A stretch of DNA of 30,968 nt, from IMG/VR virus record IMGVR_UViG_3300047483_000428; one strand, written 5' to 3'. A model generated the notes under the pieces. It made no database searches and was not told the origin of the DNA. It saw only the letters and a list, made by a program, of their open reading frames with translations. The translations under genes and the position numbers were made by a program. Positions 1 through 30,968 of this stretch are shown one piece after another (within the stretch, counting starts at the first letter, position 1; every line of letters begins with the position of its first letter). The DNA is from a virus. Its lineage: Duplodnaviria > Heunggongvirae > Uroviricota > Caudoviricetes.

Positions 1-1659
1 GTTTGGAGTTTCTTCAACTTCATTGATGAGTTTACCAGAACCAACTCCACCTTCAGCATGTCCGACATAACCAGGAGGTGCGCCAATCAGTTTTGATACT
101 GAATGGGATTCCATATATTCTGACATGTCATACTTACGCAGCTTGACATTCAGGTTGTCAGCAAGTTGACGACATACTTCTGTCTTACCAGTTCCAGTTG
201 GTCCAACAAACAGGAACGAACCGACTGGTTTATTTCGTGGTCGCATACCAGCTTTAGCAACAAAGATTGCATCGGTCAATTGTTGAACTGCCGTATCTTG
301 TCCAAAGATTTTTGACTTGATATTATCTTCTAGCTTTTCGTAATTGGTGTTCTGTTTTGCATCAATCATATCAAGAGAGATATTCGCAATTTTTGAAATT
401 GCTTTGCGAATTTCATCATCGGTGATACGGTCAGTAGTCTTATGCAGCTTTGCTTGTGCGCCCGCTACGTCAATAACGTCAATAGCACGGTCTGGGTTGA
501 ACCTGTTGAAGATGTATCGTTCTGCCAAGTCAACGGCTAAGTCAAGAGCACTATCATCATACGATACATTATGAAATGCCTCGTAGTATTCGCGCAACCC
601 ACGAAGGATTAGCTTAGTGTCGGCATTGCTTGGTTGGTCAATATTCAGACGCTGGAAACGGCGCTGTAGAGCACGATCCTTTTCAAAGTTCTCACGGTAT
701 TCTTCACTGGTAGTTGCACCAATACAGTGCAGCTTTCCACTTGCCAACAATGGTTTTAGAAGGTTTGCAATGTCAATGTTAGACCCGCCAGCATTACCAG
801 CGCCCATAATCATATGGATTTCGTCAATAAACAGAATTGCGTTGTCTTTTTTGGCAAGTTGGTCAAACACAATCTTGGCACGTTCTTCAAACTCGCCACG
901 ATATTTGGTTCCCGCAACCATTGCAGTCACGTCAAGTGAATAGACAACCTTGTCTTCTAGGGTGTGCGGAACTGTTCCTTCCACAATCATAAGGGCAAGA
1001 CCTTCTGCGATTGCAGTTTTACCAACCCCTGGTTCGCCAACAATAATGACATTGTTCTTCTTGCGACGAGCAAGAACTTCTGCAACTTCTGTAAGTTCAC
1101 GAGTGCGGCCAACGATTGGGTCAATTAGACCTTCTGATGCTTGGCGGTTTAGGTTGGTGCAGAAGTCTTCAAAGCGAATTTGTTGATTTCCACCACCTGA
1201 AGCACCCTGTGGAGATAGACCAGCCGCCGCATTGTGTTCATTTGTAATAATTTCAATTGCTTTGTTGCGGTCTGCACCATGCTTCTTCAATACGAAGTAT
1301 GCATAGGAGTTCTTTTCACTCAGTAAAGAAATAAAGATATCTTTGCATACCAGTTTTGTGCTACCAGAGAAGATAGCTTGTGTCACAGCACGGTTGAATA
1401 CGCGGTCAAGGGCAAGTGTTTTTCTTGGTTCATGCCCATTTGCATTTGGAATGTCATCGCGTTCACGCAAAAAGGTTTCAAGGTCTGAAACGATAGAACC
1501 AACATCTACTCGCATCTTATTGAGGAAGGCTATTACATCATCTTCTTCCAGAATTGAATAGAGAAGGTGTTCCAAAGTCACGTATTCATGTGCAAGTGCG
1601 GTCGCTTTTTGAATTGCACGTTCAATGGAAAGATTTACACGGTCAGGTTGGTTGCTCAT
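1..1659 (-). CDS. clpA: ClpA-type Hsp100 AAA+ chaperone, N-terminal 553 aa (runs off window start; absent from ORF track)
   Basis: Manual translation from ATG 1659: Clp N-domain (AHEYVTLEHLL), NBD1 Walker A GEPGVGKT and Walker B LFIDEIH, NBD2 Walker A GPTGTGKT, DMSEYMESHSVSKLIGAPPGYVG. No long ClpB middle domain is apparent. Confidence 0.92.
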   Translation of the reverse strand, partial: MSNQPDRVNLSIERAIQKATALAHEYVTLEHLLYSILEEDDVIAFLNKMRVDVGSIVSDLETFLRERDDIPNANGHEPRKTLALDRVFNRAVTQAIFSGSTKLVCKDIFISLLSEKNSYAYFVLKKHGADRNKAIEIITNEHNAAAGLSPQGASGGGNQQIRFEDFCTNLNRQASEGLIDPIVGRTRELTEVAEVLARRKKNNVIIVGEPGVGKTAIAEGLALMIVEGTVPHTLEDKVVYSLDVTAMVAGTKYRGEFEERAKIVFDQLAKKDNAILFIDEIHMIMGAGNAGGSNIDIANLLKPLLASGKLHCIGATTSEEYRENFEKDRALQRRFQRLNIDQPSNADTKLILRGLREYYEAFHNVSYDDSALDLAVDLAERYIFNRFNPDRAIDVIDVAGAQAKLHKTTDRITDDEIRKAISKIANISLDMIDAKQNTNYEKLEDNIKSKIFGQDTAVQQLTDAIFVAKAGMRPRNKPVGSFLFVGPTGTGKTEVCRQLADNLNVKLRKYDMSEYMESHSVSKLIGAPPGYVGHAEGGVGSGKLINEVEETPN

Positions 1660-2041
1660 TTTTGTCCTTGATTTTCACTAATAGGGTTAGGTTTGGCAAA
1701 ATGTTTTCTACTTTGATGGTATCGCCAACTCTTGTTTGATATGGAACGAATACTTCAACTTGATACTTATCAATTTCTATAAGTATGTTTTCTCCAAGAT
1801 AGTCTTTCAACTCTTTGTGAGAAGTGTATATTGTCGTTTTGAATATTTGGGAAGATGGCGGAAGATTGGATAAGGTTTCATACGCTTCAACTATCTGTCT
1901 AAACTTTTCGGTATCGCCACCAATGTCTGGGTGATATTTTTTGACAAGTTCATTGAATCGTTGTTTTAGTTCATCGGATGTGAAGTTAGTTGGTAGTTCA
2001 AATAGTTTGATTGATTCAGTCGGTGACATAGTAGCGTTCAT
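1643..2041 (-). CDS. J-domain (DnaJ-like) co-chaperone
   Basis: ELKQRFNELVKKYHPDIGGD with HPD motif. The C-terminal part resembles a DnaJ C-terminal strand (VEVFVP...GDTIKV). Start uncertain (2029, 2041 or 2086). Confidence 0.85.
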   Translation of the reverse strand: MNATMSPTESIKLFELPTNFTSDELKQRFNELVKKYHPDIGGDTEKFRQIVEAYETLSNLPPSSQIFKTTIYTSHKELKDYLGENILIEIDKYQVEVFVPYQTRVGDTIKVENILPNLTLLVKIKDKNEQPT

Positions 2042-2384
2042 ACGCAGCAATGATACTCTTTTGTTGTGAAACAAGTTCCAGAACACTTGCCATGTTCAGG
2101 CTCAATTGTTCATATCCATTTGCATCTATTGCAAAGAGAACGACAGACTTACCATTCTTTTCCAAGTCGTTGAATACCTCATCTACGTTTTCACGAGTAA
2201 CAACGATATAGTCAACAGTTTTTAGATTGAGGGTTGATATTTTTGGCAAAACCAATGCTGGCTTTGGAGTTGGAACCGCAGAGTATGTGACTGGTTCTGG
2301 CTTTGGAGAACAAGCACTAAGGACGGTAATTGGGATTAGCAATGTCAGTGCAACTGAGATTGATTTCACTTGGTTTCGTAGCAT
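2016..2384 (-). CDS. Lipoprotein, o-spanin (Rz1)-like
   Basis: Hydrophobic signal ending in lipobox LSA-C, Pro-rich segment after the Cys; overlaps the 3' end of a TM/coiled-coil gene. Confidence 0.65.
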   Translation of the reverse strand: MLRNQVKSISVALTLLIPITVLSACSPKPEPVTYSAVPTPKPALVLPKISTLNLKTVDYIVVTRENVDEVFNDLEKNGKSVVLFAIDANGYEQLSLNMASVLELVSQQKSIIAAYERYYVTD

Positions 2385-2802
2385 TCAATTCTTCCTGTGT
2401 TAGTGGGCTTCCACTTTGTATTTCAAAACATCTTAGCACATCTTGGCTTGCTTTGTCAATGATTTTTTCTACTAACTTTGGTTTTGATTGTGCTAAAAAA
2501 CCAAGGTCGTGCTCACTTAGTTTTTCTTCAAGTGCTGCCACGCGGTCTGATGCAATGGAAAAATCTTTTTGGGTTTTCTCAAATTCAGTTCGAATTTCTT
2601 CTATGTTTTTTTGTAGTTCTTTTAGAGTTGCTTCGGCAGATTGTTGTGCTTGTTCTGCAAGTGCAGCATTAGTGCGATACGTCTGTATTTGATCCTGAGT
2701 GTATGTATAATACTTCCAAGCACCAAACGATGCCAGTCCCAATACTAATGTTACGATTGAACCAACAATCAAATATTTCTTTATGTTATTAAATGCAAAC
2801 AT
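2317..2802 (-). CDS. Inner-membrane coiled-coil protein, i-spanin (Rz)-like
   Basis: Single N-terminal TM helix, long coiled coil, two C-terminal Cys; overlaps the lipoprotein gene. Confidence 0.65.
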   Translation of the reverse strand: MFAFNNIKKYLIVGSIVTLVLGLASFGAWKYYTYTQDQIQTYRTNAALAEQAQQSAEATLKELQKNIEEIRTEFEKTQKDFSIASDRVAALEEKLSEHDLGFLAQSKPKLVEKIIDKASQDVLRCFEIQSGSPLTQEELNATKPSEINLSCTDIANPNYRP

Positions 2803-3020
2803 TACTTATACCTATACGTTATTCGACCTTTACTTAGATCATATGGGGTCATTTCCATTTTTACTTTGTCATACAATATCACTTTGATATTATTGGTTCT
2901 CATTTTACCAGACAAAATACCTTCAACTTCATGCCCATTGTCAAGTTTAACACGAAATCTACCATTTGGCAACACGTCAATTACTTGACCTTCAACTTCT
3001 ATCGATTCTTCTTTAGCCAT
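2802..3020 (-). CDS. infA: Translation initiation factor IF-1
   Basis: 72 aa [11 protein letters not shown]...SGKMR...[14 protein letters not shown], closely matching bacterial IF-1; start at ATG 3020 rather than track start 3080. Confidence 0.95.
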
Positions 3021-3412
3021 TCTTTGATTTGCTTCTCCGTTATTGTTACTTTGCTTCCAGAAAAGAACTGTAGGTTCCATTCTTCAACATTGCATAGCTG
3101 CCCCGCATCTAGCAATATTTCAAACACCGTTTTCATCATTTCCAAGTTATTTTTGATTTCAATGAAAACAAGGTAGAACCCCGAATCATCTGGGTTTGGA
3201 GAAACTTCGGTATCAATAACTTTAGTAGCGCCTTTTTCTATAAACCCTGCCAAGTCCTGTGCTGGTGGTTCATCAGCAACATAAAATGCAAGAACGGTAA
3301 CTTCATCTGCGCCACCAGTCTTTGGTTCAAACTCAGCAATACTTACGTCCCTTTTCACTAGGGATTGCAAGTCGCCTTTTTCTACACCTTCTACAATTTT
3401 ACGGCGTTTCAT
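2999..3412 (-). CDS. Hypothetical protein
   Basis: 137-aa ORF coupled to the upstream gene by ATGA overlap. Confidence 0.75.
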
Positions 3413-3927
3413 TTTGAACCTCCTTGATTTTCAATATTGGTTTCATCATCAAGTCCATCATCATATGCTTGGTTTAGTTCATCTACATCAACGGAATCAC
3501 CATCCACATTGATTTTATCATCGGTGAACTCATCAATGAAACGTCTTGGCATCCATACATCAATCAGCCAAACTTTATGCTTCTTGAGTTTTGGTCTGTT
3601 GTTCTCATCCAAATCTTCGCGAGATTTGACATCAACGGGAACTTTCAAAATGCCTTTTTTGAACTCTACTTCGCAGCCAAGTTCCACTAAACGTCTTGCA
3701 CCCTTTGGGTCTGGCATCTTCTTATATGGATACATCAGCTTTACATAAAGCCAGTAACGAGAAAGGGATGGACCTTCTATTACTTCGCCATATTTCCAGT
3801 TATCATATACATACAGCCCTTGCTTATCAAAGACATGCTCAAATTCCAATAGCATATCAAGCAAAGTTCCGTTTGCATCAATATCTCGTAGATTGTCTAA
3901 AACATCTTCATTATCTATTTCTGACAT
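3409..3927 (-). CDS. Hypothetical protein
   Basis: 172-aa ORF with GGAG RBS, downstream of a GATAAATAC element. Confidence 0.8.
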   Translation of the reverse strand: MSEIDNEDVLDNLRDIDANGTLLDMLLEFEHVFDKQGLYVYDNWKYGEVIEGPSLSRYWLYVKLMYPYKKMPDPKGARRLVELGCEVEFKKGILKVPVDVKSREDLDENNRPKLKKHKVWLIDVWMPRRFIDEFTDDKINVDGDSVDVDELNQAYDDGLDDETNIENQGGSK

Positions 3928-4002
3928 ACATATTCTCCGTCAATTATAATGTATTTATCCATGGTTTATAATAATAAATATTTTTACAATATGGAGAAGC
4001 CT

Positions 4003-4230
4003 ATGACTGAAAACCCAAAACTTATTATTAGTATTGATGAAATTTACGATATGAGAGACCGCAAACGTCTTGAATTAGAATATTATACCAAACAACTGCT
4101 TGAATTACAAGAGAAAATGTCTTTCATTCGTCGCGAAATAGTATTGACTGAGACTATCATAAAGTTAGTTGAGAGTGACAAAGTGATAGATTTGATCAAC
4201 AGTGACACGTTCATGCTTCCCAAAAAATAA
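4003..4230 (+). CDS. Small coiled-coil hypothetical protein
   Basis: GGAG RBS before ATG 4003; heptad-like Leu/Glu pattern. Confidence 0.65.
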   Translation: MTENPKLIISIDEIYDMRDRKRLELEYYTKQLLELQEKMSFIRREIVLTETIIKLVESDKVIDLINSDTFMLPKK

Positions 4231-4319
4231 GGTATAATGGCAACCTTTGATTGAAAAAATGATAAGTAATAGTGAGTTAGTAAAAACTCATCTGAAAATC
4301 CCCCAACGGAGGAAAAAAT

Positions 4320-5072
4320 ATGGCACGAAAAAAGCGTGTTGAACGACAACCACAGCGAGTCAGCCATGAGACTCGTTCGTATGAATCAAATGGCGGTGTA
4401 GTTCCTCTGCACAGAAAAACAATCCCAACAATATTGCCCAGAAATGTGGCACAAGAAGATTACCTATATCAGTTGGCCGACCCACAAAACAACATAGTTT
4501 TTGCGATTGGTCCAGCAGGAACAGGTAAGACCCTTCTTTGCACACAGATGGGCGTAAAGGCTTTTATGGAAAGAGAGGTGAAGAAGATTGTTATTACTCG
4601 TCCAGCCGTATCGGTAGACGAGCAACATGGTTTCTTACCAGGAGACCTAAACGAAAAGATGGCTCCTTGGACAAGACCAATATTTGATATACTTGAAAAA
4701 CACTTCACAGTAGATCAAATCACGATGATGTTAGAAAATCATATCATCGAAATCGCGCCACTCGCTTATATGCGCGGTAGAACATTTGAAGACTCTTGGA
4801 TTATTGCAGATGAAATGCAAAACGCTACCAAGTCTCAAATGAAGATGCTTCTAACACGTATCGGAAATAATACTAAGATGATAGTCACCGGAGACCTAAA
4901 GCAGCATGATCGCGGATTTTCAGAGAATGGTCTTTCCGATTTTATGGACTTGGTAAAACGATACGAAATGGCAAACCTAAAACATATTGCTATTTCCAGA
5001 TTCGATATGATGGACGTTGAACGCCATCCTGCCGTAGTTGAAGTTCTAAAAATATACGGAGAAGACGACTAA
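4320..5072 (+). CDS. phoH: PhoH family ATPase
   Basis: GPAGTGKT, ITRPAV, GFLPG, MRGRTF, IIADEMQN, GDLKQHD, RHP motifs. Confidence 0.95.
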   Translation: MARKKRVERQPQRVSHETRSYESNGGVVPLHRKTIPTILPRNVAQEDYLYQLADPQNNIVFAIGPAGTGKTLLCTQMGVKAFMEREVKKIVITRPAVSVDEQHGFLPGDLNEKMAPWTRPIFDILEKHFTVDQITMMLENHIIEIAPLAYMRGRTFEDSWIIADEMQNATKSQMKMLLTRIGNNTKMIVTGDLKQHDRGFSENGLSDFMDLVKRYEMANLKHIAISRFDMMDVERHPAVVEVLKIYGEDD

Positions 5073-5098
5073 AAAAAGGGGGCATCAGCCCCCTTTTT
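5073..5098. terminator. Bidirectional intrinsic terminator between convergent phoH and the HD gene
   Basis: AAAAAGGGGGC-ATCA-GCCCCCTTTTT; the HD gene stop codon lies in the loop. Confidence 0.85.
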
Positions 5099-5546
5099 CA
5101 ACTTCTTGAAGTTTTGCCATAATTTCAAGATAGAACCGATGGTATTTTTCCATACGGACAATATCCTTTTCAGTCACACCTTTCAGGCGACGAACATCAG
5201 TATTGTGGCGAAGATCGCACATCTTGACTTTCATGGCATCAACGTTTGAGAAAACACCCTCTTTGTATTCTTCATACGTCTGGCCAGGAACTTTGGTCAA
5301 CGCACGAATACCATTGATGACACGCTCACTGATACCAGCATCACGCAAGTCTTTGTAAGTTACTTTCGTGTCTTCAATCACGTCATGACCAAGAGCGATG
5401 CACTGAAGTTCTTCGTCATTCGTTTTCAGATAATGCATCACTTTCATCGGATGCAGAATGTAAGGAGTGCCACCACGATCAAACTGCCCATCATGGGCGT
5501 TGGTGGCAATCAGAATCATCTTACTGAGCATTTCACCTTTTTTCAT
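5085..5546 (-). CDS. Stand-alone RelA/SpoT-type HD hydrolase (small alarmone hydrolase/Mesh1-like)
   Basis: AHDGQFDRGGTPYILHP, GHDVIEDT, KMCDLRHN motifs. Confidence 0.85.
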   Translation of the reverse strand: MKKGEMLSKMILIATNAHDGQFDRGGTPYILHPMKVMHYLKTNDEELQCIALGHDVIEDTKVTYKDLRDAGISERVINGIRALTKVPGQTYEEYKEGVFSNVDAMKVKMCDLRHNTDVRRLKGVTEKDIVRMEKYHRFYLEIMAKLQEVEKGG

Positions 5547-5570
5547 CTTCTTCTCCTTTGTTACAGTTAT

Positions 5571-5599
5571 ATCCTATCAGCGATAGAAAGCACTGTCAA
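5571..5599 (-). promoter_or_regulatory. Sigma70-type promoter, no GANTC box
   Basis: TTGACA-17-TAGGAT upstream of the HD gene. Confidence 0.75.
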
Positions 5600-5739
5600 C
5601 GTGTTTTTTGAAGAATCTCAGAAAGTTCAAGGATTTCCTCAATGTCATCAGCATAAAGATTCATAAACTGTTTCAAGAACTCGTTTTCTTCATCTTCAAA
5701 CTCATCGTTTACTGCTTCGGTGTTGGGATTTGTTCGCAT
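5596..5739 (-). CDS. 47-aa acidic protein (below ORF track cutoff)
   Basis: MRTNPNTEAVNDEFEDEENEFLKQFMNLYADDIEEILELSEILQKTR; fills a gap and its stop overlaps the next -35. Confidence 0.5.
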   Translation of the reverse strand: MRTNPNTEAVNDEFEDEENEFLKQFMNLYADDIEEILELSEILQKTR

Positions 5740-5915
5740 GTTTTCAGCACTTCCATTACTTCTTTTGCGGGGATTGGTGATTCTACTAAGTCGCCGTTTG
5801 CGTCAATGATATACTTTATGTTGTTGTTATAGATGGTGTCAATACTGTCCAACTTTACAAACGAGTGATCTCCGATTTGGAGCCAAAAAAAGCCAGCAAT
5901 GAGGATGCAAGTCAT
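5709..5915 (-). CDS. Hypothetical protein
   Basis: ATG 2 nt after the RNA ligase stop; 68 aa. Confidence 0.55.
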   Translation of the reverse strand: MTCILIAGFFWLQIGDHSFVKLDSIDTIYNNNIKYIIDANGDLVESPIPAKEVMEVLKTCEQIPTPKQ

Positions 5916-5916
5916 C

Positions 5917-7044
5917 TTACATCCCCATCCACACGGCACACTCATCCCACCGAGTGTTGGTGGTCAGGTGCTTTTCAATGTGCTTCAAGATCATTTCACG
6001 ACCGTCTTTGCCGACGAAACGACCAAACACATACTGCGGAGCAAACGAGTCATTCTTCTGAATCGTAGGCATCCATTCTTGAGCATAACGCTTACGGTCA
6101 AGACCAGAAGCTACAACAGTGTTGTAATACCGATCATAACCTTCAATCAGCGCATGCAAACGTTCAGCAAACCGCTGTTCAAACTTCTCAATGCGTTCTT
6201 TCGTAGCATTGGGCAGCAGACCAACAGCATCATCGATTTCCTCATTCAGAATGAGAGCAACGATGTTACGGTCAAACGTCACACGGTCCAAAGTCTTGTG
6301 AATACGAACATACCAGTCGTTTTTGATTTTGATCATATGACCATCAGCAAAACGAATGATGTCGCCCTCGCGGTTTTCACGCTCACGAGCCTTGGCAATG
6401 TAGTCCGACAGCGATTCGTTTACCGAACCATAGACAGGAACCACATTGAAGGGAACATGACGATTGAACGGAACGTATTCGCCAGTCAAGTTGTCACGAA
6501 TAGCCAACAGAACCAAGTCTGCGGTTTCATACGGCAACACAATCTGATTGTCGGGAGCAACATACTCAAAGATAGGAGTTTTGTTGTCGGCAATCATGAT
6601 TTCAATGAACTGAATCCGTTCTTCGTTCAGCAACTTTTCTGCATCTTCTGCAATATCAGTCACCCCCATCTTGGTGCCAAGACGGAACGAACCATTCAGG
6701 GGAACTGGACGAATCATAGAACCATCCATCTTTTCCATGATGGTATGCGGAGCAGAAATATCAATCTCGTTGGATTGCGTTTCAGGACGTTCATTCACGT
6801 TGAAGAACTTATGAAACGGACGAGAAATCAGTTTGCCTTCTTTGTCAAAGATCAAGCCGCGACATTCACGACGAATAGCACCACCAAGGTCTTCGGGACC
6901 ATCCATGTCAAACGTGTCAATCATAGACACAGCATAGTTGATGACAGTGTAGTCGCCCTTGTCGGCAACGATGAACTCGTCACGGCCCTCAATATGAGGC
7001 AACACGTCATTGATAGTGCGGATTTCAGGGAACTTATATTTCAT
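5917..7044 (-). CDS. RNA ligase, T4 Rnl1 family
   Basis: RECRGLIFD, RPFHKFFN, motif I EKMDGS, FEY, EGDII (motif IV), MIKIK (motif V). Confidence 0.9.
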   Translation of the reverse strand: MKYKFPEIRTINDVLPHIEGRDEFIVADKGDYTVINYAVSMIDTFDMDGPEDLGGAIRRECRGLIFDKEGKLISRPFHKFFNVNERPETQSNEIDISAPHTIMEKMDGSMIRPVPLNGSFRLGTKMGVTDIAEDAEKLLNEERIQFIEIMIADNKTPIFEYVAPDNQIVLPYETADLVLLAIRDNLTGEYVPFNRHVPFNVVPVYGSVNESLSDYIAKARERENREGDIIRFADGHMIKIKNDWYVRIHKTLDRVTFDRNIVALILNEEIDDAVGLLPNATKERIEKFEQRFAERLHALIEGYDRYYNTVVASGLDRKRYAQEWMPTIQKNDSFAPQYVFGRFVGKDGREMILKHIEKHLTTNTRWDECAVWMGM

Positions 7045-7071
7045 GGTGGTGCCTCTCTGTCTTACTCAAGC

Positions 7072-7100
7072 AACATAGCATAGACACACAACAGTGTCAA
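7072..7100 (-). promoter_or_regulatory. Sigma70-type promoter, no GANTC box
   Basis: TTGACA-17-TATGTT with extended TG, upstream of the RNA ligase. Confidence 0.75.
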
Positions 7101-7111
7101 TATGTTTTTTC

Positions 7112-7309
7112 TTATTCGATCCAAGTTTTTGCATCAATCACAGAACCGCAAGACTTGCAGTATGTGATGTAAACAGTATATGAAAATCCTGCTTGCACTG
7201 TGATTATGTCTTTGAACTTTTCTGCAAAGACATGATTACTTTCGTTTTTGCAGCAATCGTTTATCATTGGAGTATCTGGGTTCTCCATACAGTTATTACA
7301 ATCATCCAT
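7112..7309 (-). CDS. Small Cys-rich protein, possible Zn binder
   Basis: CNNC, CC...H and CKSC motifs in 65 aa. Confidence 0.6.
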   Translation of the reverse strand: MDDCNNCMENPDTPMINDCCKNESNHVFAEKFKDIITVQAGFSYTVYITYCKSCGSVIDAKTWIE

Positions 7310-7335
7310 TTTATAACTCCTTTCTTTACCTTACA

Positions 7336-7363
7336 ACTATATACAATTTTCAAAAAATGTCAA
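7336..7363 (-). promoter_or_regulatory. Sigma70-type promoter, no GANTC box
   Basis: TTGACA-16-TATAGT. Confidence 0.6.
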
Positions 7364-7887
7364 GCGGCTTTGTATTCGGCAAAGAACATTTCTTTACCTT
7401 TCGCACAAAGATGGAGAGTAGAAAACCAAGCATCAAACGACTGAATGTTTTCATTCACATTGAAGCCCACTTCGGCAAACCGTTCTGCTTTTTTCAGATA
7501 TTTCCGAACCTTGGCTTCCAGCCGAACAACGGCGTTTGATTTTTCAGCGGGCGGCGAAGGACGAAACTTTTCAGCATCCTTGGTTCCACGATTGTTATTA
7601 CAAGCATAGCAAGATGCAGCAAGGTTTTCCCATTCGTTGGTTCCACCTTTTGATTTCGGAATGACATGCTCAACGGTTACGCTGTTGCGTTTACCATGAA
7701 CTTCGTGCATATAGCAACCGCAGAAGCAGCATTTCCAGTTCTGTGCTTCTGCGAGACGAGTTCGAAGATAAACCCATTTTGATTGTTTGTGCGCCAACCG
7801 AGCAGTCAACGAGTCTTCATACATTTTACGAAAATATTTCGCATCATTCGGAGTCTCGTTGATGATCGGCAGAACGTCAAACTTCAT
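7360..7887 (-). CDS. HNH endonuclease
   Basis: CCFCG...VTVEHVIPKSKGGTNEWENLAASCYACNNNRG. Confidence 0.9.
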   Translation of the reverse strand: MKFDVLPIINETPNDAKYFRKMYEDSLTARLAHKQSKWVYLRTRLAEAQNWKCCFCGCYMHEVHGKRNSVTVEHVIPKSKGGTNEWENLAASCYACNNNRGTKDAEKFRPSPPAEKSNAVVRLEAKVRKYLKKAERFAEVGFNVNENIQSFDAWFSTLHLCAKGKEMFFAEYKAA

Positions 7888-7914
7888 ATCTGGTTCCTCT
7901 CTGGATACAGATTA

Positions 7915-7943
7915 TGTATACAGTGATTCGTTCCGAATGTCAA
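7915..7943 (-). promoter_or_regulatory. GANTC-box promoter
   Basis: TTGACA-7-CGAATCA-3-TATACA; box at 7924-7930. Confidence 0.8.
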
Positions 7944-8344
7944 CCATTGAATGCCAGATTAAATGCGGCAGTTTCCTTTTCTTCATAATCTTCGTCAGAT
8001 GAAACATCAAAGCTATATCGAACCGCAGCCTTGATCTGGTCCCCAAACGCATTCACCAATCCATCGGTCCACCGATTAATGATGTCTTCCATTTGAGTTT
8101 CATCGGCTTCATAGATGCTGTAACCGTGGCGGGAACATTTGTCGTCTTGAAGTCCGTAGTAGTCATGAGTTACAGTATCGTATTCAATATCTTCTTGTAA
8201 TAGTGCTACTGCGCCAGACGATTGGCCAATATCGTCTTCTAACTCTTTGTTGCCTTCAAACACAACCATAACAAAGTTATCGGGTTCATCCTCGTTGTCA
8301 CGAAAATAGTTTGTGTGGAAACTCAACTCAAACATATAGCGCAT
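7940..8344 (-). CDS. Acidic hypothetical protein
   Basis: AGGAG RBS before ATG 8344 (track start 8392). Confidence 0.7.
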   Translation of the reverse strand: MRYMFELSFHTNYFRDNEDEPDNFVMVVFEGNKELEDDIGQSSGAVALLQEDIEYDTVTHDYYGLQDDKCSRHGYSIYEADETQMEDIINRWTDGLVNAFGDQIKAAVRYSFDVSSDEDYEEKETAAFNLAFNG

Positions 8345-8366
8345 GGTAGTATCTCCTGTTGTGTAA

Positions 8367-8648
8367 TCAGTTTTGCTTTGACGCAGCATCAAGCAGCGCC
8401 ATCATTGTTTCGCCCATAAACCTTTGACTATCGGCAAGGTCAAGGTTGATCAGTTCAGCGTCATTGCCTTGGATTTGTTTACGGGAGTGTTCAATATCTG
8501 TGGCTAGGACTTCTAGGTCTTCTGCGAGAGTGGGATGCAGATAAGAAACCGCACGAGCAATAGATTGAAGTTCAAATACCGCACTCTGAATACGGCGGTG
8601 AGAGGCGGAAGTATCCCGCCACAGTGCTTCGCGTTTCGCATCCATCAT
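8367..8648 (-). CDS. Hypothetical protein
   Basis: 93-aa helical ORF coupled to the upstream gene. Confidence 0.7.
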   Translation of the reverse strand: MMDAKREALWRDTSASHRRIQSAVFELQSIARAVSYLHPTLAEDLEVLATDIEHSRKQIQGNDAELINLDLADSQRFMGETMMALLDAASKQN

Positions 8649-8806
8649 TCCGCAACCTCTCGCTCTACAACCTCATCACCGTCTTCAAGGTATTCATCAC
8701 CCATATATTCAGAATACGAGCGATACTTTTTGTTGAAAACGACTTTCATTTTTCTGACTACAACTTCAACGTAGCCATGGTCAGACGAGGGGACTAAAAC
8801 TTTCAT
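8645..8806 (-). CDS. 53-aa hypothetical protein (below track cutoff)
   Basis: MKVLVPSSDHGYVEVVVRKMKVVFNKKYRSYSEYMGDEYLEDGDEVVEREVAE; start/stop overlaps at both ends. Confidence 0.6.
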   Translation of the reverse strand: MKVLVPSSDHGYVEVVVRKMKVVFNKKYRSYSEYMGDEYLEDGDEVVEREVAE

Positions 8807-9087
8807 CACAGGGGTCCGTACATAAGTTCGTTACGGGCTTTTTCCCAATCAAATTCTTCAATCGCACGTTCACCAGCGATGGGAGAATATTTACCCCAAG
8901 TAAATACGTAGTAGACTTTCACGTATTCCTCAAGACCTTTCATCTTGGAACGATCACTGGCCCAACCAACCGCACGAGTCACATCGGTAGTGCTACCAAA
9001 CACACCATCATAGTCCATCACGACATAACCAACGAAGTCGGTGGTTTCAGCGATGTTGAGGATTTCACGAGGGAAGGTCATTGGCAT
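8806..9087 (-). CDS. Hypothetical protein
   Basis: AAGGAG RBS; first gene after a GANTC-box promoter. Confidence 0.75.
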   Translation of the reverse strand: MPMTFPREILNIAETTDFVGYVVMDYDGVFGSTTDVTRAVGWASDRSKMKGLEEYVKVYYVFTWGKYSPIAGERAIEEFDWEKARNELMYGPL

Positions 9088-9113
9088 ATCTCCTTGTTGC
9101 CGATTACATAGTA

Positions 9114-9142
9114 TGTGTATCTGATTCGCGGGCGTTTGTCAA
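9114..9142 (-). promoter_or_regulatory. GANTC-box promoter
   Basis: TTGACA-8-CGAATCA-2-TACACA; box at 9122-9128. Confidence 0.75.
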
Positions 9143-9417
9143 GCAGAATATAGAAAAGATTCCAGAGGAATGTATACGCGACCTGGGATTTCCATTCGCT
9201 TCACGCATTCCTCTTGTTCTTCTGTTTCGGGAGCAAACACCAGACTATCAATCATAAAATAACCAGCAGCGCCATCCCAGACGCCACGAAACATCAACCC
9301 ATTTTTGGCTTTCATAATCAGCAATGGCTGATCTTCGTCGTCTGTTTTCGGAAACTCCGAAATAGGACGCATATAGTCCAGATAGTTTATACTCACTTCG
9401 TCCATTTCGTCTCTCAA
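9139..9417 (-). CDS. Hypothetical protein
   Basis: 92 aa, coupled to the upstream gene. Confidence 0.65.
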   Translation of the reverse strand: MRDEMDEVSINYLDYMRPISEFPKTDDEDQPLLIMKAKNGLMFRGVWDGAAGYFMIDSLVFAPETEEQEECVKRMEIPGRVYIPLESFLYSA

Positions 9418-9779
9418 TACATCAGGTAGGTTACAGCTTTGATGTTCGTTTCAGCTTCACCGATTTCAACTGCAACTTTCTTTGCTTCTTCAACCGCTTC
9501 AATGAAGGTAAGAGCATGGACCTTATAAGGAGTCATACGGCCAACAAACTTGACTTCCCAAACAGACTTGGGGACAACGGGTTCTGCTTTTGCTTCTTTG
9601 ACTTCATGCAGAACACTCACGTTCCGACGACCCATGCGGTCCCATGTGTGCGGCATATCGGCTTCAATTGTAGCACAGAACTTGTCAAATGCTTCTTCTG
9701 GGGTAGTAGCTTCAACTTCGAGTTCGACCGACATACCGCCAATAGGGCCATATTCACCGACGACAAGATACTTGGTCAT
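9414..9779 (-). CDS. Hypothetical protein, possibly two small repeated beta-alpha domains
   Basis: AAGGAG RBS; EVEATTPEEAFDK and KVHALTFIEAVEE resemble each other. Confidence 0.7.
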   Translation of the reverse strand: MTKYLVVGEYGPIGGMSVELEVEATTPEEAFDKFCATIEADMPHTWDRMGRRNVSVLHEVKEAKAEPVVPKSVWEVKFVGRMTPYKVHALTFIEAVEEAKKVAVEIGEAETNIKAVTYLMY

Positions 9780-9806
9780 TTCTCTCTCCTTGCTGACTAC
9801 AGATTA

Positions 9807-9835
9807 TGTATACAGTGATTCGTTCAGAATGTCAA
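9807..9835 (-). promoter_or_regulatory. GANTC-box promoter
   Basis: TTGACA-7-CGAATCA-3-TATACA; box at 9816-9822. Confidence 0.8.
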
Positions 9836-10098
9836 GCCCAAGATACTTCAATCCACACATCAACAAACTGTCGGTCTTCACTTTGAGTTGTCACATTGTA
9901 ACCAAGTTCAACAAGTTTTGCGTTCACTTCTGGGTTCTTGAACCGAGCCGAATATCCATGAAAGATACAGTGGTCATAAGGAACACGAATGTTCGTTTTG
10001 CCTTTGGTGGCAGCACTACGAACCATTTCATCAAGTTCCGCCAGAACTTTTTCAAGCGGTGGTCCAGCGAGTTCTTTTGCTTCTTTTGCACTAATCAT
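9832..10098 (-). CDS. Hypothetical protein
   Basis: 88-aa ORF; its stop overlaps the next -35. Confidence 0.7.
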   Translation of the reverse strand: MISAKEAKELAGPPLEKVLAELDEMVRSAATKGKTNIRVPYDHCIFHGYSARFKNPEVNAKLVELGYNVTTQSEDRQFVDVWIEVSWA

Positions 10099-10109
10099 TT
10101 CTTTTCCTT

Positions 10110-10391
10110 TCAGAGAAACATAGAACGTTCAATGGTGACAGGTCCACCCAAGTCTCGCACACGAAACTTTTTGCGAACAGAGTAACCATTTTCTTCGCAG
10201 AAGTTTTTATACCACTGTTCTTCGTCAATACACTGTTCGTTGGCAGCTTCCACGTTGGTGAACGACCACTTGAGTTGCCAGTTGTTGTCTGGGTCAATGC
10301 CGTTGAGACGATAATGTGCCTTGTGTTCTTCTGGCAAATCTTCCAGATATTCAACAACAAAACGATTGACGGTTTCAGTATAGGTATTCAT
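10110..10391 (-). CDS. Hypothetical protein
   Basis: 93 aa with GAGG RBS. Confidence 0.7.
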   Translation of the reverse strand: MNTYTETVNRFVVEYLEDLPEEHKAHYRLNGIDPDNNWQLKWSFTNVEAANEQCIDEEQWYKNFCEENGYSVRKKFRVRDLGGPVTIERSMFL

Positions 10392-10403
10392 TCTGTTTTC
10401 CTC

Positions 10404-10583
10404 TCAACGATCCCAGTTGTTTTCATTCAACCATTCTTGAACAGTCCCCCACACTATCAGATGAGTCAGAACTCCGATGGCGATTGCCCAGTTAGGGAGA
10501 ACAGCAGGGGCAAAAACCCACACAATGCCACCAAGAAAGAAAGGAGCAAGAATAGTCCAGAACATATAAAAAGCAAAGCGCAT
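10404..10583 (-). CDS. 59-aa two-TM membrane protein (below track cutoff)
   Basis: MRFAFYMFWTILAPFFLGGIVWVFAPAVLPNWAIAIGVLTHLIVWGTVQEWLNENNWDR; AAGGAG RBS directly after a promoter. Confidence 0.7.
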   Translation of the reverse strand: MRFAFYMFWTILAPFFLGGIVWVFAPAVLPNWAIAIGVLTHLIVWGTVQEWLNENNWDR

Positions 10584-10612
10584 CTATGTTTCTCCTTAGT
10601 GGCTACAGATTA

Positions 10613-10641
10613 TGTATACAGTGATTCGCCCTCACTGTCAA
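10613..10641 (-). promoter_or_regulatory. GANTC-box promoter
   Basis: TTGACA-7-CGAATCA-3-TATACA; box at 10622-10628. Confidence 0.8.
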
Positions 10642-10643
10642 CA

Positions 10644-10886
10644 TCAAAAGTAGTTGCGTTCCCAGTATTCTTCATTTTCTTTTTCAATGGCGACCCATTC
10701 ATCTATGAGTTCAAGAACAGTGTCGGGCGACACGATGTATGGTTCTTCCCAATCTGGGTCGTTGTGTGATGAATAAACAGAGCGACCGCCATACTGAACA
10801 TGAAAACATTCATTCTCATCTTCATATATACGAACTCCACCCCATTCTTCATAGGTGTTCCAGTTGGCTTCATATACAAGATTCAT
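10644..10886 (-). CDS. Hypothetical protein
   Basis: 80-aa acidic ORF coupled to the upstream gene. Confidence 0.65.
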   Translation of the reverse strand: MNLVYEANWNTYEEWGGVRIYEDENECFHVQYGGRSVYSSHNDPDWEEPYIVSPDTVLELIDEWVAIEKENEEYWERNYF

Positions 10887-11065
10887 GCTTTTATTTTGTA
10901 ACCTTCAGTTTCTATTCCATATTCGGCAAGTTCTTCAAAAGTTTTGATACTTCCGCATTCAACGAGGTCCAACAGACAACTATATTCTCGGTATCCTTCC
11001 CTTGAAATATAATCATTCTTTTGTTCTTCCAAAATCTGAAGAAGATTGGCTTTGCTGTCAGTCAT
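10883..11065 (-). CDS. Hypothetical protein
   Basis: 60 aa, GGGAG RBS after a promoter. Confidence 0.65.
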   Translation of the reverse strand: MTDSKANLLQILEEQKNDYISREGYREYSCLLDLVECGSIKTFEELAEYGIETEGYKIKA

Positions 11066-11090
11066 GATTATCTCCCTTTGTTACTTTACA

Positions 11091-11119
11091 CTTATAAGAT
11101 GATTCGTATCAAAAGTCAA
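11091..11119 (-). promoter_or_regulatory. GANTC-box promoter
   Basis: TTGACT-7-CGAATCA-3-TATAAG; box at 11100-11106. Confidence 0.7.
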
Positions 11120-11121
11120 AT

Positions 11122-11147
11122 AAAAAAGGCGACCGAAGCCGCCTTTT
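11122..11147 (-). terminator. Intrinsic terminator ending the nadV transcript
   Basis: Minus strand AAAAGGCGGC-TTCG-GTCGCCTTTTTT (cUUCGg loop plus U-tract). Confidence 0.85.
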
Positions 11148-11150
11148 CTG

Positions 11151-11342
11151 TTATTTTGTTAGCAATTCAAATACGTCATCTGGTAGAACACCGTTGTGTT
11201 TTCCTAACAGTGACACAGTTTTGACCGCAGCAAGTTTCTTGTTACGTTCATCATTTGCTTTCCATACAGCAGCCATCCAAGTAACATACTCTTTTGACGA
11301 AGTATCAAACAGGTCTTTTGGGATTGGAGGAAAATCACTCAT
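11151..11342 (-). CDS. Hypothetical protein downstream of nadV
   Basis: 63 aa, overlaps the nadV stop. Confidence 0.6.
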   Translation of the reverse strand: MSDFPPIPKDLFDTSSKEYVTWMAAVWKANDERNKKLAAVKTVSLLGKHNGVLPDDVFELLTK

Positions 11343-12753
11343 AGCGAGACACCATTTCAGTTTCAGGGTTCACAACCGCACGTTCACGGATTGCTTCAAA
11401 CGTATCTTCAAGAAGAAGGTCACCGTTTTCATATACAACCCGAAGAACTTTGTCTTCTTCACGAGCGTTCTTTTCTTCTACGGTTCGGAACCCGCAGCTT
11501 CCAATTCCACATTCGTGAACCAGTTCAAGGCGACCTTTCTTAGAAAGTTTACCTTTATCAGTGATTGGGTCTTTGTAAACATCAACCCAAACCCCATTCA
11601 CAAGTGCAGCAGAACACTTCATCGCAAACTTCTGGTCATCGCGTTGTGGAGCGCCAAGTAGAGCGCCACCCATACCAAATGCAACGTTGTCGGCACAGAA
11701 ACCATTTGCTTTCAGGCTTTCAAGAATAGCTTTGACACTATCCGAATTGATGCCATCACCTTGAATGATACGAACATGATTTAGAAGTTTGTAACCTTTT
11801 GCGTTTACAGTTGAACCAAAAGTTTTGTCCAACAGTTTTGCAACTTTTGTCACAACTTCAACTGGGTCACCAGAGTCGGGACGGACAACAAGAGTTGCGC
11901 CAGACTTGATTACTTCTTCGCGAAGTTCACCACCCCATAGATTTTCAACAGCGTTGAAAATATCATAGCTGTCAGAAACAACAGCAAGGATTGACCCAGG
12001 TTTAGCGAACTGTTTCAGCATATTTTTGTATGCTTTGACTTCGTTTTCGCGACCCCAAGAAGTAATGGTGCTATGTTCAGCAGCAGGAATAGAGAACCCT
12101 GCCATTGGCATTTTGTAGTAGCGTTTTGCACCAACTACAGCAGCAATAGTGTCAGTCCCCATAAAGCTGACCAAGTGAGCCATGCCGCCAAGAGTGGCAG
12201 ACTCATGCGAAGATGTTCCTCGCGCACCGAAGTCGTGTAGTTTGAAGTTGAGTCCAGCAAGATCGCCGCCAGTTTCAACCATGAACTTCTGAATGATTTT
12301 CTTGATTTCACGGCTGGTTGTGGCAACAGTGGTTGGATACCAGATTGCACGAAGCAATGCAGTTTCCAAGTAGGTGGTCAACCAGAAACACTTTGGATCG
12401 GTGTTTTCAACAGTAACCATTGCGTTGTGAACAGGAATCACAGTCCCTTCGGGCGCAGCTTTGATGCGAATAGGAAGTTTCCCGCCAAGTTCCTTGACGA
12501 TGTATTCCCAACCTTCACGATTGAATGGTTCCCCATGGCCAGTCCAGATTTCTTCTGCTTCATCCACATCTGCCATCGTGATTGGTTCAAGCAGATACTC
12601 TTTGATGAACGCTTGTAGTCCGAAGAACACAAGTTCATTGTATTTTCCGCCACGGCTTTCAATGTAGCTGAATACAGTTTCTGTATTTTCAGGGTATTGA
12701 ACGAACATTGACGCTTTGTAGCTGTCGGTATTTAGTAGTAGATTGCTTTTCAT
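11335..12753 (-). CDS. nadV: Nicotinamide phosphoribosyltransferase (Nampt)
   Basis: TDSYKASM, LHDFGARG, GTDT, SIPAAEHSTITSWG, VSDSYD, RPDSGDP, IIQGDG, FGMGG, KDPITDKGKLSKKG. Confidence 0.95.
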   Translation of the reverse strand: MKSNLLLNTDSYKASMFVQYPENTETVFSYIESRGGKYNELVFFGLQAFIKEYLLEPITMADVDEAEEIWTGHGEPFNREGWEYIVKELGGKLPIRIKAAPEGTVIPVHNAMVTVENTDPKCFWLTTYLETALLRAIWYPTTVATTSREIKKIIQKFMVETGGDLAGLNFKLHDFGARGTSSHESATLGGMAHLVSFMGTDTIAAVVGAKRYYKMPMAGFSIPAAEHSTITSWGRENEVKAYKNMLKQFAKPGSILAVVSDSYDIFNAVENLWGGELREEVIKSGATLVVRPDSGDPVEVVTKVAKLLDKTFGSTVNAKGYKLLNHVRIIQGDGINSDSVKAILESLKANGFCADNVAFGMGGALLGAPQRDDQKFAMKCSAALVNGVWVDVYKDPITDKGKLSKKGRLELVHECGIGSCGFRTVEEKNAREEDKVLRVVYENGDLLLEDTFEAIRERAVVNPETEMVSRYE

Positions 12754-12798
12754 AATAGAACTCCTCTATTGTTAGATTGCCAAACTCTCTGTTTGGAC
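12751..12798 (-). promoter_or_regulatory. Two-hairpin 5' leader of nadV
   Basis: CCAAAC-AGAGA-GTTTGG, then AATAGAG-GAG-TTCTATT abutting the ATG. Confidence 0.6.
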
Positions 12799-12802
12799 TT
12801 GA

Positions 12803-12833
12803 TGACATTACCACGTCATTGTGATAATGTCAA
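12803..12833 (-). promoter_or_regulatory. nadV promoter overlapped by a 12-bp-arm inverted repeat
   Basis: TTGACA-17-TAATGT; plus strand TGACATTACCAC-gtcatt-GTGATAATGTCA. Confidence 0.7.
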
Positions 12834-12837
12834 TAGG

Positions 12838-13149
12838 TTATGCAGCGGCTGGTCTGGATTCTTGCCATTCTTTTGTCCACCTTGGCAATTCACGATACCC
12901 AACAGGCCAATCATTTAGCCCAATATCAGTTAGTTTGCCGCAGCATGGACACTTGAATGATACGGCTGGTTCTTTTGTAAATATACCCCACCCCTCACCA
13001 GTTCCCTGATAATAACGAAGGTCATCGAACTCAAGTTCAAGCAATGCTTCGCATCCATTTTCGCCATTGCCCCATCCAGTGCATCGATGTTGCAGTGACC
13101 AAGTATTTTTTCCGTTTTTTCCCGCTTCAAGAATCTTCATTTTGCTCAC
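12838..13149 (-). CDS. Zn-ribbon-like small protein between nadM and nadV
   Basis: C...CEALL and CPCCG motifs; GTG start overlapping the nadM stop. Confidence 0.65.
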   Translation of the reverse strand: MSKMKILEAGKNGKNTWSLQHRCTGWGNGENGCEALLELEFDDLRYYQGTGEGWGIFTKEPAVSFKCPCCGKLTDIGLNDWPVGYRELPRWTKEWQESRPAAA

Positions 13150-14177
13150 CCAATGTTGATAAAGTTGTCGATGATGTGGAAGTGATCTTCAAACATCTTT
13201 TCTTGCTTCACGTCTTTGAACGGAACCCAGAACGCTTTTTCGGCATCATCCGAACCTTTCACTTTCGGCAGTTCACCAACGCCCAAATCAATGTGAAATG
13301 CTTGGGTAATGGTGCGACCACGAGACGAACGATTAGGAGCATCAAAAGTCTTGGAACCCTTGATAGAACCTTTCAGCACTGGGACAGGAACCTTGATTTT
13401 GGTTTCTTCTTTCAGTTCACGAATGGCACCATCCAGCATAGTCTCATCTTGGTTCAGGAAACCGCCAGGGAGCGCCCATTGGCCCTTGCCAGGCATGTCA
13501 CCACGCTTGACCAGTAGGATGTGTCCAGACTGCACTACAACGGCGTCTACGGTCATAAAAGTGGGCGGGAAAGGTGCAGCCTTCCATGCTTCTTTATACT
13601 TCTTGACCATGTTGTATTCTTGCTCAATAACTTTCCACTGAGCAGATGCAGATAGAAAAATGTCAAGCATCCTGCTTCTAGCAGCATCAGGCATCAAAGT
13701 TTTGAGATTCTCTAGCGTGTTACTATTAACTTCAAACAAAGATTTACGAATGTCAGTTGCGTTGATACCACCAACATCATCAACTTCAATATGATTCTTC
13801 CAACGTGGAAAGATGTTCAGGTAGTAGCTAGTGCTGTCTTTTGAATGGCCAATCAGACCAACATCTTGTGCATTCGGGACAGTAGCATCAACAATCTTTT
13901 GAATGGCGTTGACCCATTTGTTGTCGTCATATGGGTAATCTGACACAGGAACGACCTTCACACGAGTCGTGCGTTCAGTCTTACCTGGCGGATACACGGC
14001 TTCAATCATAGCCTTGCGTTCTTGGAATGTAAATGGATTTCGGATATTACGAGCAGCGAAGCTGGAACCTACGACTACAACAACTTCATGTGCTTGTTCA
14101 AGTGCAGCATCAATAACTGCTTTGTGTCCATTGTGAAACGGCTGGAACCGACCGATAAAAACGAGTGCGTCTCGCAT
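13146..14177 (-). CDS. nadM: Bifunctional NMN adenylyltransferase / ADP-ribose pyrophosphatase (NadM-Nudix)
   Basis: GRFQPFHNGH (HxGH), RNPF, NATDIR; Nudix box GGFLNQDETMLDGAIRELKEET; FEDH. Confidence 0.95.
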   Translation of the reverse strand: MRDALVFIGRFQPFHNGHKAVIDAALEQAHEVVVVVGSSFAARNIRNPFTFQERKAMIEAVYPPGKTERTTRVKVVPVSDYPYDDNKWVNAIQKIVDATVPNAQDVGLIGHSKDSTSYYLNIFPRWKNHIEVDDVGGINATDIRKSLFEVNSNTLENLKTLMPDAARSRMLDIFLSASAQWKVIEQEYNMVKKYKEAWKAAPFPPTFMTVDAVVVQSGHILLVKRGDMPGKGQWALPGGFLNQDETMLDGAIRELKEETKIKVPVPVLKGSIKGSKTFDAPNRSSRGRTITQAFHIDLGVGELPKVKGSDDAEKAFWVPFKDVKQEKMFEDHFHIIDNFINIG

Positions 14178-14224
14178 TGCAAAAACTCCTTTTGCTGTTA
14201 TGTGAAGGACTCTCTGTCCTTCAC
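14175..14224 (-). promoter_or_regulatory. Two-hairpin 5' leader of nadM
   Basis: GTGAAGGAC-AGAGA-GTCCTTCAC, then GCAAAAG-GAG-TTTTTGC ending 1 nt before the ATG. Confidence 0.6.
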
Positions 14225-14227
14225 TAT

Positions 14228-14258
14228 TATTTATACTTTATTTTCAAATATTTGTCAA
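14228..14258 (-). promoter_or_regulatory. nadM promoter; its -10 lies within a TATAAATA element
   Basis: TTGACA-17-TATAAA; TATAAATA at 14228-14235. Confidence 0.65.
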
Positions 14259-14261
14259 GCA

Positions 14262-15272
14262 TCATTCGTCATATTCAAACTCTTTTTCACGAGCGTTCAT
14301 TACATCCGTAGAAATCTTGTTGAGTAGACGATACTCTGCATATTCTTCTGACTGTGAACCTTGGTGCATAACAGGCATCCAAATCTTACGAGTTGCTTCC
14401 ATAAAGCTATTGACCATCTTACCAAGAAGTGCTTCGCGCATCAGTTCATACGCACCTTCTTTGTTTCCAGAAATAAACATTTCAAGAATAGGGTCAGAGA
14501 AGTTTACAATGTCTGCAAACCCACCACCAGCATAACCACTGCCAAATGCATGACCAAACGTATCTGACAGAATGTGGTCACGGCTTCCCTCAAAGAAATA
14601 CTGACGCATAAACAAGTCGTTTAGAATGTCACGCTGTTTTTGTGCGGTTTCATCATCGGCTTTGATGATGTCATTCACAGAGCCGAGTCGTGGCGATTTT
14701 TTATTTGCACAAAACTCCATATAGTCAGGAATCAATGTTGCAAGTTTTGCGTAGGTAATGTTCTTGAAATAGTATTGGTCAGTTTCCCACCCTTCTGGGA
14801 TTTCTGCATCTTTACGCTTATACCAATCAAACGTCCATTCATTCCACAGACGATCAACTACATCTTTACGAATCATAGTAAAGAAGACTTGTCTGTATTT
14901 TGGTTGACCTTCATATCCACGAAGTGGATTGTTCACACGAAGGCGTTTTTCATGAACAACTTCAAAGAAAGTGTCAATGTCAAAGCCTTCACGTTTTACA
15001 GCGATGTCATGATATTGATTTTCGCCAACTTCAAGTTCAATGAGGTTTTTGCGAATCCCTTCAACAATCAAGTCAAGAGCGACACCACTGCAATCTTCGC
15101 CCGCACCATAGTCATTGTATTTCGCACGAAACGGAATAATGACAGGATTATATAGTGCCGTAGAATAGCAAAAGCTATCTCGATACGATTCCACGATGGG
15201 GAATACGTATACTTCTTCACCAGAAATGATCGGTAGACTCGTTAGACCACAAGTTGCGTTCCAGCTTCCCAT
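14262..15272 (-). CDS. Hypothetical protein, 336 aa
   Basis: Long ORF with AAGGA RBS; N-terminal MGSWNATCGLTSLPI and YNDYG motifs; function not recognised. Confidence 0.85.
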   Translation of the reverse strand: MGSWNATCGLTSLPIISGEEVYVFPIVESYRDSFCYSTALYNPVIIPFRAKYNDYGAGEDCSGVALDLIVEGIRKNLIELEVGENQYHDIAVKREGFDIDTFFEVVHEKRLRVNNPLRGYEGQPKYRQVFFTMIRKDVVDRLWNEWTFDWYKRKDAEIPEGWETDQYYFKNITYAKLATLIPDYMEFCANKKSPRLGSVNDIIKADDETAQKQRDILNDLFMRQYFFEGSRDHILSDTFGHAFGSGYAGGGFADIVNFSDPILEMFISGNKEGAYELMREALLGKMVNSFMEATRKIWMPVMHQGSQSEEYAEYRLLNKISTDVMNAREKEFEYDE

Positions 15273-15283
15273 TGTGTATTCCT

Positions 15284-15859
15284 TTATTTGTTGTTACGGA
15301 TTGCAGTTGATAGATTGATAGTCAGGTTGATGCCACTACTCACATCTATCCAAAACTGAAGATGTTCATCGGAATCATAGAACGAGTTGTTGATTGCAGT
15401 TTCAAGCAGTTTCAACATAAAGTCAAGGTTTTTTTCTGCAAATGTGTTCACAGAAACATCGTATAGATACATACTTTCTTCCATAACCTTTGCATAGTTT
15501 ATGACAGTAGTATGAGTAGAAGCCAATCCATGCAAGTCTGCACGAATCATCCAACGAGTTGCTTCATCCATATGGGGCGTGATTTCATGATGTGCGGTTG
15601 CCAGAATGATTTCGGCAGCTTTTGTTCTGTTTGGATAGTATTTCAGCAACAACTGAGCAGAACGTTCTTCTTTCAATGGGTCTTTATCGTATACAACATC
15701 ATGAAACAACACGGCATAATCCAAATCCTCATCGTATGGAGCATTCATACGCTCTAAAAACATATAGCATTCTTGAATATGATCTGGGTTATGGTATGCG
15801 AGATTTTTGGCATACCATAACTCAGCAAATTTATTATTACCTAACCTAGACCATTGCAT
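15284..15859 (-). CDS. HD-superfamily metal-dependent phosphohydrolase
   Basis: YHNPDHI, LFHDVVYD, EERSA, RADL. Confidence 0.8.
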   Translation of the reverse strand: MQWSRLGNNKFAELWYAKNLAYHNPDHIQECYMFLERMNAPYDEDLDYAVLFHDVVYDKDPLKEERSAQLLLKYYPNRTKAAEIILATAHHEITPHMDEATRWMIRADLHGLASTHTTVINYAKVMEESMYLYDVSVNTFAEKNLDFMLKLLETAINNSFYDSDEHLQFWIDVSSGINLTINLSTAIRNNK

Positions 15860-16373
15860 TTTTCAGTTCCTTGCAGTTGCCATACAAATCAAAGATGGCA
15901 ACCACATCAAACCCTTCATCAATTTCAGGCTTCACGTAAGTATCCATCATACGATTGATAATATCAATCGGAATAGTCTTGCCAGGCCGACCAGCGAGGC
16001 GTTTCTGCCATTCGGCATAATCATCATCAGTAGCGGGCGGTTCAATGCACTCACACTCAACCCGATAACCAGCTTGTTTCATGCGATTGATGACCTTGCG
16101 CCGCTTACCGACACCAAGATTGGTTTGGTCCCAAATGATGGTGAGCTTGTCGCGAATGGCAACATCCAACCACTCGTTCATTTGCTTAGTGGCTTTGTCA
16201 ATATACTTGTCAAACGCGAAGTCATACGACCAGCCCATAGCGGCACCCCATTCTTCAATGAGGTTGTCTGTGCTGTAAACAAAAGCATCAGGCTCCATTG
16301 CAGCAAGCGATTGAACGCGAGTGCTCTTGCCGCTGGCAGGATAGCCAACCATGACAACACAGACAGGTTTCAT
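15846..16373 (-). CDS. P-loop kinase, AAA_33 / T4 PNK kinase-like
   Basis: GYPASGKST, STD, IWDQTNL...RRK, RLAGR. Confidence 0.8.
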   Translation of the reverse strand: MKPVCVVMVGYPASGKSTRVQSLAAMEPDAFVYSTDNLIEEWGAAMGWSYDFAFDKYIDKATKQMNEWLDVAIRDKLTIIWDQTNLGVGKRRKVINRMKQAGYRVECECIEPPATDDDYAEWQKRLAGRPGKTIPIDIINRMMDTYVKPEIDEGFDVVAIFDLYGNCKELKNAMV

Positions 16374-16570
16374 CGAATCGTCTCCATTACGTTTCCGCTT
16401 ACACGATAATATACGCTATATTCTTCGGTTTTGCAAGACCAAAAATCTTCATATTTGGTCAAAGCCTCATTTTCATTTTCAGCCATCACGATGCGAATGT
16501 CCTGAAACTCTTTGGGGTCGCACATATAATCAGTGCGATACACAGTGCCTTTGACCAAATACGGAATCAT
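16370..16570 (-). CDS. Hypothetical protein
   Basis: 66 aa, ATGA coupling. Confidence 0.6.
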   Translation of the reverse strand: MIPYLVKGTVYRTDYMCDPKEFQDIRIVMAENENEALTKYEDFWSCKTEEYSVYYRVSGNVMETIR

Positions 16571-16815
16571 AGTGCAGTTTCTTTCATATAACGAGTTGCG
16601 ATTTCAAATGCTTCATCCAGCGTAAAGCGAGTAGAGGCAATAAACTCTGGTGTTCGGCTGGAAGGCATAGCCTCAAAGATACGGTGAAGTCCTTTATCCA
16701 AAACAGTTGTTTCGAACACTTTCACACACCATTTATCTTGCCCACGCTTTTCAATGGTGACATCATCGCCAAGGTCAAACCGAGTTGCCAGTTTTAGCAT
16801 ATCATTTGGAGTCAT
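16567..16815 (-). CDS. Hypothetical protein
   Basis: 82 aa, coupled to neighbours. Confidence 0.65.
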   Translation of the reverse strand: MTPNDMLKLATRFDLGDDVTIEKRGQDKWCVKVFETTVLDKGLHRIFEAMPSSRTPEFIASTRFTLDEAFEIATRYMKETAL

Positions 16816-17038
16816 TTTCTACCCACTTTCCAGTAAGAATACCAAACGGACCAGCATACCAATAAGTAAACAGAACACTTTCGCTTTCGCTAAGTTCTGT
16901 TATCTTGCTGAAATACGGCTGGTCCAGATTGTTGTGTCGCCAAGGAGTTTGTGACGACCAATCATCTGACCAAAAAAACTTGGTGATACGTTTCTTTGAT
17001 TTCAGTTGAAACAGTTCGGTTGCCATCATTTCCCCCAA
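16802..17038 (-). CDS. Hypothetical protein
   Basis: About 75-78 aa; start uncertain. Confidence 0.5.
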   Translation of the reverse strand: MGEMMATELFQLKSKKRITKFFWSDDWSSQTPWRHNNLDQPYFSKITELSESESVLFTYWYAGPFGILTGKWVENDSK

Positions 17039-17394
17039 TGTTCAATGAAGTTGTTCATGTATTCATAGATGTTTTCCGCCCCAACAGGGTTCTTGGAATG
17101 AACCATAAACGAAAAGTTTTCTGGAAGTTCTTCAATCCCATCCATCACCATTTCACTGATGCGTTGTGCGATTTCATAACCAGTCCGTTCATTTTCACCA
17201 AGGTCATGGTCAAAACTGATCATCACTGGCATACCAAAAGTGAGAATGATATCCTCAACTTCATACCAGTTGCGGGCAATAACCCAATCATGAACTTTAT
17301 ACATATATTGTTCTGTGAGCGATTTCGCCCAAGTCACATCACTTGGAACTCTCTCATCGTCAATGAACAGATTATAACCCATATTATTCTCCAT
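17026..17394 (-). CDS. Stand-alone receiver-like protein (cyclic-phosphate-processing receiver family)
   Basis: LFIDDER, ISFDHDLG, TGYE, VHSKNPVGAENI motifs. Confidence 0.75.
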   Translation of the reverse strand: MENNMGYNLFIDDERVPSDVTWAKSLTEQYMYKVHDWVIARNWYEVEDIILTFGMPVMISFDHDLGENERTGYEIAQRISEMVMDGIEELPENFSFMVHSKNPVGAENIYEYMNNFIEHWGK

Positions 17395-17641
17395 ATCTCA
17401 GTATGAAAGCAGCATAGTCTGATTCGCTTTGAAAGTCAAGCCAAAATCGTTTCTCTTTTTCATTGAACGTGCATCCGTGTGGTTCAAGTTCTTTATTCAA
17501 AAACTCTATGGAAAAACCATCGTCTCTCGTGTATCCAGTTTCTGGATTGGAAGAATACGTATCTTCCAGATAGTTCATAAAGTTCATCCAATAGACGGGA
17601 CACACGTATAACGTATTTCCAAGGTCAACTCTAATGGTCAT
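17384..17641 (-). CDS. Hypothetical protein
   Basis: 85 aa ending DFQSESDYAAFILRYG. Confidence 0.65.
   Translation of the reverse strand: MTIRVDLGNTLYVCPVYWMNFMNYLEDTYSSNPETGYTRDDGFSIEFLNKELEPHGCTFNEKEKRFWLDFQSESDYAAFILRYGE
17411..17439 (-). promoter_or_regulatory. GANTC-box promoter embedded in a coding sequence
   Basis: TTGACT-7-CGAATCA-3-TATGCT; box at 17420-17426; -10 is 17 nt above the receiver-like gene ATG. Confidence 0.65.
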
Positions 17642-17993
17642 TTGTGTTCACCGAAACAATATGCCACTCGCCCCATTCATCATTCAATGTTTTTTCTTTA
17701 TATCGGCAATATGTGGCGTTCACTGTCAGTTCCACATCATCAACATACGCATTTTTCACTTCAATTCTACATTCACTAAACCGAATCTCATGCGCCAGCG
17801 GAATACCAAGAATAAGATACAAAGAAACAATCCATAATGCCATAACCACTAACAAGTTAGTTGTTCGTTGCAATGCGTAAACGAATACCAGAACGCTAAT
17901 ACCACACAGTGCAATAAAAAACCACAATGCTGGCTCACTTACATGAGACGTTCCGAAAATGAGTTCGCCAAGATAGGTAAGAAAATCAATCAT
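17631..17993 (-). CDS. Membrane protein
   Basis: Two or three hydrophobic segments in the N-terminal half. Confidence 0.7.
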   Translation of the reverse strand: MIDFLTYLGELIFGTSHVSEPALWFFIALCGISVLVFVYALQRTTNLLVVMALWIVSLYLILGIPLAHEIRFSECRIEVKNAYVDDVELTVNATYCRYKEKTLNDEWGEWHIVSVNTNDH

Positions 17994-18127
17994 TTTGGTC
18001 CATAAATAGTTGAAAAAGTTTCAGCCGCCCAATGTTTGGCAAACAACTTGTCCCAATACACAAAGTCTTTGCTTTGGACATTATCTTTTGCCCAAGGATT
18101 AGTGACTGCAATACTAAATCGAATCAT
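17990..18127 (-). CDS. 45-aa hypothetical protein (below track cutoff)
   Basis: MIRFSIAVTNPWAKDNVQSKDFVYWDKLFAKHWAAETFSTIYGPK; ATGA overlaps at both ends. Confidence 0.55.
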   Translation of the reverse strand: MIRFSIAVTNPWAKDNVQSKDFVYWDKLFAKHWAAETFSTIYGPK

Positions 18128-18474
18128 GGTTTCTTCCATAGTGTTGGTCCAAAGATGCCCCTATCTTCCACATAGCAATAGCTTGGAACATAGTATTCAA
18201 TGAACCTGTCGCTCACATCTACTTTGAAAATACTTGCCCGATCTTCTGGCTTATCGCCATGATAGATGACTCGGATTGCAATATCTCTATTTGTAAGTCC
18301 GCTTTCCCATGTAGTTTTATCGTCAGACAACATACTCTGTATGTTATGTCCAAACCAAACATCCTTGAAGTTTTGAATACATGGTTTCGGAGTGTTATAT
18401 TCTTTCTGGTATACGGTGCCAGCACCAAAAGCCAATGCTGCGATACCAACGCCAAGGATAAGTTGCTTGATCAT
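18124..18474 (-). CDS. Exported or membrane-anchored hypothetical protein
   Basis: N-terminal hydrophobic segment; ATGA coupling. Confidence 0.7.
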   Translation of the reverse strand: MIKQLILGVGIAALAFGAGTVYQKEYNTPKPCIQNFKDVWFGHNIQSMLSDDKTTWESGLTNRDIAIRVIYHGDKPEDRASIFKVDVSDRFIEYYVPSYCYVEDRGIFGPTLWKKP

Positions 18475-18710
18475 TCTTTATACTTCTCGTCAGTTGGCAG
18501 CATTTCAGTTTCGCAAGATACTGAAAACTGGTTGGTTTCAAACACTTTCAAATCAAATAGTTTTGATTCTCGTTCTGGGTCAGCATATGCAGCTTGAATA
18601 TCAGCCATTATAACTTGGCTAAGACGCTCACATTCACCTTGTGTTTGGCCTTCGTATCCCATAGAGAATACGACTGCACCAGCATACCATAGAGTTACCC
18701 AGAATGTCAT
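18471..18710 (-). CDS. Hypothetical protein with N-terminal hydrophobic segment and two Cys
   Basis: 79 aa, AAGGA RBS. Confidence 0.65.
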   Translation of the reverse strand: MTFWVTLWYAGAVVFSMGYEGQTQGECERLSQVIMADIQAAYADPERESKLFDLKVFETNQFSVSCETEMLPTDEKYKE

Positions 18711-18711
18711 G

Positions 18712-18897
18712 TCATTTCCTTTTGAATGGTTTAGGCATTGTTATTTCAATGAGTTCGTCAGTGATTTCCTTGATACGAACCTTTACACTTTCGTCACCGT
18801 TGCCAAGTTTTGACAACAGAACTTGCCGCTCACGATACAAATCACCACGCTTTGACCCAATCCACAGACCAGGTGCGACTTCATATGGATCGTTCAT
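18712..18897 (-). CDS. Hypothetical protein
   Basis: Start MNDPYEV at 18897 coupled to the upstream stop (track start 18942). Confidence 0.6.
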   Translation of the reverse strand: MNDPYEVAPGLWIGSKRGDLYRERQVLLSKLGNGDESVKVRIKEITDELIEITMPKPFKRK

Positions 18898-19055
18898 TCT
18901 AACCCCAACATCAAACGAGCAGCAGGAATACATTGGGACCAAAGTTCGTGTGGCAAGTTTTCGCCATATATATCTTTTTTTAGTCCCATCTTTTGGGCCG
19001 CAATCATACGGGCAAGAGGTTCTACTTTATCTTCAAGCCAGATACGACCAAACAT
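18894..19055 (-). CDS. 53-aa hypothetical protein (below track cutoff)
   Basis: MFGRIWLEDKVEPLARMIAAQKMGLKKDIYGENLPHELWSQCIPAARLMLGLE; coupled on both sides. Confidence 0.6.
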   Translation of the reverse strand: MFGRIWLEDKVEPLARMIAAQKMGLKKDIYGENLPHELWSQCIPAARLMLGLE

Positions 19056-19411
19056 TACTTTTCCACTTCTGGTTTTGAAATGACAGGTTCTACGGCAATC
19101 TTTTCGGAAATGTCCGCTACATATTCTTTTCTGGATTCTTCGTATGCCTTCAGAAAATCAAGGCGAACACCTTCAGAAAGTTCACTTGGAACCAATGACA
19201 CATTGCTACCGTAACATCCGCGACCATAACATGGCTCATCTTTCCACACTGGATATCCATTTTTGAGAATGGTCACTCCATCTGTTGCTACCGTGTAACC
19301 GTGTGCAGCCATATATGGGTTAAGTTCGGCTCCCCATAGTTGTGGATAAGGTTTGTCATCTATACAGGCAGATAGAAGAAGAACAAGTAGCAGTGCTTTT
19401 TTCATATCCAC
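19055..19411 (-). CDS. Lipoprotein
   Basis: MKKALLLVLLLSA-C lipobox. Confidence 0.75.
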   Translation of the reverse strand: MDMKKALLLVLLLSACIDDKPYPQLWGAELNPYMAAHGYTVATDGVTILKNGYPVWKDEPCYGRGCYGSNVSLVPSELSEGVRLDFLKAYEESRKEYVADISEKIAVEPVISKPEVEK

Positions 19412-19605
19412 CCACTCCTGTTGCGTTCTTCATCTGTAAACTGACCACCCATACGGTCAGGGTTCAGTCGCCAGCCCATTTCACTATTGCTTTCTTCCAG
19501 CGCACTGACACGCTTTTGAAGTTGGCGAACTGCCATTTGCAAATGTAATGCATACACCATGAGTTCTTCGTGGCTCATTTTTTCAACATCGGGAGTGTTC
19601 ATCAT
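19402..19605 (-). CDS. Coiled-coil hypothetical protein
   Basis: 67 aa, heptad pattern. Confidence 0.6.
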   Translation of the reverse strand: MMNTPDVEKMSHEELMVYALHLQMAVRQLQKRVSALEESNSEMGWRLNPDRMGGQFTDEERNRSGWI

Positions 19606-19793
19606 ACTTCTCCATCCAGAGTTTTGACGCCGCGCCGTTTCAGTTCACGAAGAATCATAAACTCAGCAGCAGCTTGATCAACCGCAGAATCAATCGCCAT
19701 CAACTGTTTTGATTGAAGAACATCAAGAGTTTCAAAAAGGGAGTCATTGTCAAAACGACGAAGCAGGAAAGAACGGAAGAACAGTTTCAGCAT
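19602..19793 (-). CDS. Hypothetical protein
   Basis: 63 aa, coupled to neighbours. Confidence 0.55.
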   Translation of the reverse strand: MLKLFFRSFLLRRFDNDSLFETLDVLQSKQLMAIDSAVDQAAAEFMILRELKRRGVKTLDGEV

Positions 19794-19999
19794 TCTACAA
19801 TCTCCACAATGTTAGCGTCATGACCAAGAGCATTACCATTCAAGTCCCAGAACAAATCATTATCGGTCCATCCATAGGCGCAGATGACAGAATCAATCCA
19901 ACCATCACAACCAGCAGGAATCAAATGAATAGTCCACTCACTGCCATCGGAAAGACGAACAACTTCTTGGCGGCGGGCGGCATCGGTGAAGTCAGTCAT
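19787..19999 (-). CDS. Hypothetical protein
   Basis: 70 aa, GAGGG RBS after a promoter. Confidence 0.65.
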   Translation of the reverse strand: MTDFTDAARRQEVVRLSDGSEWTIHLIPAGCDGWIDSVICAYGWTDNDLFWDLNGNALGHDANIVEIVEC

Positions 20000-20025
20000 A
20001 TCGTTTCCCTCTTGGCTACAGGATA

Positions 20026-20054
20026 TGTATACAGTGATTCGTCCTGAATGTCAA
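20026..20054 (-). promoter_or_regulatory. GANTC-box promoter
   Basis: TTGACA-7-CGAATCA-3-TATACA; box at 20035-20041. Confidence 0.8.
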
Positions 20055-20061
20055 GACGAAT

Positions 20062-20253
20062 TTACTGTTCTGCCACCACTTCAAAATCATTCATCGTCAT
20101 ATTAGACTTGAAATCACGGTAACGAGAATGACTATTGAACAACACGCCAATCTCAACTGTGTGTTTGTATGGATGCGCCTTATGGCCACTACCCCGACCA
20201 TTCGTGGTAATAGTATAGAGCAATCCATTTTTCTTGTAGCGAAAGAGTGTCAT
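20062..20253 (-). CDS. Hypothetical protein
   Basis: Start MTLFRYKKNG at 20253; the track start 20346 falls in the promoter. Confidence 0.6.
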   Translation of the reverse strand: MTLFRYKKNGLLYTITTNGRGSGHKAHPYKHTVEIGVLFNSHSRYRDFKSNMTMNDFEVVAEQ

Positions 20254-20317
20254 TTTACGACCTTGTATTTGAAGACATACGGACCTTTGTCTATTTGGCT
20301 TCTTTGTTGTTACTCTA

Positions 20318-20346
20318 TTCTTATAGTGATTCGGAGAGAATGTCAA
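20318..20346 (-). promoter_or_regulatory. GANTC-box promoter
   Basis: TTGACA-7-CGAATCA, then TATAAG (15-bp spacer) or TAAGAA (17 bp); box at 20327-20333. Confidence 0.65.
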
Positions 20347-20726
20347 TCCTCTCCGAACTGGTCTTTCAACCTTTCATATAATGTTCTGTCGTTTTCTTCT
20401 TTTTGAATACGCTTGCGTTCTTCATCCCTCAACCGAAACTCGTATTCAACATCGGTTTCATAACGCTCACCATATAGGACATAAGAAGGGCCGCAAGAAC
20501 AATCGTGATAGCAACCGCAATCGCGCCTTTCTTCAAATCCCATCTTTTGGTATCGGTCGCGATGTTCCGTCTGAAGACATACCAGTTCGTTGATAAGATT
20601 TTTCAGGGAACTCGTGGGATAAAGAGTATGATGGTAATACCCATAGTCAAGGTATTCTGTGGTGCTACCATGATACGTCTTTACCGTAGCAGTGGCACCA
20701 ACAGGAACACGAATCATCTTTTTCAT
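20343..20726 (-). CDS. Hypothetical protein, likely paralog of 20726-21118
   Basis: R-x-ETD-x-E and YERLKDQFG C-terminus. Confidence 0.75.
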   Translation of the reverse strand: MKKMIRVPVGATATVKTYHGSTTEYLDYGYYHHTLYPTSSLKNLINELVCLQTEHRDRYQKMGFEERRDCGCYHDCSCGPSYVLYGERYETDVEYEFRLRDEERKRIQKEENDRTLYERLKDQFGED

Positions 20727-21118
20727 TACAGTTCACCAAACTTTTCTTTCAAACGCAGAAACTCAACGTATTCCGCATCTTTTTTCAGTTTCTTTTTTTC
20801 GGCGGCAGCTTTACGTTTGGCGGCAGCATCTTCTTTCCGTTTGGCTTCGGCTTTTTCACGAGCAGCTTTTTCTTTGTCGGTTTCAGTCCGATCAAAGTAA
20901 TACGTGATTTTCAGTTCGTAGTCATCATCGTAATAACCACCACGAACAGTCGTCATATCAAACGTGCCTTCGTCAACCATACCTTTGGCACGGGCTTTAT
21001 CCACCACCAAATCTATGTTGGCTTTGATTTCAGCAGCAGTGCCTTCAAAGTCGTAGCGGCTTACTTCAAACTCGTCACGAACCAACCATTCGCCTTCAAC
21101 ATTACGAGCCATACCCAT
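20726..21118 (-). CDS. Hypothetical protein with Lys/Ala-rich helix
   Basis: RTETDKE...EFLRLKEKFG. Confidence 0.75.
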   Translation of the reverse strand: MGMARNVEGEWLVRDEFEVSRYDFEGTAAEIKANIDLVVDKARAKGMVDEGTFDMTTVRGGYYDDDYELKITYYFDRTETDKEKAAREKAEAKRKEDAAAKRKAAAEKKKLKKDAEYVEFLRLKEKFGEL

Positions 21119-21129
21119 TTGGTTTCCTT

Positions 21130-21492
21130 TCAGAGATTCAGTTCAGCGCGTTCTTCAGCAGTCAACTTTGCTAACGCATTCTTGCGAATTTGACGTTTAC
21201 GTTCACGTTCACGCGCTTCGTTTTCCTTGGATTCCAAAGTCCAGTCCATTTCAGTCAAAGTGGAGTGGCTTTTCTCCGTATATTGGAGAGACAGAACAAA
21301 ACGATTTTCGTGATCATCCCGATCAACCACCAAAAACTCACCATTACGAACTTCAATCTCGTAGTTCATGTTGGTTGCGCGTTCCAGAGTAGTCATCAGA
21401 AAAGTTGGATATTCCGCCTTGGACTGTTCCAACAGTTCTTCTGCTTTTTTAGCGTATCGGGCATTTCTCTCTGCTTTGGTTTCGCGGGCCAT
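21130..21492 (-). CDS. Hypothetical protein
   Basis: 120 aa after a GANTC-box promoter. Confidence 0.75.
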   Translation of the reverse strand: MARETKAERNARYAKKAEELLEQSKAEYPTFLMTTLERATNMNYEIEVRNGEFLVVDRDDHENRFVLSLQYTEKSHSTLTEMDWTLESKENEARERERKRQIRKNALAKLTAEERAELNL

Positions 21493-21519
21493 GATCTTCT
21501 CTCTTTTGCTTACAGGTTA

Positions 21520-21548
21520 TGTATAAGCTGATTCGCAACAGATGTCAA
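21520..21548 (-). promoter_or_regulatory. GANTC-box promoter
   Basis: TTGACA-7-CGAATCA-3-TATACA; box at 21529-21535. Confidence 0.8.
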
Positions 21549-21553
21549 GGAGT

Positions 21554-22138
21554 TTATGCCAAGATTTTGTCAGCCACTTCGTTCATATCGTGCAGGGCAA
21601 GAATACGGTCATCACTTTCGTTTTTGTTGTGACCGTGTTCAACCAAGAAGGTGGTAAGACCAAGGTCAGCGCCAACTAGGGCGTTTTCCCATTTGTCTTC
21701 AACCCAGTATTTTACACCTTCGTATTTCTTGATGTATTCGGCAAGGACTTCATCTTTGTCTGCACCAGTATCAAGGCACACTAGTTCTTTCAGCCATCCT
21801 TTTCCAAACACTTCTTCAAGGTTCCGCTGACGGGCATGTTTTGCTGCGGGGTCAAGACTGAGCGAGGTGATTACCACAAACTGATATCCTGCTTCTACCA
21901 ACCGAGCAATACCAGCACGAGCACCACGAAATGCTTCTAATTCACCCATCCAAGCACTTTCATTGAACTGGCGAACCAACTGTTTCCCCAAATCACGGGG
22001 AATACCGAACTGTTTGTCAATCGCATATTGATTTGCATCAACATGCACATATCCATGTTGGACCATCCACTTTTGGAAGGATTTCTCCCAATCTAGAATC
22101 ACACCGTCACAGTCGGTGAAGATTACTTTTTCTGACAT
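21554..22138 (-). CDS. HAD-family 5'(3')-deoxyribonucleotidase-like protein
   Basis: TDCDGVILDW, VITS, KDE, WVEDKWEN. Confidence 0.8.
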   Translation of the reverse strand: MSEKVIFTDCDGVILDWEKSFQKWMVQHGYVHVDANQYAIDKQFGIPRDLGKQLVRQFNESAWMGELEAFRGARAGIARLVEAGYQFVVITSLSLDPAAKHARQRNLEEVFGKGWLKELVCLDTGADKDEVLAEYIKKYEGVKYWVEDKWENALVGADLGLTTFLVEHGHNKNESDDRILALHDMNEVADKILA

Positions 22139-22163
22139 TCATTTTCCTTTTCTCTTCATTATT

Positions 22164-22192
22164 CTTATACTACCATTCGATCTGAATGTCAA
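22164..22192 (-). promoter_or_regulatory. Promoter with degenerate box (GANTC lost)
   Basis: TTGACA-7-CGAATGG-3-TATAAG. Confidence 0.7.
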
Positions 22193-22199
22193 GAAGTTT

Positions 22200-22376
22200 T
22201 TAGAGATACCCTAAAACCATTCCATCATCTTCGTCAAGAATCTCAACCAGACACTTTCCAGTTCCAGTTGGGTCTTCTTTGATACGATATTCATTCGGCT
22301 CCATCAGCCGACATGTTTCTTCCGCAGCAGCACGATTTTTGAAAACCGTGTGAGGATGATTGAGCAATGCTTTCAT
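22200..22376 (-). CDS. Hypothetical protein
   Basis: Start MKALLNHPH at 22376 with GAGG RBS (track start 22466). Confidence 0.6.
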   Translation of the reverse strand: MKALLNHPHTVFKNRAAAEETCRLMEPNEYRIKEDPTGTGKCLVEILDEDDGMVLGYL

Positions 22377-22377
22377 A

Positions 22378-22623
22378 TCAGACCTCCGACAGAGTGTAGT
22401 AGGTGGAGACAGAAGTTCCAGCAGCAGTCGGAACCAGCATCGGGCGAAGTTCCGAGAACACAGCATGGCCGAAACCTTTGACTGTTTTCCCTTTCATCAG
22501 AAGGCGGGCTTTGAACTGGGTGCGTTTGGTGTAGGGGTCGGTTTCAAGAGCGTAGCGAAACTCACCACCGTTTTTGAGAACTTCAACAGCTTTGATAGCG
22601 CGAGTAGAAAGTGCAGCGGTCAT
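22378..22623 (-). CDS. Hypothetical protein
   Basis: 81 aa after a promoter, GAGGG RBS. Confidence 0.7.
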   Translation of the reverse strand: MTAALSTRAIKAVEVLKNGGEFRYALETDPYTKRTQFKARLLMKGKTVKGFGHAVFSELRPMLVPTAAGTSVSTYYTLSEV

Positions 22624-22648
22624 GTCATTCCCTCTCTGTTACAGTATA

Positions 22649-22677
22649 TGTATAGAGTGATTCGGTGGGATTGTCAA
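22649..22677 (-). promoter_or_regulatory. GANTC-box promoter
   Basis: TTGACA-7-CGAATCA-3-TATACA; box at 22658-22664. Confidence 0.8.
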
Positions 22678-22680
22678 TAC

Positions 22681-22971
22681 TTATTTTTTGTATTTGTTGA
22701 GAAGGGGCGAAAGATTTATGGTAGGTTCTGGATTGGAAACAACGATCTGAGTTCTTTTCTTGATATGAACCTTCCAAGCACCCTCATTGAGTTGTTCGCA
22801 TTTCAAAGCATAAGGGTCAGACGAAACCCAGTGATGAAACTGCATTTGCATCTGACCCATACCCGTAATAACAACGATGTATTTTTTGTCTTTCCAGTAA
22901 CTTTCTTGTGTTACTCTGCGGTATTCTTTCCAAGCATCATGTATTGGAAACCCATGTAGGTCTAATTTCAT
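22681..22971 (-). CDS. Stand-alone Smr (small MutS-related) domain protein
   Basis: KLDLHG at the N-terminus, VVITGMG, terminal GAWKV. Confidence 0.75.
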   Translation of the reverse strand: MKLDLHGFPIHDAWKEYRRVTQESYWKDKKYIVVITGMGQMQMQFHHWVSSDPYALKCEQLNEGAWKVHIKKRTQIVVSNPEPTINLSPLLNKYKK

Positions 22972-22973
22972 AA

Positions 22974-23786
22974 TCAGTCGCCACTGTAATTATCCAAATC
23001 AACTTCGTCTTGATAAAATCCACGGCGATACTCATCAAAGTAAATCACATGAGTTGGATGCGGTCTATCTTCTGTCCATCTAAACAAGTGCGACCGATAT
23101 ATACCAAACTTCACTTCTGGTGTCTTTGCGCCATTCTGCATATCTTTGTATACATCTGGTGGCAGTGTTACGCCAGCATAATCAACTACTTTCTTGCCAT
23201 CAACATAGGTAATCATTCTACCAGATTGCGCGTCACCACTCCAAACAATATTGACTTCAAAGTCATGCCATTGTCCTAGCGTCAAGACATCTTTTCCGAG
23301 AGTATATTGTGTGGTGGTTTCACCTACTTTTCCGAGAATATCAATATTGAAGTTATTTTTATTCAAATGATAATATATCGAAGGAGCAGGACCAGCATGC
23401 CACTGAAAAAATATCTGCTTTGGATACATAGGTTCATAGTCGGCTGGAATATAAACACTGAACGCATACCAAACACTTTTATCTAGTGGTGGGTTCCAAC
23501 GTTCTCTTACTTCTGACCGTTCTCTATCTAACGTGCAATCATTCCAACCCTGTGATGGGTTTTCTGGATATGCAGTATAGCAATCGCCATCACGCAATTC
23601 AAATCGTAGAGCGGTTGCACCCTTTCTCTTTGTGTCGGATACAACATCATATGCGTAATCTTGTGCATCTAGGTCAATAGTCTGAAACCATTTGCCGCGA
23701 TGTTCATCTACTGGAAGTTCGTCAATAGTTCCAGCTTGAACTAAAGTTGCAAACAGTAGAGAAAATACTAGAAGAAGTTTTTTCAT
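22974..23786 (-). CDS. Secreted polysaccharide-lyase-like (beta-jelly-roll) protein
   Basis: Signal peptide MKKLLLVFSLLFATLVQA; ALRFELR, RERSEV, WYAFSVYIP, FFQWH, GQWHDF, KFGIYR. Confidence 0.7.
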   Translation of the reverse strand: MKKLLLVFSLLFATLVQAGTIDELPVDEHRGKWFQTIDLDAQDYAYDVVSDTKRKGATALRFELRDGDCYTAYPENPSQGWNDCTLDRERSEVRERWNPPLDKSVWYAFSVYIPADYEPMYPKQIFFQWHAGPAPSIYYHLNKNNFNIDILGKVGETTTQYTLGKDVLTLGQWHDFEVNIVWSGDAQSGRMITYVDGKKVVDYAGVTLPPDVYKDMQNGAKTPEVKFGIYRSHLFRWTEDRPHPTHVIYFDEYRRGFYQDEVDLDNYSGD

Positions 23787-24106
23787 AGCGTAAACGTAGG
23801 AGCTAGACCTTCTCTAACACATTCTTGAATGAAGCCAGCAAATCTATCTGGGTATTTCATTTTGACATGGTTGATGATTTGGTTGAAGTCTGTTGTGTCA
23901 GCAGAGTTTTTTTCAATCTTGGTGTCTGTGATATTCAAAATGGTGGTTGCAGTTTGCCACCAACGTTTACGAATACGTGTTACAAAGAAAATGGTTTCAA
24001 TCATTTGCTGTGAGTTTTCTGCTTCTGCCCAACCCTTGACGCTTGTATTTACGCCAGGTGCTGGAATGTATGAGTGTTGTATTACGATGTATGCTTTTTG
24101 TGCCAT
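23783..24106 (-). CDS. Hypothetical protein
   Basis: 107 aa, coupled to the next gene. Confidence 0.7.
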   Translation of the reverse strand: MAQKAYIVIQHSYIPAPGVNTSVKGWAEAENSQQMIETIFFVTRIRKRWWQTATTILNITDTKIEKNSADTTDFNQIINHVKMKYPDRFAGFIQECVREGLAPTFTL

Positions 24107-24117
24107 ATTATTTTCCG

Positions 24118-24828
24118 TTAGTTTCTTAGACTTGGATTGGTTGTAGCGTCAACTGTTCTAAGTCTTCTTGCTGTTTGATGTTCTGATGCGTGTAGTAGCA
24201 GCAGCTTTCGTATTTCATTTGAATGGTTCGGCATGGTGCTATGTAGCAAACGTGGATTCCATGATATTATACTTCCTTTCGGTGCGACAAACTGCTTGTA
24301 GTTGTCTAGAAAGAAGGTGTCCCATGATTTGTCAATTGACGTACTATCAATTGTATATTTGTGAGTATTCGGCACATAACCAGTCGCGCCGTTCATTTCA
24401 TTTACATTGGTCAGTGGGACCATAAATTGAAGACCAAGGTGTTGATTGGTATATTTGAACTCCTTGAAACGATATGGAGTGTCAATATGAGGACGAATAA
24501 AATTCATTCCTGGGTATAGAACTATAAAATCTACATGATACCAAGTCCATTTGTTTTCGCCAATGACTGCATCTGCGATTGGTGTCAATCTATTTTTTAC
24601 TATATCGACTTCTGGTGATACAGCATCATCTGTCCAATAGTATGCCCAATCAACACTATATGGATCGTTTAGTTGGTCAGTTTCTTTCCAGCCCTTCCAT
24701 TTTTTATTCTTGTCATGTCCACGCTGTGGACGAAGGGTATCGCAATACGATGAGAGGGCATCTATAGTATTGTCATCAAATACTCGTTCCTGTATAAGAA
24801 ACCCGTCTTCTTCAAATCTATCTATCAT
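24118..24828 (-). CDS. 2OG-Fe(II) dioxygenase, phytanoyl-CoA dioxygenase-like
   Basis: PHIDTPY (HxD), NGATGYVPNTH, LLHSTMPN (distal His), IRK. Confidence 0.85.
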   Translation of the reverse strand: MIDRFEEDGFLIQERVFDDNTIDALSSYCDTLRPQRGHDKNKKWKGWKETDQLNDPYSVDWAYYWTDDAVSPEVDIVKNRLTPIADAVIGENKWTWYHVDFIVLYPGMNFIRPHIDTPYRFKEFKYTNQHLGLQFMVPLTNVNEMNGATGYVPNTHKYTIDSTSIDKSWDTFFLDNYKQFVAPKGSIISWNPRLLHSTMPNHSNEIRKLLLLHASEHQTARRLRTVDATTNPSLRN

Positions 24829-25229
24829 TTTAATAAAAATTTCCCATCTTCAATATAAAGGTTTTTATTATCATCAATATTTATCATAAAGATGATCCAT
24901 TCTTTGTTGCGTATATAACGACAGGTATATTTGCTTTCATCAACCAGCCTGTCAAGAATTTCAAAACCATATCCATGAGAAGCAGGGTCGCCTATGATTA
25001 CGGTTTCTTCAAATCCATCCGTTATTTTTTCTTCAAAATGTTTCACGACAAATGGCAAATCATTTGTGTCATTCAAAACTATCTTGATTCCTACCGTTTC
25101 AGATACGGTTTTCCTGAATGGATTTGGTCCATCCAAATTTATAGAAAATGCTGCCAACTCCCGATGTAGCATCAACTCGTATTCATCATACCATTCTGGC
25201 ATAATAATCCGTTTTGGTTCGTAGTCCAT
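24825..25229 (-). CDS. Hypothetical protein
   Basis: 134 aa, coupled to neighbours. Confidence 0.65.
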   Translation of the reverse strand: MDYEPKRIIMPEWYDEYELMLHRELAAFSINLDGPNPFRKTVSETVGIKIVLNDTNDLPFVVKHFEEKITDGFEETVIIGDPASHGYGFEILDRLVDESKYTCRYIRNKEWIIFMINIDDNKNLYIEDGKFLLK

Positions 25230-26161
25230 TATGACTGTCCTGCAATGTATTGAAGTTCAAGAAGAGTTGCACTTAGGTTGATTTCTGGGTCTGCAACGAG
25301 TGAATGATTTACCAACCCATCACGAATACATAGCAATGCTCTGCCCTTTGTTTTGGTATCTTCGCCAAACCAATCCAAGTTCTCATATAGCTTACGAAAC
25401 ACACCTTCATATTCTTCTGGACGTGCTTTCTCAACAATCATTTTACGGGCATCAGCAACTTTTCCAAGTTGGAAGAGTGCTACATATTCTAGAACCCAAT
25501 CACTTTCGCCACCTTCACCAGAACTTGGTTCTTGTAGCTTTCCATCAACTACGTTCTGTTGAACCATTCCAATGCATTTGCGCAAGTCTGGATAGGTTGA
25601 CTTTACGTATACGTCAAGGTCATCTGGTTGAAACGTAATACCTTCTTCCAAGAGAATGGTTGCAATACGAACTGTGAACTCAGTCTGGTCTAGTTTGGCG
25701 ATATGAAAACCCTGACAACGAGAATGTAGAGCAGGAATAACTTTGTTTGGATAGTTACAGGTAAGAATGAAACGACAGGTTGACGAATATGTTTCCATCA
25801 TATTACGAAGAATTGCTTGTGCGTTTTGAGTGAGGTAATCAGCCTCATCAAGCAGAACATACTTGAAATCACCAGAGAATGGAAGTGAGCCAGCAAACCC
25901 ACTGATTTTGTTTCTCATAGTGTCAACGTTGTTTTCGTTAGAGGCGTTGATAATCATAATGTCGCCACCATCTACGCCAAGTTCGTTGAGAAGGATTTTC
26001 GCAAGAGTGGTCTTACCAGTTCCCGCTGCACCAGAGAATAGAAGGTGTGGAACTGCACCAGACTTGACCCAATTCTTTACCTGATGCTTTTGCTTTTCAT
26101 CACGGAATACGTAATCCTCTAATGTCTGTGGGCGATATTTTTCGGTCCAGAGTTCTCTCAT
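25229..26161 (-). CDS. Sliding-clamp loader AAA+ subunit (T4 gp44 / RFC small subunit-like)
   Basis: WTEKYRP, GAAGTGKTT, LDEAD, CRFILTCN, SRC motif, DLRK. Confidence 0.93.
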   Translation of the reverse strand: MRELWTEKYRPQTLEDYVFRDEKQKHQVKNWVKSGAVPHLLFSGAAGTGKTTLAKILLNELGVDGGDIMIINASNENNVDTMRNKISGFAGSLPFSGDFKYVLLDEADYLTQNAQAILRNMMETYSSTCRFILTCNYPNKVIPALHSRCQGFHIAKLDQTEFTVRIATILLEEGITFQPDDLDVYVKSTYPDLRKCIGMVQQNVVDGKLQEPSSGEGGESDWVLEYVALFQLGKVADARKMIVEKARPEEYEGVFRKLYENLDWFGEDTKTKGRALLCIRDGLVNHSLVADPEINLSATLLELQYIAGQS

Positions 26162-26194
26162 TTTTATCTCGTTTGTTGATGATTGATTTTACAG

Positions 26195-26223
26195 AGTATA
26201 TCACTTTTCTTTGAGAAGATCAA
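26195..26223 (-). promoter_or_regulatory. Sigma70-type promoter for the clamp-loader unit
   Basis: TTGATC-17-TATACT. Confidence 0.5.
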
Positions 26224-26632
26224 GTGCGTAATATTGTTCCACTAACTTATCGTAGTGTTCATATGTAAGTTGTTCAAGTTCTGGATATTTTTTCTCAAGT
26301 GATTTGTTTCGCAAATCTAACTTGATACCAAAAGTTTTTCTTTTCTCGGCAAACTTATCGCCTTGGCATGAAACATAAGGAACTATGTTTCGTTTTGGTG
26401 TTGGTTTCGAAAAGATTAGTTCTTTTGTTACTACTACAACTCGTCCGTCTCCAAGACAAAACTTACATTCAGACCGTATTGTTTCGTAGTCGTTTCTGTG
26501 ATAGTCTACTAATTCTTCTTTAGTTATGGTTCCTATGCCCTTGCATTGTGGGCATAGTTCAACCACGTTCTTTTCAACTACATCGATTGAACTACGCCAT
26601 TCAATGTCACGTTTTGTTTCTTCATCAATCAT
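26201..26632 (-). CDS. Protein with DnaJ-type CxxCxGxG zinc finger
   Basis: CPQCKGIG and CKFCLGDG. Confidence 0.75.
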   Translation of the reverse strand: MIDEETKRDIEWRSSIDVVEKNVVELCPQCKGIGTITKEELVDYHRNDYETIRSECKFCLGDGRVVVVTKELIFSKPTPKRNIVPYVSCQGDKFAEKRKTFGIKLDLRNKSLEKKYPELEQLTYEHYDKLVEQYYALDLLKEK

Positions 26633-27093
26633 CGGTTTGGGTCAGCTTCTTTATATTCTGGTGTTTCTGGCATAGTCCAAGGAAACGATTCGATGTTTAC
26701 CCGACTGTCTCGTGAAGTAAAGTAAGACTTGTACTTTTCTCCATTTTCATCTTCATACCATTCCCAGAACACAATGCCATCCATCCAATAGGCTTGCCCG
26801 TTTTCTTTGAACACGTTAGATGCGCGGCGGTTCTGAAACACTCCGTGTCCAACTTCATTCCACTCATCGTCATTTCCAGTAAGAGGCGTAAGTGGGTTGT
26901 ATGCAAGAACACGTTTCAAAATTGATAGTGCATATGATGCACTGAATCCCGAATGTCCTTCTTCTGCAAACATTTCTACCATGCGAAGGATATGGTCACG
27001 CATATGAAAGTCCATACCTTCACCAGTGCGGTCATCGGTTCCAAGATTGAGAATATCCAATTCTCGCTTTGCGTAGTCAACAAGATTGCTCAT
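26629..27093 (-). CDS. Hypothetical protein
   Basis: 154 aa; FAEEGHSGFSA, PLTPLTG, FQNRR. Confidence 0.8.
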   Translation of the reverse strand: MSNLVDYAKRELDILNLGTDDRTGEGMDFHMRDHILRMVEMFAEEGHSGFSASYALSILKRVLAYNPLTPLTGNDDEWNEVGHGVFQNRRASNVFKENGQAYWMDGIVFWEWYEDENGEKYKSYFTSRDSRVNIESFPWTMPETPEYKEADPNR

Positions 27094-27102
27094 ACTATCC
27101 TA

Positions 27103-27318
27103 TTATTTGTAAAAGATTACTACAGCCAAAAAAAGCTGTGCGAATATATTTACTGCTAGAAGGGTTCTGATAGTTGCGAATGCCTCTGGCAGTTTTGCGA
27201 TTTTTCGGTTCAGGCTTTCCCACATTTCCATTCTGCGTTTAGTTGCAGCGTCAATTGTAACTGGGGTTGCATCGTCAAGTCCAAATACGATACGGTCTTC
27301 CTTGGAAGTATCTGCCAT
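27103..27318 (-). CDS. Small protein with C-terminal TM helix
   Basis: LLAVNIFAQLFLAVVIF. Confidence 0.65.
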   Translation of the reverse strand: MADTSKEDRIVFGLDDATPVTIDAATKRRMEMWESLNRKIAKLPEAFATIRTLLAVNIFAQLFLAVVIFYK

Positions 27319-27641
27319 TATTTCACCTCGTCTGGCTTGGTTTCGCTTACACCAAGAATACCATTTGGGTCACCCAACCAAAAACGAATTTCTGTTTCGC
27401 CCAAGTCTAGGTTTTGCCCGACACTCCATCGTCCATGGTCCATAAGAACCCACTGACCGACACTGACATCTTTTTGTTCTGGTCCAACAGCATACACTTC
27501 TGCCCATCTAGCACGAATGCCACGCTCACCCGCATCGGTGGTGCTGTCATCTATGATGATCAAACCATTAGCAGTTTTTCTTTCGCCATGGTCTAGGTTG
27601 ATTAGAATAATATTGTTTCCGAGTGGTCGCAACGTTCTCAT
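27318..27641 (-). CDS. groES: GroES-like co-chaperonin
   Basis: LRPLGNNIIL, KTANGLII, AEVYAVGP, VSVGQWVL; start at 27641 with GAGG RBS. Confidence 0.85.
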   Translation of the reverse strand: MRTLRPLGNNIILINLDHGERKTANGLIIIDDSTTDAGERGIRARWAEVYAVGPEQKDVSVGQWVLMDHGRWSVGQNLDLGETEIRFWLGDPNGILGVSETKPDEVK

Positions 27642-27642
27642 A

Positions 27643-27969
27643 TTATTCCTCGTTATTATTGTCAAAGTTTTCCGCAAATGTTGGTGCTGGAGCGGGAGTG
27701 TATTTTTTAGTTGGCTGTGGTTCAAGACCGACTGGCAATTCTTCTTTTGCATTATCAACTTTGATAGATGCTTTTTTTACTGCCTTTGGATTGTTTTTGT
27801 TGTAATGCTCACGAGCAATTTGGTCTGCGGTTTTTTCAATTTTTCCGCCTTTACCCAACTGGTCGCCACGTGCATTTGTTTTTACGTTGCCTACCGCGAT
27901 GGTGGTTTCTTGTGCGATTTGTAGCTTTTCAAAGTCTACTTCTGCGCCTCTTGAACTTTTTCTAATCAT
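27643..27969 (-). CDS. Hypothetical protein
   Basis: GAGG RBS; IAVGNVKTNARGDQLGKGG. Confidence 0.75.
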   Translation of the reverse strand: MIRKSSRGAEVDFEKLQIAQETTIAVGNVKTNARGDQLGKGGKIEKTADQIAREHYNKNNPKAVKKASIKVDNAKEELPVGLEPQPTKKYTPAPAPTFAENFDNNNEE

Positions 27970-27970
27970 A

Positions 27971-28174
27971 TTATTCCTCATTCATTTCAAAGATTCGTTT
28001 TAGAAATTCTCGTATTATATCTTCTGATTGTTGTTTACGTTCAGTATCACTTTTGTGTGGATTTTTATTCATGTATGTAAGATGAACAAGATTTATACAA
28101 ACTCTCAATTCTTGTTCTTCTTGAAGAGACAACTTGCGTTTACTGGCTGGAAACTTTATTATTATGTCACTCAT
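27971..28174 (-). CDS. Hypothetical protein
   Basis: 67 aa; overlaps the upstream stop. Confidence 0.55.
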   Translation of the reverse strand: MSDIIIKFPASKRKLSLQEEQELRVCINLVHLTYMNKNPHKSDTERKQQSEDIIREFLKRIFEMNEE

Positions 28175-28698
28175 TTCAAAAACTCTTTTATGTCCAATCC
28201 ATATTTCTCACTGTCGATCTTATGAATACCAATAACGTAAAGAACATAACTAGCAACACTTGAACCGCGCCCTACACCCCATACCACGTTGTGCTTTCGC
28301 ATCTGGTCTACCAAATAAACACACAGGCGAAGAACGTCCAACAATTCATATTTATCATACAACTCCAACTCTGTTTCGACTCGGTTCATCCTCGCCAAAG
28401 GTGTTTTGCTCTTGACGTATGAACATATTTCCATCTTCATATATTCATCAGGAACAAACCATTTTCTTTGATGTTCAATATCGAACTCACTAACATCAAC
28501 ACTATAATGGCTGAGTGGTTGTAACGGTGAGTCAGAAAGATGGTTCAGAGTTAAAGCGGTATTATACTTATCAAAATCTTCATGCCATTCTACTTGGTCT
28601 AATTTTGATAAGTCCACACCTTGATAAAGAAGTTCATATAAGTCATGACGATTATAGATGACTCGACCATATTGGTCTGTTGTCACCTTATCAATCAT
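28171..28698 (-). CDS. DNA polymerase III alpha (DnaE)-like fragment
   Basis: RVETELEL...VVWGVGRGSSVASYVLYVIGIHKID...EFLK matches the DnaE GRGS region; only about 175 aa. Confidence 0.8.
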   Translation of the reverse strand: MIDKVTTDQYGRVIYNRHDLYELLYQGVDLSKLDQVEWHEDFDKYNTALTLNHLSDSPLQPLSHYSVDVSEFDIEHQRKWFVPDEYMKMEICSYVKSKTPLARMNRVETELELYDKYELLDVLRLCVYLVDQMRKHNVVWGVGRGSSVASYVLYVIGIHKIDSEKYGLDIKEFLK

Positions 28699-29353
28699 CA
28701 ATGACTTTTGGCTTCCATCTTGGAATTTCAATAACTTCTCCATTCTTTGGGGCGCTCATTTCCCCAGAGACAATTTTTTCTATATCTTCAAATATTGTAT
28801 CAGAATATGGTGGAGTTGTCAAGTCTTCATCATCTTCGGCAACATAATCTTCGCACTCTGTAGATGCTCTGAACCACCAAGGAACATCATAAAAGTATCT
28901 TCCTTCGCCTATAAATGTTTTTAGGTCTGGCAGCATATGATATGAAGTATCAGCATATGTATATGTGATAGATGGATTTGAATATTTGCTTCCCACTTTC
29001 ACACTTAGAATCTCTAGACTTTCACCCGCAATAGCGTTTAGCTTTGCATGTAGAGTGATTGCGATAACATCATTAGTGGGAACATATGGAAACAGAACAA
29101 CATGGTTTTCTGCAAAGTCTGCATCAATTGGAGCGTTGACATGAGTGAGAATGCTATGTTGCAAAACTTCTTCTAAGAAGAACTTTACCTTGAGAAAGGC
29201 GGAATTACCTTTTTGCAAATCTGGGGTGGTCCAAGCAAAGTCAATGGAAACTTCAAAAATATCACTTAGTATGACTGGCTCTGCTTGGATTAGCGTTGCG
29301 TTAAAATGTGTGGTAAACGTAGAATAACTACTTACCATAAAGTCGTCTGGCAT
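28691..29353 (-). CDS. Hypothetical protein, weak QueD/T-fold resemblance
   Basis: LQHSIL...PTNDVIAITLHAKL...ILSVKV pattern; no clear catalytic His set. Confidence 0.7.
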   Translation of the reverse strand: MPDDFMVSSYSTFTTHFNATLIQAEPVILSDIFEVSIDFAWTTPDLQKGNSAFLKVKFFLEEVLQHSILTHVNAPIDADFAENHVVLFPYVPTNDVIAITLHAKLNAIAGESLEILSVKVGSKYSNPSITYTYADTSYHMLPDLKTFIGEGRYFYDVPWWFRASTECEDYVAEDDEDLTTPPYSDTIFEDIEKIVSGEMSAPKNGEVIEIPRWKPKVIDD

Positions 29354-29722
29354 TTATACCTCGTATGTTTGTAGCCCACTATCGTTATCGGTTATGTCGC
29401 CGTTATGTAGATAGATGGTTGCCTGTTCAAAAAATTCGTCCGATTCAGTGTAAAAGTCATACATAATGTATAGCTTAGGGAATGTGCGGCTTAGTTTCAC
29501 AACATGCTTGAGTAGGTTTACTTGGTCAGATTCAGTAGAAAATCTGAGATTGTCGTGTCCAAGGTCATACTTGACATCAGTAAAGTTCAACTGCTCTTGC
29601 CAAGTTTGAAACCATTGGCCATACATAAACTCCACAAAACGTGTTATGTCAACATCTGTTCCGTCCACAGTCAGACTGTGGTTTACCTTTTTAGTCTGTA
29701 TCGGTTGATGCATCGGTGTCAT
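29354..29722 (-). CDS. Hypothetical protein
   Basis: GGAG RBS, 122 aa. Confidence 0.65.
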   Translation of the reverse strand: MTPMHQPIQTKKVNHSLTVDGTDVDITRFVEFMYGQWFQTWQEQLNFTDVKYDLGHDNLRFSTESDQVNLLKHVVKLSRTFPKLYIMYDFYTESDEFFEQATIYLHNGDITDNDSGLQTYEV

Positions 29723-29948
29723 TGTCTTCTCCTATGATGAATGAGTCAGGAGTGCGCTCGTTGATAATATCAAAACGCATCCGTTCCAATCGTTCGTTGA
29801 GTTCCAGTCGCAATATCTCTAAGTGATACTGCAACTGTTGCACAACGTGGTCCATTCCCTGACGATGAGCGATGTTCATTTTTTTCATAACATCTTCCAT
29901 CTTTTCATCTAGTTCTTCTTCGGAGAGACTTGAATAATCATTATACAT
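29691..29948 (-). CDS. Helical acidic hypothetical protein
   Basis: 85 aa, AAGGA RBS, upstream GATAAATAC. Confidence 0.7.
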   Translation of the reverse strand: MYNDYSSLSEEELDEKMEDVMKKMNIAHRQGMDHVVQQLQYHLEILRLELNERLERMRFDIINERTPDSFIIGEDNDTDASTDTD

Positions 29949-29975
29949 ATAAAAGTCCTTATGTCTTATATGTAT

Positions 29976-30320
29976 TTATCTTTTGGCGTCAAGATGTATT
30001 GACAGGCTTGCCAAAATCTCTTTATCAATTTCTTCTTGAAGCACCTTCGCCAACTCTTCGTTGATTTCATTGACAACTTTACTTTCGTTCTCTATCTTAT
30101 TTAGATAGTCAGAATATGACAGACCAAGAAGACTCATCATTTGATGATACACTTCTGGTTGGTCGGCAACTTTGGCAAGAACTTCATATTCTTTCTGTTG
30201 GAGTTCGTTCCATTCCTCTTCGGACAGAGTATGCTCCATCGTCCAAGAGGCATTCAGAGTGCGGCTTTTAGCTTGCACCGCAATCTTTTCTATTTTGATG
30301 TTTGATAAATCAAAACTCAT
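29976..30320 (-). CDS. Short protein resembling an internal segment of gp23-type major capsid proteins
   Basis: IEKIAVQAKSRTLNASWTME and ELAKVLQEEIDKEILASL. Confidence 0.6.
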   Translation of the reverse strand: MSFDLSNIKIEKIAVQAKSRTLNASWTMEHTLSEEEWNELQQKEYEVLAKVADQPEVYHQMMSLLGLSYSDYLNKIENESKVVNEINEELAKVLQEEIDKEILASLSIHLDAKR

Positions 30321-30724
30321 AGGTCGCCAACTTTGCGATTTTCAGAGTAATAGGGGTCAAAATTTCCACCTGGGTATCGGGCTTCCAGTTTGCGGACATT
30401 CTCTGCGATAACTTCGTTTGGATTTTCACCGATAGCACGACATGCATTTACGAAATACCAAGCAATGTCGCCAAGTTCTCGCTTCATATGAAAGATAGTA
30501 TCTTCATTCATGGGCTTACCCTGAAAGACGCATTTCTTTGCAATCTCTGCAAACTCGCCGCCCTCTGCACTCATGCCGATAGCACCAGTAAGAAGTAGAG
30601 AAATGTTTACCGTTTCGTTTAGTTCACGAAGTCGGACAATCATAGCTTCAAGGTCGTTTGATGCATCCGATGTTACAGCAGATACAAAGTCTTGATATTT
30701 TTGTAGGTCAATTTGTTGAGTCAT
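30317..30724 (-). CDS. MazG-like NTP pyrophosphohydrolase
   Basis: GMSAEGGEFAEIAKK, RELGDIAWY, NVRKLEARYP; start at ATG 30724 with GAGG RBS. Confidence 0.9.
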   Translation of the reverse strand: MTQQIDLQKYQDFVSAVTSDASNDLEAMIVRLRELNETVNISLLLTGAIGMSAEGGEFAEIAKKCVFQGKPMNEDTIFHMKRELGDIAWYFVNACRAIGENPNEVIAENVRKLEARYPGGNFDPYYSENRKVGDL

Positions 30725-30752
30725 TTGATTCCTCTTGTTTGAATAATAATCC

Positions 30753-30781
30753 ATTATATCGCATAGTGATTGTATTTTCAA
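30753..30781 (-). promoter_or_regulatory. Sigma70-type promoter
   Basis: TTGAAA-17-TATAAT. Confidence 0.7.
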
Positions 30782-30783
30782 GG

Positions 30784-30817
30784 AAAAAAAGACCCGATAG
30801 AAAGAATCTATCGGGCC
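30784..30817 (-). terminator. Intrinsic terminator
   Basis: Minus strand GGCCCGATAGA-TTCTT-TCTATCGGGTC followed by a 7-U tract. Confidence 0.8.
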
Positions 30818-30968
30818 AGTTGGCGAAGAGGACTAGAGTTTGATGCAGGGAGCATCAAACAAAAGTGCAGGGAGAACCCCTGCATCTGTATTTACCCCTT
30901 CTACATACAATATTATGTGCCTACATACATTTGATTTCTTGTTCATTCGTGCTGTAATACACTTTTCT

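Follow-up and report, generated by a model that had tools for sequence, protein, structure and literature searches.

Which protein, if any, reads the heptamer TGATTCG that recurs inside the promoters of an uncultured ~365-kb jumbo phage? The window, the whole stretch of 30,968 nucleotides that was analysed, is a piece of a 102,689-bp (103-kb) contig from this phage. A preliminary description, made by eye, had listed ten plus-strand copies of TGATTCG, each lying 7 nt and once 8 nt from a −35 hexamer on the minus strand, and had suggested that the promoters are wired to the CcrM/GcrA system of Alphaproteobacteria or to a phage-encoded GcrA-like or MotA-like activator. All ten coordinates were confirmed, and 10/10 copies fall within minus-strand promoters (Table 1). 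The heptamer occurs 16 times in the window (5.85 ± 2.56 expected); the remaining six, on the opposite strand, fall within coding sequence and have no −35. The comparison of motif counts with background that had been recommended gave, for the exact pattern TTGAC-N8-CGAATCA, nine occurrences in the window versus 0.03 expected, a number reached by 0 of 100 shuffles; the exception is site 9122, which has one additional base after the −35. The whole contig contains 18 boxed promoters, every one on the gene strand, and none on the opposite strand or in the reversed-pattern control.

The boxed promoters have the form TTGAC(A/T)-N7-CGAATCA-N3-TATAnn-N6-GTA. This is, in overall form, the consensus given in the preliminary description, in which the N7 had been regarded as freely variable and the downstream GTA written without variants; these two details needed correction, since the N7 shows a weak T-T-C...A preference and the GTA is strong, not invariant (T 0.91, A 0.85). 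Invariant are the TTGAC pentamer of the −35, which is followed by A or T, and the heptamer itself (~14 bits), next to which the bases vary.

Table 1. Boxed promoters and one decayed-box promoter in the window; start positions are predicted.
Promoter	Position (strand)	Elements	ORF driven	Remarks
Boxed	7908..7943 (-)	-35 TTGACA 7943-7938; box CGAATCA 7930-7924; -10 TATACA 7920-7915; predicted start G 7908	175 aa, 7887-7360	
Boxed	9107..9142 (-)	-35 TTGACA 9142-9137; box 9128-9122; -10 TACACA 9119-9114	93 aa, 9087-8806	Box 8 nt after -35
Boxed	9800..9835 (-)	TTGACA-N7-CGAATCA-ctg-TATACA	121 aa, 9779-9414	
Boxed	10606..10641 (-)		59 aa, membrane-like, 10583-10404	
Boxed	11084..11119 (-)	-35 TTGACT; -10 TATAAG	60 aa, 11065-10883	Strong terminator hairpin closely upstream, 11149-11122; sole such case in the window
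Boxed	17404..17439 (-)	-35 TTGACT; -10 TATGCT	~120 aa, ending 17026	
Boxed	20019..20054 (-)		70 aa, 19999-19787	
Boxed	20311..20346 (-)	Atypical -10: cta-TAAGAA, or TATAAG one base closer		Leader ~58 nt
Boxed	21513..21548 (-)		120 aa, 21492-21130	
Boxed	22642..22677 (-)		81 aa, 22623-22378	
Decayed box	22157..22192 (-)	CGAATGG at the same position, GANTC lost; -10 TATAAG	194 aa, 22138-21554	

Such regularity could in principle arise without a dedicated reader, either because RNA polymerase contacts the box directly or responds to it as a DNA-shape element, or because the promoters belong to mobile cassettes homogenised by recombination, like the PeSLs of T4-like phages. The presumably early genes of the window are indeed arranged in repeated cassettes (promoter, ~20-nt leader, Shine-Dalgarno, start codon, small ORF), and four window copies have ~26 identical bases in common downstream of the box. 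As far as the available portions of the PeSL descriptions go, the likeness extends to a repeated sigma70-type early promoter, a Shine-Dalgarno and a start codon preceding small ORFs that vary and lie on one strand of a phage of the T4 superfamily, whereas the promoters are given there as a −35/−10 consensus with no spacer box mentioned (Arbiol 2010 PMC2839356; Comeau 2014 PMC4122927). The terminator-like upstream stem-loop of the PeSLs is found at only 1/10 window promoters (11119); some relatives of the window phage have upstream stem-loops. Against an origin without a reader stand a heptamer that stays invariant, amid varying neighbours, across boxed genomes that span 33–42% GC and lack detectable nucleotide similarity to one another, and the unboxed promoters, which do without the box at an equal spacer length and with an identical −35. 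The contacts that the polymerase is known to make in the spacer are not so sequence-specific. We regard an origin without a reader as improbable.

What kind of reader is to be expected can be seen from the variants and the geometry of the box. Of 365 promoter-like sites, 160 have the exact box and 17 a box with one mismatch; 15 of these 17 (10 CGAATCG and 5 AGAATCA) stay within YGAKTCK, as do two AGAATCG double variants; the bias of the one-base variants towards YGAKTCK is significant (p = 2e-11), also when edge positions only are considered (p = 8e-7). The distance from the box to the −10 is 3 nt at both spacer lengths, 16 nt (n = 21) and 17 nt (n = 197), and an inverted box was not found among the promoter-like sites. 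Assuming that transcription starts 7 nt after the −10 hexamer, the heptamer lies at −22 to −16 and its GAATC at about −21 to −17. This fixed geometry is consistent with a reader that is tethered to domain 2 of sigma.

Sequence, position and degeneracy of the box match those of GcrA sites. The GcrA consensus is TGATTCG, more broadly YGAKTCK, and its sites are narrowly centred near −20 (Haakonsen 2015 PMC4647560), reportedly at −20 ± 1 for steric reasons; the extended TGATTCG-like site that the preliminary description had ascribed to GcrA is correct. The DNA-binding domain of GcrA touches all seven bases of the box, and in the promoter PcsM, as seen by cryo-EM, Gm6AATC lies in the spacer at −22 to −18 (Wu 2018 PMC5887438; Wu 2023 PMC9976885). 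We propose that the promoters of the phage are of the GcrA-box type and are most likely read by the GcrA of the host, a suggestive assignment to which we give a probability of roughly 0.55. The host would then be an alphaproteobacterium. With the upstream class of GcrA promoters in Caulobacter crescentus (PcsM) the phage promoters have in common the heptamer, its place in the spacer, the tolerated variants, the dependence on the primary sigma factor and a lone site without symmetry, as a monomeric reader would use. They differ in that the setting is a phage, in that the optimal site is used across the whole class at one position and in one orientation, and in the AT-rich hexamers (TTGACA/TATAnn).

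The boxed promoters would accordingly be host-sigma70 promoters of small, probably early phage genes with a GcrA-type cis element in the −35/−10 spacer. TTGACA and a weak −10 would be recognised by the host sigma70 holoenzyme, and a monomeric GcrA-type cofactor of sigma70 domain 2 would bind to [A/C]GAATC[A/G] 3 nt upstream of the −10, on the DNA face opposite RNA polymerase. In Caulobacter such binding favours the N6-adenine-methylated form made by CcrM, and the box of the phage would be methylated too. Contact with the cofactor would increase polymerase binding and open-complex formation and make up for the weak −10; the outcome would be a separate promoter class alongside the ordinary unboxed sigma70 promoters of the phage.

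The −10 of the boxed promoters is weak: TATAAA, TATACA or TATAAC, usually without the T at −7, which is present in 7/53 boxed versus 46/82 unboxed promoters (p = 3e-7). A generic sigma70 scan of the window recovers only 2/10 boxed promoters. A second TAnnnT hexamer was considered as the true −10 and rejected because the −35 would then be 23 nt away; LexA, IHF and other known boxes did not fit. Since the box lies inside the core promoter, any protein bound to it could block the polymerase, and the box might be the operator of a shut-off repressor silencing the early promoters later in infection. The weak −10, its to-the-base distance from the box and the single orientation better fit an activating cofactor, and no candidate repressor emerged; we consider an operator highly improbable.

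Two promoter classes, the boxed one with a weak −10, could also point to a different reader with GcrA-like specificity, either a small sigma70 cofactor of the phage or a factor of a non-alphaproteobacterial host. A phage cofactor could be injected or made from unboxed promoters. On this reading the boxed promoters would form a class of delayed-early or middle timing, following a logic like that of MotA/AsiA in phage T4. The T4 middle promoters are likewise a phage class with an extra box read alongside host sigma70, but there the MotA box, at about −30, takes the place of the −35 and AsiA is required, whereas the promoters of the window have an intact −35 (TTGACA) and their box at about −19. 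An intact −35 does not fit a MotA-like architecture, one option of the earlier suggestion. A different reader would have to coincide with GcrA in the exact heptamer, its position and its degeneracy, all three. That an undescribed sigma70 cofactor, from the phage or from a non-alphaproteobacterial marine host, has converged on the 7-bp site and its position is in our view unlikely; taken in its broader form, the idea of a different reader is possible, if doubtful.

The distribution of the box bears on both readings. It is present in relatives of the window phage (GC 33–42%), within a clade of ~365-kb jumbo phages (G000–G005, with G002 92% complete), and in a separate lineage of ~150-kb T4-like phages including the 95%-complete G736, whose major capsid protein shares 74% identity with that of phage Melnitz. 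Its occurrence in two lineages with few genes in common favours a reader encoded by the host and speaks against a phage cofactor. G736 and G002 do share small function-unassigned proteins (45, 77 and 86 aa) that are absent from four box-less cultured phages, a point in favour of a phage cofactor; these belong to no Pfam family and have no recognisable DNA-binding domain.

The preliminary description had recommended a search for GcrA and CcrM homologues, and had left room for a reader made by the phage. Neither GcrA nor a sigma70 r2 or r4 domain was found in the phage proteins, including those of the 92%-complete G002 and the 95%-complete G736; the proposed link to GcrA is supported in part, by the match in sequence, position and degeneracy. 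The phage methyltransferases score 85–98 bits versus an equivalog cut-off of 830 for CcrM and were rejected as orthologues or an analogue of it. Their family occurs in phages of many phyla and has no member in G002.

In eight cultured relatives (Atu_ph07, Phosso, PA5oct, Vibrio phage 2.275.O, SCTP-2, HTVC008M, Melnitz and Mosig) the box is absent. Agrobacterium phage Atu_ph07 and Sinorhizobium phage Phosso infect GcrA-bearing hosts, yet lack it, and that alphaproteobacterial phages of the same family do without the box favours a different reader. Nucleotide searches of cultured phages with the region and with single promoters gave no useful match. The nearest cultured relative of the window phage is PA5oct (clamp loader 56% identical), the promoters of which (TTGAC/TATAATA) are likewise dependent on the host RNA polymerase and differ in having no box (Lood 2020, PMC7318152).

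If host GcrA is the reader, widespread uncultured aquatic T4-like and jumbo phages would run their early genes via the epigenetic cell-cycle module CcrM/GcrA of Alphaproteobacteria. This would be the first known phage promoter class dependent on a methylation-reading sigma cofactor; our literature search found no report of one. Whether infection succeeds might then hinge on how far the injected DNA is methylated and on the cell-cycle stage of the host; sensing of the host cell cycle by the phage is a matter of speculation. Mechanistic work would gain natural, optimally placed GcrA boxes. If the reader is not GcrA, the boxes would reveal a new sigma70 cofactor and a new promoter class across aquatic T4-like and jumbo phages.

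Reading by host GcrA would also turn the box into a host predictor, from sequence alone, for phages that now have none. The hints from MAG binning are weak and contradict one another. The bin of a Glaciecola (gammaproteobacterial) MAG without GcrA includes three contigs of one clade member, and another boxed contig was binned in a MAG of an order mostly without GcrA (present in 1/26 genomes). These hints towards non-GcrA hosts, which favour a different reader, both come from short contigs, whose binning may be an artefact of composition. The pattern TTGAC-N8-CGAATCA was counted 47 times versus 15 in the control in 401 alphaproteobacterial genomes and 79 versus 40 in 301 gammaproteobacterial ones, the difference in enrichment not being significant (p = 0.23). 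When bacterial genomes were scanned with the promoter pattern, 122 scattered single matches turned up in many phyla, only four with a phage-like downstream part, so that no host lineage emerges; we take them to be normal sigma70 promoters that contain a box by chance. CtrA boxes (TTAA-N7-TTAA), sought as a host marker, were not enriched, and the exact-protein look-up and a protein atlas gave no usable taxonomy.

The GC content of PA5oct is 33%, that of its host Pseudomonas ~66%, which makes GC content a poor guide to the host in this family. Of 16 interrupted palindromes, GANTC, the core of the box, ranks second or third in depletion in G005 and G000, and in G000 its depletion is mild beside that of GTAC, CCGG, GATC, TTAA and TCGA and was dismissed as a special signal of the window. 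In G001 and G002 GANTC is the most depleted of the 16, and there its depletion is informative, and counts in favour of GcrA, because these two phages do not avoid the other sites.

All ten plus-strand TGATTCG sequences of the window are enclosed by minus-strand promoters of the form TTGAC(A/T)-N7-CGAATCA-N3-TATAnn-N6-GTA, followed about 20 nt further 3' by a Shine-Dalgarno sequence and then by the ATG of a small open reading frame (59-175 amino acids). The preliminary description had claimed ten promoters with the box at a fixed position, and this was confirmed: the strict form TTGAC-N8-CGAATCA is present 9 times, where 0.03 occurrences are expected, and the TGATTCG count is 16 against an expected background of 5.85 +/- 2.56. 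The six copies in the opposite orientation lie within coding sequence and are without a -35.

The box is identical to the consensus TGATTCG (broadly YGAKTCK) of GcrA, the sigma70 cofactor that reads methylated GANTC, in agreement with the extended site named in the preliminary description, and methylation sites in the GcrA regulon are "narrowly centered around -20" (Haakonsen 2015, PMC4647560). In the crystal structure of the GcrA DNA-binding domain on m6A-TGATTCG all seven positions are contacted (Wu 2018, PMC5887438). In the promoter of the activation-complex structure from Caulobacter the spacer carries Gm6AATC at -22 to -18, and the preference for -20 +/- 1 was attributed to GcrA and RNA polymerase occupying opposite DNA faces (Wu 2023, PMC9976885); in the phage promoters GAATC of the coding strand is at about -21 to -17, if transcription starts 7 nt 3' of the -10 hexamer. 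Judged by sequence, the boxed promoters resemble upstream-class GcrA-box promoters in every visible respect; full membership would in addition mean methylation, dependence on GcrA and an alphaproteobacterial host. We give the reading of the box by a host GcrA a probability of about 55%.

Variation of the box was surveyed in 365 promoter-like sites, 160 of which have the exact box and 17 a box with one mismatch, mainly CGAATCG (10 of 17) and AGAATCA (5 of 17). Their complements, CGATTCG and TGATTCT, both fall within YGAKTCK, as do two double variants, AGAATCG. Of 21 classes that could occur, 3 account for fifteen of the 17 (p = 2e-11), and at the edge positions alone 15 of 16 variants are compatible with YGAKTCK (p = 8e-7), p values to be read in the light of the fact that the variants are distinct loci on several contigs but not phylogenetically independent. 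The distance from box to -10 is 3 nt with a spacer of 16 nt (21 cases) and of 17 nt (197 cases), and none of the sites surveyed has an inverted box. GcrA is tethered to sigma domain 2, and the geometry of the phage box is compatible with such a factor; that the box is an operator for shut-off we regard as very improbable.

On the whole contig (G000) there are 18 promoters with the box, each on the gene strand. A second set is unboxed, has the form TTGACA-N17-TATAnT and includes several promoters that precede tRNA genes and nadM. Unboxed promoters and longer leaders set nadM and nadV apart from the boxed small-gene units. In 53 exact boxed promoters pooled from four clade genomes all seven box positions are invariant, adjacent positions having 0.05-0.6 bits. 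The T at -7, which together with A-11 is normally the best-conserved -10 base, is found in 7 of the 53 boxed versus 46 of 82 unboxed promoters (p = 3e-7), and because it is mostly missing, a generic sigma70 scan of the window recovers 2 of the 10 boxed promoters. With a box invariant among varying neighbours, it is unlikely that the box has no dedicated reader.

The contig (102,689 bp, 41% GC) has a CheckV completeness of 27%, from which a genome of about 365-380 kb follows. It encodes replication proteins of the T4 superfamily, the NadV/NadM pair, PhoH, an RNA ligase, a Lon-like protease and 37 tRNAs. Its clamp loader is closest to that of the Pseudomonas jumbo phage PA5oct, at 56% identity, followed by those of Sinorhizobium phage Phosso, Ralstonia phage RsoM2USA and Agrobacterium phage Atu_ph07. 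In PA5oct, which relies on the host RNA polymerase, the promoters are of a plain TTGAC/TATAATA type (Lood 2020, PMC7318152).

The promoter pattern matches more than 115 IMG/VR contigs, nearly all matches being promoter-like with the same downstream architecture. Boxed promoters number 16 in G001 (155 kb, 42% complete, 35% GC), 11-12 in G002 (342 kb, 92% complete, 39% GC), 7 in G003 (113 kb, 31% complete), 3 in G004 (78 kb, 22% complete) and 9 in G005 (113 kb, 31% complete, 40% GC), in each genome on one strand; the reversed-pattern control gave none in all five. Their completeness implies genomes of about 356-369 kb, and the contigs therefore appear to form one jumbo clade. The box is also present in a second lineage, comprising G736 (4 boxes in 145 kb, 95% complete) and G737, whose major capsid protein shares 74% identity with its counterpart in Methylophilales phage Melnitz and 70% with the one in Pelagibacter phage Mosig. 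The box was not found in eight cultured relatives (PA5oct, Phosso, Atu_ph07, Vibrio 2.275.O, SCTP-2, HTVC008M, Melnitz and Mosig). A literature search found no description of such a class of phage promoters, the nearest items being phiCbK with its GcrA homologue and a prophage-like operon of Brevundimonas that depends on GcrA.

A phage GcrA-like activator, as the preliminary description had considered, did not emerge: six-frame Pfam searches of ten phage genomes or fragments revealed no GcrA homologue, and an HMM from three MAG GcrA proteins had no match among 27,289 phage reading frames (best E = 0.68). Since the phage genomes searched also gave no sigma70 region 2 or region 4 domain, a reader of known kind would have to come from the host, to which the presence of the box in two lineages with few genes in common also points. 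A cofactor unrelated to GcrA is a less probable reader than host GcrA, yet the most plausible of the alternatives. Phyletic comparison yielded three small proteins (45, 77 and 86 amino acids) common to G736 and G002 and missing from the box-less HTVC008M, Melnitz, Mosig and PA5oct, which are possible phage-encoded readers or promoter factors. None has a Pfam family and the two smaller ones no PHROG family; the sole match of the largest is phrog_23239, without assigned function.

Coordinates of features in the window, on its contig and in related phages (L, individual loci)
Feature	Location	Strand	Remark
Window	G000:C1:22532-53499	-	
Lon-like ATP-dependent protease (phrog_4871)	window 1-1659	-	cut short by the 5'-most window base
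Boxed promoter	window 9122	-	one additional base 3' of the -35
nadV	unboxed promoter, window 12803-12832		NAD salvage
nadM	unboxed promoter, window 14258	-	NAD salvage
tRNA-Cys gene	G000:C1:6676-6764		outside window; CGAATCA at 6744
Beta-class DPPY DNA methyltransferase, 483 aa	G000:C1 ~91.6-93.1 kb (L125:1408-2859)		outside window
Dam-family methyltransferase of G005	L165:623-1441		beside two PF01555 enzymes
45-aa protein of G736	L312:16411-16545		
86-aa protein of G736	L312:16541-16798		
77-aa protein of G736	L313:15074-15304		

The search for homologues of CcrM, the GANTC methyltransferase of Alphaproteobacteria, did find phage methyltransferases, none of them a CcrM equivalog: the enzymes of G000 and G001 and the beta-class enzyme of G005 score 85, 98 and 74 bits against a cut-off of 830. 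The G000 enzyme has an insert of about 280 amino acids bearing a Cys cluster, and its top PDB match is CcrM, with coverage limited to the catalytic motifs. It is 43% identical to the enzyme of G736, and its family extends to phages of hosts from many phyla, with E. coli, Klebsiella, cyanobacteria and mycobacteria among those hosts. A PF01555 enzyme is missing from G002; the Dam-family enzyme of G005 scores 247 bits, above its cut-off; and no two of the clade members examined have the same set of methyltransferases. The low CcrM scores, the wide spread of the G000-type family and the lack of PF01555 in G002 leave GANTC methylation directed by the phage unsupported, so that host CcrM would be needed.

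Of 16 interrupted palindromes GANTC is the most depleted in G001 and G002 (0.63 in G002), the second in G005 and the third in G000. In G000, GTAC occurs 7 times versus 299 expected (0.02), CCGG 15 times versus 125, and TTAA, GATC and TCGA at 0.28-0.36 of expectation. Avoidance of these five is common to G000 and G005 and not found in G001 and G002, which suggests unlike restriction pressure or DNA protection within the clade.

Bacterial genomes scanned for the promoter pattern contained scattered chance promoters only. Relative to its control the pattern is 3.1-fold as frequent in 401 alphaproteobacterial and 2.0-fold in 301 gammaproteobacterial genomes, a difference that is not significant. 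A Glaciecola sp. MAG without GcrA includes three short contigs (L255, L286, L287) of a clade-member phage (58-70% protein identity, four boxed promoters), which either hints at the host or is an artefact of binning. Another boxed contig is binned in a MAG from an order in which GcrA is mostly absent; both binnings may simply follow from base composition. Nor does GC content indicate the host, since it is 33% in PA5oct and about 66% in the host of PA5oct.

Caulobacter CcrM is degraded by Lon, according to the abstract of a preprint; a relevance of the Lon-like phage protease, if the host is an alphaproteobacterium, is pure speculation. One non-promoter CGAATCA of the G000 contig lies inside the tRNA-Cys gene, apparently in the T-arm (TTCGAATCA), which makes tRNA genes a source of background matches to the motif.

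Follow-up and report, generated by a model that had tools for sequence, protein, structure and literature searches.

What are the two short leaders that precede the NAD-salvage genes of this phage, and what might they do? The genes in question, nadV and nadM/natV, lie on the minus strand of a 30,968-nucleotide stretch of DNA from the virus record IMGVR_UViG_3300047483_000428 (that whole stretch is hereafter the window). An earlier note, made from the letters alone, had drawn both leaders as two successive hairpins, the second holding the ribosome-binding site, and had proposed that they represent a shared, undescribed RNA element tied to NAD-salvage genes. The same leader is found in distant phages and in bacteria, which bears this proposal out, and we infer, with somewhat more confidence than doubt, that both leaders represent one conserved mRNA element, acting in cis, that is specific to NAD-salvage genes and works as a translational operator.

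The two leaders and their surroundings

Every detail of the coordinates and letters of the two leaders that was checked proved correct (Table 1): both hairpins at the ribosome-binding site are 17 nt long, the gap from loop to loop is 22 nt in the nadM and the nadV leader alike, and loops and closing pairs are identical (C-AGAGA-G in hairpin 1; G-GAG-U in hairpin 2). Hairpin 1 also begins close to the predicted +1, as had been noted, since promoter-like sites lie just upstream of it, and the TGA (14264-14262) of the gene upstream precedes the nadM promoter by 3 nt. The flanks of the nadV hairpin 1, GUCC...GGCAA, agree with the nadV leaders of other phages. The word TAACA, which had been pointed out as common to the linkers, does stand in or at the end of both window linkers but is not conserved across the family described below, in which linker sequence is variable. 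The two genes headed by these leaders are those of the NadV + NatV pathway (NARP2), and their transcription unit likely ends at a terminator-like hairpin.

Table 1. Features of the NAD-salvage locus, in window coordinates
Feature	Positions	Strand	Details
nadM promoter, sigma-70-like	14230..14258	-	consensus match only, start site predicted; TTGACA 14258-14253, spacer 17 nt, TATAAA 14235-14230, then 5 nt to hairpin 1
nadM leader hairpin 1	14202..14224	-	9-bp stem, AGAGA pentaloop (14215-14211), C-G closing pair; GTGAAGGAC-AGAGA-GTCCTTCAC (14224-14202)
nadM leader linker	14201-14196	-	ATAACA
nadM leader hairpin 2	14179..14195	-	GCAAAAG-GAG-UUUUUGC; GGAG (Shine-Dalgarno) at loop; 1 nt (A) between hairpin end and AUG 14177-14175
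nadM/natV	13146..14177	-	343 aa, bifunctional NMN adenylyltransferase-Nudix protein; Pfam CTP_transf_like 3e-13, NUDIX 1.8e-20
Cys-rich ORF, Zn-ribbon-like	12838..13140	-	100 aa; between nadM and nadV
nadV promoter, sigma-70-like	12805..12833	-	consensus match only, start site predicted; TTGACA 12833-12828, spacer 17 nt, TAATGT 12810-12805, then 6-8 nt to hairpin 1
nadV leader hairpin 1	12780..12798 (incl. GU)	-	6-bp stem CCAAAC/GUUUGG, AGAGA pentaloop (12790-12786), C-G closing pair; GT 12798-12797, then hairpin 1 proper 12796-12780 (CCAAAC-AGAGA-GTTTGG)
nadV leader linker	12779-12771	-	CAATCTAAC
nadV leader hairpin 2	12754..12770	-	AAUAGAG-GAG-UUCUAUU; GGAG at loop; abuts AUG 12753-12751
nadV	11335..12753	-	nicotinamide phosphoribosyltransferase, 472 aa; Pfam NAMPT_N 4.3e-29, NAPRTase 4.7e-62
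Intrinsic-terminator-like hairpin and U-run	11122..11149	-	12-bp GC-rich stem, then TTTTTT; ~190 nt past nadV

The arrangement had been described as confined to these two genes, and this holds: searched with covariance models, neither the window nor the 102.7-kb record as a whole yields a third copy, and in that record a 7-bp GAG-loop hairpin at the ribosome-binding site and ATG, together with an upstream hairpin of at least 6 bp, occurs at 2 of 185 crude gene calls. The word CAGAGAG was tried as a generic leader word and rejected; it occurs six times in the window, always on the minus strand, and is in itself unspecific, being in three other genes a plain Shine-Dalgarno sequence (CAGAGAGG 6-8 nt before the ATG) without a hairpin.

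Folding with ViennaRNA predicts both hairpins in both leaders, at -19.4 kcal/mol for the nadM leader (z -5.6) and -9.2 kcal/mol for the nadV leader (z -1.4, not significant taken alone). Hairpin 1 has energies of -13.4 and -5.2 kcal/mol, respectively, and hairpin 2 is weak in both (-3.0 and -2.1 kcal/mol). With an unpaired probability of 0.64-0.72 in nadM and 0.56-0.93 in nadV, the Shine-Dalgarno GGAG is predicted to be displayed by the free RNA, mostly unpaired in the loop of this weak hairpin, so that occlusion would need a bound factor. The original suggestion of a translational operator that occludes the Shine-Dalgarno sequence must be amended to this extent: the core is not occluded in the free RNA, and regulation itself is only inferred. 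An anti-Shine-Dalgarno sequence within hairpin 1 was also considered and dropped, UCCUU being present in the nadM leader and missing from the nadV leader and the family.

A leader family in phages and bacteria

No close relatives of the locus were found by megablast among 50,697 phage records, and in the absence of near-identical orthologous leaders we compared protein-anchored loci instead. Model R1, built from 15 leaders of distant phages (NadV 52-66% identical) with no window sequence in training, ranks the nadV leader (12751-12798) first in the window, at 39.8 bits and E 1.2e-6, and the nadM leader second, at 21.2 bits and E 0.011; the next match has an E of 2.2. Over the whole 102.7-kb record the same two leaders were the sole matches of model R2 (E 6.8e-7 for nadV and 0.00115 for nadM). 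R2 is biased to AT-rich phage leaders and scores GC-rich genomes poorly, and for this reason a further model, R3, was built from bacterial leaders. A search of this kind had been called for in the earlier note, and it finds the motif before nadV and nadM in phages and bacteria. Judged by these comparisons, the two window leaders are members of a conserved NAD-salvage leader family and not a chance resemblance; they meet all four criteria of the family, namely a pentaloop hairpin, a Shine-Dalgarno hairpin, the model score and the position at a NAD gene.

Across the family, hairpin 1 combines a variable, covarying stem with a conserved pentaloop, A-N-N-G-A, in which A1, G4 and A5 never vary among 83 distinct leaders. 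The loop reads G-AUAGA-C in 74 of the 83, so the C-AGAGA-G of the window is a minority variant; its C-G closing pair is also present in L002, L046 and L061, and in general loop positions 2 and 3 tolerate changes and the closing pair flips. Hairpin 2 holds the Shine-Dalgarno sequence, ends 0-3 nt from the start codon or overlaps it, and has the Shine-Dalgarno-to-AUG spacer as its 3' arm; weak in the window, it is stronger in GC-rich bacteria. The distance from loop 1 to the Shine-Dalgarno GG is 19-26 nt (median 22) in leaders found by a model, and 19-27 nt in 47 of 48 leaders of a set that was not model-selected. The conserved part is small, about 7 nt plus the Shine-Dalgarno sequence, and inspection by eye revealed neither conservation within the linker nor a partner with which the loop could form a pseudoknot, so that a ligand pocket would have little to draw on. 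A pseudoknot between loop 1 and the 3' arm of hairpin 2 was rejected, the complementarity existing only in some AU-rich members and failing in the loop variants AUGGA, ACAGA and AGUGA and in GC-rich bacteria.

In 67 distinct leaders 94.6% of cells are paired, against 63% in shuffles, with double changes in 12 of 13 pairs and a covariation score of 0.72 against at most 0.09 with slid partners; in a MAFFT-only alignment of phage and bacterial leaders, hairpin 1 is paired in 95.4% of cells against 59%, with a score of 0.99 against at most 0.24. These sequence sets were chosen by a hairpin finder or by a model, and the pairing percentages are inflated in consequence. G-U and U-G pairs outnumber A-C and C-A by 97 to 9, and all 77 matches in phage loci lie on the gene strand; from this bias and this strandedness the element is judged, on sequence alone, to act as a sense-strand RNA.

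Genes headed by the element are nadV, nadM/natV, a NadR-like gene and small ORFs at the start of nadM operons. Most of 80 uncultured phage loci carry it, as do Xanthomonas phage LucasX and bacterial chromosomes (Xanthomonas, Lysobacter, Microbulbifer, Neptuniibacter and a Bdellovibrionales MAG), carriers that span several bacterial orders and phages of very different base composition and have NAD genes alone in common. All nine matches in about 1.6 Mb of whole phage records fall in NAD-gene leaders, two of them in the 102.7-kb record and seven, each in front of nadV or a nadM operon, in five further records of 210-457 kb, and the strong matches in four whole bacterial genomes are the nadV and nadM leaders. 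Extra copies in the Bdellovibrionales MAG precede a NadR-like NMNAT-kinase gene and a 165-aa ORF without a NAD link; there, 255-290 nt separate the element from the enzyme genes downstream and what it heads is merely a short ORF, so that any control of the enzymes would be indirect. Divergent NadM loci (at most 38% identity) mostly fail model R1, several of them having loop variants on inspection, and the canonical motif is absent from the KVP40-like phage CZ01; the idea that motif presence tracks NadM subtype was dropped for lack of a clean correlation. Two matches were left uncounted, a weak one (E 0.07) at a PnuC gene in L049 with the ribosome-binding-site hairpin only, and one in G044 with hairpin 1 and no clear Shine-Dalgarno hairpin or ORF.

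What the element may do and what may read it

The element probably controls the amount of NAD-salvage enzymes made, although there are no expression data, and translation is the likely target because hairpin 2 contains the Shine-Dalgarno sequence and ends at the start codon. We infer that some trans-acting factor reads the pentaloop together with the Shine-Dalgarno loop a fixed distance away, and that it would clamp the weak hairpin 2 and deny access to the 30S subunit; nadV, nadM and their operon partners would thereby be tuned together to NAD status, and such control would, in a phage, link the NadV + NatV pathway to NAD depletion of the infected cell. The mechanism and its reader, be it an NAD-related ligand or a protein, are inferred, and no regulation has been shown. 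Since the free RNA displays GGAG, the element could also enhance or merely permit translation instead of repressing it.

The reader might be a protein that binds both hairpins, most simply NadM-Nudix or NadV acting autogenously in the manner of IRP1-IRE, PyrR or T4 gp43, or else a widespread host RNA-binding protein, a reading that we hold tentatively and at a little short of an even chance. Hairpins bound by proteins classically carry a short loop of fixed sequence on a variable stem, the fixed spacing of the two loops suits a dimer, and such a system would be self-contained and therefore portable. NadM-Nudix is indeed encoded beside nadV in all four bona fide motif-bearing bacterial genomes tested and in 72 of 80 nadV-bearing phage loci, but this co-occurrence is to be expected in any case, because nadM and nadV are the regulated genes; moreover, neither enzyme has a known RNA-binding activity or an extra domain recognised by Pfam. 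As for a host protein such as CsrA/RsmA, its criterion of GGA in both loops is unmet, since hairpin 2 has GGA and loop 1 is without it in 83 of 83 leaders, the loop AUGGA being seen only in three further nadV leaders. The intervening Zn-ribbon protein, named in the earlier note as a possible reader, is unlikely to serve as one because none of 80 related, motif-bearing NAD loci contains a homolog of its ORF; with only a sub-threshold Pfam match and no PHROG, this ORF probably lies outside the element. Alternatively, the two loops might dock around a small NAD-related molecule (NAD+, NMN, ADP-ribose, nicotinamide and PRPP have been named as candidates) without any protein and so bury the Shine-Dalgarno sequence. 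Such a riboswitch is possible and, in our view, doubtful. A host-independent sensor would fit the spread over unlike phages and bacterial orders, invariant loop nucleotides with fixed loop-to-loop spacing and a variable linker sequence would be in keeping with it, and the lack of an Rfam match would make it a new class. Conserved nucleotides are very few for a ligand the size of NAD+, however, and loop positions 2 and 3 can change as the closing pair can flip; the loops are purine-only and have no Watson-Crick complementarity to each other, and no alternative expression-platform pairing was seen. That there is a third, very small NAD-pathway riboswitch class, by which phage NadV-NatV would be translated upon NAD+ depletion or upon release of nicotinamide or ADP-ribose by defences, we regard as rather unlikely.

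It is also conceivable, if improbable, that nothing is sensed, hairpin 1 being a 5' stabiliser against RNase E/RppH and hairpin 2 presenting the Shine-Dalgarno sequence. In the window hairpin 1 begins only a few nt from the predicted +1, 23 of 52 phage leaders have it 5-20 nt past a good -10 element, and GGAG is exposed in the loop of hairpin 2; a stabiliser, though, needs neither an invariant loop nor a fixed distance to the Shine-Dalgarno sequence, its restriction to NAD genes would be unexpected, and the element of the Bdellovibrionales MAG lies far from the enzyme genes. We can give hardly any credence to hairpin 1 as a DNA operator, that is, a palindrome across the transcription start to which NrtR or a different NAD repressor would bind. 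There is an inverted repeat at the promoter, the 8+5+8 form of Xanthomonadales makes up the 21 bp typical of NrtR boxes, and an nrtR gene is divergent from nadM in Neptuniibacter, but even within one genome the nadM and nadV sites have unlike arms around a conserved, asymmetric centre, the motif keeps a strict orientation and a strict distance to the Shine-Dalgarno sequence, other palindromes lie upstream of the motif in Neptuniibacter, and the excess of G-U over A-C pairs also speaks against it.

Beside our preferred reading, the translational operator, we note that the occurrence of one conserved leader in phages as well as bacteria suggests that nicotinamide salvage is under dedicated post-transcriptional control, and that the element offers a compact regulon marker by which further NAD-linked genes may be found, the NadR-like gene and the small ORFs being examples. 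Binding of a metabolite would make it a new riboswitch class and a small natural sensor, whereas binding by NadM or NadV would add a new instance of a metabolic enzyme that controls its own mRNA. As a 50-nt RNA it can be tested directly for ligand or protein binding.

Relation to known systems

Comparison with Rfam, likewise suggested in the earlier note, matched no existing family: cmscan against Rfam 15 (4227 families, NAD+ riboswitch classes included) at a permissive E of up to 1-5 returned nothing for the window, seven phage loci or ten bacterial loci. The view that the leaders are unlike the known NAD riboswitches is thereby upheld and, as far as a catalogue search can tell, the element is an RNA family absent from Rfam. 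Full-text literature searching, which covers the published record only in part, turned up no description of the leader or of the control of nadV-natV. Many phages rebuild NAD+ via NadV + NatV after NAD-depleting defence systems fire, NARP2 being the NadV + NatV pathway of Vibrio phage KVP40 and relatives; in their titles, abstracts and term counts, the NARP2 papers found describe the enzymes and not a leader RNA. The NAD+-I (nadA motif) and NAD+-II (pnuC motif) riboswitches are likewise 5'-leader RNAs on NAD biosynthesis or salvage genes, and NAD+-II also acts at the Shine-Dalgarno sequence. The element is matched by neither model and heads different genes (nadV, nadM); unlike them, it consists of two simple hairpins and a pentaloop without an internal-loop aptamer or pseudoknot, and no ligand has been shown.

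According to Rodionov et al. 2008 (PMC2330246), NrtR operators regulate nadM-nadV, prs-nadV and other NAD operons, and NrtR boxes are palindromes of about 21 bp with conserved arms (core GT-N7-AC) and a free centre. They resemble the element in their genes, palindromic form, promoter position and length of about 21 bp, but they act at the DNA level, and their conserved arms and free centre are the opposite of what is seen in the element, a putatively strand-specific RNA. An NrtR-type DNA operator was rejected here, the conserved arms and GT-N7-AC core being unmet (the phage loci and the record were not screened for an NrtR-type gene).

Protein-read operators, such as the MS2 coat-replicase hairpin and those of T4 RegA/gp43, CsrA, IRP1-IRE and PyrR, offer a short start-site hairpin with a fixed loop and a free stem, as the element does. 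CsrA bridges two loops, one of them at the Shine-Dalgarno sequence, and IRP1 and PyrR are metabolic enzymes or enzyme relatives that bind the mRNAs of their own pathway; for the element, in contrast, no binding protein is known and there is no Rfam match to a PyrR site. Although its two loops differ (A-N-N-G-A and GGAG) and neither of them is ACGR, its linker is constrained in length, its genes are unrelated to guanidine and it has no Rfam match, the nearest architectural analogue of the element is guanidine-II (mini-ykkC), in which two small conserved-loop hairpins are joined by a linker whose sequence is free, the second of them adjoining the ribosome-binding site.

The paired leaders of nadM and nadV

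The two NAD-salvage genes of this phage, nadM and nadV, each begin with a two-hairpin mRNA leader, in which a pentaloop hairpin (hairpin 1) precedes a second hairpin (hairpin 2) that holds the Shine-Dalgarno (SD) sequence and ends at the AUG. The leader sequences given in an earlier note were recovered exactly on the minus strand, and the geometry it described holds for both genes, with a ribosome-binding-site (RBS) hairpin of 17 nt and a loop-to-loop gap of 22 nt; the linker between the hairpins is 6 nt at nadM and 9 nt at nadV. As read from the sequence, a promoter-like site stands before each leader, TTGACA-17-TATAAA followed by 5 nt and hairpin 1 at nadM, and TTGACA-17-TAATGT followed by GU and hairpin 1 at nadV. 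ViennaRNA predicted the hairpins of both leaders; stability for composition was unusual in the nadM leader (z -5.6) and not in that of nadV (z -1.4). The window belongs to a 102,689-bp IMG/VR phage record (completeness 27% by CheckV), and among 185 crude gene calls from the whole record nadM and nadV are the only genes at which an RBS hairpin of this kind is joined by a hairpin further upstream. None of the three upstream neighbours of nadM (phrog_5960, AAA_33 and cREC_REC) carries the motif.

Other signals were read in the same DNA. The word CAGAGAG is found six times in the window against 2.8 expected, in all cases on the minus strand. The SD of three other genes is CAGAGAGG, 6-8 nt 5' of ATG and immediately downstream of a TTGACA...TATxxT promoter. 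Separately, a strongly conserved early-type promoter cassette, TTGACA-N7-CGAATCA-N3-TATACATA-N2-CTGTA, recurs before small genes.

Positions of the leaders, their genes and neighbouring features in the window
Feature	Position	Strand	Sequence or annotation
nadV	11335-12753	minus	NAMPT
nadV leader hairpin 2	12770-12754	minus	AAUAGAG-GAG-UUCUAUU, AUG directly adjoining
nadV leader hairpin 1	12796-12780	minus	CCAAAC-AGAGA-GUUUGG
nadM	13146-14177	minus	NMNAT + Nudix
nadM leader hairpin 2	14195-14179	minus	GCAAAAG-GAG-UUUUUGC, then single A, then AUG
nadM leader hairpin 1	14224-14202	minus	GUGAAGGAC-AGAGA-GUCCUUCAC
nadM upstream neighbour	14262-15272	minus	336-aa protein, phrog_5960 (unknown function)
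nadM upstream neighbour	15846-16373	minus	AAA_33 kinase-like protein
nadM upstream neighbour	17026-17394	minus	cyclic-phosphate-processing receiver domain protein (cREC_REC)
CAGAGAGG as SD	7053-7059, 7897-7903, 22632-22638	minus	sequence read
Early-promoter cassette	around 7897-7960, 21480-21530, 22640-22700; many more in the 102.7-kb record	minus in window	sequence read

A family of leaders with a fixed loop and variable stems

No close sequenced relative of the phage was found, so 80 viral loci were fetched via NadV homology (NadV 52-66% identical) and the 100 nt upstream of each gene inspected. A recurrent layout emerged, often with a sigma-70-like promoter, then a hairpin, a short AU-rich linker and a small hairpin ending at the ATG; the stem of hairpin 1 varies between loci, its loop is G-AUAGA-C, and the tip of hairpin 2 is AGGAG. 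A covariance model (R1) trained on 15 of these viral leaders, with the window sequences excluded, returned the nadV leader (E 1.2e-6) and the nadM leader (E 0.011) as its best two matches in the window, the third having an E of 2.2. Across the 80 loci and the window R1 gave 77 matches at E < 0.1, all 77 on the gene strand, and these sit at nadV, nadM or small ORFs heading nadM operons. When leaders were taken purely by protein homology, the loop was flanked by a perfect stem in 85 of 147.

Positions 1, 4 and 5 of the loop are A, G and A without exception in 83 distinct leaders. The form G-AUAGA-C accounts for 74 of these, and the remainder carry G-ACAGA-C, G-AAAGA-C, G-AGAGA-C, C-AGUGA-G, C-AAAGA-G, C-AUAGA-G or C-AGAGA-G; three more nadV leaders, outside this table, have C-AUGGA-G. 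Both window leaders bear the minority form C-AGAGA-G, a variant that helps to define the loop consensus A-N-N-G-A, and C-G closing pairs are likewise present on both genes at L002, the locus whose NadV is most similar. Loop 1 and the GG of the SD lie 19-26 nt apart (median 22); in a set chosen without the model the range is 19-27 nt for 47 out of 48. Hairpin 2 ends 0-3 nt from the start codon or overlaps it. Longer stem arms go with shorter linkers (Spearman -0.61), to which model selection may contribute. No nucleotide of the linker is conserved across the family, and the TAACA that the earlier note saw in both linkers, while present, is therefore local to the window.

Across the 67 distinct rows of an alignment made with the model, 94.6% of cells pair, a figure that drops to 63% on shuffling; 12 of 13 pairs have changes on both sides, and sliding the partners lowers the covariation score from 0.72 to 0.09 or less. 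When 27 phage and bacterial leaders were aligned by MAFFT alone, 95.4% of hairpin 1 cells pair against 59%, with a score of 0.99 against at most 0.24. The pairing percentages are inflated by the way the sets were picked, with a hairpin finder or with the model. Judged from these alignments, the leader structure is under selection, as RNA. The paired columns hold 97 G-U or U-G combinations against 9 A-C or C-A, an excess that points to pairing in the sense-strand transcript and not in DNA or antisense RNA.

At permissive thresholds, cmscan against Rfam 15 gave no match at the leaders, whether of the window, of seven phage loci or of ten bacterial ones, which excludes the NAD+-I and NAD+-II classes as families. 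No published description of the leader was found in full-text literature searches or by term look-ups in the 2008 NrtR paper and a 224-motif survey, and to that extent the element appears undescribed. The core reading of the earlier note, a shared RNA element on NAD-salvage genes, is supported, and the finding is real.

Occurrence in phages and bacteria

A second model built from 63 leaders (R2) matched only the nadM and nadV leaders of the window in the whole 102.7-kb record, and all seven of its matches in five whole phage records (210-457 kb) fell at nadV or nadM-operon leaders. Of the cultured phages checked, Xanthomonas phage vB_XciM_LucasX has the element on both genes. Ralstonia phage RsoM2USA has the RBS hairpin only, with another kind of hairpin upstream of it, and the canonical form is lacking in Vibrio phage CZ01 (KVP40-like) and in Acidovorax phage ACP17. 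At some viral loci small ORFs of 108-117 aa stand directly before nadM and bear the same leader motif (L013:1746-2072 and L055:5556-5879; the one at L053:3818-4168 is unrelated). Two of these ORFs belong to phrog_12218 (unknown function), with a coiled-coil N-terminus and an NHTDGCGW(F/Y)YE motif. The ORFs appear to belong to the phage NAD regulon without having been recognised as such. At another locus, a phage PnuC gene (NMN or nicotinamide riboside transporter; L049:1690-2253), about 1.7 kb upstream of nadV, carries the RBS-hairpin half of the motif only.

Among NadV-anchored bacterial loci, the element with GC-rich stems was seen on chromosomes of Xanthomonas, Lysobacter, Thermomonas, Microbulbifer and Neptuniibacter, before nadV and, where nadM was checked, about 1.2 kb further upstream before nadM. 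A model of bacterial leaders (R3), run on five whole bacterial genomes, had its strong matches once more at the nadV and nadM leaders. Only 3 of 151 evenly sampled Gammaproteobacteria genomes scored, two of them new (one a nadV leader, the other not counted), and the element is therefore sparse. Two short contigs, labelled as Bacillaceae MAG (L091, 5.6 kb) and Campylobacterales MAG (L126, 3.5 kb), have AT-rich phage-type nadV leaders (61 and 36.6 bits) and may be phage fragments binned with bacteria.

In a Bdellovibrionales MAG further copies stand before two other genes, one encoding a NadR-like NMNAT-kinase and the other a 165-aa ORF without a NAD link, and there hairpin 2 heads a short ORF only, 255-290 nt upstream of the enzyme genes. 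This ORF has 8-20 codons (L173, L176). A second conserved stretch, about 200 nt long, separates the motif from nadV or the NadR-like gene (L173 ~1550-1830, L176 ~1550-1800); it shows long-range complementarity (UUGAGCAAGCGUGCC ... UUUGCUCAAGA), matches nothing in Rfam and may be another structured leader.

Possible modes of action

Sequence comparison shows how the element is built, that its stems covary, that its loop is invariant and its spacing fixed, that it sits at the RBS and that it is restricted to NAD-salvage genes (one 165-aa ORF excepted); that the element controls translation initiation is our inference. Since hairpin 2 is weak in the window (-3.0 and -2.1 kcal/mol by ViennaRNA) with GGAG largely unpaired, the free RNA should be translatable, and for repression some factor would have to recognise the pentaloop and clamp hairpin 2. 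The balance may differ in GC-rich bacteria, where hairpin 2 is much stronger and whole leaders reach about -20 to -27 kcal/mol. The element is a good candidate for one of two roles, that of a very small riboswitch or that of a translational operator of nicotinamide salvage to which an enzyme or another protein binds; the evidence does not separate a small molecule from a protein as its reader. If it is a protein, no gene product other than NadM-Nudix (encoded nearby in 72 of the 80 NadV-anchored viral loci) and NadV is always present, and the Zn-ribbon ORF between nadM and nadV, once put forward as reader, is unlikely because it is absent from all 80 related loci. In either role the element would be directly linked, through NAD+ reconstitution, to phage counter-defence.

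A mere 5' stabiliser would need no invariant loop, fixed spacing or NAD specificity, and we disfavour it. In Neptuniibacter an NrtR (Nudix plus NrtR winged helix; L122:390-1115, minus) is divergent from nadM. Upstream of the nadV leader motif of that bacterium, and separate from it, there are palindromes such as TTAAGTGATTGCAAATCACTTAA (L122:2330-2400), which suggests two layers of control, at the DNA and at the RNA level, that may coexist. A DNA operator of the NrtR type as an explanation of the leader itself we also disfavour: in NrtR boxes the arms are conserved and the centre is free (PMC2330246), whereas in the element the asymmetric centre is fixed and the arms are unlike even at the two sites of a single genome.
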